DNA of 64,000 bases from Mobula hypostoma (Eukaryota), in assembly GCF_963921235.1 (NCBI RefSeq), contig NC_086097.1, positions 174,842,001-174,906,000 of the forward strand, read 5' to 3'. This document shows, piece by piece, positions 1 through 64,000 of this stretch; positions within the stretch are counted from its first letter, which is position 1, and every line of letters starts with the position of its first letter. The notes under the pieces are model-generated. The model ran no database searches, was not told the DNA's origin, and was given only the letters and a program-made list of their open reading frames with translations. The position numbers and the translations under genes were made by a program.

Positions 1-2099
1 ACTTCGGCAAGGTCGGTCACTCGAGGGCGTGGATCGAAGTGGGGGGGTTGGAGGGGACCTGAGTGGGAGAGGTCTGAAGCTCGCAGCCTGAGAGGCTGGT
101 TGAGGGAGAAACCCTCACTATATTTAAAAAGTGCCTGGAGGTGTCCTTGATGTGCTGTGACTTACAGGGTCCAGTGCCAAGAGCTGGGAAATGAGAATAT
201 GCTAAAACACCTCTGTTACCAAAGACTCCAGCTATGCATGAATTTCTCTGATTATCTGTTTAGTATATGCGGAATGACCCGCAGATTATTTTTAAAATGC
301 ACAACAGTACAATACAAGATCAAGCCCTTCTGCCCACATTATTATGCCGGATTACTTAATGACGTACTAGTTAAATAAATCCCTTCTGCCGTATCTCTCC
401 ATTCTCTGCATATGCATGTGCCTATCTAAGAGCTCTTAGGTGCCTTGTAATTGCCTCCACCACCGCCTCTGGCAGTGTATTTCAGGCACCAACTGCTCTG
501 CGTGTAAAAGAAAAACTTGCCTTGCACATCTCCTTTAAATTTTCCCTCTCACCTTAAACACATACCCTCTAGTGTTAGACAGTTAGACTCGGGGAAACAG
601 ATATCTACTGTTTATTCAAACTATGCCGCTCATAATTTTATAAAATTCTGGCAGGTATCCCCTTAGCTTCCACCCCTGCGGCACATTTTTGGCACCTAAT
701 TAAAGAAATCCCTATACCGCTGCCGTAACACAACAAAATTTCCAGTCATATGCCAATGATAACAAATCTGTTTCTGATATCCATATCTCTCTGTTCTCTA
801 TAACCTCAGCAGGAGTTCCATCACCTACCTCTTCTGATTGCTATGTGTGTAACTGTAAATTGAACGTAAAAACTGACTGTGGCTCCTACCATTTTACTGG
901 TGTTGCATTCATCAGGAATGTGATCGAGTCATCACTCAAATCACACTCAGCTTACTCCAGATACTCTCCATTTACTGCTCCCTGGATTGTGTGAGAGTTG
1001 AGACGTAATCAGCGCCACTCAGTAGGAAATGGAGCCTGCTAATAGATGCTGACGGCAGAAACTGTGCTAATAGTGTTGCAGGTATCTGTAGCAAGGAAAA
1101 TTATTAGGCAGGCATTCCAGGTAGTTACAGCTCGGGTTTCACTGTTGGGATTTGCAGAAACATGCAATAACTGCCCTGAGCAATTCATCCCTGGTCAACC
1201 GCTTCCACTTCAACTACCAGAGCTCAAGACGCTGTGTTTTAAAAAAAAATCTCTTCTCACCACCACCCTCCCCCCACTGGTTTTTCCAACCGTTATTGTC
1301 AATCTGTGCCCTCTGAGAGTTACTGACCTTCCTGGGAAAACACGCAAAAAGATGGGAGCAGGAGTACTGAAAAGTTGATTTTATTGTTGGATGCACAAGT
1401 GCAATGAAAAACTTATCGCAGCAGCTTCAGATTCAGATTTACTTCCACTGACTTAGATGATTTGTTGTTTTGTGCAGCTGCACAGTGCAAAGACATAAAG
1501 TTACTACAAATTACAAAAATTAAATAGTGCCAAATAAAGGAATTACATGGAGCCATCACAGGTACGTAGATATAGAGGCACAACATTCACATGAAAAACA
1601 TAATTTAAAGATATACAAAATTATACAAGGTACGGCACAACATCGTGGGCTGAATGGCCTGTACTAAAGAACACAATTAGAAAAATAAATAAAGTCCATT
1701 TAGTGCCGTTGCGGTACTGAGGCAGTGATTAATGTTGTGCTGGTTGGTTCAAGGATCGAATAGTTGAAGGGAAATAGCTGTTCTTGAACCTGGGCAGGTG
1801 GGATTTCAGGTTTTTGTTCCTCCTGTCTGATGGTGCCTACATCTTGGGAGTAAGTTAAATGAACAACTACCCATCAACATTGCTCTTCAGCAACAGATAA
1901 GCATTTTTGTCATTGGTTGTAAAGTTTTAGAAGGTGCCAAGATAAGATCCAAAAAGGAAATTGTCAGATATTGGAAAGGTAAAAGTGGGTTTAGCATTGA
2001 AAGGGGTGTAGGACATATTGGAGAGTTCTTCCAGAGTGCTAGCATTGCCACATGGGCAGATTGGCCTCCTCTTGTCCTGCATCTCTTCATTGCTAGCAG

Positions 2100-2490
2100 T
2101 TGGAAGTGGGAGGGTGTATAGTCAGTATACAGTTAACAGCACCGATATACAGAAGGGGGATCTTGGTGTCCCAGTCCATGCCTCTCTGAGTAGAACAAAG
2201 CAAATAAATAGGGTGGTAAAGAAGGTGTATTTCATGCTTGCCTTTATCACTAGGGACATAGATTATAAAGGTCAAGAGGTCATGTTGCAGTTCTATAAAT
2301 CTTTGGTTAGGTTGAACTTGCAGTATTATGTGCACTTCTGGTCACCCCATTACAGGAACGATGTAGAGGCTTTGAAGAGATTGCAGAAGAGGTTTACCAG
2401 ATACTGCCTGGATTAGAAGGGATCAGCTATAAGGAGTGGTTGGACAAACTTTGGTTGTTTTCTTTGGCATCTTGGAGGCCGGGAGAGATC
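2100..2490 (+). mobile_element. CR1-clade LINE ORF2 C-terminal fragment (degenerate)
   Basis: ORF 2018-2416 contains DLGVPVH...VVKKVYFMLAFITR...LYKSLVR-like and FWSPHYRNDVEALKRLQKRFTR, the CR1 post-RT region also seen at 42723-43505. Confidence 0.8.
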
Positions 2491-2499
2491 TAATAAATT

Positions 2500-4170
2500 A
2501 AACTAAGAATATATAAAATATAAATTGTGCAAAAAGAGAGCAAAAATAGTATTTCTGGGTTCATTGACCATTCTGAGATCTGATGGCAGAGGGGAAGAAG
2601 CTGTTCCTAAAACACTGAGTGTGCATCTTCAGGCAGTTGTACCTTCTCCTTGATGATAGTAATGAGAAGAGAACATGTCCTAGATGGTGAAGATGGTGGC
2701 TTCATGGGTTCGAAATAAATGTATTTTCACAGTACATATTGTCACTGTATACAACCTTGAGAATTGTTTTCTTGTGGGCATATTCAGTAAATCCAAGAAC
2801 CGTAATAGAATCAATAAAAGATTGCACCTAGCAGGTGCAAACAACCAATGTGCAAAAGACAACGAACTGCAAATACAAAAGAGAAAAAAATAATGGAAAC
2901 AATAAATAAATAAACAATAAATATCGAGAACATGAGATGAAGACTGCTTGAAAGTGAGTCCATAGGTTATGGAAACAGTTCAGTGATGGGGCAAGTGAAG
3001 CTGAATGAATTTATCCCCACTGGTTCAAGAGCCTTGGTGGTTATGGGGTAATAACTGTTCCTGAACCTGGTAGTGAGAGTCTTGAGGCTCCTGTACCTCT
3101 TCCTGATGACAGCAGTGAGGAGAGAGCATGACCTGGGTGGTGGAGGACCCTGGTGGTGGATGCTGTTTTCCTCTGACAGAGCTCTTGTGTAGATGTGCTC
3201 AATTGTGGGGAGGGCTTTACCCGTGATGGACTGGACTGTATCCATTACTTTTTGTGAAATTTTATGTTCAAGGGCATTGGTATTTCCGTACCAGATTGTG
3301 ATGCAGGCGGTCAATATACTCTTCACCACACTTCAATAGAAGTTTGTCAAAGTTATAGATGCCATGCCGAGTCTTCGCAAACTTCTGAGGAAGTAGAGGT
3401 TCTGATGTGCTTTCTTCATAATTGCACTTACCAGGACAGGTCCTCTCAAGTGATAACATCGAGAAATTTAAAGTTGCTGGCCCTGTCCATCTTTGATCCG
3501 CTGATGGGGTCTGGCAGGGGTGAAGTACACAGCTTTGTGGTGCACCTGTGCTGATGGAGATTGTGGAGGAGAGGTTGTCGCCAATCCAAACTGATTGGGG
3601 TCTGCAAGCGAAGAAATCCAGGATCTAATTGCACAAGGAGGTATTGAGGCCAAAATTTTGAACCTTATTCATTTGTTTTGAAGGGCTGATAGTATTGAAT
3701 GCTGAGCTGTAGTTTATAAAGAGCATCCTGATTTATGCATCTTTGCTCTCCAGATGTTCCAGGATTGAGTGAAGAGCCAGTGAAATGACATCTGCTCTGG
3801 ACCTGTTGCGCTGATAGGCAAATTGGAGCAGGTCCAAGTCATTCTTGGGCAGGGGTTAATATGTTTCAACACCATCCTCTCAAAACACTTCGTCGCAGTG
3901 GATGTAAGTGCTACCAGATGACAGTCATCGAGGCATCACCAATTGTCGATGCCTTTGCTGGTGGGGCGGCTACTGCCCGTGCTGGAGTTGGCTGAGTTTA
4001 CAACCCTCTGAACTTTTGTTTCTGATCCTGTGCATTGGAACCGTCATACCAGGTGGTGATGCAAGCACTCAGAACGTTCTCCATGGTACAGTACTCTGGT
4101 CACTAAGGATGAAGAAACTGCCATCATCTTCCCCTTCTTCGCTCAGCACCACTGAAGCACTTTGTGTGTT
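2500..4170 (-). mobile_element. Rex1/Babar-type LINE fragments (RT C-terminus and 3' UTR), degenerate
   Basis: ORFs 2967-3329 (SILTACITIWYGN...RYRSLKTLTTRFRNSYYP) and 3446-3653 match the Rex-type copies at 47500-51420 and 53500-54820. Confidence 0.75.
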
Positions 4171-4189
4171 GCTTTTGTCATTCTTTTCA

Positions 4190-5040
4190 ACATAGAACAG
4201 TACAGCACAAAACGGGCCTTTCAGCCCACAATGTCTGAACTGAATACAATGCCAAATTGAATTGAATTTCTTCTGTCTGCACATGATCCATATCCCTTTG
4301 TCCCTGCAGATTCATGTGCCTGTCTAACAGCCTTTAAATGCCTCTATTGTAACTGCCTCCACCGTCACCCTGACAGCGTGTTCCCAGCACCCCCCCACTC
4401 TCAATGGCAAAAAAAGAAACTTGATCCCTGTATTTCTTTTAAACGTTGCCCCTCTCACCTTAAATGCATTCTCTCTAGTAGTTGATATTTCTACCCTGTG
4501 AAAAAGAGACTGACTGTCCACCCTATCTATGCTTCTTATAATCATATAAACATCAATCAGATCTTCCCCTGCTTTTTTTTTCTTTCTGAGCAGTGTATTC
4601 ACTGATGAAATTGCTTTAGGGAGAGTTTGGACAAACATTGTTTTCTCTGGAGCTGAGGGAAAACCTGACTGAAGTTCATAAAACTATCAGAGGCTTAGAC
4701 AGGGCTAACAGCTTGTAGCTTTTTCCTGGGGTTGAAATGTCTAATACAAAAGGGCAAGCATTTAGGGTGAGAGGGGCAAAGTTCAAAGGAGTTGTGCTGG
4801 ACAGGTTTTTTGACATAGAGCGGTGGATGCTGAGAATGTGTTGTCAGGACGGTGATAGAGTCAGGTGCAATAAAGGAATTTAAGAGGGTGTTAGATAAAC
4901 CCATAAATGTGCAGAGAATAAAAGAATATGGATATTGTCTAGGTAGAAGGAGTAATTTGGATGTATTTAATTAATTTGGCACAACATCATGGGCTGAATG
5001 GCTTGTTCCTGGTGCTGTACTGTGCTGTGTTCTATATATT
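4190..5040. mobile_element. Two short CR1-type 3' end fragments in opposite orientation (- then +)
   Basis: Minus-strand ORF 4324-4638 (GEDLIDVYMIIRSIDRVDSQSLF...TRENAFKVRG). The plus copy ends in gggctgaatggcttgttcctggtgctgtactgtgctgtgttcta. Confidence 0.7.
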
Positions 5041-6769
5041 CCATGGGAAATCCTCGAATTGTCCTCGCATTTTTTTGGGATGTGTTAAAAATGATAAAGA
5101 AAGATGGACAATGTTACTCTTGACATTGAATACAACCAGTGGTTCAGAAACTAGCATTCGCTATTGGTATTAATTTCCAGTTCTGTTTCGAAGAAATGTT
5201 GAAACCTGTTGGGATCTGTATGGTGTAATACAGCACAACGTGTCTGTGTCAACCTCTTTCCCCATCTACACTCATCCTTCTTATCTGCATTGGAATGGTT
5301 TTCTTCTATGCCTTGGCATTATAAGTAACCGTATCTCACTCCACTGACCCTCCTGCCTCTGGAAGCAGCCAAGAATAGTGGTTGATGCAGGCACACTGGC
5401 AATATTTAGCATCCATCTAGATACCTACATATAAGACGGTTAGAGGACTATGGGCCACATGTGGGCAGATGGGACTTGCTTGCAGGGCAGTACTGTCGGC
5501 ATTGACACATTGGTCTGAAGAGCCTGTCTCCATGCTACATGACTTTATGACTCTAAAGTATGGTAACTCTGACAGTTCTGAATTCCCTCGGTACTACAAT
5601 GAAGTCGCAACCAAGGCTTTTGTGCTTGTCTCCCTGAATTGGGACTAGAACCCACCACCTCTGACTCAGAGAGAAGGCACTATGCTGTTTGGCTTGAATT
5701 AGTGTGCGATAGACAAGACAGGCCGGAGGACAGAAGGAACTGGTTGAAGTAAGGGCAGCAGTCTCCGAAACAAATGATGCAACTCTGCCCAAGATGATCA
5801 AATTAACAGGAGTGAGGGTGAGGAGCTGAGCAGGAGGCACTGTGGCCTGTGCCAGTTTGGGACAGCTGGTTTCACTCATCCTGGCATCAAGCGTGCTGTT
5901 AGCCTCTGCACAAAGGGCCTGTTGTGGTCTGATGAACAATGGGCGTCAGTGCAGAGAGCAGTTCATTCCTTGTGTTACTGGTGTGAACCATCACCAGTTT
6001 GCAGACAGAGGGAGGTTGTGTGAGATCTTCAACACGTGACCCAGAAGCAGGAATCTCATTCAAGTGTAAGATTCTGTAACAAGAGCTGTCTTCTTCCACC
6101 ACTGAATGATGCTTCGACAGTGGATCCTGCCTATCTAATCCAACCCGACAGGACCATGGTGGCAGTGTAGGAATAGGTGTCTTGTTGGATAAAGCAGCGG
6201 GTCAGGCTATGCGGTATCAGCCCCAGTTTTAGTACTATATTTGGGTCAGGGTGATGCACTGGATGTAATCGCACCTGTTCTCCATCCTTGATAGACTCAG
6301 ACATCACAGAAACAGGTTGGTCAGCCTAACTGATCCAGGCTGGCCGAGATACCCATCTAAGCCAGTCTCATTTGCCCTGTATGGCCTATATCCCTCTAAA
6401 CCTTTCTTATTTATGTACCTGTCCAAGTACCTTTTTAAATGTTAACGTACCTAACTTAATCACTGCCAAAGGCAGCTCATTCCATATACTGATCACTATC
6501 CAAGTGAAAAGTTGCCCCTCAGGTTCTGATTAAATCTCTCCCCTTTCACTTTAAACCTATGCTCTCTAGTTCTTGATTCCCTGACACTAGGAAAAAGGAC
6601 TGTGCCTTCACCCTATCTCTGCCCCTCGTGATTTTATGCACCTATATAAACTTGCCTCTCATTCTCCTGCGCACCATTGAAAGGTGTCCCAACCCGCTCA
6701 ATCACAAACTGAGCAACATCTTTGTGAAGGATGATTGTGACATACATGTAATGGCCTGAATCCTCTGTT

Positions 6770-9700
6770 TACCTTTCATGCAAACACCTCCGTATGGTGT
6801 TGCATCAGGAAAATATCATAATCCTTCGGGTTTAAACTGGAGTTGCAGGAGGACGGGGACCAGAGTGCCAGAACAGGTAGTGGGGAGGCAGATGTTTGTA
6901 AGACCTCAGACAAAGTTAGGAACCAAAAGGTTGTGCATGGTGCAACAAAATCAAAAAGTGTGAATACAGTGTTGTACTTGAATGTGTGCAGTATACAGAA
7001 TAAGATGGATGAATTTACACAGATTGGCAGGTATTATGTTGTAGGCATCATGGAATCATGGCTGAAAGATTATAGCTGTGAACTTAATGTCCCAGGATAC
7101 ACATTGTATTGAAAGGACAGGCAGGGAGGTAGAATGGGTGGCGTTGCTGTGTTGGTAAAAAAAAAATGAAATCAAGTCATTAAAAAGAGGTGACAGAGGG
7201 TCGGAAGACGTTAAATCATTGTGGATAGAGGTAAGGAACTGCAAGGGTTAAAAGACCCTGATGGGAGTTGTATACAGACCCCCAAACAGTGGTAAGGATG
7301 TGGCCTGCAAATTACAATGGGAGATAGAAAATGTATGCCAAAAGAGCATATAGTCATGGGGGATTTCAAAATGCAGGTAGATTGGGAAAATCAAGTTGGT
7401 GCTGGATTATAGGGGGGGAATTTCTAGAATGCCTATGAGATGGCTTTTTAGAGCAGCATGTGGTTGAGCCACTAAGGGATCAGCTGTTCTGGATTGGGTA
7501 TTGTGCAATGAACCAGAATTGATTAGAGAGCTTCAGGTAAAAGAACCCTTGGGGCAAGTGATCATAATATGATCAAATTCACCCTGAAATTTGAGGAGAA
7601 GCTGAAGTCAGATGCCTCAGTATTACAATGGAGTAAAAGAAGTTAGAGGCATGAGAGAGGAGCTGGCCAGAATTGATTGGAAAAGAACACTGGTAGGGAT
7701 GATGACAGATGCAGCAGTTCACGAAGGCAGCTCATCACCACCTTCTCCAGGGCAACTAGGGATGGGCAATAAATGCTGGCTTAGCTGGCGATGCCCTCAT
7801 CCCGTAAATAAATACATTTTAAAAAGGAGAGCCACAAATGTCTGAATTTCTGGAAGTAATTCAAAAGGCACAGGATATATACATCTCAAAGGAAGAAATA
7901 TACTAAAGGAAAGTTAACACAACCATGGCTAACTAGAGAAGTCAAAGTCAACATAAAAGCCATAGAGATGGCATATAATACAGCAAAGATGAGTGGGAAA
8001 TTAGAGGATTGGGAAGCTTTTAAAAACCAATTGAAGGCAACTAAAAAAGTAATTAAGAATGTAAAGATGAAATACGAAAGTAAGCCAGCTAATAATATTA
8101 AAGAGGATACCAAAGGTTTCTTTAGATACATGAAATATAAAAAAGAGGTAAGAGTGGATATCGGACCGCTGGAAAACTATGGGGGAGAGATATTAATGGG
8201 GGACAATGAAATAGCAGACAAACTGACTAAGTATTTTGCATCAGCCTTCACTGTGGAAGACACTAGCAGTGTGGTGGAAGTTCTAGACGTCAGGGGGCAT
8301 GAATGTGAAGTTACCATAACTAGAGTGAAGGTTCTTGGGAAAACTGAAAGTTCTGAAGGTAGTTAAGTCACCTGGACCAGTTGGTGAACACCCCAGGGTT
8401 CTGAAAGAGGTAGCTGAAGAGATCGTGGAGGCATTAGTAATGATCTTTCAACAATCATTAGATTCTGGAGTCGTTTCGGAAGGCTGGAAAATTGCAAATG
8501 TCACTCCGCTCTTCAAGAAGGGAGAGAGGCAGAAGAAAGGAAACAACAGGCCAATTGGCCTGACCTCAGTGGTTGGGAAGATGTTGGAGTTAATTATTAA
8601 GGATGAGGTCTCGGGGTACTTGGAGACACATGATAAAATAAGCATGGTTTCCTCAAGGGAAAATCTTGCCTGACAGATCTGTTGAAATTCTTTGAAGAAG
8701 TAACAAGCAGGATAGACGAAGGAGAATGGGTTGATGTTGTATACTTAGATTTCCAAAAGGCCTTTGACAAAGTGTCATACATGAGGCTGCTTAACAAGCT
8801 ATGAGCCCATGGTTTTACAGGAAAGATTCTAGAATGGATAAACCAGTAGCAGATTGGCAGGAGGCAAAGAGTGGGAATAAAGGGAGCCTTGTTAGATGCC
8901 GGTGACTCGTGTTGTTCCACAGGGGTCTTTGTTGGGTCTGATTCTTTTTACATTATACGCGAATGATTTGAATGATAGAATTGATGGCTTTGTTGCAAAC
9001 TTTGCAGACAATTTGAAGATGGGTGGTGGGGCAGGTAGTTTTGAGGAAGTAGAGAGGCTACAGAAGGAATTACAGTTTAGGAGAATGGGCAAAGTAATGA
9101 CATATGGAATACAGTGTCAGGAAATGTATGGTCATGCACTTTGGTAGAAGGGTTGACTATTTTCTAAATGGAGGGAAAATATAAAAAAACTGAGGTGCAA
9201 AGAGTTTGGGAGAACTTGTACAGGATTCCCTAAAGTTAATTTGCATGTTGAGAGTGTGGTAAGGAAGGCAAATGCAATGTTCGCATTCATTTCAAGAGGA
9301 CTGGAATATAAAAGCAAGGATGTAAATTTGAAGCTTTATAAAGCACTGGTAAGGCCTCACTTGGAGTATTGTGAGCAGTTTTGGGTCCCTTATCTTAGAA
9401 AGGATGTGCTGAAACTGGAGATGGTTCAAAGGAGGTTCACGAGAATGATTCCAGGATTGAACGGCTTGTCACATGAAGAGCATCTGATGGCTCTGGGCCA
9501 TCGCGAAGGATGAGGAGTGACCTCATTGAAACCTATCAAATGGTGAAAAGCCTTTATACAGTGGATGTGGAGAGGATGTTTCCTATGGTGGGAGAGTCTA
9601 AGACCAGAGGACACAACCTCAGAATAGAGGGGCATCCTTTCAGAATGGAGATGAGGAGGAATTTCTTTAGCTAGAGAGTGGTGAATCTGTGGAATTCTTT

Positions 9701-9900
9701 GCCGCAGGCAGCTGTGGAGGCCATGTCTTTATGTATATTTAATGTTGATAGATTCTTGATAGGTCAGGGAATGAAGGGTTAGGGGGAGAAGGCAGGAGAT
9801 TGGGGCTGAGAGGAAAGTTGGATCAGCTATGATGAAATGCCAGAGCAGGATCGGTGGGCAAAATGGCCTATTTCTGCTCCTATATCTTTTGGTCTTATGA
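6770..9900 (+). mobile_element. CR1-clade LINE, most of ORF2 (APE endonuclease + RT) with many frameshifts and stops; 3' end intact
   Basis: LYLNVCSIQNKMDE (endonuclease start), KYFASAFT, KSPGP..HPRVLKE, WKIANVTPLFKKG, VPQGSLLG, FVANFADN, LYKALVRPHLEYC; 3' tail tctgctcctatatcttttggtcttatg. Confidence 0.92.
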
Positions 9901-10904
9901 TGAGAATGCTAAATAAATTTGCAAATGGTAATTGGCTTTTTATTGTCACATACCAAGATAGAGTGAAAAACCTTTTTTTTTATATGCCATCCATGCAAAT
10001 TATTCCATATATAAGTACATAGAGGTTATACAAAAGAAAAAAAATCAGATTGCAGAATCAGTTACAGTTATGCAAAGTGCCTACAAGCAAATAAAATGCA
10101 AGGTCATGACTAGGTAGATTGGAAGATCAAGAGTTTGTCTTTATTGTGTAAAAAAAATCAAAACGACAGTCTTATAACAGTGGGATAAAGCTGTCCTGAT
10201 ATGTGTTCTCAATATTTTGTATTTTCTACCCGATGGGAGGGGGAGAAGAGAGAATCACCAGGGTGGATTGTGCCTTGATTAGTTTGGTTGTTTTACCATG
10301 GCAGCAGGAATTGGTAAATTGGTTCATTACTGTCACATTTATTTTATTAATATTTTTAGAGGCCTAGCAGAGTTTATAGGCACTTCCAACACAAAAAGCC
10401 CCTGCTGCCCAATTATATCCATGTGACCAATTGACCTAATAACCCATATGTCTTTGAAATGTGGGAGGAAAATGTGGGAGTCAAGCTCCTTGTAGATAGT
10501 GGCGGAATTGAACCCCTATTACCGGTGCTGTAATAGCTAACCATTACACCACTGTGCTGCCCCTTGTAAACGTACCAAGGTACAGTGGAAAACATTGTTT
10601 TGCATGCCATCCATACAGGTAATAAAAGGGGAAACGGTAACAGAATGCAGAATATAGTGTTACAGTGACAGGATAGTGCAGGCATTTGGACAACAGAGTG
10701 CAAGGTAATTACGAGGTAAGTTGGTGTTTAGTGGTCAGGGTGTTCTAGATGGGTTGAAGGGCCTGTTTCTGTACTGTAAGGCAGGGGAGTGGGGATGACT
10801 GGAAGAACTGGATCAGCCCATGATTGAATGATGGAGCAGACTCGATGGGCCGAATGGCCTACTCCCGCTCCTATATTTTATGGTCTTGTGTTTAAAACAT
10901 TTCC

Positions 10905-12995
10905 TAAACAACGGAACATTTGTTATCCTGCAATCCTCCAGCACCTCATCTGTGGCTAAGGATAATTTAAATCTCTGTTAAGGCCCTTGTAGTTTCTGCA
11001 CCAGCCTCCCACGGAGTCCAAAGGAACACTTGTTAGGTACACTTGTTATCCACCCTAATTTGCCTCAGACAGCAAACACCTCCTCTTCAGTAATCTGTGT
11101 AGGGACCTCGTTGCTGCTTGTTTTACATCTTTAGGCTCTGTGTCAGTCTCCCGAGTAAATGCAGATGCAGAAAATCTATTTAAGATCATTCCCCCCATCT
11201 TTTTTGGCTTCACACATACAAACGGTAGATTACCACTTTGATCTTCCAGAGGATCAGTTTTGTCCCTTACTATCCTTTAGCTCTTAATACACCTGTAGAA
11301 GACATAGGATTCTCCTGCACCATGTCTGCTAGAGCAACCTCATGTCTTTTAGCCCTCCTGATTTCTTTTGTATGTGTTCTCTGGCATTTCTTATACTCAA
11401 GTACCTCATTTCTTCCTGAATCCCTATGCACCTCTGTTTTCTTAATCAGGGCCTCAATATTTCTCAAAAACCAAGGTTGCATAAACCTGTTAACCTTGCC
11501 TTTTATTCTGACAGAAACATACAAACTCTGTATTCTCAAAATTTCACTTTTGGAGGCCTCTCATTTACCAAGTACACCTTTGGCAGAAAACCGCCTGTCC
11601 CAATCCAGACTTGGCCAGATCCTTTCTGATACCATCAAAATTTGCTTTTCTTTAATTTAGAATCTGAACCCAAGGACCAGACCTATCCTCTTCCATAATT
11701 ACTTTGAAACTAATGGCATTGTGATCACTAGATACGAAGTGTTCCCCTACACAAACTTCAATCATCTGCCTGTCTCATTCCCTCACAAGAGATCTAGTAT
11801 TGCACTTCCTCTGCTTGGGACATCTATGTACTGATGAAGGAGACTTTCCTGAACACATTTGACAAATGCTTTCCCATCCAGCCCTTTTACACTAAGGGAG
11901 TCCCTGTCAATATGTGAAAAGTTAAAATCACCTGCTATTACAACCTCATGTTCTGGTAACAGTCTGCGATCTCTCTACATCTTTGCTACTCTAAATCCCA
12001 CAGACTTGGTGGTCTATAATTTTATCATTAACATGGTCATACCTTTCCTGTTCCTCAGTTCTCCCTATAAAGTCTCATTAGACAAGCTTTCCAGTCTGTC
12101 CTGACTGAACCCTGGAACACTGAGCTGCCAGTCCTGCCCCTCCTGCAACCAAGTCTCACTAATGGATGCAATGCTGTAATTCCTTGTGCTGATCCATGCC
12201 CTAAACTCATCTGCCATTCCTACGATACTCCTTGCATTGAAATATATGTAGTTCAGAACAATAGTCCCACGATGCTCACCCTTTTGATTCATGACTTTGT
12301 TGGTAGATATAACGTCATTCTCCTCAACCACTTCACTAACTGTTCTGGTGCTTTGGTTCCCATCCCCCTGCAACTCTCGTTTGCTAGCAGACCTTTCCGC
12401 TAGGGTATTAGTCCCCTCTGCTTCAGGTGGAAACCTTCTCTTCTGTACAGGCCCCTCCTTCCCTGCAAGAGAGCCCAATAATTCAATAATCTGAAGCCTT
12501 CACTCCTGCACCAACTCCTTAGCCATATGTTACACTGTATAATCTTCCTATTTCTGGCCTCATAGTCATGTGACATGGGTAGTAATCCTGAGATCACCTC
12601 CCTGGGCGTCTTGACGTTTAACTTAGTACCTAACTCCCTGTACTCACTTCGCAGGACCTCGTCACCCATCCTATCCATGTTGTTAGTACCAACATGGACC
12701 ACGACCTCTGGCTGTTCACCCTCCTGCTTAAGAATGCTGTGGACCCAATCAAGTTGTCTTAGACCCTGGCACCTGAACAGAAATCTAGTTCTTGTCCACA
12801 GAACCTCCATTCTGTTCCCTGAACCACCGAATCCCCTGTCACCACAGCACAGCTCTTCTCCCCCATTACCTTCTGAGCAACAGAGCCATACTCAGTGCCA
12901 GAGACCTGCTCGCTGCGACTTCTCCCTGGTAGGTCATTTCCCCTCTCAACAGTATCCAGAGTGGTATACTTATTATTGACGGGAATGACCACAGG
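10905..12995 (-). mobile_element. 5' part of a CR1 LINE: ORF1 SGNH/GDSL-esterase-like domain and start of ORF2 endonuclease, degenerate
   Basis: VVTGDSVV (GDS block), EGEQPEVVVHVGTNN, VISGLLP, NIWLRSWCRSEGF (CR1 ORF1 esterase), then IYFNARSIVGMADE...SISETWL (APE endonuclease). Confidence 0.85.
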
Positions 12996-13150
12996 AGCCG
13001 TTCTTTTTGCAAAGTTAGGAGAATTTTCTCAATAAACCAGACCTTCTATGTCTCAACACCAGGATGAGAGCGATTATATATTTTTTCATCTTTCTGTTGC
13101 CTAATCTTACATTCAGTTCACTAATGCCTTTTTCTTTTACCTTTCTCTAG

Positions 13151-13219
13151 ACAACCATCCTGGGAACAATCTTAGCGATAACTGGGAATATCCTTATCAG
13201 TATATCCCTAAATATTCAG
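13151..13219 (+). CDS. NIPAL2: NIPA-like domain-containing protein 2 (Mg2+ transporter), internal coding exon (69 nt, phase 0-0): TTILGTILAITGNILISISLNIQ
   Basis: Polypyrimidine tract + AG (ttttcttttacctttctctag) and CAG|gtactg donor. The peptide matches the NIPAL2 first TM motif 'GN.ISISLNIQ' and splices in frame to the next exon. Confidence 0.9.
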
Positions 13220-13493
13220 GTACTGTAACATTCACTGTCTCAGAATTGCTTTTATTTTCCTGAAATCTGGAAGTCAAATTGGTAAATCTGGTTTATTATT
13301 GTCACCTGTACTGAGGTACAGTAAGAAACTTTGTTTTGCATGCCATCCATAAGATTATCGGATCCAATTGAGCTCAAACCAGGGTAAAACAATAACAGAT
13401 TGCAGACTAAAATGCTAAAGTTACAGAGAGATGATAACGTGTAAAGCTATGAAGTAGATTGCAAAGTCAAGAGTTCATTTTATTGTAATAGGG

Positions 13494-14163
13494 CATTGGT
13501 TCTCAATGTGGGCAATATGCTGGCTTTTATAGGAGTCACAAGTGAAGAACGAGAAACTGGGAGCCACAGGAGCTTCTGAATGGGACATGATAAGTTTACT
13601 GTTTGAATGAGATATTACTAAAATATGTAAATATAGAAGAAATGAACATTTCTCTGGAAGAAAGCAAAGTTGTTTTTAATTGGATTTCCCACTTCTTATC
13701 TGATTGAATGTGGTTTTAGTCTTGCCCTTCACCTGCTATCGAAAGCTCTTTACCATCTTGATGTTGTGAATAGAAGTTATCTTTGATTATCTTTAACCAA
13801 GTTTCAACCAGATATTCAAAAATCTACTTGTTTGCATCAGTCGAGCAGCTCTCCCAGAAAACCCAAAGTAACAATATAATGCACTTTTTCTTTGATGGTT
13901 GGAAGAATATTATATATATTATAAATAACTTATCCTATTCAGAGCTTTGAAATAGTTTTTATTATTTATTTACACCTGTGACATTACATTTAACATACAA
14001 TACCTATAACCTGTTTAAGCATAATTATTGACTGTATTAGAATAATTAGTACAGTTGACCAATAAAAACTTTAGCAAGTAGCTTAGACTATGGAAGGTAG
14101 GGACAAAAGAGATATTTGAAAGTCACAAATGTGCCGCAAGCAAAAAAAAAGTTCAGAACCATG
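13494..14163 (+). mobile_element. Internally deleted hAT (Charlie/Buster-like) DNA transposon
   Basis: Ends cattggttctcaa...ttcagaaccatg resemble the Charlie TIR CAGTGGTTCTCAA. 13652-13720 encodes LWKKAKLFLIGFPTSYLIECGFS, the hAT C-terminal dimerisation motif, followed by degenerate LDVVNR...SLTKFQPDIQK. No clear TSD. Confidence 0.75.
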
Positions 14164-14476
14164 TTTACTGTGGATTGTTAGCTGGGAAAAAACTAGTCTA
14201 TTAATCAGTGATTTCGAATGAATCAAGGACAATGGAAGTAGACAAACTCATCGTCTTTGTTCTTGCCTTGAGGTTGAAGGAGTGGAGACTGACATTTTAG
14301 GAAGCTGCTCTGTAATCTCTATTTTGTGAACTGTTTGAGAACTGATTCTTGCTCTGGGATAATCTAATCAGAGCAATTGAATATGGACACAAGGAGTTTG
14401 AGCTGCTAAACCTGAGATCATTCTCAGATAAACTGTGTAATGTGTACCATTGCAGGTCTACAGAAGTAATCCCATT

Positions 14477-15616
14477 ATAAGACCATAAGACATAGGAGCA
14501 GAATTCAGCCATTTGGCCCATCGAGTATGTGCTGCTGCTCAATCATGGCTGATCCTTTTATTTCCCCTCCTCAACCCCATTTTACGGCCTTCTCCCCATA
14601 ATCTTTGATGCCATGTCCAATCAAGAACCTATCAATCTCTGCCTTAAATACACCCAATAACCTGGCTTCCACAGCAGCACATGGCAACAAATTCCATAAA
14701 TTCACCACCCTCTGCCTAAACAAAATTTCTCCGCATCTCTGTTTTGAATGGACAGCCCTCTATCCTGAGGCTGTGCCTTCTTGTCCTAGGCTCTCCCACC
14801 ATGGGGAAACATCCTTTCCCACATCTACTCTGTCTAGGCCTTTCAATGTTCGAAAGGTTTCAATGAGATCCCCCCTCATCCTTCTAAATTCCAGCGAGTA
14901 CAGACCCAGAGCCATCAAACATTCGTCGTATGATGACCCTCTCATTTCTGGAATCATCCTTGTGAATCTCCTCTGGACCATCTCCAATGCCAGCGCATAT
15001 CTTCTAAGATGAGGAGCCCAAAACTGTATGTAATACTCGAGGTGAGGCCTCACCAGTGCCTTATAAAGCCTCAGCATCACATTCCTTCTCTTGTATTCTA
15101 GACCTCTTGAAATGAATACTAACATGGCATTTGCCTTCCTCACCATTGACTCTATCTGCAAGTTAACCTTTAGGGTGTTCTGCACAAGGACTCCCAAGTC
15201 CCTTTGCATCTCAGATTTTTGGATATTCTTCCTATTTAGAAAATAGTCCGTACATTTATTTCTGCCACTAAAGTACATGACCATGCATTTTCCAGCATTA
15301 TATTTCACTTGCCATTTTATTGCCCATTCTACTAATCTGTCTTTGCATTCTACCTGTTTTCTCATCACTACCTGCCCCTCTACCAATCTTCATATTATCT
15401 GCAAACTTGGCAACAAAATCATCTATTCCATCATCTAAGTCATTTATATACAGCATAAAAAGAAGTGGTCCCAACACCGACCACTGCAGAACACCACAAG
15501 TCACTGGCAGCCAGCTAAACAAGGATCGCTACCTTCTTCCAATCAGCCAGTGCTCTAACCATGTTAGTAACTTTCCTGTAATACCATGGGCTCTTAACTT
15601 GGTGAGCAGCCTGATG
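14477..15616 (-). mobile_element. CR1-clade LINE, 3' ~1.1 kb (RT and C-terminus)
   Basis: GVLQWSVLGPLLFMLYINDLDDG..FVAKFADN and LYKALVRPHLEY; (TCTTATGG)-type tail read as ataagaccataagacatagg on the + strand. Confidence 0.9.
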
Positions 15617-16077
15617 TGTTATGTTGGTCTAATGTCTGAGTGGCCTGGTTTAACTGGTTTAAGGCATGAAGTTGCATAGCCCTTGGAACAGAGCCAATAA
15701 GAAGGTGGTGTAGGTCAGTCAGGTGACTTATAGCCAATAACACTGACAAGGCGACATTTGAACTGGTAAGGAATGAATGTAAATGCGAAGGTTTCAAATA
15801 CAAGGTATACAAGATTAATCACCGCGGATACAAGTGGGAGTGACCCTACGTGAAACGTGTGGAGGGTTAATCAGGATTATGAGGAATGCTTGGCAATAGT
15901 AGATTCCTTTCCTCGGGTGTTCCCTTTTCTATTCTTCCACTATTCAGGAGAGTCAGGGAAAGCTAATGAGTGTGCACGCAGGTATTTATTAGGTTAGACA
16001 ATAAAGGTACTTGTTGGTAATTGTAGATCCTTGCTGTGCTGCTCTGATCATTATTACTAAGGGTGGCCCTTGTAACA
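15617..16077. mobile_element. Probable solo LTR
   Basis: 461-bp segment bounded by TGTTA...TAACA inverted termini, with AATAAA near 16000. It abruptly ends the CR1 on its left. No matching TSD. Confidence 0.55.
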
Positions 16078-19000
16078 GCCCGATTCAATAGAAGCTGTCC
16101 TTGGGCCTAATGCTTTGCACTTTAAGGCTTTTTTAAAAACTCCTGCTCAATGGAAGGGGAAAGAAGAGAAAACGTCCAGAGCAGAAGGGAGTCTTTGACT
16201 ATGTCTTCTCTCTTCTGAGCACCCCCTCCAGCGCAATAGGCACTGACGAGAGGCGATTCCTAACAGGAATATAGACATAGTTGAAAACTCTGTCTTCACG
16301 TTCCTTTCATTGGATCAATTCCCAGCCAATTGGAAAGAACACAGATAGTTCACTGGCCAGTTGGATTAAACTTCAAGAACAATTGAACAGCTGCACTCTT
16401 GAACCTGTTGCCAATATTTTGATACTCAACAAATAAGTGTTCACAGAAATTGAAAGACAATAATTTTTTATTGCCTATTGATTTTTCTCCAGGATTTACT
16501 GTGTTTTGGAGTTAATGTTCCATTATCAGACAAATCCAGAACGGAGCTGAGGAATTGGCAGCTTTACTGATTTGAGGGGACATGTGTCCTTTTTCATAGA
16601 AATCACTGAGTGTCTCAGTCAGACAGAAGAGAAACAGGCCTCTCACCCTTATTCCATCTGTGTCAGCCACACTGTCTGTCGGAGCTAGTCATGTTTGCTT
16701 GTGTTTGTCCTGCATCTGTCCAGGACTTGTCTCCCCATGCATCTGTCCAATTGTCTTTTAAGTGTAACTGACTCCACCTCTACAGCTGCTTCTGGGAACT
16801 CAATCCATAGACAATCACCAACACTGGACGAAAAAGTTGTCCCCTAAGTCCCTTTTAAATCATCCCCCTTTCATCTTAACCCAATGCTCTCTAGCTTTAG
16901 ACTCCTGTAAACTGGGGGGGGGGGAACCCTATAACCCAATAACCCCTTAATTTACTACTGTCACGTGTACTGAGATAGAGTGAAACCTTTGTTTTACACT
17001 CCATGTATGCAGATCACTTGATCATAACAGTGCATTGAGGTAGTACAAGGGAAAACAATAACATATTGCAGAATGAAGTGTAACAGTTACAGAGAAAATG
17101 CAGTGTAAGTGGACAATAAGCTGTAAGATCATAATGAGGCAGAGTCCATAATTATCAAACTAAGGGGCTATTCACTGGTCTTTTTACTGTGGGATAGAAG
17201 CTGTCCTTGAGCCTGGAGATTGGTTTCTGTGGTTTGTTGAGCTGTGTCCACAACTCTGCAGGTTCTTGTGGTCTTGAGTTACCATACCAAACCATGGTGC
17301 ATACAGATAGGATGTTTTCTGTAGTGGATCAGTAATGTAGAGGATCTGGTGAACTTTCTTGGCCGTGGCAGTTATGGTTGTACAGGACAGGCTAAAGGAG
17401 ACTCCTATGCTCCAGCATACCCAGTCCATTCTCATAACTCAAGTTCTCCAGTCCTGGGAACATCTTTGTGAATGTTTCCGGCACCCTTTCCAGCTTAATG
17501 TCATCCTTCCTATAGCTGGAATGCACATGGTAATGGAACAGGGAGCATTTGCCATCATGGCCTAGGTTAATATTGCTTTCCCTGGGTTCTGATGTTCAAA
17601 GTTTAAGTTCTAAGAAAAATTATTATCAAAGTACATATATTTCAGTGTATATAGCTCTGAGATTTGTTTTCCTGCGGGCATACACAGTATTCAGATGACA
17701 TCAGGCAGTTTGATCATTTGATCAGAATTCGGATACACAGTAGTGAGAAGCAGGAGCAGATCATTTGATCCCACAAGCTTGTGCTACCATTCCATACGGT
17801 TGCTGATTCTATACATTATCCTGCATGAATCCCCTGGTGTCCAGGGGATTGCTTTGGTCAATGAGCCACCCACAGTATGGCTTTGGAGAGTAACGTGCTA
17901 CAGGCAGTGACTGCTATGTTAGTATCCAGCAAGGGTGAGGAACCAGCCCCTGGAACATCCTGATGCTTTTGTTAGGTGTGCACGTAATCATGGATTTATA
18001 AAACTGCACAACCCAGGAGGGAGGCATTATTCAGGGACACAGTAACAATGGTCTCATTACAGGAGGCCTATATAGAGATATTTCTATATATCCCTATATA
18101 TAGAAATTCCACACCAGCCATCAGGGATCTTTAGCTAATTAAATAACTCCAGAATAAAGAGTGGACCCTGTAATGTTTAGAAAAGTCCCTGAGATTCCCA
18201 TCTATATCCATATAGATGTCCATGTCTTTCAGAGAAGTAGATATGAATGGGCACAGTTTTTCCCCCCAAGGTTGGGGCATCAGGAAATAGAGGGTGCAGC
18301 TTTAAGGTGAGAGGAAAATGATGTAATGGGAACCTGAGGGGCAACTTTCCACCCAGAAGGTGGTTAGCATGTAGGAAGTGGCTGAGGCAGGTACACTGAC
18401 AGCATTTTAAAGGCACTTGGACACGTACAGGGATAGGATAGGGATACAGGCCAAATATGAGGAAATGAGACTAACTTTGATGGGAATCTTGGTCGGCATG
18501 CACCAGCTGGGTCACAGGGCCTGATGCTATGCAGTGTGGCTCTCTGACTTTCTATGTGACTCCAGGCCCACAGCACGTAGACCCCCAACCGAAATGCCTG
18601 AGCTGGTCACTCCCCAACTCCCAGCTCTACATAGCTCTGGCAGTCCCAGAGGGTAGCTCACCATCACAGACTTGGTTCTGTCAATGACACACACTCCCCC
18701 TTGTTATACCTCAATTACTTATCCGTCAGTTATAATCGGCTTTCCTCCCTCGATCACAGTATGCAACCGATTTGTTGTCTCTGTGTGGTATTCTGAGAAT
18801 GAGTGTTCCCCATGATAAAGATTTACTTTGAACTTTGAAACCGCTGTACGTTATTTGAATAAACAGCTGAGTGATTTTTTTCCTGAAGTGATGCAAGATA
18901 CGTACGATCATTACCAAATGTCAATGAAAAATTTGAAACCAGCTTGAGACCCAACCAATCACTAATCGATTTCAAGTTGGATTGTATTGGTTACAACCTT

Positions 19001-19969
19001 TCCCACCTTATAGAAACTCCAAGTGCTATATCTATCAGTCATCTATTTGTCAGCCATGTTGTGCAGAGCACTGAGTTTTAGAATTCTTAATCACATTTAC
19101 AAATCCTACCATGACCTTAGCTTACAGCCACCCTCCCCTTCTTGTTCTGGTCTAGTCCACTGTGAAAGGTGCTTTTGTGCTTTACAGCTAATTATATTCA
19201 AGAGTGCTCACAATTGCAGTGTAGCAACTTCCCACCAAGAGTGACCTTTTGTGTACACCTGACAGAACAGACAGATGAACATCTCTTTCAGTACCTCACA
19301 GTTCTCTCAACTGCAATGCCAGTTTAGTCATTTTCCACTTGTGCTCAACAGTGGGTTTTGAACCAACAACCTACTGACTTACAGCAGGCCGGAGAGCATT
19401 GGTGGAGGCAAATGGACAGTTGACATTCAATGTGTTGATCTGGAGTTACATTTGCTTTCTAGCAAAAATTGGAATGCTGAGAGAACTGAAATTAAAATGA
19501 GGACGTCTGTTTCTGATCCTGAAAGTGAAGAGGCCCCAAAGCCTGCTCAACTCCCTTGCTCTTCTCTGTCACACCCTTGTGTGTGAAACGACTGATAACA
19601 AGCAAATCACACAATATAGACAGCAGCAACTGGTAAATTGGTTTAGTATTGTACTGAGGTACAATGAAAAACTTTGTCATGCCATCCACACATATTTCAT
19701 CACATCTGTACGTTGAGGTAGTACAGGGGAAAAACAATGACAGGATTGACAAATTCGTGTTAGTTTCAGAGAAAGTGCAGAGCAGGAAGACAACAAGCTA
19801 CAAGGCAACAACAAGGTGGATTTTGAGTTCGAGTCCAGTTTATCAGATGAGAGATCCAGACTTTGAATATGTTGGCTGCTTTCCTGAGGCAGGGAGAAGT
19901 GTGTAGACAGGGTCCGTGGAGGAAAGATTGGTCAGATTGCCTGTGACCCAGGCAGTGGTCTCTAATTAC

Positions 19970-21465
19970 TTATCCAAACAAAGATGACTCTTTCACCCTG
20001 AAATTTGAGAAAGAGAACCTGAAGTCAGACAGCAGAATAAAGAGAATTACAGAGGCATGGGAGAGGAGTTGGCCAGAATTGATTGGAAATGAACACCTGC
20101 AGGGATGACGGCAGAGCAGCAATAACTGGAATTTCTGGAAGTAATTCTGAAGGCACAGGATATATACATCCCAAAGAGGAAGAAGTATTCTAAAGGAAAG
20201 GTGACACAACTGTGGCTAAAAATTAGTGGGAAGTTAGAGGATTGGGAAGCTTTTAAAAACCAACAGAAGGCAATTTAAAAAAAGGCATTAAAAAGGTAAA
20301 GATGGAATGTTAGAGTAAGCTAGCCAATAACATCAAAGAAGATACCAAATATTTCTTCAGGTACATAAAGTGTAAAAGAGAGGCAAGAGTCGATATCAGA
20401 CTGCTGGGAAATAATGCTGGAGAGATAGTAATGGGGGACAACAGAATGGAAGATGAACTGAATAAGAGTTTTGCATCAGTCTTCACAGTTAAAGACACTA
20501 GCAGTATGGTGGGAGTTCCAGCTGTCAGGGGGCATGAAGTATGTAAAGTTACCATAACTAGAGAGAAACTTCTTGGGAAATGGAAAGGTCTGAAGGTATA
20601 TAAGTCACTGGACCAGATGTACACCCCAGAGTTCTGAAAGAGGTGGCAGAAGACATTGTGGATGCATTAGTAATGATCCTTAAAGAATCACGAGATTCTG
20701 AAATGGTTTCTGAAGACTAGAAAATTGCAAATGTCACTCAACTCTTCAAGAAGGGAGAGAGGCAGAAGAAGTGAAACTATAGGCCAGTTAGCCTGACATT
20801 AGTGGTTGGGAAGGTGTTAGAATCGATTATTAAGGATGAGTCACAGGGTACTTGGAGGCACATGATAAATAGGCTGTCGTCATCATGGTTTCGTCAAGGG
20901 AAAACCTTGCCTGACAAATCTGTTATAATTCTTTGAAGAAATAACAAGCAGGATAGACAATGGAGAATCGGTTGATGTTGTATACTTGTATTTTAAGAGA
21001 GCCTTTGACAATGTGCCACACATGAGGCTGCTTGTCATATGAAGAGTGTTCGATGGCACTAGAATTCTGAAGAATGAGGGGTGAGTTCATTTTAACCTAT
21101 TGCATGGTGAGATGCCTTGATAGAGTGGATGTGGAGAGGATGTTTCCTATAGTGGGAGAGTCTAAGACCAGAGGACATGGCCTCAGAATAGAGGGGCGTC
21201 CTTTTAGAATGGAGATGAGGAGGAATTCCCTTAGCAAGAGAGTGGTGAATCAGTAGCATTCTTTGCCACAGGCAGCTGTGGAGACCAAGTCTTCATGTAC
21301 AAACGTTTGTATATTTAAGGCACAAGTTGATAGATTCAACTAAGTTGAAGGGATATGGGGTGAAGACAGGGGACTGGGGCTGAGAGGAAAATTGGATCAG
21401 CTATGATGAGATAGTAGAGCAAACACGTTGGGCCAAATGGCCTAATTCTTCTTCTACATCTTGTC
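19970..21465 (+). mobile_element. CR1-clade LINE, same family as 6770-9900, with internal deletions
   Basis: Colinear similarity to 7570-8790 and then 9465-9890; DELNKSFASVFTVKDTS and GLDRVDVERMFP-like motifs. Confidence 0.88.
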
Positions 21466-22998
21466 TGCGGCCTGTAAATATTATTTTCTGTTCTTTTGAT
21501 TCTTCAATGGTAGTTAATTTACTCAGGGCTAAATAACCCAAAGATGGGTATAAACAGGCATATTACATCACAAGGGACGTAGATATGGTTCTTTTCCCAA
21601 AGTATGGGAGTCTGAACCAAGAGAGCATGGATTTAAGGTGAGGGGGGGAAAGATTTAAAGAACATGAGGAGCAACTTCTTTCCAGGGGGTTTTGAGTATA
21701 CGGAACAAGCTACCTGAGGAAGTGGTAGAGGCAAGACAAATTACAACATTTATAAGATATTTGGACAAGTATATGGATCAGAAAGTTTTTGTGGGATATT
21801 GCCAAAACATAGACAAATGTGCCTAGTTCAGGTAGCACCTTGGTCAGTGTGGAGGAATTGGGCTGAAGGCCCTGTTTCTGAGCTGCTTAGCTCTATGAAT
21901 CAGTGTTCTTGCAGTTGGAAGTAGTCTACCAGGTCATTATCCATCGTCTTTTCTATGGAAGAAGAACTCAGCAGCAAAGAAACAACATTTAACAGTCATA
22001 TTGTCTCTTGCAATTCAAGCTGGGACAGGTCAAGTAATCAACTTCAATGATTGGTCAGATTTTAGCCAACTGTTTTGTAAATCTCACTGCAAGTTTTGTA
22101 ACTCTTTAAGGTGGAATTCTCTTTCTGAGGGAATAATACATTCAGGAGGAATATTGTGAAAGGGCAAGTGAGGCTTTAGAGAAGGTGTAGAGAAAAAAAA
22201 TACCAAGAGGGATGGTAGCAAAACCGGTTAAGAGTGGCCAATTGGAAAGGAGAAGATGGGGGAAAATCTGCCTTTCAGATTCTGAAAAGTATTGATGAAG
22301 CAGAAAGAGGAAGGTTACTTCCAAATAAGGGAGTCCAAAACTAGCTCGTTGGTGTGCCGATAACCTTTTTCCTTAGAAATGGAATTAGATTTTGTCTATT
22401 GTCACATGTGCCAAAATGCTTGTCTTGCATAGTGTTCATACAGATCAAATCATTATACAGTGTTTTGAGGTGGAACAAGGTAAAATAATAACCAAGCAGA
22501 ATGCAGTCGTCACTGCCACTTCTGTCGACTCGACACCAACCATTGCCATGACTGAACGACAACTGGATTGTACTTGGGTTTGATGAGATGTCTTCCTCAG
22601 TACCTCAAGTACTGGGCCAGAGCCAGGTCTTTATCCAGCCTGATAATTAAATGCCCAGGTCTGTGCCGTCACTTGCAGACAGATCAAGCCAGTAAGCTCT
22701 GATAACTAATTTGGCAGAAGCTTTGAAGAAAAGACGGCAGTAACCTTATTGATTCTCAGCTAAATGATAAAAGCAAAGCGATGTCAGTTTCAATTACATT
22801 TGTTTTATTTTGATCTTTAATTTCTCTCTTTTTCCTGAACTATTCATTTAAAAGCCACTCTAACCCTGTCTGAATTGTATAAAATGCTGTGTTTTAGCTT
22901 GTAAAACCTACTTCAAATGATAAAAAAAAAGCTTATTTCACAATCCAACGTGAGGAACATTTACTAAAAGTTATTTTGTACTTTCTGTGATTCTTTGA

Positions 22999-23050
22999 CA
23001 CTCATTGGCCACTATATTAGGTACACCTGTTCACTTTGCTTCCTCATTAA
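22999..23050 (+). mobile_element. Left end of a Tc1-like MITE
   Basis: cactcattggccactatattaggtacacctgt resembles the common Tc1-type terminus CACTCAGTGGCCACTTTATTAGGTACACC (recalled). No matching right end found. Confidence 0.45.
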
Positions 23051-23052
23051 TT

Positions 23053-24062
23053 CAGACATCCCAGCCTGCAAAAACTCATTTCAGGGAGGTAGCACCATCA
23101 ATTTGCAGGAGACTCCCAGAACTTCCGGGAAAGGTGGGATGTCTGCAATAGAGTAGCTCCTTAGCAACTAGCCAGCTAGTTTAAATAACGTTAGCTATGC
23201 TAATGAACGAATGACACCTGTTAAACTCACCTCAACATGTCTTTTACATTTTAACCCACCATGGGCAATAGAAAAGTCACTGTTGCAAACAGTGCAGCGA
23301 GCAACACCGTCATTATTTTGACCCCTATTAGGCAGGGGTACACTTTAGTGTAGTCTGGGGTGACCTACGTTTTATATTTTTTTGGAACACTCTGCCATGG
23401 CGCGCTCTCGCTTTCTCTCACGCTGTCTCTCTCGCTCGCGCTCTCGCTTGCTTTCTCCCTCACTCGCGCTCTCGCTTTCTCCCTCGCTCGCGCTCTCGCT
23501 TTCTCCCTCGCTCTCGCTTTCTCCCTCGCTCGCGCTCTCGCTTTCTCCCTCGCTCGCGCTCTCGCTCCCTCGCTCGCGCTCTCGCTTGCTTTCTCCCTCG
23601 CTCGCGCTCTCGCTTTCTCCCTCGCTCGCGCTCTTGCTTGCTTTCTCTCTCCCTTTCTCTGGCTCGCGCTCTCTCGCTCGTTCGCACTCTCGCTTTCTCG
23701 CTTTCTCGCGCTCTCTCGTGGTCGCTCTCGTGCTGTCTCGCTCACGCTCGGGCTTCTCTCTAGTGGTCGCTCTCGCTTTCTCTGGCTCGCGCTCTCTCGC
23801 TCGTTCGCGCTCTCGCTTGCTTTCTCCCTCACTCGCGCTCTCTCTCTCGCTCGTTCGCGCTCTCGCTTTCTCTTTCACTCGCACTCTTGCTTGCTTTCTC
23901 TCTCGCGCTCTCTCTCATGGTCGCTCTCGCACTCTGTCTCGCTCAAGCGCTCGCTCTCAAAAAAATTGATTTCCGTGATATTGTATATAATTTGCGGGCA
24001 TCAGGGAGCTACTATTAATATGCGGGAGACTCCCAGAACTTCCGGGAGAGGTGGGATGTCTG
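23053..24062. mobile_element. Non-autonomous TIR DNA transposon (hAT-like) with a duplicated right end
   Basis: TIR CAGACATCCCA (23053) / TGGGATGTCTG (ends 24062); ttaatt(ca) duplicated on both flanks. The 42-bp right end is also present internally at 23104-23145. Confidence 0.8.
23401..23960. repeat. CpG-rich CT/CTCG compound microsatellite-minisatellite (units such as CTCGCGCTCTCGCTTTCTCC)
   Basis: Directly visible tandem low-complexity array. It produces spurious RS/LA/RE-repeat ORFs in all six frames. Confidence 0.95.
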
Positions 24063-24084
24063 TTAATTCATTGTGATGCACTGA

Positions 24085-26360
24085 CCTGACGGTTCTGTCT
24101 CAGTCATCTGAAACACCTAGCTGTCAGATGTCGTCCATTTTATCTGCCGAGGAGTTTTCCACCATCATCCTGGTAGTGGTGTACATTCCACCTCAGGTCA
24201 ATGTCAGACAGGCACTGGAGGAGCTAGTCACTGTGATCAGCAGTTACAAAACAGTGCTCCCTGATGCCTTCCCTATCATTACAGGGATTTTAACCAGACC
24301 AGCTTGAAGAAATCTTGAACAACTGCCACCAAAATATCACCTGTAGACACAGGACCCAACACACTTGGCCACTGCTATACCACCATCAAGAGCACTTACC
24401 ATGCTATCCCACACCCCAATTTGGAAAGTTTGATCACTTCTATTCCTGGCGTATCGGCAGAGACTAAAGATTTCAGCACCAGTTGCGAGGAGCAAGAAGA
24501 TATAGTCAAGGGAGATGGAAGGGCCCTTACAGGATTGCTTTGAGTTAGTGGATTGGACAATACTCAGGAGCTCATCTTTGGATCTGAATGAATATGCCAC
24601 AGTTTTCATTGACTTCACCAAGACGAGTGCGTGCCTTCGAAAACATACCAGATAAAATCAAACTAAAAGCCACGGATGAATCAGGAGATTCATAGTCTGC
24701 TGAGGGGTAGATTTGTGGCATTCAAGGTGTCTGATCCAAGAAGTCCAAATGTGACCTATAGAAGGATATTTTAAGAGAAAGAGGAAAAACCATCGAGATT
24801 GAAGTTAGAGACAGACTCGGCTGCACGTCAGCTCTGACAGTGTTTCGAGATGGTTGCTTCCTACATGGCGAAACCTTACATGATGAATGGCTGTGATGCT
24901 TCTCTGCCAGATGAGCTCATGCCTTTTATACATGCTTCGAAAGCTACACCCGTGCGAATCCCTGTAGCATCTGGTGACTGTGCAACCTCTGTCTCGGAGG
25001 TCAATGTCAGAACATCTCTCACGATGGTGAAAGCTGCCAGGTGTCGGGTGGTGTACCTGGTAGGCACTGAAAACCTGTGCCAGCCAACTGGTGGGGGACA
25101 TCTTCAATCTCCCACTGCTGCAGTCAGAGGTTTACCCCTGCTTCAAAGTGGCAGCAATCTTACAGTGCCCAAGAAGAGCAGGATGACCTGCCACGACGAC
25201 TGCCTCCCAGCTGCAGATAAAGTACTTTGAGGTTGGTCATGGCTAGAATCCTCTCCCGCCTCAGCGAGGATCTGGACTTGCTGCAATTTGCCTACTGCCT
25301 CAATAGATGTACAGTGGATGCAGTCTCACTAGCTGTCCGTTTGGCCTTGGATCACCTGGACAATAGCAATATGTACGTCAGCTGCTGTTTATTGATGACA
25401 GCTCAACGTTCAACACAATCATACCCTCAGTACAAATCAACAAGAAGCAAAACCTGGGCCCTTGCATCTTCCTCTCCTTGATGCCTCTTTGGGAGACTAC
25501 AGTTAGTGCAGATCGGAAGTAACATCTCCTCCTCATTGACAGTCAACACTGGTGCACCTCAGGGGTGTGAGCTTGGCTCTACTCTCTACACCTATGACTC
25601 TAGGCACAGCTGAAATGCCAACTATAAATTTGCTGATGCCAAAGCTATTGTTGACAGAATCTCAGATGGTGGCGAGGAGGTAGATCAGCTGGTTGAGTGG
25701 TGTTGAAGGAACCTTGCACTCAGTGTCAGTAAGACCAAGGAATTGATTGTGGACTTCAGGATGGGGAAGTTGAGCGAACACATGCCAGTAATCATCGCGA
25801 GATCAGCAATAGAAAGGGTGAGCAGTTTCAAGTTCCTGAGTGTCTGCATCTCTAACCTGTGTGCAACATATTGATACAATTACAAATAAGACACCACAGT
25901 GGCTAATTTTCGTTCAAAGTTTGAGGAGACTTGGTATGTCACTAAGGTCTCTATATAGGTGTACCACGGAGACCATTCTAACTGGAGGGGCCACTGCACA
26001 GGAAAAAAGCTGCAGAAGTTTGCAAACTTAGTCAGAGGTGGCATTCATCATTAAGGACCCCCATCACCCAGCACATGCGCTCTTCTCATTGCTTCCATTA
26101 AGGAGGCGGAGGAGGCCTGAAGATACACCAGCAACGTTTAGGAACAGCTTCTTCTCCACCACTGTCAGATTTCTGAATGGACAATGAAACCTCATACGCT
26201 AATTCACTATTTTTTTCCTCTTTTTGCACTACTTCTTTAATTTAATGATATATGCTTCTTATTGTAATTTACAGTTATTGTGTATTGCAGTATACTAGTG
26301 CCACAAAATAACATATTTTATGACATATGCTGGTGATTTTTAACCTGATGTTGATTCTTC
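24085..26360 (+). mobile_element. Rex1/Babar-type LINE (endonuclease + RT + 3' UTR), heavily degenerate
   Basis: RCRPFYLP and VYIPPQ (endonuclease), DLLQFAYCLNRCTVDAVSLAVRLALDHLDNSN, GAPQGC, YKFADA; 3' UTR ends acatatgctggtgattttaacctgatgttgattct. Confidence 0.85.
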
Positions 26361-27497
26361 CAAAAATTTTTCAGTCCTTTAGTCACTTCATAAAAAAATC
26401 TAAGGAATTCCAGATGGTTGTAACGTTATGGAAGCTGTGTAGCAGAGCAAGTGATTCACTGAGAAATAATTGCCACAGTACAGAAATAACTGGGTTTGTT
26501 TGGGGAAATTGGTTTGAACCTGTGTGTGGGTGTGTCCACATTTAACCAGTCTGTTCATTTAAAGTGAATAAGCAGGCAGAGTAAGTTACATCTGACTACC
26601 CTTTCACCTGGACTCGCCTATCATTACAAAATAGTTTCTTTTGAGCATAAGGTATTCTAAGCCTGCTGTTGTTTTTCCGATTAGTATAAGATTCCACCTT
26701 CCCTGATCTCCTATTTATGTATGCAATCACCAAAAGGTTTAGGGTGCCAACCAATCATGAATATGTTGCCATGGGATACCTCCTCATTACATTCAGGTTC
26801 AGCAAACAGTTGGGAAGTACTTAGTTGCAAGAGGATTTAAATATTGGTACAGATACCTTGTTTCTGTTATAATGTGAAACTGGAATATTGTATGAAGGTC
26901 TGCATTCTATACTGAAGAATTGATCTACTTGGCATAGAAGGAATGTGGGGAAGGTTCATTAGATTAAGTGCTGGGGTGTTGGTTTGTTGCTTGGTCTTGG
27001 ATGACATTACGAATGTAACGAGAGCCATGTTTTATTTTGCACTTGTACGTATTTCTTATGAATTAAGTTCATAGTTGAAAGTCAGTGCCACTTTTGCAGC
27101 CTTGACGGGGGAGTGTGAATCTGGGATCTGAACCTTGCAATAAAAGTCTTCTGTCTGGCAGACAGTTGAGAATAAATATGTTCATCTAGACACGGTGAGT
27201 CTTTGGAGTGCCATATTATCCGGGAGGTGTATAGGCGTAGTCGCTGAGAACACAAGGAATCTAGTTAAAGTCATGTTTATTGTCATAGGCATATGCAAGT
27301 GTAAATTGATTTGTTATTGTCATATGTACTGAAGTATTGTGAAAAATGTTGTCTTGCATGCCATCCATACAGATCATTTTGTCACATTAGCAATTGAAGT
27401 AGTACCAGGCAAAACGATAACAGAACATAGAATGAAGTGTTACAGTTATAGACAAAGTGCAGTGTAGGCAGATAATAATATGCAAGAACGTAATTAG

Positions 27498-28330
27498 CAC
27501 CACACACAAAATGCTGGAGGAACTCAGCAGACCAGGCAGCATCTATGGAAAAGAAGTACAGTCGACATTTCGGGTCGAAACCCTTCATTAGGACACTGGG
27601 GAAAAGAAAGATGAGAAGTTAGAGCAAGAAGCTGGGGGAAGGGGAGGAAGAAGTACAAGGTGGTAGGTCATAGGTGAAACCGGGAGAGGGGGAGGGATGA
27701 AGTAAAGAGCTGGGAAGCTGATGGGTGAAAGAGATAAAGGGCTGGAGAAGGGGGAATCTGATAGGAGAGGGTAGAACATGGAAGAAAGGGAATGGGAAGG
27801 AGCAACAGTGGGAGGTGATGAGCAGGTAAGGAGATGAGGTGAGAGAGGAGAATGGGAATAGTGAAGGTGGGGGAGGGGCAAGCAATTACTGGAAATTCAA
27901 GAAACCGATGCTCATACCATCAGGTTAGAGGCTACCCAGACGGAATATAAGGTGCTGTTCCTCAACCTGGGAGTGGCCTCATTGCAGCAGTAGAGGAGGC
28001 CATGGAATGACATGTCAGAATGGGAATGGGAAGTGGAATTAAAATGGGGGGCCACTGGGAGATCCTGCTTTTTCTGGCGGATGGAGAGTAAGTGCTCGGT
28101 GAAGCTTTCTCCCAATCCATGTCAGGTTTCACTGATGTACAGGAGGGAACACCAGATACAGTAGATGACACCAACAGACTCACAGGTGAAATGTCGCCTC
28201 ACCTGGAAGGACTGTTTGGGGCCCTGAATAGGAGTGAGGGAGGAAATGTAGGGGCAGGTGTAGTACTTGTTCCACTTGCAAGAATAAATACCAGGAGGGA
28301 GATCAGTGGGCAGAGATGAATAGAGTAGGG
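27498..28330 (-). mobile_element. Penelope-like element, 3' fragment (GIY-YIG C-terminus + 3' terminal repeat)
   Basis: Minus-strand ORFs: PPGIYSCKWNKYYTCPY...GVIYCIWCSLLYISET and EHLLSIRQKKQDLPVAPHFNSTSHSHSDM; homologous to 39100-39900. Confidence 0.88.
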
Positions 28331-31300
28331 CGTCACCACTAAGCCTCCTCCTGGTACTTATCCTTATGAGCAGAACTCGTTTAACAGCAGGATAGATGCT
28401 GTCGTTGCGCCTGATGTAACATCTTTTCGGGCTTTTATACCTTCTGCCCAATGGGAGTGTGGATCAGTGCAAATGTCTCAGGTGGGAGGAGTCCTTGATT
28501 TTATTGGCTGACTTCCCAAAACAGCATGAAGTCCAGACAGAATGAAAAGTTTACTTGCAGTAGCATCACAGGCTTATGCCATTAGAGACATTGCATTCAC
28601 AAGAAGGGCACAAATTAATTGTAACTTGTGCCAGAGGTATGTATTTACTGCCTGACGGTGATGCTACAACAGAATATCAGCATTGATTTTGTAGAATGGC
28701 AGAAACAGACATAAGGGGCAAATGGCCTGCTTCTGATCTGTTATGTTCTGAAGGGAGAATGAGGATCTGTTATTGCATTTAGTTGAGGAACAACAATAAG
28801 AGGCAGAGTGGAGTCAAAACACCAGTATGGACTGGCTGGGCCAAATGGCCCATTTCTACAATGCATATCTATCACTTTCCAAAGGATTCACTGAATTCAC
28901 CATCCAGAAGACCAAAATATATGAAGAGAATGATAGCATGAATGTTGAGAATTTTCTATCAAGACCATGTTGGGACCGGAATTCAGCCATCAGCCCGTAA
29001 CCTCTTCTCTGACGTTCGATCATGACTGATTTATTTTTCCTCTCAACCCCATTCTCCTGCCTTCTCCCTGTAACTTATGACATACTTGCTAATCAAGAAT
29101 CTATCAAACTCCACTTTGGCCTCCACAGCCACCCGTGGCAATGAATTCTACAGATTTATCATCCTCTGGAACAGAAGTTCCTCCTCATTTCTGTTCCAAA
29201 GGTACATTCTTCTATTCTGAGGCTGTACCTCTGTTCTTAGACTTTCACTATTGGGATTATCCTCTCCATTAGGTGGGAGTATCTCAAACAATAGTTACCC
29301 TGGAGGTACAAGAGACTCCAGATGCTGAAATTTGGAGCAATACACGAGATGTTGGAGGAACTCAGTGGGCAAGGCAATACCTATCCAGATGAAGAATCTT
29401 AACCTGAAATGTTGACCCATTTCAGATGTTACCAGACTTAGTTAGAAAGTTAGGAGGGTGGTCATTTAAAACTGAGAAGCATAGAGGCTGGTAAATCTCT
29501 GGAATTCTCTGCCCTGGAATGTTGTGGAGACTAGAACAGGGAAAACCTAGATCAATGTTGCAAGAATGAGAGAATTAAGGACGATGTGGAACAGGTACAG
29601 AGGCGGAGGTGAGGCCTAGCGAAGGTCAGCTTTAGCAGGAAGGGTTGGAGAGACTATCCCTGCTGCTGTGTCATAGAGTCATAGAGCTCTACAGCACAGA
29701 AGCAGGTCCTTCAGCCCATCTAACCTTATCTCCTGTCTGGTACCTGGACCATACCCTCCAAATCCCTGTGATCCATGTTTCAGTCTGTGCCACCTTGGTC
29801 TTCTGCCTAGTTCCATATAGCTGCACCTAGACCACAGCCCTCCCGTTAATATACTTAATCAGACTTCTCTTAAATATTACAATTAAACCCACATCTGCCA
29901 CTTCCACTGGCAGCTCATTCCACCCTCACACCATCTTCTAAGTGAAGAAGCCGCCCCTCAGATTCCGCTTGAATATTTCATCTTTCACTCTAAACTTATG
30001 ATCTGTCCCTGACTGAAGGAAAGCAACTGTATCGTTTACCCTATCTGTACCCCTCAAAACTTTGTATACTTCTATAAGATCTTCTCTCATTCTCCTGTGC
30101 TCCAGGGATCAAAGTCCTAACCTATTTAGGCTTCCCCTATAACTTGGGTCCTCAAGTCCTGGCAACATCCTTGTCAATTTTCTCTGTCTTGTTAATATCT
30201 TTCCTGTAGGTAGGTGACCGGAAGTGTGCACATCCATCAAACTCAACCCCAAGATCGTCGTGTACACCTTTTGTACTCAATGATGGCCAATGTGTCTAAA
30301 AGCTCTCTTTACAACCCCGTAATATCTACTTGTGATAACACTTTCAAGAAGTTGTCAATCTGTATTCCCAGGTCCTTTTGTTACAATTGTTTACTTCGGT
30401 CTTTATGTACACATGACTATTCCAAAGTTCTGCAGGAGCCTTCAAATTCAAAGTTGAAAAGTTCGAAGTAGATTTATTATCAAAGTATACATACACTATG
30501 TCACCACATACAACCCTGAGATTAGTTTTCTTGTAGGCATACTCAATAAATCCAATATTTCATAACAGAATCAACTGGGTCTACAACCAGTGTGCAAAAG
30601 ACTATAAACTCTGCAAATACAAAAAGAAAAATAATAATAATAAATAAACAATAAATATTGAAAACAGGAGATGGAAGAACTCTTGAAAGTGAGTCCATAG
30701 GTTGTGAGAACATTTCAGTGATGGGGCAAGTGAAACTGAGTGAAGTCATCCCCTCTGGTTCAGGAACCTGATGGTTGAGGGGTAGTACCTGTTCCAGAAC
30801 CTGGTGGTGAATCCTGAGGCTCCTGTACCACCTTCCTGATGGCAGCAGCAAGAAGTGAGCATAGCCTGGGCGGTGAAGGCTGCCGATTTGCTGCATTTCC
30901 TGTGGATGTGTTCAATGGTGGGGAGGGCTTCACCTGTGATGATCTGGGCTGTATCCAGTACTTTTTGTAGGATTTTCTATTCAGGGGCGTTGATGTTTGC
31001 ATATCAGCCTGTGATGCAGCCAGTCAGGATGCTGTCCACCACGCACCTATTCAGGCACTGTAGCACACCTGCTTCACATCTTCAGAAATTCCAGACTAAC
31101 CCTGTTCTCCAGTGCTGCCTGTCTGGAGTTTTCACGTTCTTCCTGTGACGTACGTGGGCTCCCTGCAGGTGCTCCACTTTCCTCCCACATCTTAAACTGT
31201 GCAGGTTGGTGAGTTAATTGTCTTTCGTAAGTTGCTCTTCATGTGCAGGTAAGAAGTATAATCTGGGAATGAGGGAGGAATTGAGAGAAAAGTAGGGAAG

Positions 31301-32659
31301 TGGATTTCAAGGAAAAAAAATTGTGAGGAACAGGAGTGGCATGGACTCACTGACTGAATTTCTGCTTCTTAATCATAGTGAATGGTTTTGTCTCAGAGGT
31401 GAGCCTTGCATGAAGTCCACATCCTGGAGTATCTAACTCATGCGGGGAAGTCAGGTTATTAGTCAAAGACGCAAGCGATTCTGCAAATACTGGAAATCTT
31501 GAGCAACACCCACAAGATGCTGGAGGAACTCAGAAGTTCAAGCAGCATCTATGGAGGGGAATAAACAGTCAGTGTTTAAGCCAGAGGCCCTAACTTGAAA
31601 TAACAGCTGTTCATCTCTCTCCAGAGATGCTGCCTGATCTGCTTGAGTTATTCCATCATTTTGTGCATGTAACACTGTATCTGGGATTTCACTGAAAGGA
31701 AGAAACACTTGCATTTCTATAGCATCTTTCACATTATTACAAAATGCTTTACAGCTGTTGGATTCTGATGCTTTTAATCCAGGGTTTGTTTCAAAGTCAG
31801 GAAAGAGGCACAAGACTTGTTGCTTCATGATCGTTTTACTAAGCTTTAATAGAATGAAGAAAATTGAAAAATGGATAATGGATAATGATACAGGTCTATT
31901 AAGTGAAGGGAGAGAGAAAATGAAAGATATCATAACCTCATGGTCAACTCTTTTTATACTCCATAGCTAAGAAATATTCAATTCAAATTTGAAGATAATA
32001 ATTAACCAATCAGATTCAAATAATACAACACTGGAGAAGCTTCCAGAGCTTTCCAAAATACAAAGAACTGTAACCATTAGGGGACACACTGAACAACGAC
32101 AGATACATATTGTGACCACTAGGAAACACACTAAACAATTACATGTATATAAGTGGTTATGTAAAATACAAACAGACTATTAATTGTTAAGATGCAAAGA
32201 AAATAACAAGTAAGCAGTCTAATCCAATAACTCCTCATTGATTCTAAATCACACATTTAGAATCACTACATCTGAAAATTCAGAGGCAGAAAGCTTGTGG
32301 TATCCTTAATAGGTGTAAAATAATCGAAAGCTTCTTAAATTAAGACCAGAGGCTATATATTCTTCATGGCATTCATAGGGTTATGTAACGGTTAGGCTGA
32401 TTATTAGACACACTTACCTGAGTTTGAACTATTCTATTAATGCTCACTCTTATACAAGTAAAAAAATGTAAAATATGTTAAAGTATATTAGTACTCATTT
32501 TAAGTAGGCAAGAATTGGCAAAAAAATAACAACTAATATTAGAATAAACATAATATCCAATCGTTGTTGATTTGTTCAAAGTCTTCTGGCTGTTTAGGCA
32601 CTGTGTGAGAGGTTGCTAGCACGTTAACCACAGCATTTGTTATCCTCATCTGGTTCCAC

Positions 32660-33205
32660 TTTAGCTCGCTTGCAGTGACTGATGTGCATCCACTTATTTT
32701 TGCTTTCTACTTTGACAGCCAGGTTACTTAAGGGATTATGTCCTTCCCATCGAGCTCCCATTGGTTCCTTATACAGTGCTTAATCACCATTCACCAGGAA
32801 TCAGGTCCTTCTGTTGGATCATGTCAAGTAGCAGAACCTGTTGAGAAGCAGACTGGACAGCTTGAGTTAATTTCACAGAATAGTTAACTAAACTATTTGC
32901 CGTAATGTGTACATCAGCCTCTCTGAGATTCATGGCTCGCAATGTTAACATCTCGAATGGATTTAGTTTCGTTTTCTTGTTTAAGGTTGCTCTGCTGCTA
33001 CATAAGGCCTTGGGAAGAGCCGTAGGCCATGGTACACTTTCCTCATAATACTTAGTCATTGCTTGATGTCACATTCATTCATTCAACTTGTCCTGATGAC
33101 TCTGGGTGATGTGGACGATGAAATAAACATTCAATGTTCATTAGTCTACTTAATTCCTGTCAAAGCTCCCAGTGAAATGTATTCCTTGGTCAGAGTTGAT
33201 ATGAC
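32660..33205 (-). mobile_element. Endogenous retrovirus integrase remnant (class I, gamma/epsilon-like)
   Basis: Minus-strand translation across frameshifts: INSDQGIHFTG...FHRPHHPESSGQVE*MN...WPTALPKALCSSRAT...LNPFEML...PGEW...RWEG...AVKVESKNKWMHISHCKRA. Confidence 0.82.
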
Positions 33206-33499
33206 ACAGCCAGATGAAGACTTTTGAAGCATTGCTCATGGTGCAAGGAGCTCAACAGTCAATTTCCCCACAGTTATCTCTTCCAGCATTGTGACATAGC
33301 AGAGAATTCGTTTTATTGAGACACATGCAACAGATGCTGGAACCTGGAGCAGCAAACAGCCTCCAGCAGGTCGAGCAGCATTTGTAGAGGGGAAAGGAAC
33401 CGTCAATCAGTGTAACTGATTGAAGGATCAACCAAGACACGAGAGAGAGCTCCTAGTCAGAACAGTGGGATGGTTTGTACCCACCTGAGATGTCAGAAA

Positions 33500-33625
33500 A
33501 AATCAGTACCCTTGAAAATGCAGCAGTCCTACAGTCTAGCACTGGACTTGTCAGCCTGTGCTCAAGATGGGACTTGAACCCACAGCCATCTAACTTGGAT
33601 GCCAGTTTGGTACCAATTGAGCAAC
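33500..33625 (-). mobile_element. Ancient DeuSINE-like (SacSINE1/AmnSINE-related) head fragment; related pieces near 5630-5690, 19290-19380, 43975-44035 and 45340-45410
   Basis: tgcagcagtcctacagtctagcactgg...gtcagcc...tgtgctcaag..gggacttgaacccaca is the reverse complement of a tRNA B-box (GGGTTCAAGTCCC) followed by a Deu-like segment. Family assignment from memory. Confidence 0.5.
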
Positions 33626-34614
33626 AGATGAGATGTCGGCAGAGTATACAGTCACTATTTTATGAGCCTAGTTATTCATAAGATGAACAAAATGGTGTAT
33701 TAACATGTTAACTACATTCTCAATTCTCAGTTGGGAGGTTATGTGAATCACAGTGTGCTGTAACTGGGGCACATACATTCTATTACAAACATACTTAATC
33801 TTAGAACATAGAATGAACAGTACAGCACAGAAACAGTTTCCTGGGCCCACGATATATGTGCTGACCATGGCACCCAATTAAATCTCTTCTGCCTGCCCAT
33901 ATCCTTCCATTCCCTGCCTGTTCATGTGCCTCTTAATCACCACTATCATATCTGCTTCCACCACCATATCTCGCAGCTCATTCAGGAACTCACCCCTCTG
34001 TGTAATGAAAACTTGCCCCCACATCTCCTCTCCTCTTAAATGCATGTCCTAGCATTTGACATTTTTACCCTGGAGAAAAGATACCGGCTGTCTATGCCTC
34101 TCATAATTTTATAATCCTCACTCAGATCTTCCTTCAGTCTCTGATACTCCAGAGAAAACAACCTAAGTTTGTCCAACCTCTCTTCTTTAGTTAGTATTCC
34201 CTCATTCTGGCAGCATCCCCATGAACCGCTTTGACACCTTCTCCAGAGCCCCCGCATCCTTCCCGCAATGGGGTGACCAGAAATTGTGTGATACTCCAGA
34301 GAGCCAATGAAAGCAGTGGTTATGCTCAGGGAATGGAGTGATGTGGAGGACAGGGACATTGGGAAGGGGAGGGAGATGTGGTTGGGAAGCTAACTGTGTT
34401 TAGTACTCCTGTATCCCATGTGTACTGCTGTTGGAAAAAACCATGAAGTGCAATTACATTTTAAAACACTTCTTTAAAAATTTTAATGCATAAAGACATA
34501 TTTATTGAATGTTTTCACCTGACAAAAAGAGTTTTTAATTTGCTGACAGACTTTTGATAGTGTCATTGTGTTTTCTTGCTCGTAATCCCACAATTTTTGT
34601 TTCCTCTGCCACAG

Positions 34615-34786
34615 AAATATACACACGTCCGATTATTATGTCAAGAAAGTCTAACACCTTATTACAAGAGCAAGCTATGGTGGTGTGGAATCTTCCTGAT
34701 GGGATTGGGTGAACTGGGGAACTTTGCTGCCTATGGTTTTGCACCGGCTACTCTGGTTGCTCCTTTGGGATGCGTGTCCGTTATCG
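34615..34786 (+). CDS. NIPAL2: NIPAL2 coding exon (172 nt, phase 0-1): [57 protein letters not shown]
   Basis: Acceptor ttcctctgccacag, donor G|gtaagg. Contains the NIPA signature [21 protein letters not shown], which is NIPAL2-type rather than the NIPAL3 'GVFASYAFAPLSL'. Confidence 0.95.
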
Positions 34787-35424
34787 GTAAGGATGACCTG
34801 CTGTCTGAGGAACGACCAGGGCAGGGGAATCAGGAGCTATAGAGTAGGAACTGAAGGGCATCCTTGTAAAACCATGAGAGGCATAGACAGGTAAATACAC
34901 ACAGTTATAGAAAATACAGAACATTACAGCACAGTACAGGCCCTTCAGCCCATGGTGTTGTGCCAACCTTCTAACCTACTCTAAGATCAGTCTAACCTTT
35001 CCCGCCCACAGAGACCTTGATTTTCTATCTAAGAATGTCTTAGATATCTCTAATGTATATGCCTCTACCACCAACCCTAGCAGTGCATTCCACGCACCGT
35101 GTTTAAAAAATATCATACCTCTGGCATTGCTCTTATACTTTACTCCAATCTCCTTAAAATTATGTCCCCTCGTATCAGTCTTTACAACCCTGGGGAAAAG
35201 ATGCTAGCTATCCACTCACTATATCTCTTCTCATTTTATACACCTCCATCAAGTCACCTCTCATCCTCCTTCACTCCAAACAGAAAAGCTAGAGAATATT
35301 CTCATTAATTATTTAATTTAAAACACACTGGATTTAGAAAGCTGGCCTCAGGAAAAGAATGATTGGATAGTCATCAAGAATAGCTGTGGTTCACTAAGAC
35401 CCTAACATTTTCCAGGAAGAAGTA

Positions 35425-35740
35425 GGACACAGTGGTACAGTTAGTAGAGCCTCTTCCTCACAGCTTGAGTGACCGAGGTTCGACTCCAGCCTCCGGTGCT
35501 GTGTGTGTGTGGAGTTTACATGACAGTGTGGGTTTCCTCGGGGTGCTCTCATTTCCTCACATGAAGGTTGGTTAGTTATTTGGCTACTGTACTTATCACT
35601 TGAGTGAAGGTGAGTGGTAGAATCTGGGGAGAGTGAGGGGAGAATAAAATGGGATTAATGACTGATTAGTGTAAATGAGTGATTGATGTTCAGCACGGAC
35701 ACAGTGGGTTGAAGGGCCTGTTTTTACGCTGTATGACCAT
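35425..35740 (+). mobile_element. tRNA-derived V-SINE (HE1-like); other copies at ~10370-10560(-), 31080-31330, 44555-44780, 46393-46580, 47885-48030(-), 62355-62660
   Basis: A box tggtacagttag, B box ggttcgactcc, central gtgggtttcctcggggtgctc..tttcctc V-domain, and CR1-like tail gggttgaagggcctgtttttacgctgta. Confidence 0.78.
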
Positions 35741-37365
35741 AGCAGTGAATATACCTGGTGTCCAAAGAGTGCAGGCACAGGTGCTGATGAGACCAAAACA
35801 GATGGACTGGGAGTCATACCATGCGGATGGATTTTAATTGCCCCCAACAACCTTCTGCAAGGCGACAACTGCCCCAAAGGCCTTCCTCTCCCCTCTTCAA
35901 GATGCCAATGTGGTAGGTCAGATTAAAAGTAAAAGCTTGCACTTAATGCACGCAAAATGTCCCAACCTTGGAATATTTGTAATCCTAAATTGACTTTGCC
36001 AGTTAAAGACACATGAAACCGAGACCTTGTGGGTGAAAAAGACCCCATTGTGAGATTTCACAGCAGTGTTCCTCCCTGTATTCTGGGAGTACTTTATTCT
36101 GTTGGACACTAAACTGCTAGTGGTGGCATTTTGGAGATTGTCAAAGGCATGGAACTGAATCACCCCCACCCCACTTCCCTCACACAGATAGGCCCCTGCT
36201 GGCTATTTACAAACTGGGATTGAAGCATGGCGCAGCTCTAGTGAAGGTAACTCCGCCCCAGGTAGTCTGCGTGGCCCCCAGAGCATTCAAACCATGGTTT
36301 TAATCAGTCCATTGCTTAAAAGACTGTTCCTAACCACTTATCCAAATTAAATTGAAAAACAGTTTCCTTCGATAAGTTGCTATGGTGATGAAGAATTTAG
36401 GAGATGAAGCCTGCATTTATACAGCAATGCCACATCATAGACTCCCTAATCTACATTGAAATTTTAATATTTATGTTATTTTTAGGTTTAGATTATCCAG
36501 GCGAGTTGGGAATGAGGTTGGGGATATTTTAGAGATTGTTACTAACTTTCAGCGAAATGGGAGAGCCTTCAGAGAGAGGGATGACACCTGGAAAGGAAGA
36601 TGCCTTTGCATTGTACTGTACATTTCATGGTCTAAAGATGCTTCAAGATGATTTGGCTGATAAAGTTGTTTCAAAACAATGAAACAATAGACTTCTCTTG
36701 GTCCCTATCCTGTCACAGACTGTTCTCTTTACCATCCCTCTTCTCCTCTAGTTTGACTAGGTGAGGGGTCTCAGTCTGAAAGATTGACTGTTTATTCCCC
36801 TTCATAGATGCTGCCTGACTTGCTGAGTTCCTCCAGTATTTTCTGTATGTTGCTCAAGATTTGTGGCTACCACATAATCTCTTGTTTTCATGTTTGACTT
36901 CAAATTTTTGCAAAAGCTATTGACCCGAAGTATTAATACTGTTTCTTTCTCCAAACATGCTGCCTGGCCAGCTTTTTCTGTTTTGTTTAGGTTGTTTGGA
37001 AGTATTTCACAATGTGCAATGTCGGGTGTGGTCTGCAGATAAAGGATATGGTGCAGGAGCAGGGATTGGCCATTTAGATCCTGGTTCCTGCTAGGCCTTT
37101 CAATAAGGTGGGAGTGGTTCAAGCTAATATGGGAATGGTTTAAACTAATATGGCAGGGGAATAGTTCACAAGAGGCAGGATAAATATGTCCCACAGAGGA
37201 AGTAGTTTTCAAATGGCAGGATTGGTATCCATGGCTGACAAGGGAAGTTAAGGATTGCATAAAAGACAGAGAGGGCATGTAAGGTAGCAAAAGTGAGTGG
37301 GAGCTACACACATCAAAGTTGCTGGTGAACGCAGCAGGCCAGGCAGCATCTATGGGAAGAGGTGC

Positions 37366-37401
37366 AGTCGACGTTTCAGGCCGAGACCCTTCGTCAGGAC
37401 T
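37366..37401 (-). ncRNA. Minimal type I hammerhead ribozyme motif in the PLE terminal repeat (intact core)
   Basis: Minus strand reads AGUC-CUGACGA-A-GGGU(CUCG)GCCU-GAAACGUC-GACU: helix I AGUC/GACU, CUGANGA and GAAA core, palindromic ACGU helix III, GUC cleavage triplet. Confidence 0.75.
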
Positions 37402-39802
37402 AACTGAAGGAAGAGTGAGTAAGGGATTTGAAAGTGGGAGGGGGAGGGGGAGATCCAAAATGATAGGAGAAGACAGGAGGGGGAGGGATAGAGCCAACAG
37501 CTGGACAGGTGATTGGCAAAAGGGGATATGAGAGGATCATGGGACAGGAGGTCCGGGGAGAAAGACACGGGTGGGGTGGAAAACCCAGAGGATGGGCAAG
37601 GAGTATAGTCAGAGGGACAGAGGGAGAAAAAGGAGAGTGAGAGAAAGAATGTGTGTATAAAAATAAATAACAAATGGGGTACGAGGAGGAAGTGGGGCAT
37701 TAGCGGAAGTTAAGAGAAGTCAATGTTCATGCCATCAGATTGGAGGCTACCCAGACGGAATATAAGGTGTTGTTCCTCCAACCTGAGTGTGGCTTCATCT
37801 TCACAGTAGAGGAGGCCGTGGATAGACATATCAGAATGGGAATGGGAGGTGGAATTAAAATGTGTGGCCATTGGGAGATCCTGCTTTCTCTGGCGGACAG
37901 AGCGTAGGTATTCAGCAGGTGTTCACTGCTACCAACCTTATAGTTCCCGCACCCTGCACTTCCCATTTCTACCTCCTACCCAAGATCCACAAACCTGCCT
38001 GTCCAGGTAGACCCATTGTCTCAGCTTGCTCCTGCTCCACTGAACTCATTTCTGCATACCTCAACACTGTTTTATTCCCCCTTGTTCAATCCCTTCCTAC
38101 CTATGTTCGTGACACTTCTCACGCTCTGAATTTTTTCAATGATTTTAAGTTCCCTGGCCCCCACCGCTTTATTTTCACCATGGATGTCCAGTCCCTATAT
38201 ACCTCCATCCCCCACCAGGAAGCTCTCAAAGCTCTCTGCTTCTTTTTGAATTCCAGACCTAATCAGTTCCCCTCTACCACCACTCTGCTCCATCTAGCGG
38301 ATTAGTCCTTACTCTTAATAATTTCTCCTTTGGCTCCTCCCACTTCCTCCAAACTAAAGGTGTAGCTGTGGGCACCCGCATGGGTCCTAGCTATGCCTGC
38401 TTTTTTGTTGGCTTTGTGGAACAATCCATGTTCCAAGCCTATACTGGTATCTGCCCCCCACTTTTCCTCGCTACATTGACGACTGCATTGGTGCTGCTTC
38501 CTGCACAAATGCTGAGCTCATTGACTTCATTAACTTTGCCTCCAACTTTCACCCTGCCCTCAAGTTTACCTGGTCCATTTCTGACACCTCCCTCCCCTTT
38601 CCAGATCTTTCTGTCTCTATCTCTGGAGACAGCTTATCTACTGATGTCTACTATAAGCCTATGGACTCTCACAGCTATCTGGACTATTCCTCTTCTCACC
38701 CTGTCTCTTGCAAAAATGCCATCCCCTTCTCGCAATTCCTCCGTCTCCGCCGCATCTGCTCTCAGGATGAGGCTTTTCATTCCAGGACGAAGGAGATGTC
38801 CTCCTTTTTTAAAGAAAGGGGCTTCCCTTCCTCCACCATCAACTCTGCTCTCAAACGCATCTCTCCCATTTCACGCATACCTGCTCTCACCCCATCCTCC
38901 CGCCACCCCACTAGGAATAGGGTTCCCCTTGTCCTCACTTACCACCCCACCAGCCTCCGGGTCCAACATATCTCCGTAATTTCCGCCACCTCCAACGGGA
39001 TCCCACCACTAAGCACATCTTTCCCTCCCCCCCCCCCCGCTTTCCGCAGGGATTGGTCCCTACGCGACTCCTTTGTCCATTCGTCCCCTCCATCACTTCC
39101 TACCGATCTCCCTCCTGGCACTTATCCTTGTAAGCGGAACAAGTGCTACATATGCCCTTACACTTCCTCCCTTACCACCATTCAGGGCCCCAGACAGTCG
39201 TTCCAGGTGAGGCAACACTTCACCTGTGAGTTGGCTGGGGTGATATACTGCGTCCAGTGTTCCCGATGTGGCCTTCTATATATTGGCGAGACCCGACACA
39301 GGCTGGGAGACCGTTTCGCTGAACACCTATGCTCTGTCTGCCAGAGAAAGCAGGATCTCCCAGTGGCCACACATTTTAATTCCACGTCCCATTCCCATTC
39401 TGATATGTCTATCCACGGCCTCCTCTACTGTCAAGATGAAGCCACACTCAGGTTGGAGGAACAACACCTTATATTCCGCCTGGGTAGCCTCCAACCGGAT
39501 GGCATGAACATTGACTTCTCTAACTTCCATTAATCACCACCTCCCCTTCGTACCCCATATTATTATTTTTTCTCTCTCCTTTTTCTCCCTCTGTCCCTCT
39601 CACTATACTCCTTGCCCACCCTCTGGACTCTTTCCCCCCGCCCTTTTTTTCTCCCTAGGCCTTCCGTCCCATGATCCTCTCATATCCCTTTTGCCAATCA
39701 ACTTTCCAGCTCTTAGCTCCATCCCCCCCCCCACTATCTTTTCCTATCATTTCGGATCTCCCCCTCCCCCTTTCAAATATCTTACTATCTCTTCTTTCAG
39801 TT

Positions 39803-39838
39803 AGTCCTGACGAAGGGTCTTGGCCCGAAATGTTGACT
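39803..39838 (+). ncRNA. Minimal hammerhead ribozyme motif, CpG-decayed copy
   Basis: AGUC-CUGACGA-A-GGGU(CUUG)GCCC-GAAAUGUU-GACU. Core retained; ACGUC is changed to AUGUU. Confidence 0.6.
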
Positions 39839-41397
39839 GTACCTCTTCCTAGAGATGCTGCCTTGCCTGCTGCGTTCACCAGCAACTTTTATGTGTGTTG
39901 CTTGAAATTCCAGCTTCTGCAAATTTCCTCATGTAAAAGTGAATGGGAAGTTGGAGGATTGGGAAGCTTTTAAAATCCAACAAAAGGCAACTAAAAAAAG
40001 CTATTAAGAAGAGAAAAGATGAAATATGAAGCAGATTAGCCAATAATATATAGCAGGGTACTAAAAGTTTTTTCAGTTATTTAAAGAGCAAAAGGGAGGT
40101 GAGAGTTGATACTGGACCACTGGATAATGATGCTGGTGAGGTAGTAATGGGGGACAAAGAAATGGCAGATGAACTTAATGGATACTTTGCATCTGTCTTC
40201 TCTGTGGAAGACACTAGCAGTGTGCTAGAAGTCCGTGAATGTCAGGGAGCAGGAGCAAGGCTGCTTAACAAAATTAAATCCTATGGTGTTTCAGAAAAGA
40301 TGCTGTCATGGATAGAGGAATGGTTGACAGGCAAGAGACAGCAAGTGGAAATAAATGGTGCCTTTTCTAGTCGACTCCCAGTGACTAGTGGTGTTCCTCG
40401 GGGGTCAGTATTGAGACCACTACTTTTCACATTGTTTGTCAGTGATTTGGATAATGGAATTGATGGCTTTGTGGCAAAGTTTGCAGATGATACGAAGATA
40501 GGTGGAGGGGTAGGTAGTGCTGAGGAAGCAATGCAATTGCAGCAGGACTCAGACAAATTGGAAGAATGGGCAGAAAGGTGGCAGGTGGAATACAGTGATG
40601 GGAAATGTATGATAATGGATTTTGGTAAAAGGAATGATGGTACGGATTAAACATCAGAGGTGCAGAGGACTTTAGGAGTCCTCGTGCAAGCCTCCCAGAA
40701 GGTTAATTTACAGGTTGAGTCTGTGGTAAAGAAGGCAAATGCAATGTTGACATTTATTGCAAGGGGCATTTGGAGTATTGTAAACAGTTTTGAGCCCCTT
40801 ATCTCAGAAAGGATGTGTTGTCATTGGAGAGAGTCCAGAGGAGATTCCCGAGGATGATTCTAGGAATGAAGGGGTTAACATATGAGGAGCATTTGGCAGC
40901 TTTGTGCCTGTACTCACTGGAATTAGAAGAATGCCAGGGGCTGAGAGGTGGTGGGGGGGATCTCATTGAAACCTACCAAATATTGACTGGACTAGATAAG
41001 GTGGATGTCGAGAGGATGTTTCCTATGGTGAGAGTATCTAGAACTGGGGGGCACAGCCTCAAAATTGAGGGGCAATCTTTTAGGACAGAACCTTTTTTAG
41101 CCAGAGAGTATTGAACATGTGGAATGCTCTGCAACAGACTGTGGTGGAAGCCAGATCTGTGGATATATTTAAGGCAGAAGTTGATAGTTTCTTGATTGGT
41201 CAGGGCATCAAAAGATGTGGCAAGGGGCAGGTGTGTGGAGTTGAGTGGGATCTGGTATAGAATGGTGGAGCAGACTCAATGGGCTGAATGGCCTAATTCT
41301 GCTCCAATGTCTTATGGTCTTAAGATCCAGGCTGGTTCTGTGCCTGAGGTCCACGTTCCTGTCCAATGCCCTTATTCTTTCAGTGTCCAGTTACTGA

Positions 41398-41640
41398 GCA
41401 ACACACAAATGCTGGAGGAACTCAACAGGTCAGACAGCATCTCTGGAGGGAAATGAATGGTCAACGCTTTGGACCGAGAGTCTTCACCAGGACTCAAAAG
41501 GAAGAGAACAAACACCAAAATGGGAAGGTGGAGGGAGGGGAAGGAGATCAAGCTGGCAGTTAATAGGTGAGACCAGGTGAGGGGGAAGGTGGGTAGGTGG
41601 GACAGAGGAGATGATGGGGAAAGCTGGGAGGTGGTTCCCT
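41398..41640 (-). mobile_element. Solo PLE 3' terminal-repeat fragment with a degenerate hammerhead motif (41459-41494)
   Basis: acacacaaatgctggaggaactcaacaggtcagacagcatc...tcttcaccaggact followed by a purine-rich tract, as in 27498-27900 and 37303-37700. Confidence 0.7.
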
Positions 41641-41892
41641 ACCTCCTCCCCTTTATTCAATGGATAGCCGTGCTCTATTAAATTCCATCAACTTCAGCCC
41701 TTTGACTTGATGTGCAGTTCTGTTGCCCCATTGGAGGAAGGATGTGGAGGCTTTGGAAAGGGTACAGAAAAGCTTTACCAGGATGAAGTCTGGATTAGAG
41801 GTCATGAGCTACAGGGAAAGATTGAATAAAGTCGTGTTATTTCTTTTCAGTAGTGTCAGAGACTAAAGGGAGACCTGATAGTAGGTTATAAA

Positions 41893-43592
41893 GAGTAGGG
41901 GACAGAGGGTCCAGTGAGATGGAGGAACTGAGCGAAATACTTGTTAGTAGGGAAGTGGTGTTAGGTAAATTGAAGGGATTGAAGGCAGATAAATCCCCAG
42001 GGCCAGATGGTCTGCATCCTAGAGTGCTTAAGGAAGTAGCCCAAGAAATAGTGGATGCATTAGTGATAATTTTTCAAAACTCGTTAGATTCTGGACTAGT
42101 TCCTGAGGATTGGAGGGTGGCTAATGTAACCCCACTTTTTAAAAAAGGAGGGAAAGAGAAACCGGGGAATTATGGACCAGTTAGCCTAACGTCGATGGTG
42201 GGGAAACTGCTGGAGTCAGTTATCAAAGATGTGATAACAGCACATTTGGAAAGCGGTGAAATCATCGGACAAAGTCAGCATGGATTTGTGAAAGGAAAAT
42301 CATGTCTGACGAATCTCATAGAATTTTTTGAGGATGTAACCAGTAGAGTGGATAGGGGAGAACCAGTGGATGTGGTATATTTGGATTTTCAAAAGGCTTT
42401 TGACAAGGTCCCACACAGGAGATTAGTGTGCAAACTTAAAGCACACGGTATTGGGGGTAAGGTATTGATGTGGATGGAGAATTGGTTGGCAGACAGGAAG
42501 CAAAGAGTGGGAATAAACGGGACCTTTTCAGAAAGGCAGGCAGTGACTAGTGGGGTACCACAAGGCTCAGAGCTGGGACCCCAGTAGTTTACAATATATA
42601 TTAATGACTTTGATGAGGGAATTAAATGCAGCATCTCCAAGTTTGCGGATGACACGAAGCTGGGCGGCAGTGTTAGCTGTGAGGAGGGCGGCAGTGTTAG
42701 CTGTGAGGAGGATGCTAAGAGGATGCAGAGTGACTTGGATAGGTTGGGTGAGTGGGCAAATTCATGGCAGATGCAATTTAATGTGGATAAATGTGAAGTT
42801 ATCCACTTTGGTGGCAAAAATAGGAAAACAGATTATTATCTGAATGGTAGCCAATTAGGAAAAGGGGAGGTGCAACGAGACCTGGGTGTCATTATACACC
42901 AGTCATTGAAAGTGGGCATGCAGGTACAGCAGGCGGTGAAAAAGGCGAATGGTATGCTGGCATTTATAGCGAGAGGATTCGAGTACAGGAGCAGGGAAAT
43001 ACTACTGCAGTTGTACAAGGCCTTGGTGAGACCACACCTGGAGTATTGTGTGCAGTTTTGGTCCCCTAATCTGAGGAAAGACATCCTTGCCATAGAGGGA
43101 GTACAAAGAAGGTTCACCAGATTGATTCCTGGGATGGCAGGACTTTCATATGAAGAAAGACTGGATGAACTGGGCTTGTACTCGTTGGAATTTAGAAGAT
43201 TGAGGGGGGATCTGATTGAAACATATAAAATCCTAAAGGGATTGGACAGGCTAGATGCAGGAAGATTGTTCCCGATGTTGGGGAAGTCCAGAACAAGGGG
43301 TCACAGTTTGAGGATAAAGGGGAAGCCTTTTAGGACCAAGATTAGGAAAAACTTCTTCACACAGAGAGTGGTGAATCTGTGGAATTCTCTGCCACAGGAA
43401 ACAGTTGAGGCCAGTTCATTGGCTATATTTAAGAGGGAGTTAGATATGGCCCTTGTGGCTACGGGAATCAGGGGGTATGGAGGGAAGGCTGGGGCGGGGT
43501 TCTGAGTTGGATGATCAGCCATGATCATAATAAATGGCAGTGCAGGCTCGAAGGGCCGAATGGCCTACTCCTGCACCTATTTTCTATGTTTC
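41893..43592 (+). mobile_element. Young 5'-truncated CR1 LINE with near-intact RT, inserted in an older CR1 3' fragment (41707-41892 / 43593-43935)
   Basis: ORFs 41919-42587 and 42723-43505 share a frame and are separated by one TAG. Motifs KSPGPDGLHPRVLKE, YLDFQKAFDKVPH, GVPQGS, KFADDTKL; tail tttctatgtttc; TSD tataaa at 41887-41892 and 43593-43598. Confidence 0.95.
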
Positions 43593-45591
43593 TATAAAAT
43601 TATGAGAATCATAGGTGGACAGTCAGAATATTTCTTCCAGGGTAGAAGTGGCAAGTACCAGAGGTCATTCATTAAGCAGAGAGGAGGAAAGTTCAAAGGA
43701 GATATGCATGGAAAGTTTTTTTTACAGAGAACGTGCTTGGTGCCTGGAATGGCTGCCAGGGGGTGGGTAGAAGCGGATACAATAGTGGTATTTAAGGGGC
43801 TGTTAGACACGTGAACACACAGTGAATTGAGGGATATGGATCATGTATAGGCAGAAGAGATTTAGTTTAATTGGGTGTAGTGGTTGGCACACACACACCA
43901 TGGGCCAAAGAGCCTGTTCCTGTGCTGTACTGTTTCATAACGGGACCTTCAGTTTAATCTAGTAAAATAAATCTGTCAGTGCAGCACTCTCTCTGTATTG
44001 CATCTGGATATCAGTGTAGGTATTCTGTGCTAGCTTACACTGACTCTTTCATTAGCAATCAAGTTGACCCAACATGATCACAGTGTGAAGCTTCAAACAA
44101 CTCCCTTGTTTCTATGGTTATCTGTGATAAAAACGATTACTGCTGTGCTGGGCTGGGTTGCTGAATTGAACTGCTGATCTGTGCAGCCAGTTCCTGAATA
44201 GGTATGAAGGTTCTCACTATTCGGAGTGTGAAACTGGATTCCAAGCTACACCAAGGGAGACTAGACCAGGTGGCCAGTCAAAGAGGGGAGGGTTTTTGGA
44301 GCATTGAAAGAAGAGAGAGACTTAAGGAGAGAATTCAGAGCTTGGCACAGCCACGACCGGTGGATTGATTAAACAAGATGGGGTGCCTACTATTTGGAAT
44401 GTCACTCCTTCGTGCTGACTTGTTGCTGCCTATGGGTGGGGGAGTGCACAGGGACGGTGCTTGGCCTGTGAAGGCTGGGAGTTAAATTCTAGGCTGTAGA
44501 GGTCTGGCAGTTTTCCACAACAAGCATCAAAGAACAGAAAGTTACTCCCGTGTGTTCAACGTTCCCACCGCTGCCTGTAAGGCATTTGTATGCTGTTCCC
44601 GTGACCGTGTGGGTTTCCTCCAGGTGCTCTGGTTTCCTCCCACAGTCCAAAGACAAACCAGTTAATAGGTTTATATAGGCTATAAATAGGCTAGGATTAA
44701 ATCAGGGGATTGCTAGGCAACGAGGCTTGAAGGGCCCAAAGAGCCTACTCCACATTGTATCTCAATAAATAAATAGATATAAATAAAGTACAGGCAACCT
44801 TGGAAAATCCTGAGTCTAACTGCTCTGTGGTCCAAAATGGGAAACAACAGCTCATAATATGGTGACACAGGTGCTGGAACATGAACAATAAACAATCTGC
44901 TGGAGGAATTCAGCATGGAGTATTACAATAAAGAAACAACCTTGGCCCAACACGTCTATTTTGACTAAGGTGTCAACCGTGCAGACACTGTGGGCTGAAG
45001 AACCTGTTCCTGTGCTGTACAATTCCACTCTATGTTTTAAGATGGGTAGAGCCTGTCTCATGCATGAGGTAGCAGGATAAAATTAGTTCTCAGCCATCTA
45101 ACATGGGACGTTGAACAGGCCCTGTGGCTCACTGTGTCCTCACCGGCGTGACACCAAATTAATATAAATCTCTTCTGCCTGCTCATGATCCCTGTCCCTC
45201 CACTTATGGTGAATGCTCAGTAGACCACCAGCTGTGTGCTGTATTCCAAAATTTGGTTCTTTCAAACCAGTTGAGCTGGATTTCAGCAGTGTACAACACA
45301 CAGCTGACAAAATATCATCCATTTACTGAGTGACTCTAGTGTACCTTGGCCTCAGCACCTTTAACAATCTGCTCGCGTGTCTGGAGTGAGATTTGAACCC
45401 ACAGCCCAAGAGGTGGGAAGACCATCACTTCTGATTGTATACTTTCAGGAGAGCCTAACAAGACCTTTACTGCATCTGTTAAACTTCCTTCGGTGGGAGA
45501 TGGTGATCCCAAATCAGTGAATTGTTGTTCCTTTTGATGTGATAGTGTGGGTACCCTGTACTAATACCAAAAAATATTGTTTTTCGTTCAG

Positions 45592-45651
45592 CAAGTGCAG
45601 CAATGTCGGTGGTGTTCCTGAAGGAAAAGCTGCGGTCTTCAGATATCTTGG
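45592..45651 (+). CDS. NIPAL2: NIPAL2 coding exon (60 nt, phase 1-1): ASAAMSVVFLKEKLRSSDIL
   Basis: Acceptor tgtttttcgttcag with upstream branch-like ctaat, donor G|gtaatt. Matches the NIPAL2 'SA.ISV.FLK..LR.SD.LG' segment; phase compatible on both sides. Confidence 0.9.
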
Positions 45652-47499
45652 GTAATTCATATTTTCTATATGAGTCTGTTGTTTAGATGATTACTGAAGA
45701 TGACCAAAAATATTTCTCATAATGCTTTTACAACATAACAAGCCCTTTGGCCCATCAAATCCATTCCTGGTGTCAGAGTGATCCCATCAGTCCAATACCC
45801 CCACTTATTTCCCTGTAACCCACATGCCCCTCCTCCTCCCCTCCCACAGGTTTGTCTCCAGAAACCAGAAAATAAGAGCTGGATTATGCTACCAGACTTC
45901 TCCAGTCTGTCCCACCATTCAGTCTGACCCTGGCTGATCTCTGGAGGGAAATGGGCAGCTGATGTTTCAGATTGTAATCCTCGGGTTTTTTGTGTTGCTC
46001 TGCATTCCAGCATGGCAGTTTTTTGTCTCCCCACGGTTGATCTGTACTAGTACAGGAAAGGAGTGAGACAAGTTGTCCCATCACCCTTAATTCCCTAATC
46101 ATTCCAATGTTTATCTGTCCTCTCCTTTAATATGTCCAATGATCTAACCCTGGGCCAGAGAATCCAGCGATTCACTACCATGTGAAAGATGTATGTTCTA
46201 TGCATCTCAGTTTTAAATGACTAGTTTACTATTTTGTAGCTAAAATTGATAAATTGGTTTATTATTGTCACATGTACCAGGATATGGTGAAAATTTTGTT
46301 TTGCATGTCAACAAGACAGACCATTTCTCTACAAAACTACCTTGAGGTAAAACAAGAACACAATGCAGTGTTGTGTTACAATTACAAAGAAAGTAGCGGT
46401 TAGTGCATCGCTTTGCAGTGCCAGTGACCCGGGTTCAATTCCTGCCACTGCCTGTAAGGATTTTTTTTTGTTCTCCCTCCCTGTGATCACATGGGTTTCC
46501 TCTGGGTGTCCAAAGACGCACCCATTAGTCATTGTAAATTGTCCTGTGATTAGGGTAGTGTTAAAAAGATGGGTTGGATTAGGCTCATCGTGGCATTAGG
46601 CTATGGTGTAGTCATATAGCATGAAAACAGGTCCTTCGACCCAACTGGCGCAACCCAGCTAAGGTTTCCATTTAAGCTAGTCCCATTTGCCTGCATTTAA
46701 TCTACATCCCTCTCTATTTTTCCTGTCCACTTACCTGTCCGAGTGCCTTTTAAATGTTAACAATCCTGCCTCAACCACTTCCTCTGGCTCATTCCATTAT
46801 GGACCACCCTCTGGGTGGATAGTTACCCCTCAGGTTCCTATTAAATCTCTCCTCCCACCCTAAACTGGTGTCCTTCGGTTCTTGATTCCTCAACCGTGAG
46901 TGCATTCACCCTTTCTAAGCCCCTCTTGATTTTATTCACCTCTATACGATCACGATTCAATTTCCTGCACTTCAGTGAATAAAGTCTCAACTTGCTCAAC
47001 ATCTCCCTTTAACTCAATCCTGTAAGATCTTGGAGAACCCTGCACTGTTGTGGTGGATGTAGTGGCTCTTTCACTCCCATGCCCTTCCTGCACACTTTGG
47101 TGGCATGTTTTCAAAGTTGGAGCATTGCTGGCCAGGAGCTGAATGGACTGGATGGCCAGCAAGCACAAGCACAAGCCCAGTTGGACCTCAGGCTCTGTCT
47201 GGTTTGATAGAGGGGAAAGAGCTGTGCCTTGAAATGTTGGGGAGGTCGGAAATGGGTCACCACTTCACTTTGAGTCAGCAGTCAGGAGTGGGGTGTGTTC
47301 TGATTTAAGGAGGGGAAAGGAATGACAGCAGCAGATTGGAATTTGGGCTGATGAGCAGCAATGGTAATGAGCAAGGTCTCAGAGAAGGACTGCTGGAACT
47401 CAAGGTCAAATGCAAATGAACGAGCCTCTGTCTTGACTGATCTGAGAATCCAGCCTCGGGGGATGCAGGTTTGGGGAATTGGAGGGATTTGGCAGTGTG

Positions 47500-50400
47500 G
47501 AGTTCAAAATTCAAAATAAATTTATTATCAAAGTGCATGTATGTCACCATATACAACTCTGAGATTAATTTTCTTGTGGGCAGTCACAGTAAATACAAGA
47601 AGCACAATAGAATCGATGAAAGACAGCACACAACAGGACTGACAAACAACCAATGTGCAAAAAACAACAAACTGTAAATACAAATACAGAGAAAAAAATA
47701 ATAATTAAGCATTAAATATTGAGAGCATAAGATGAAGAGTTCGTAGGTTGTGGGAACAGTTCAATGAAGAAGTGAGTGAAGTTGAGTGGTTATCATCTTT
47801 GAATCAAGAGCCTGATGGTTGAGGGTAATAACTGTTCCTGAACCTGGTGGTGTGAGTCCAGAGGCTGCTGTCCCTTCCTCCTGATTATTTATTTAGGGGT
47901 ACAGCTTGGAACAGGCCCTGAGGGCCCAACAAGCTGCACCGCCCAGCAACCACCTATTTAACCCTAGCCTAGTTACGGGACAATTTACAATGACAGATTA
48001 ACCTACTAACTGGTACGTCTTTGGACTGTGGATGGCAGCAGCGAGAAGAGAGCATAACCTGGATGATGGGGGTCCTGCTTTTCTGCATCAGTGCTCCTTG
48101 TAGATGTGCTCAACGCTGGAGAGGGCTTTACCTGTGATAGACTGGGTCATATCCACTACTTTTCATAGGATCTTCCATTCAAGAGCCTTGGGGTTTCCAT
48201 ATCAGGCCATAATGCCGCCAGTCAATATACTCTCCACTACACATCCAGAGAAGTTTGTCTAAGTTATAGATGATATGCCAGATCTTCACAAACTCTGAGA
48301 AAGTAGAGGCGCTGTGTGCTTTCTTTATAATGTCACTTACATGCTGGTCCCAGGATAGATCTTCTGAAATGATAACACTGAGGAATTTAAAGTTGTTTTT
48401 GCTCTCCACCTCTGATCCCCCAGTGAGGACTGGCTCATGGACGTCTGGTTTCCCCTTCCTGATATCAGTAATCATCTCCTTGGTCTTGCTGATATTGAGT
48501 GAGAGGTTGTCATGGCACCACTCAGCCAGATTTTCAAGCACCCTCCTACATGCTGACTCATCACCACCTTTGATTTGGCCTCTGACAGTGGTGTCAGCAG
48601 CAAACTTAAATATAGCATTGGAACTGTGCTTGGCCTCATAGTCATAAGTGTAAAGTGAGTAGAGCAGGGGGCTAAGCATGCAGCTTTGTGCACCTGTGCT
48701 GATGGGAATTGCGAAGGAGATTTTGTTGTCAATCCAAACTCACTGGAGTCTGCAAGTAAGGAAATCCAGGATCCAATTGCACAAGAAGGAACTGAGGCCT
48801 TGGACTTGAAGCTTATTGATTAGTTTTGAGGAGATGGTATTATTGAATGCCGAGTCAATGAGGAGCTTCCTGATGTATGTATCTTCACTGTCCAGATGTT
48901 CCAGGGTTGACTGAGGAGCTAATGAAATGGATTCTACTGTTGACCTGTTGTCAAATTGAAGCAGATCCAAGTTGCTTCTCAGGCAGGAGTTGATAGGTTT
49001 CATCACCAACCTCTTAAAGTACTCCATCACAGTGGATGTAAGTGCTACTGGAAAATAGTCATTCGGGCAGGTAACCATGTTTTTCTTGGTATAATTCAGC
49101 ACAATTAAGCCTGCTTGAAGCAGGTGGGTATCTCAGACTGCTGAAATGACAGGTTAAAAATATCAGTGAACACTGCAGCCAGTTGATCGGACCAGGTCTT
49201 TCGTACCCGGCCAGGTACCCCTTGTGGGCCAGATGCTTTCGGTTGACTCCCCCTCCTACAAGGATGCTCTCACGTTGGCCTCAGAGACTGAAAGTACAGT
49301 GTCATCAAGAGCTGTCGGAGTTCATGAAGGTGTCTCTTGTCTTGATGGTTAAAGCAAGCATAAAAGGCATTCGACTCATCTGGGACTGGAGCTTTGTTGT
49401 TACTTATGTCACTTGGTTCATTTTCAAACATTTCAAAGGTACAATTTAATGTCAGGGAAATGTATGCGATATACATCCTGAGATGCTTTTTCTTCGCAAC
49501 CATCCATAAAAACAGAGGAGTGCTCCCAAAGAATGAACAACAGTTAAATATTAGAACCCCAAGGTCCCCCCCCAGCTCCCCCCTCCCTCCTACGTGTAAG
49601 TGGCAGCAAGCAACGATCCCCCTCCCCCTCACCAGCAAAAAAAAAAGCATTGGCACCCGCCACCGAGCACTCAAGAGTGAGCAAAGCAACAGCAAAGACA
49701 CAGACTTGCAGTTACTCCAAAGACTACTCGTTCACCCGGTATTCGACATGCCATAGGCTCTCTCTGTCCTTAATAAGAGGGAAAGAGGTGTCTCCGTTTC
49801 ACAACGAGAGGGGAAACATAACAAACAATTTGCTGGTTTACGATGTTAATAGTCCATTGCATCACTTTTTCGGAGCTCTGTGCCCAAAGGTCTCAGGTCT
49901 CAGGTCTCTGGGCACACAGCCTTAGATCTCCCATCCCCCCCACGACACACCGATCTCCTGCCTGGACACCAACCTTCGATCCGCCTGTCTCCAGAGCCAC
50001 GAGGTCTCAACCATCCGAAGGCAAGCTGAGCTCTTAGGCCACACCCTTGGAATGCCGAATAATGGCCAGTCGTGAAACCCCGAGAGTGGTCCCATTCCCG
50101 CAAAGAACCATAGTCAGCGTGTAAGAGGTGATAGCACTCAAGCCCTGTTGTCGAGTATCCTTCAGTGATTCAAGTTTGGTCCTGAATTGGCATTTCACAT
50201 AGAGACCTCTTGTATTTAACTTGGTCGCCAGACTTTCTAATCAGTTTATTGAGCCTGTTGGCATCACTCGTGTTGATACCATTGCCCAGCACACCGTCAC
50301 ATAAAAGATTATACAACAGACTGGTCAAACATGTGAAGGAGAGGCCTGCATACTCCAAAGAACCTTCATCTCCTCAGGAAGTAGAGGTTACAGTGGCCCT

Positions 50401-51420
50401 TCTTGTACACAGCCTCTGTGTTGGTGCTCCACTCAAGTCTGACATCCAGGTGCAACCCCCAGGAACTTGTAGGTCCTCACCACATTAACATCCTCAACAT
50501 CAATAGTAACATGGATCAATGCAGGCTTAGTCTTCCTAAAGTCCATCACCATCTCCTTTGTCTTACTGATGTTGAGCTGCAGATTATGCAGCTTGCACCT
50601 TTTGACAAAGTTCTCCACCAGGGCCCTGTATTCATCCTCCCTTTACACACCCAATTATTGCTGAGTGATCAGAGAATTTCTGCAGGTGACATGACTATGC
50701 ATGGAACAGTAGGCACTCCTAATGATTGTGTAACAGTGGTTGAGTGTGTTGGGACCCCTGGTGCTGCAGATGATATATTGATAATTGGGAAGAGATTTCT
50801 TCAAACAAGCCTGATTGAAATCCCCAACAATGATTTGAAAGACCATTGGGATGGGCTGTTTCTTGTGTGCTGATCATGGCAATTAGTACCTTGAGTGTCT
50901 GCTTAATGTTGGCCTTTGACGATATGTAAACTGCGATCAGGATCACAGAGGTGAACTCTCTTGGTAAAGTAGAATGGTCTGCACTTAATTATTACATGTT
51001 CCAAGTTGGAGAGCAAGAGTGCGACAAGACCACTGCATTAGAGCGCTACTAAAAGTTTATCATTGAAACCTTTGCCTTCTCCGAATCAGCAGTCCGGTCC
51101 ATTCAGTGTATTGAGAAGCCCTCAGGTTTTACCAACATATTCAGCGTGTCCGGAGTGAGCCATGTCTCCATGAAACAAAAAACACAGCTATTCCTCATTT
51201 CCCTCCAGAACAGCAATCTTGCCCTTAGGTCCTCAATCTTGTTCTCCAGCAACTGTACATTTGAAAACAAGATGCTGGATAGAGGGCATTTCAGTCTGAC
51301 TAGGAGTCCTCCCCTTCTCCCTCTCTTTTGGCCCTGGTGATATACCTTCATTTGCCTAAAGGTGCCATGCCTGTGTGCTTCAGAGTTAGGTCTGCAATAG
51401 CATTCAGAAGAATGTGAAAG
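47500..51420 (-). mobile_element. Composite Rex1/Babar-type LINE (endonuclease through 3' UTR) with nested inserts
   Basis: SILFSNVQLLENKIEDLRARL..CVFCFMETWL (endonuclease), [48 protein letters not shown]. Interrupted by a SINE (~47885-48030), a non-coding element (~49420-50125) and a second Rex family (~50225-50700). Confidence 0.85.
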
Positions 51421-51714
51421 CGCTAGTTCATTAAGACGGTTCAAAAGTTTGTTACTTAAAAGGAAATTGCAGGCTGCAGATTGGAATGAGAGTAGTTCAG
51501 AAGTATCTTTGGAAGTTTTGTAAGAGAAAATGGGGTATGGAGAGGATGATTGTGAGGGTTATTGAGGCTTCGGGTGTAGCATAGATGGGTACCCACAAAG
51601 GACCAAAAATGCGTAACAGTCTGGGAAGATGTGGAGGTGTCCAGCAAAAGGGTCATTTCAGGAAAGCTTAGTCCAACCTCACATAGAGTGTTGTGAAAGC
51701 ACAATGCACAGGGA

Positions 51715-52185
51715 ATCCCAAAACACACAGACTGTTGGAGGAACTCAGCAAGTCTGCCAGCATCTATGGAGGGACATAAATAAGTCAATGTTTCAGGCTG
51801 AAACCTTTCATCAGGACTGGAAAGGAAGGGGGCAGGAACCAGAATAAGAAGGTGGGAGGGAAAGGAGTGCAAACTGGCAGCTGATGGGTGAGACCAGGTG
51901 AGGGGGAAGGTGGGTGGGTGGTGGAGGGGGGGGTGAAAGGGAATGATCTGAGAAGTTGGGAAGTGATGGGTGGAAAAAGTAAAGGGCTGAAGAAGGAGGA
52001 ATATGATGGGAGAGGATAATGGACCATGGAATAACAGGAATGTATTGGAGAACCAGAGGACGTGATGGGCAAGTCATGAGAGTGGGGGAAAAGAAGAGAA
52101 GGGGAGAGAGGACCACAAGAAAGAGGGAAACCAAAGGTGGAGGGGAACAGAGAATGAATTAGAGAAATCGATGTTCATGCCATCA
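51715..52185 (-). mobile_element. PLE 3' fragment (last ORF codons DGMNIDFSN + terminal repeat) with hammerhead motif at 51783-51818
   Basis: Minus strand AGUC-CUGAUGA-A-AGGU(UUCA)GCCU-GAAACAUU-GACU; the ORF end matches the 38661-39533 C-terminus. Confidence 0.8.
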
Positions 52186-52433
52186 TGTGGAATGATATCA
52201 TCCCATGAGAGACTTTCATAGATATGAGGGATGCTAGGGAAACCCTTGACAGAAAGTGACTGGGTAAATTTACAGATTGACCCAATCCCACCTGCAATCA
52301 TTCTTGCTGAACTTTACTCTGGGGTAGATAAACAGTTCCCCATTATGTGTTTAACATTGAGTGACGATGTAATACTGATTGGACTTGGTCTATTAAATAT
52401 GTTAATGGTGGGTTGTGTTTGTTTTCTCTGCAG

Positions 52434-52555
52434 GGGGGTCACTGGCTGTTCTGGGAACCTACCTTCTTGTGACCTTTGCCATTAATGGACAGCAAGACAT
52501 CACAGCCATTAAGATCCATAACTATATCGTCAGTTGGGAGTTCTTGGTTTACTTG
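52434..52555 (+). CDS. NIPAL2: NIPAL2 coding exon (122 nt, phase 1-0): GGSLAVLGTYLLVTFAINGQQDITAIKIHNYIVSWEFLVYL
   Basis: Acceptor gttttctctgcag, donor TTG|gtaaga. GTYLLV.FA and W.FL.Y motifs of NIPAL2/3. Confidence 0.93.
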
Positions 52556-52595
52556 GTAAGAGACCATATCATCCTTGGTAAGAGACCATATCATC
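52552..52595 (+). repeat. Perfect 22-bp tandem duplication spanning the NIPAL2 exon donor site
   Basis: cttggtaagagaccatatcatc at 52552-52573 and 52574-52595. Confidence 0.97.
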
Positions 52596-52836
52596 TACAG
52601 TTGCTTCATCTTGTTAAAACTTGTACAGTAATTCAATGACAATTGGATACCATCCCTGAAAAATGAAGTGATTGGACAAAGAGTATGACCTTTGATTGTC
52701 TCACGAAGATCCCAACTTCCAGAGGGGAATTGGCTGCTGGTTCCAATGACCTGGGAGGTCAAAGTCGAGTTTGCACATGTGCAATGAAAAACTCACGTGC
52801 ATCAGCACATAGTAGCATTCAGAAGAAAAGCATATA

Positions 52837-53442
52837 CAGGTGTCCCCCACTTTTTGAACGTTTGCCTTACAAAACCTTACTGTTACGAAAGACCTACATT
52901 AGTTCCCTGTTTTTGCTAACAGAAGGTGTTTTCACTGTTATGAAAAAAGGCAGCGCACGGGAAAAGTAGCGTGCGAAAAAAGCAGCGCGCGCCCCAAGCA
53001 GCCGCTCTCCCCCGGATTCGGAACGGCATTCTCGCCGGCATTGCTTAAACACGTGCCTGTGAGCAGCCGTTAGCAAGATGCGTTCTAAGGTATCGGAAGA
53101 GCCTGAAAGAGCTGGTAAGGGTGTTACACTTAGTGTAAAATTAGACATAATTAAGCGTTTTGATCGTGGTGAACGAAGTAAGGACTAAGTGAGTTTGGCT
53201 TGTGCAAGTTGACGAAGATGATGTTGAAGAGGTTTTGGCATCCCATGACCAAGAACTGATAGATGAAGAGCTGATGCAATTGGAAGAGGAAAGGATAACA
53301 ATCGAAACCGAATGCAGTAGCGAACGGACAGAAAGTGAAGTTGTCCAGGAACTGAACGTGAAGCAACTGCGTGAGATTTTCGCTGCAATGATAAAGTACG
53401 ACTTTAATTTTGAAAGAGTGCATCGGTTTAGGGCATATTTGC
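52837..53442 (+). mobile_element. Tigger/pogo DNA transposon deletion derivative (left end, HTH start, acidic C-terminal remnant)
   Basis: TA|CAGGTGTCCCCC terminus. 53078-53188 encodes MRSKVSEEPERAGKGVTLSVKLDIIKRFDRGERSKD* (CENP-B/psq-like HTH), then VDEDDVEEVLASHDQELIDEELMQLEEE (Tigger C-terminus). DDE domain and right TIR are absent. Confidence 0.8.
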
Positions 53443-53499
53443 ATTCAGTGATGTGTTCAATTGGCCTTCCTGACCAGCTCTCTTCTAATGCTTAATGAT

Positions 53500-54820
53500 G
53501 ATCAAATCAGATTTTAATATCACTGACTTAAGATATGTGAAATTTATTCTTTTGAGACAGCAGTACATGTAAAGAGATTTAAAAAGTTGGAAATTACAAA
53601 AATAAAGTAGTGCAAAAAGAAGGAAAAAGGAATAATGATGTAGTTTTCAAAGCTCAAAGTAAATTTATTATCAAAGTACATGTATATTACCAAATACAAT
53701 CTGAGATCGTTTTCTTGCGGGTATTTACAGTAAGTACAAGAAACACAATAGAACCAATTGAAGACTGTATCCAACAAGGTGGATAAACAACTTGCATGCA
53801 AAGGATAACAAACTGCAAATGTAAAAAGAAAAAAAGAAATAGTGCTAGTAGTAGTAATAATAATAAATTAGCAATAGATATCTATCATGAGACAAAGAGC
53901 CCTTGAAAGTAAATCCATAGATTGGTAGTTATCCCCTCTGGTTCTAGCCCTTGAAGGTTGAGGGGTAATAACTGTTCCTGAACCAGGTGATGTTGGCCCT
54001 GGTGCTCCTGTGCGGCCTTCCTGATTGCAGCAGTGAGAAGAGAGCATGGCCTGCATGGTGGAGGTCCTTGATGATGGATGATGCTTCCTTGCAACAGCAT
54101 TACATATAGATGTGCTCAGTAGAGGGGAGGGCTTTACCCATGACGGACTGGGCTGTATCCACTACTTTTTGTAGGACTTTCCACTCAAGGGCATTGGTGT
54201 TTCCATAGCAGGCTGCGTTGCAACCTGTCAATATACTCTCTACCAGACATCTATAAAAGTTTGTCAAAGTCCTAGGTGACATGCAGAATCTTCACAAACT
54301 TCTAAGAAAGTGGAAGAGCTGCCATGCATTAAAGCTGCTGACCCTGTCCATCTCTGATCCCCCAATGAGGGCTGTCTCATGGACCTCCGGTTTCATCCTC
54401 ATGAAGTCAATAATCTGCTGTCAGCTCCTTAATCTTGCTGTCATCGAGTTACCAGTGGTTGTTGTGCCACCACTCAGCTAGATTTTCAGTCACCCTCCTA
54501 TTTGCTGATTCGTCATTACCTTCGATTCGGCCTTTGACAGTGGTGTCGTCGTCAAACATAAATATGGCATTGGAGCTGTGCTTAGCCCCTCGGTCATAAG
54601 TGTAGAGCGAGTAGAGCAGGGGGCTAAGCACACAGCCTTGTGGTGCACCTGTGCTGATGGAGATTGTGGAGGAGATATTGTTGCCAATCCAAATTGACTG
54701 GGGTCTGCAAGAGAGGATCCAGTTGCACAAGGAGGTGTTGATGTCAAGGTCCTTGAATCTTATTGATTAGATTTGAGGGGATGATGGTATTGAATGTCGA
54801 GCTGTAGTCAATGAAGAAGT
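53500..54820 (-). mobile_element. Rex1/Babar-type LINE 3' portion
   Basis: [52 protein letters not shown]. Confidence 0.88.
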
Positions 54821-54942
54821 TCATATAAGCGTCTTTAACCTGATGTGTTAGCTATATTCTTCCAGGATTTCTGGTTTTGTTGCTGAAATGGTTACTTATT
54901 TTATAAACAGCTTCACACACTTAATGTCAAAGTCACATCAAA

Positions 54943-55480
54943 TTGCTTCTGGAGTATTGCATTCATTTCTGGTCATCCCATTGTAGGAAGGATATGGAGG
55001 CTTTGGAGAGGGTGCAGAAAAAGTTCACCAGGATGCCTGGATTAGAGGACAGATGCTACGAGGAGAAGTTGGACATACTTAGGTTGTTTTCTCTGGAGCA
55101 GTGGAGAATAGAGAACTTTAATAACCCTGATAAAAGTTTATAAGAATGTGAGTGACATAGATAGAGAGCCAATAATTTTTTCCCCATCGTTGAAATACCT
55201 AATGTTAGAGAGAGGGGGTAAGTTTAAAGGAGATGGTTGGGACAGGTTTTTTTTTTAAAAAAACAGTGTGGTAGGTCCCTGGTGTGATGGTGGTAAAAGT
55301 GGGGGTGGAGGTGAATATGATAGAAACATTTAAGAGGCTCCTGAACAGGCACGTGGCCATGAAAAAAATGGAGGGATATGGACCTTATGTAGATGGAAAG
55401 GATTAGTGTAGATGAGCATTGTTAGCTTGATTATTTTGTCGCAATGTTTTGGATTCATATGCTATACCCTGCCATGTTCT
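54943..55480 (+). mobile_element. CR1 3' fragment
   Basis: LEYCIHFWSSHCRKDMEALERVQKKFTRMPGLE. Confidence 0.8.
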
Positions 55481-55600
55481 GTGTCTCTATGCAGTCTCAG
55501 TGATAGTTTCAAACCCTGAACCATGTTTCTGGATAATCTTTTTAACCATGGGAACTCCTTTACAGCATAACCACACAGTTTCCTTTCTGCTTCCTTGCAG

Positions 55601-55697
55601 ACATTGGAGTTTGTATTGTTCTGTGTTTTGCTGTATCTCAATAAGAGAAGAGGCCTGAACCACATTGTAATCTTACTGCTGATGTCCTCAATACTTG
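55601..55697 (+). CDS. NIPAL2: NIPAL2 coding exon (97 nt, phase 0-1): TLEFVLFCVLLYLNKRRGLNHIVILLLMSSIL
   Basis: Acceptor tttctgcttccttgcag, donor G|gtaagt. Matches 'LE..IFC.LLY..KRKG..H.VILL'. Confidence 0.93.
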
Positions 55698-56065
55698 GTA
55701 AGTACTCACAACTCCTTATTAATGATCTCTCCATGCCTTCTGCATTTCCTGATCCCTGCTACACTCCAGCCACGGTAGAGGAAGTGACACAGGGAGAACA
55801 TGTAAACTCCACACAGACAGTATGATTGTATCCAGTTTCCTAGATCCTACCTTGGACTATATTTCCTTCAACTTGCACAAATGCCATTATGTCTATTTTT
55901 ATTTATTTTGACGCAAATCATGTATTTATATGCATAATTTATGTTAATTTAAATTTGTAGTAACATATTTGTCATGACTGTGCCACTGCTGCTACAAACA
56001 TCTCATTTTCATGGCATTTATAACCTGGGTTCAACCTAAACACAAAATAAAACAACAAAAATATA

Positions 56066-56683
56066 GTAGTCATAGTCATACCTTATTGATCCCGGGGGAA
56101 ATTGGTTTTCGTTACAGTTGCACCATAAATAATTAAATAGTAATAAAACCATAAATAGTTAAATAGTAATATGTAAATTATGCCAGGAAATAAGTCCAGG
56201 ACCAGCCTATCGGCTCAGGGTGTCTGACCCTCCAAGGGAGGAGTTGTGAAGTTTGATGGCCACAGGCAGGAATGACTTCCTGTGACGCTCTGTGCTGCAT
56301 CTCGGTGGAATGAATCTCTGGCTGAATGTACTCCTGTGCCCAACCAATACATTATGTAGTGGATGGGAGACATTGACCAAGATGGCATGCAACTTGGACA
56401 GCATCCTCTTTTCAGACACCACCGTGAGAGAGTCCAGTTCCATCCCCACAACATCACTGGCCTTACGAATGAGTTTGTTGATTCTGTTGGTGTCTGCTAC
56501 CCTCAGCCTGCTGCCCCAGCACACAACAGCAAACATGATAGCACTGGCCACCACAGACTTGTAGAACATCCTCAGCATCGTCCGGCGGGTGTTAAAGGAC
56601 CTCAGTCTCCTCAGGAAATAGAGACGGCTCTGACCCTTCTTGTAGACAGCTTCAGTGTTCTTTGACCATTCCAGTTTATTGTC
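56066..56683 (-). mobile_element. Young 5'-truncated Rex1-type LINE with uninterrupted C-terminal ORF
   Basis: IDNKLEWSKNTEAVYKKGQSRLYFLRRLRSFN...RHRKSFLPVAIKLHNSS with no stops; (TATGAC)n tail; flanking aatata at 56060-56065 and 56684-56689. Confidence 0.88.
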
Positions 56684-56846
56684 AATATATAAACTTGAAT
56701 ATAGCAGAACTATACCTAAACAGACAAAGACTGCCAAAACACCACTGTGCAAAAGAAGTCAGACTGTACAAATAAAAATAATACTGAGAGCACACATTGT
56801 CGAGGTCCCTTGAAGGTGGGTCTCTAGGTCATAGAATCAGTTTTGA

Positions 56847-57083
<237 letters not shown>

Positions 57084-57559
57084 TAAGTCTGGTCAGAAAC
57101 ATGCCAGAGGGGGGTTAATCTGAGTCTTTCAATCCAGCCTGTCTCTGTTACCCTGTCAGTTTGTGATTATCTCAACAGTGGCTTGTGCTCCACAATTAGA
57201 TAAGTGACGAAATATCACCGTGCCGTGTCTGCCCTGTGAAAACTCACACTCATTCCTCAATCATACTTTGCTTTGCTTGTGCACAAGGAGAACAGCATGG
57301 CCCCTGTCACCCACACTGTTCTGATGGCAGAACAGAAAAATGCTACTTTTATACAGAATTGTCTAGCAGTTACAGATGTTGACCATTTGGCAAACTGTGT
57401 ATGTTTGAATCTTTGACTTGGAAGATCAATCACCATTCACAGTACAGGTGTTAAAAGTCAATAGAAACTACAAGCTAACAAATGATGACACTTTGAAATT
57501 AGTAAACCAATTGTCCCTCAGTTGATGTGTGTAGTTTGCATCCTTTTGCTATATTCTTA

Positions 57560-59595
57560 TCTTATCTCACATCTGCAGTGATGAAATGCTTGAGAGGTTG
57601 GTTATGGCTAGATCAATTTCTGCCTCAGCAAGGACCTGGACCCACTGCAATTTGCCTATCGCCACAAAATCTCAGTGGCTGTTCATGTGGCCTTAGATCA
57701 CCTGGACTATACAAACACCTATGTCAGGATGCTGTTCCTTGGCTATAGTCAGCGTTTAGCACCATCATTCCCACAGAACTGATTGATAAGCTGCAGGTCC
57801 TGGGCCTCTGTACCTCCCTCTGCAATTGGATCCTTGACTTCTGACTGGAAGACCACAGTCTGTGCGGATTGGTGATAACATCTCCTCCTCGCTGATGGTC
57901 AACATCAGGGGTGCTGACCAGTGGTGCAGCTCAGGGGTGTGTGCGTAGCCCACTACTCTACTCTCTCTGTACCCATTGACTATGTGGCTAGGCACAGCTC
58001 AAGTACCATCTATAAATTTGCTGATGATACAATCATCGTTGGTAGAATGTCAGATGGAGATGAAAGGGCATACAGAGCAAAATATACCAACTATTGGAGT
58101 TATGTCCCAGCAATAAACTTGCACTCAATGTCAGTAAGATGAAAGACTTGATTGTGGGCTTCAGGAAGAGCAAGACGTGGGAACACAAACCAATCCTCAG
58201 AGGGATCAGAAGTGGAGAGAGTGAGCAATTTCTGTTTCCTGGTGGCGGGGCAGCGGTGGTTTGGCATGATCTCCGAGGATCCAACCTGGTCCCAACATAT
58301 CAATGTAGCTATAAAGAAGGCAAGTCAGGAGCTACAGTGCCTATAAAAAGTATTCACCCCTCCCCTGCTTTCATGTTTTATTGTTGATACAACATTGAAT
58401 AACAGTGGATTTAATTTAGCTCTTACAACACTGATCAACAAGAAAAGACTCTTTTGCGTCAAAGTGAAAACAAATTTCTACAAATTGGTTTAAATTTATT
58501 ACAATTATTAAAGACAAAATAATTGAATGCCTGATTACTCACCCTCTTCAAGTGAGTATTTAGTAGATGCACCTTTGGCAGCAATTACAGCCTTGAGTCT
58601 GTGTGGATAGGTCTCTATCAGCTTTGCACATCTGGACTGCAAATTTTCCCCATTCTTCTTTACAAAACTGTCAGCTCTGTCAGATTGCGTGGGGATTATG
58701 ATTGAACAGCCCTTTTCAAGTCCAGCCACAAATTCTCAATTGGATTGAGGTCTGGACTCTGACTTGGCCTCTCCTGGACATAAACTTTGTTGTTTTTAAG
58801 CCATTCCTGTGTAGCTTTGGCTTTATGCATGGGTCATTATCCATCTGGAAAACAAATCGTAGATCTCTTGCAGACCACATCAGGTTTTCCAGCAGGATTT
58901 CCCTGTATTTTGCTGCATTCATGTTACCCTCTATCTTCACAAACCTTCCAGGGCCTGCTGCAGTGAAGCATCCCCACAGTATGATGTAACCATCACCATC
59001 ATTCACAGTAGCGATGGTGTGTTTTTGATGATGTGTGGTGTTCGGCTTACATCAAACATAGCATTTAGTCTGATGGCCAAAAAGCTCAATTTTAGTTCCT
59101 CCAGACCATAGAACTATCTTCCAGCCGACTTCAGAGTCTTCCACGTGCCTTCTGGCCAACTCTAGCTGAGATTTCATGTGAGTGTTTTCAACAGTAGCTT
59201 TCTCTTTGCCACTCTCCTGTAAAGCTGCAACTGGGAAAACGCCTGGGGGATTAAATACTTTTTGTAGGCACTGCATATTTCATTAGGAGTTTGAGGAGAT
59301 TTGGTTTGTCATCTAAAACACTTGGAAAGTTCTTCAGATGCACTATGGAGTGTATTCTGACAGGCTGCATTACTGTCTGGTATGGGGGGTGGTGATACTG
59401 AACAGGATTGAAAGAAGCTACAGGAAGTTGTTAAATTAGCCAGCTCCATCTTGGGTACTAGACTCTATAGTATCCAACACATCTTCAAGGAACAGTGCCT
59501 CAGAAAAGTGGTGTCCATTATTAAGGACCCCCAACACTCAGCACATACCCTCTTCTCACTGTTACCATCAGGAAGGAGGTACAGAAGCCTGATGA
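57560..59595 (+). mobile_element. Rex1/Babar-type LINE RT region interrupted by a Tc1 element
   Basis: DLDPLQFAYRH, TIYKFADDTIIVG. The host reads KKASQEL|YFIRSLRRFG across the Tc1 insertion. Confidence 0.85.
58335..59273 (-). mobile_element. Tc1/mariner DNA transposon (internally deleted, DD34E-type transposase remnant)
   Basis: 20-bp TIRs cagtgcctataaaaagtatt / aatactttttgtaggcactg (1 mismatch); TA on the left and CA on the right. Motifs [46 protein letters not shown]. Confidence 0.92.
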
Positions 59596-59809
59596 TAAAA
59601 AATTAGAAGCAGGAGCAGGCCGGATGATCCTAGATCAACTTTCTGAATGAAATGGAGGTTGGTGTGGCACTTGTTTAACTTCAGTTCCTTCAGAAAGTTG
59701 ACCAAGTGCCACACTTTCTGATTCACTGAGTCAAAAAAACCCCAGCATTCTTTGATTGTGGTCCTATTCCTGTGCTGTACTCACCAATATTTTCTGTTCT
59801 AGATGTGTT

Positions 59810-60610
59810 GTGACTGGTCCCTCCTTGATCACTTCAAAGGTGGGCAGGGGAATAGCAGATGGAATTTAATCCTGATAAGTGTGAAGTGATGCATTTTCAG
59901 AGTAACACATGGTAAGACCCCAGAGAGTATCAAGGAACAGAGGGGCCTCGGTGTGTACGTCCAAGGATCTCAAAAGGCGGCAGAATGGGTTGAAAATATG
60001 ATGAGAAAGGCACATGGGATAGTAACCTTCAGAAGCTGGGGCACAGAATAGAGCAGAGGGGTTAACATGCAACTTTATAAAGAAATTTGGTTAGGCCACA
60101 GTGGAAAACCATATGCATTTCTGGTCCTTAACCTATAGGAAAGTTGTAATTACAGAGAGGGTGCAGAGGAGATTTGCCGGGATGTTACCTGGGATGGAGC
60201 AGCTGAGTTATGAGGGGAGACAGGACAAGCCAGGCTTGATTGAGGAGGATAGGCCAGGTGTGAGCAGAGGAGCCTGACAGAGGTGTACAAAACCATGAGG
60301 GGCAAAGACAAATAAGGGTTGTAAGAAACTCTCCCTCATGACAGGTATCAAAACCGGAGGATTAAGGGTGAGAGTGGATCTGAGCGAGAACTTCCGCCAC
60401 CCTGAAGATGTTGGAATATGGAATGCACTGAGCAAGATGGTGGTGGGGGCAGAGACTCTCGCCACCTTTGGCAAAGTATCTGAGCGAGAACTTGAATCAC
60501 CAGGGTACAGAATTCTATGGATCCAGAGCTGGTAAATGAATTTAGTGCTGATGAGTAATTGATGATTGGCACGATCATGACGGGCTGCAGTCTGTTTCTG
60601 TGGGGGTTGA
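59810..60610 (+). mobile_element. Old CR1 3' fragment
   Basis: cagatggaatttaatcctgataagtgtgaagtgatgcatttt (QMEFNPDKCEVMHF) and ERVQRRF.GMLPGME motifs, degenerate. Confidence 0.75.
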
Positions 60611-60909
60611 CTCCAGGAGATCCTTCCTCAATTCTGTCCTACACAGCTGACCCCATTACCGTGAACCAATGACCCTTAGTGTGAGATGTTCCAGCCAGAG
60701 GAAGCAGCCTCTTGGCGGGAACCCTCCCAGCCACTGTTGTTCTGAATAAGATCAGCTCTCCCTGCAAATTGCCTCGGTTACAGGCCCATCCTTAGTTATG
60801 CCAGGCTTGTGGTGAATGAAGCTCTGTACTGAAATTCTCCGGGTCACCAAATCTGTGAGCAAAGTGTGGATCTCTCTGCTTTAACTAAGACAATGGTATT
60901 TCCTTGCAG

Positions 60910-60998
60910 GTTCTTGAACCAAGCCATGCGCCTATATAATGCAACAGAAGTGGTACCAATCAATTTCGTTTTCTTTACAACCAGTGCTATTATTGCAG
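60910..60998 (+). CDS. NIPAL2: NIPAL2 coding exon (89 nt, phase 2-1): FLNQAMRLYNATEVVPINFVFFTTSAIIA
   Basis: Acceptor tttccttgcag, donor G|gtaggg. FLNQA..LYN...VVP.N..FFT.SAIIAG is NIPAL2-type. Confidence 0.95.
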
Positions 60999-63800
60999 GT
61001 AGGGTTCTGTCTGTATTTATTTATCTAACTGCTGAAGAATTGCCTACCATCTAGAAGAGGGTCGTAGCAGATCCATCACCCTCTGTGCTCTGCACTTGTC
61101 AGTTGAAAGTCAGGTTGCTATTTATTTGAGTATATGCAAGGAAGTTGCCCAAATTAAAAAATCCAGGGGTGGGTGGGGATTTAGCAATCTCAATCCTGAC
61201 ATGTGGCATGTCTCATATCACTGATAAGTATTTTCTTAACCCATGTTTAACAGTAAGCTATTATTCTTTGACCAATCTGAGAGAAGACCTCTTACCCTGG
61301 TCAGTATCCAATCATAACAAACTGTCTTTCAAACAATCAATGCAGAGAGCATTTGTATATTGAGAGCTATATTTCCTCCACTGTATATTTGTGTTCACAA
61401 GTCCAACATCTCTCCCTGAACTCCTAGATTCCCGGGACGATTATTGTTTTAGGAACAGCCTGTGAACCTCCTAGCGTCTTTTGTATCCGAGGGCTATTCC
61501 ACATTCTACCACACCTGTAATGGTTATGGAGTATGAATTTACATTTTGCTGAAATTTCTAAAAAGAAGATTTGTTCTGTAAATTTACATCAGTTTTTCAT
61601 CCACTGTGCATGGCATCCCAGTAGAGAGTTCTGTCTCTTCCAGTTTTGAATTATGAATATTTCTGATGAGAGGATCCTGGTTAGATGACACAATAATCGA
61701 GAGATAATTAGTTTGGTAAATAATGGCCTAAAAAGGATGGCAGAGGTTTGGTCGGACATTATGACAGAGGAGTTCAAGTCCAAGTTTATTGTTGTCATAT
61801 GTAGGGTGCATACTGGCAGGAGTGTAGAAACCTGCTGTCACCTGCTGGATGGTGGGACATACCCAGAATTAAAGCGTTATACAGCACAAAAATAGGCCCT
61901 TCAGCCCATCGTGTCCATGTCAACCTCCTTACCTACTACACTGCTCCCATTTGCCTGCATTGGGACTGTATCCTTCAATGCCTTGCCTATATAAGCATCT
62001 GTCTAACTGCCTCTTAAGTGTATCTCCCTCCTTTATCAGTTAAACCTCCTGCCTGTGGAGATGCTTTATTTCTTTATTACCCTCGATATCTCTCTCAGAG
62101 CATCCCAAAAGAGCCAGTGAGGTCCATTGAAGTGGGAAATATAGGCCAATATGAAGAGCAAATTAAAATTCATTGTCATGGGCAAATATACCCTGCATAC
62201 AAATGCCATGAAAATTAGCTTTTTACAGCCGCAGCAGCACTGTGCATTACAAGATGAGGACAAGGATATCTTAAATTTAAATTAACATAAATTATATATA
62301 AATTACAGACGTGCAAATTAGTAACAACGCTGGTGCAGGAATTTCTCTCTGCTGGTGTGGTACTGTGACACCACAAAGCACTGCTGCATCGCAGCTCGGG
62401 CTGTGACCCTGATCTCGGCTGCTGTCTGTGAAGAGTTTGTGCATTATCCCTGTGACCCCGTGGGTTTCCCCAGGCGCTACTGTTCTTCCCACAACCCCAA
62501 GGTGTGCCGATAGGTTAACTAACTGCTGTAAGTTGTCCCAGGTGTAGGCCAAGGGCAAGGAGAATCAAAGGGGGAGTTAATGAGCATGTCAGATAAAATA
62601 ATGTGCAGGGGAGGACGAGGAATATTGAGAACTCGGGGCTGAATGGTCTCCTTTTTGTAATAATAAGTAAGCAAGCTGGTCCCTATAAGTTAGTGCATCC
62701 TGGAATATCAGCTGCTGTTTATACTGATCTTATCCCACTGGCGTCTGTACCACTGTGCTAAACACAGGCAAATGGGATTGGCATGGATAGGCACCATGGA
62801 CAAATTGGACCGAAGGGCCTGTTTACATATTGTATAACGCTATGGCTAAATCAAAGCCTCGAGGCTAACAATCAAAAGATCAAATCCTGCCACAGCTTCG
62901 GTAAATTTGGATTTAAATACTTCATCTCAGTAGTAGTGACAATGTAGTAGTAACTAGATTGTCTTGTCATAAAACCCAGAAGCATCTTCCACATCTGCAA
63001 GTCCAGCTTTGTTAACTTGGTGTGGTCTACATCTGACTCCAAGGTGTTTGATTCTTAACTGTCTCAGCCTGCAGTTTGACTCAGTTAAAGTGAAATTAGG
63101 GGTGCTAACAGGGCCAGAGGAGTCTGCATGAACAGATTTTTTAAAGGAGTGCGAAGAAGTATAGTCAGCTCAAACATGCTTTTACTGCTGGTGCTCAGAG
63201 GTAAATTTCAGTGAGGGCAGTTTCAGTGGTTGAGAAGGGAAGCCTCAAGCATGGCAAAATCTGCCTTTAGCTGTAAGTGAATAAATACTTCAGAATAAAC
63301 AAGTTAACAGATACATTAATCAAGGTGCTAGTTTTGATAATGTTTCGAGCGAGTATTAACGAATGTAGTGGAAAGGGATATTCTTGTTGAACCATGGGTC
63401 TGCTGGAACTGGTGGATTACTCTCCAAGAACTCGTAACTGGCAATTATTTTATTATTGCCACATGTACGAAGTACAGTGAAGATTTTCAGCCTAATTTCT
63501 AACAGCCTGAAGTGCAAATATACTATTTGCTGTGTTAATTGCTTTATTGCATCTGTACATTCACATTAATTGGCTTATTAAAGTTACATATGTTGAGATA
63601 CAGTGAAAAGCTTTGTTTGCATGCTATCAGATAGGTTAGTAGTACAAAAGGAAAAGCAGTAACGGAATGCAGAACAGATATCCAGAGTTCTTCTTTATCC
63701 TTCAAAACGGCCATTCAAGAGTCAAATAACTGCAGGAATGAAACTGTTTTTGATGTGTAAGAATATGTTTAGAGATTTTTAAAAATCTGTTTAATTGTAG

Positions 63801-63864
63801 GAGTGATATTTTATCAGGAGTTCTATGGTGCTGCTTTACTCAATATCTTCATGTTCCTGTTTGG
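63801..63864 (+). CDS. NIPAL2: NIPAL2 coding exon (64 nt, phase 1-2): GVIFYQEFYGAALLNIFMFLF(G); the gene continues beyond the window
   Basis: Acceptor ttaattgtag, donor GG|gtaagt. G.IFYQEF.G motif. Too short for the ORF track. Confidence 0.92.
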
Positions 63865-64000
63865 GTAAGTGATGAAGCCAACCAAATGCCTCACTTCTCC
63901 AGTGTGAATTGGGATTTGTGCTGGGGCATAGTTTATGGGTGACTTACCCGCCCCCCCCTGCCCCCGTATCATGGAGGGGTTGTGTTCCCATCTAACACAA

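Follow-up and report, generated by a model that had tools for sequence, protein, structure and literature searches.

Minimal hammerhead motifs of a hugely amplified, putatively Neptune-type Penelope-like element in NIPAL2 introns of Mobula hypostoma

The window, which is the whole 64,000-nt stretch of Mobula hypostoma DNA that was analysed, carries the NIPAL2 gene on the + strand. A coding exon was placed by tblastn at 34612..34788(+), and further exons were found near 13151, 45590, 52436, 55605, 56946, 60910 and 63790 (+), with approximate edges throughout. All of the hammerhead copies in the window are situated within NIPAL2 introns. Seven motifs had been listed in the original prediction, and a sequence check of the window found every one of them to be real and correctly placed. 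Only the motif at 37366-37401(-), antisense to NIPAL2, is an intact minimal type I hammerhead; the other six are damaged or incomplete. The intact motif belongs to the inverted arm of a young Penelope-like element (PLE) insertion at 37302..37916(-), composed of the endonuclease end, the 3' UTR, the ribozyme and an untailed 3' end at +68 (signed positions are counted from the ribozyme cut site). Its partner at 37924..39929(+) is a 5'-truncated arm with a broken RT and GIY-YIG ORF (stop at 39533), the 3' UTR, the ribozyme and a tail (+95). The hammerhead of this arm, at 39803-39838(+) and sense to NIPAL2, is damaged in the palindrome and at position 17. An imperfect duplication of ~14 bp flanks the pair.

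The remaining copies are decayed to various degrees. An older PLE 3' fragment with an endonuclease remnant lies at 27496..28318(-), and its ribozyme (27560-27594) has G5 changed to A. The predicted motif at 29385-29416(+) is the + arm of a short decayed inverted pair of termini (29340..29430, ends approximate). Old termini with damaged ribozymes were found at 36731..36855(+) (ribozyme 36757-36790, core changes), at 41397..41600(-) together with ~100 nt of 3' UTR (41459-41494, core changes) and at 51719..52184(-) with 3' UTR (51783-51818). Two further features were absent from the predicted list: a short inverted pair of termini joined within the ribozyme (31503..31670) and a weak terminus remnant (36912..36973(+), E 1.7e-4). 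CpG-type changes break the palindrome in the copies at 39803(+) and 51783(-). RT or endonuclease sequence is still present in three of the seven predicted copies (37366, 39803 and 27560), and no tandem arrangement occurs among the window copies.

Since all copies are inside the gene, and conserved intronic hammerheads are described for amniotes in the part of PMC6155905 covered here, the intronic copies might have been co-opted to cut or regulate the NIPAL2 pre-mRNA. However, the sole intact copy is antisense, and the sense copies are all damaged or incomplete. The decay is neutral, as described below, and the window density (10 per 64 kb) is the same as that of five blind blocks of the genome (161 per Mb). 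Enrichment in NIPAL2 was rejected on this density, a special link to the gene is not supported, and co-option is extremely improbable.

The very high density in this genome that had been predicted was confirmed. Exact matches to the core plus palindrome numbered 66,258 (33,061 + 33,197) in the 3.48-Gb genome, and the reversed control gave 0. Over 1.164 Mb, a profile search detected 196 termini, against 0 once the sequence was reversed. Therefore, the motif does not arise by chance. Other genome counts were 96,352 exact 27-mers of the downstream sequence of the young subfamily, 74,180 RT candidates and 553 exact ORF starts. Among the 196 termini, 19 ribozymes are intact, 93 damaged and 84 not whole. 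The inserted copies appear to decay neutrally, the core like its flanks: non-CpG changes in 105 young copies, with one subfamily site left out, were 13/1050 in the core and 26/2100 in the downstream flank.

In 37366-37401(-), a helix I of 4 bp is followed by the core, an extra A after A9, a helix II of 4 bp, GAA, a 4-base palindrome and C17. Loop 3 is absent, and positions 15.2-16.2 are palindromic, a property broken by CpG decay in old copies. The conserved nucleotides C3-A9, G12-A14, A15.1, U16.1 and H17 are all present in this copy and in the 66,258 genomic copies, and the extra nucleotide between 9 and 10.1 is A in 6/6 majority rows of the subfamily groups. These features support the prediction of a minimal type I hammerhead with a palindromic helix III and an extra A in Penelope-like terminal repeats. 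A scan with hammerhead models had been suggested as a check; the Rfam scan at E<=5 gave no hammerhead match and three unrelated weak matches. The subfamilies were obtained by unsupervised clustering of 114/196 termini rows, so their limits are rough. The core is constant in the majority rows of four groups with at least eight copies (5-22% diverged) and of a five-copy group, whereas the flank from +6 to +19 differs. All catalytic positions, both helices and the palindrome are kept across subfamilies. The segment +20..+55 is conserved about as well, and therefore the conservation of the ribozyme does not single out catalysis. Pairing holds in the helix II variants that had been quoted, but their changes are one-sided or of CpG type, and covariation as a sign of selection on these copies is not supported. 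Between the rough groups, fixed helix changes are one-sided only, and the few two-sided cells are transition-type.

The pair 10.1-11.1 is G-C in two older groups and G-U in 92/105 young copies; G-U is also found in the oldest groups, probably through CpG decay. The replacement of the conserved G10.1-C11.1 in the young dominant subfamily would fit a motif that is a vestige, or a protein-binding or priming element, with cleavage lost even in donors. The monomer is also predicted to misfold, an inactive hairpin of -10.0 kcal/mol being favoured over the hammerhead of -6.0 kcal/mol; these ViennaRNA energies are indicative only because core tertiary contacts are omitted. In addition, the anole element did not need cleavage in vitro (PMC11167929, in the part covered here), and Naiads have no ribozyme. 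The preservation of all catalytic positions, helices and palindrome speaks against such a loss, with the reservation that +20..+55 is about as conserved, and we regard the loss as unlikely. In the preferred reading, selection would maintain the ribozyme in the active donor line only; there, by analogy with relatives, cutting would require a protein-assisted dimer.

A full unit of the parent element consists of the ribozyme, an ATG at +139, RT, a zinc-finger linker, GIY-YIG, a 3' UTR of ~310 nt and the next ribozyme. Tandem units have a period of 3513-3515 nt and one ribozyme each. The ribozyme is found in both repeats flanking the PLE ORF at L051 (three motifs with this period), L054, L057 and L265. 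The single ORF of L054 contains RVT_1 (E 4.8e-5) together with GIY-YIG at its C terminus (E 0.001), both under the Pfam cut-offs, and the DKG and YIDD motifs. A CX4CXXC linker separates RT from the endonuclease, and CXXC with downstream histidines was recognised by eye in the endonuclease. Neptune is defined by a CX2-5CXXC linker that joins RT to endonuclease and that Poseidon lacks, and by CCHH in the endonuclease, and only Neptune and Poseidon have been reported among vertebrate PLEs (Li, Clavereau and Pollet 2026, 10.64898/2026.07.22.740005). By these motifs, not by a tree, the element is assigned to the Neptune type. In four runs of contig data of presumed kind, depth over the unit was 3'-weighted.

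As predicted, many copies are termini only. ORF homology was absent within 700 nt upstream in 154/196 termini (one query protein was used, and old families may be missed), and 22/48 young copies start within -47..+30. Together with a few tandems, this could indicate that the solo termini are a separate retrozyme-like family amplified via ribozyme-cut circles, and a non-autonomous unit of this kind had been predicted behind the window copies. Tandems of at least two units, each with a ribozyme, are rare in the genome: L261 is a non-coding 4 x 310 nt tandem with the motif in every unit, and L340 has two junctions. However, the junctions of L261 and L340 are splice junctions, not ribozyme cuts; two loci are concatemers across the exact splice junction, and every tandem junction found goes back to splicing or to a template jump. 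Copy ends do not match the cut site, no window copy is tandem, and short copies have the same ends and subfamily sites as the coding element. Young copies, whether short or ORF-bearing, fall into common clusters and have both 3' end classes. A 96-135-nt unit with one ribozyme is also unable to form a dimer in cis. The separate family is therefore very unlikely and, for the window copies, largely refuted. Judged from sequence, the autonomous element itself produced the solo ends as short copies. As a side observation, the four runs contained no piece bridging the splice junction among 27 listed of ~12,000, which is not evidence.

No excess of copy ends was present at the ribozyme cut site, and the copies span it. 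A purine at position 17 was found in 1,181/96,352 copies, and 16 of 30 inspected were truncations; ends at the cut site account for ~1.3%, and the ribozyme cut was rejected as the 5' boundary. The commonest 5' end positions are the first two bases of helix I (~8% each vs 2-4% beside), a peak of only about four times the neighbouring rate. The first mismatch fell at -30 in 1,422 copies (3.8%), at -31 in 2,886 (7.9%), at -32 in 2,799 (8.4%) and at -33 in 975 (3.2%), and at 2.2% per base from -34 to -38. Other 5' ends are scattered from -7 to about -200, and microhomology with the inverted arm accounts for part of the peak (5/30 loci). Only 18/41 unpaired copies starting at -33..-28 have a target duplication of at least 8 nt. 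By eye, the first 100 matches listed show no evident surplus of a G added before -31, a possible cap trace. Host-exon capture via a 3' splice site was rejected as the source of the -30/-31 ends because the copies are bordered by target DNA or by the inverted arm, and target duplications abut them. A putative initiator-like motif has its A at -31. The first base of helix I (-31) is probably the transcription start of one RNA class, and the copied RNA is likely uncut and starts at the ribozyme.

A roadblock, either a protein bound to the ribozyme beside the priming site or a fold, could alternatively create the pile-up at -30/-31 with the help of microhomology joining, and no RNA 5' end would be involved. 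The protein of the anole PLE binds close to the ribozyme and helps it to fold (PMC11167929, in the part covered here), and microhomology junctions are visible. Only 1/25 long copies end in -47..0 and 24/25 pass the helix I start, and the upstream ribozyme passed by them might simply be unbound. Within inverted pairs the two arm lengths go together (13 pairs both short, 4 both long, 0 mixed), as a property of the complex might explain. However, copies primed 250-1000 nt downstream (3' ends +160..+990) still stop in -47..0 in 15/27 cases (vs 1/25 long copies, Fisher p 5e-5), and only 2/27 reach beyond -200. In 4/7 two-segment loci without a splice junction, the upstream segment has its 5' end, for which the query did not select, at -29..-31, and the putative initiator also argues for a true RNA start. 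The roadblock is considered unlikely.

The insertions show the hallmarks of PLEs, namely partial tandems, an inverted 5' copy and a 30-40-nt tail. All of the 61 inverted pairs consist of one short (untailed) and one tailed arm, while the ratio of short to tailed is 94:93 among unpaired copies. The two arms differ at 30/422 subfamily sites, compared with 41% after shuffling; the window's own pair, differing at 9/25, is an exception to this same-donor rule. Target duplications of at least 8 nt surround 52/61 pairs (control 9/300). Simple fold-back of one cDNA was rejected as the source of the pairs because the untailed arm reaches further 5' in 24/61.

As a whole, the results are quite probably best explained by minimal hammerheads of a hugely amplified Neptune-type PLE, neutrally decaying and likely inactive as insertions in NIPAL2 introns, together with the following copying mechanism. 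The element protein would nick both target strands and prime cDNA synthesis within element RNA that is uncut. This priming would take place at fixed positions, about +65 and +102 and, in fewer cases, near +170 and +260. The RNA of one class would begin at -31. Priming near its 5' end would run off and leave the 95-135-nt solo termini, and two primings from one donor, one per site, would give a head-to-head pair with one tail. Long copies would derive from RNA longer than one unit, by tandem read-through or from a circle, and would pass the upstream ribozyme. More tentatively, as a possibility that we find doubtful, the transcript starting at the first base of the hammerhead may yield a ~300-nt RNA, up to the splice donor at +276, that is its own template, copied once, twice by end-to-end jumping, or repeatedly as a back-spliced circle, with a protein dimer priming both strands at the two fixed sites on the RNA of one donor. 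If so, a PLE would give rise to retrozyme-like arrays through the spliceosome instead of the ribozyme.

The ray copies, tens of thousands of them near-identical, amount to a fossil record, young and very large, of a transposition cycle for which one in vitro system has been published. Read from the genome, the copied RNA would be mostly uncut, one RNA class would probably begin at the ribozyme, and inverted insertions would follow a strict two-site rule. That system is Anolis carolinensis Poseidon (Frangieh et al. 2024, PMC11167929), which, in the part of the paper covered here, shares a tail defined by two internal priming sites spaced 30-40 nt, extension of both target strands, uncut RNA as the main template and a ribozyme near the ORF start. 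In contrast, the ray element has a Neptune-type linker and its ATG 139 nt past the cut site, where that of Poseidon is inside the ribozyme, and the ray case comes from the genome alone; that part mentions no 5' boundary at helix I for Poseidon.

The motif itself is ordinary, as minimal hammerheads were already described in the terminal repeats (pseudo-LTRs) of metazoan PLEs, where truncated PLEs supply most of them, as single motifs or as motifs on opposite strands (Cervera and De la Pena 2014, PMC4209133). Both lack loop 3 and have a palindromic 15.2-16.2, an extra base between 9 and 10.1, a short helix I and one motif in each flanking repeat. The ray differs in its 4-bp helix II, in the G-U at 10.1-11.1 of the young subfamily and in number, with 66,258 exact cores in 3.48 Gb against ~4,000 in coelacanth and ~9,000 in Xenopus tropicalis, counted by different search methods. 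One supplementary table of that paper contains no shark or ray names. Insertions of endonuclease-bearing PLEs (Craig et al. 2021, PMC8557442; Arkhipova et al. 2013, PMC3846280) likewise show 5' truncation, partial tandems, an adjacent inverted copy, a tail at one end only and target duplications; the ray adds a quantified pair rule (61/61), an untailed arm that is the longer one in 24/61 and a donor subfamily common to both arms. Animal non-LTR retrozymes (Cervera and de la Pena 2020, PMC7229834; 10.64898/2026.07.22.740005) are also derived from PLE terminal repeats, and L261 resembles them as a non-coding 310-nt tandem with one motif per unit. Unlike retrozymes, the window copies do not form tandems, their ribozyme is minimal instead of canonical, and L261 and L340 are joined by splicing.

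All seven hammerhead motifs of the original prediction were found in the window where they had been claimed. The copy at 37366-37401(-) is the only one of them in which the whole core, both helices and the four-base palindrome are intact, and the other six are damaged or incomplete. A profile built from the copies detected 10 window termini (element ends bearing the minimal hammerhead), 35 across a surrounding region of 164 kb and 161 across five blind-chosen 200-kb blocks (17-40 per block), with 0 matches in the reversed-sequence control. Extrapolation from the sampled density gives roughly 560,000 termini for the whole genome (G000; 3.48 Gb in 200 contigs, the window being C1:174842001-174906000). 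The exact core-plus-palindrome pattern matched 66,258 times in the genome and 0 times in the control, in agreement with the 19 intact termini among the 196 sampled. Since a heading in PMC7229834 gives up to 120,000 retrozymes for axolotl, the absolute copy number of the ray is no record. The gene that hosts the copies, NIPAL2, lies on the + strand and has its nearest proteins in myliobatiform rays; every window copy is intronic in it and the intact copy is antisense to it. The hammerheads are real and belong to an already known kind, with no specificity for NIPAL2. The accessible part of PMC4209133 describes the same motif, with most copies single, some opposite-strand pairs and low dimer activity.

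Elsewhere in the window, 13811-13867(+) matches 19 residues that, of the three NIPAL2 proteins compared, occur only in P0004 and is a possible alternative exon, and 23377-24000 is a long low-complexity CT-rich array with units of 8-12 nt. A LINE fragment lies at 41892-43505(+) (RVT_1 E 5e-19 for 41892-42584); similar pieces occur at 7860-9900, 14465-15620, 20278-21470 and 39930-41320, all presumably CR1-like.

The carrier is a Penelope-like element (PLE) with the order ribozyme, ATG at +139, reverse transcriptase (RT), linker, GIY-YIG and 3' UTR; signed positions count from the predicted cut, with position 17 as 0. In the window, a head-to-head insertion (37302-37916(-) and 37924-39929(+)) has a broken RT and GIY-YIG ORF in its right arm, and a PLE 3' fragment at 27496-28318(-) retains an endonuclease remnant. 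Outside the window, locus L051 holds three ribozymes spaced 3513-3515 nt with repeats 98-99% identical, and L054, L057 and L265 hold two each. In the available portions of Craig et al. (PMC8557442) and Li et al. (10.64898/2026.07.22.740005), respectively, a CX2-5CXXC linker between RT and endonuclease is assigned to Neptune and Nematis, not Poseidon, and the PLEs detected in vertebrates are Neptune and Poseidon only. The ray element is called Neptune-type here from its linker and this clade distribution rather than from a tree. PLE unit-alignable sequence makes up 3.9% of the 1.164-Mb sample with a strong 3' bias, as 96,352 exact downstream 27-mers stand against 553 exact ORF-start 29-mers.

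The histogram of 3' ends contained two classes, at ~+65 and ~+102, and rarer ends near +170 and +260. Copies run across the cut site. A purine at position 0 was present in 1,181 of 96,352 copies, with truncations in 16 of 30 inspected, and a start at +1 is estimated from these purine-at-0 copies for ~1.3% of copies. For 5' ends, the first mismatch was located in copies with a match to an exact anchor. The counts were 1,422 (3.8%) at -30, 2,886 (7.9%) at -31, 2,799 (8.4%) at -32 and 975 (3.2%) at -33, and across -34..-38 the rate was 2.2% for each base (29,698 to 26,526); denominators are approximate because one pattern is a base shorter, and the rates contain ~1% point mutation. In most of 60 front-edge loci the flank consisted of target DNA or an inverted arm, and a few loci were point mutants. 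Helix I begins with the base at -31, which is also the A of an initiator-like motif.

The ORF-start set comprised 69 loci, drawn from the first 71 matches listed of 553. The upstream ribozyme was crossed in 25 of the 34 long loci, and of these 25, 1 ended in -47..0 and 20 passed -200; for the 35 loci with 3' ends at +162..+989 the numbers were 27, 15 and 2 (Fisher p 5e-5 for stops in -47..0 and 1e-7 for passage beyond -200). Because long copies pass through the upstream ribozyme, its fold is no barrier in itself. These ends suggest that one class of RNA template ends near the ribozyme front edge, and long copies would require RNA longer than one unit, either tandem read-through or a circle. 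However, microhomology accounts for part of the -31 peak, copy ends spread over ~200 nt, and of 41 unpaired copies whose starts lie at -33..-28, no more than 18 have a clear target duplication. In L061 (7924-8129 with 6262-7920; G000:C1:174798262-174800129), a copy starts at -26, reads the ORF to -1986 and then joins -31..+65, apparently a template jump at the front-edge boundary.

Two concatemers carry exact GT-AG splice junctions. L261:3473-4738 (G000:C2:157816473-157817738) has four ribozyme motifs, repeated every 310 nt, and a 13-bp target duplication; each of its junctions joins +276 to -33. In the full unit, GT comes directly after +276, and a pyrimidine tract with AG comes directly before -33. 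L340:1231-1679 (G000:C50) has two junctions of +276 to -33, a ribozyme motif per unit and a target duplication. The simplest source of both is a back-spliced circle; another possible source is a long tandem transcript spliced in the forward direction. The T/C alternation at position 0 (17) across L261 units could stem from a template of two units or from a subsequent duplication. A junction-sequence search (1,101 candidates, 40 scored) returned L340 and seven two-segment loci (L341-L344, L346, L347, L363) joining +267..269 to -31..-46, which look as though the enzyme had run off the 5' end of an RNA and then jumped to a 3' end close to the splice donor. In four of the seven, the upstream segment also starts at -29..-31. 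The original prediction was that the ribozyme-bearing end may be amplified as truncated or non-autonomous (retrozyme-like) units. Nearby ORF homology is absent in 154 of 196 termini, which alone fits this idea, and both concatemers are tandems in the retrozyme sense, yet they are rare.

The head-to-head pairs, 75 pooled from all loci and many of them pattern-selected, had both ends within +50..+125 in 61 cases. All 61 combined one short and one tailed arm, as did 11/11 pairs in the block sample alone, against a short:tailed ratio of 94:93 in unpaired copies (not de-duplicated). One-sided tails in PLE insertions are already described in the accessible text of PMC3846280 and PMC8557442. The untailed arm reached further 5' in 24 pairs and the tailed arm in 20. 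Arms differed at 30/422 subfamily sites versus 41% after shuffling (minimum 34% in 500), with a background of 152/4463, and 52 of the 61 pairs had a target duplication of at least 8 nt. Such pairs would arise when a single complex primes twice on RNA from the same donor. Unlike most, the window pair (37302-39929) differs at 9/25 subfamily sites and is flanked by an imperfect ~14-bp duplication, which suggests two donor RNAs or later gene conversion.

Decay was assessed in young copies identified by their flank; 111 were found and 105 used after 6 with indels were dropped, and some came from loci selected because they matched RT or the ORF start. Non-CpG core cells were off the majority in 13/1050 and +28..+50 flank cells in 60/2205, or 26/2100 excluding subfamily site +28; therefore, inserted copies decay neutrally. 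CpG positions deviated by 4-10%. Six flank-defined groups cover 114 of the 196 rows, and five of them show no change in the core majority, the exception being a two-copy group. Changes fixed between groups are one-sided (G-C to G-U at 10.1-11.1; U-G to U-A at 10.4-11.4), and each helix pair has 0-8 two-sided versus 12-34 broken cells. The helix II variants proposed earlier are these one-sided subfamily changes plus CpG-type decay. Conservation among donor elements is consistent with selection, but the segment +20..+55 is about equally conserved. Hammerheads usually keep G-C at 10.1-11.1; the young subfamily that dominates genome-wide has G-U in 92 of 105 copies. In group 6 of the block sample, which has 20 old copies, G8 is followed by CA in 4 where AA is usual; these may represent an old subfamily and indicate that, of the two bases, the first is the bulged one. 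By energies without tertiary contacts, the best fold of the monomer has the core paired to the palindrome region (-10.0 kcal/mol, z -0.37); the hammerhead has -6.0 as a monomer and -9.5 as a dimer, the latter against ~-20 kcal/mol for two hairpins.

Promoter mapping in Drosophila virilis has reportedly been published. Among listings and abstract openings, subscription papers excluded, no paper was found on ray PLE hammerheads, the helix I 5' boundary or spliced PLE circles. The accessible part of Li et al. reports retrozymes in one chondrichthyan, and its supplements may cover the ray lineage. The copy ends are informative on PLE transposition, and their two 3' classes resemble the two priming sites of an anole PLE, as given in the available part of PMC11167929.
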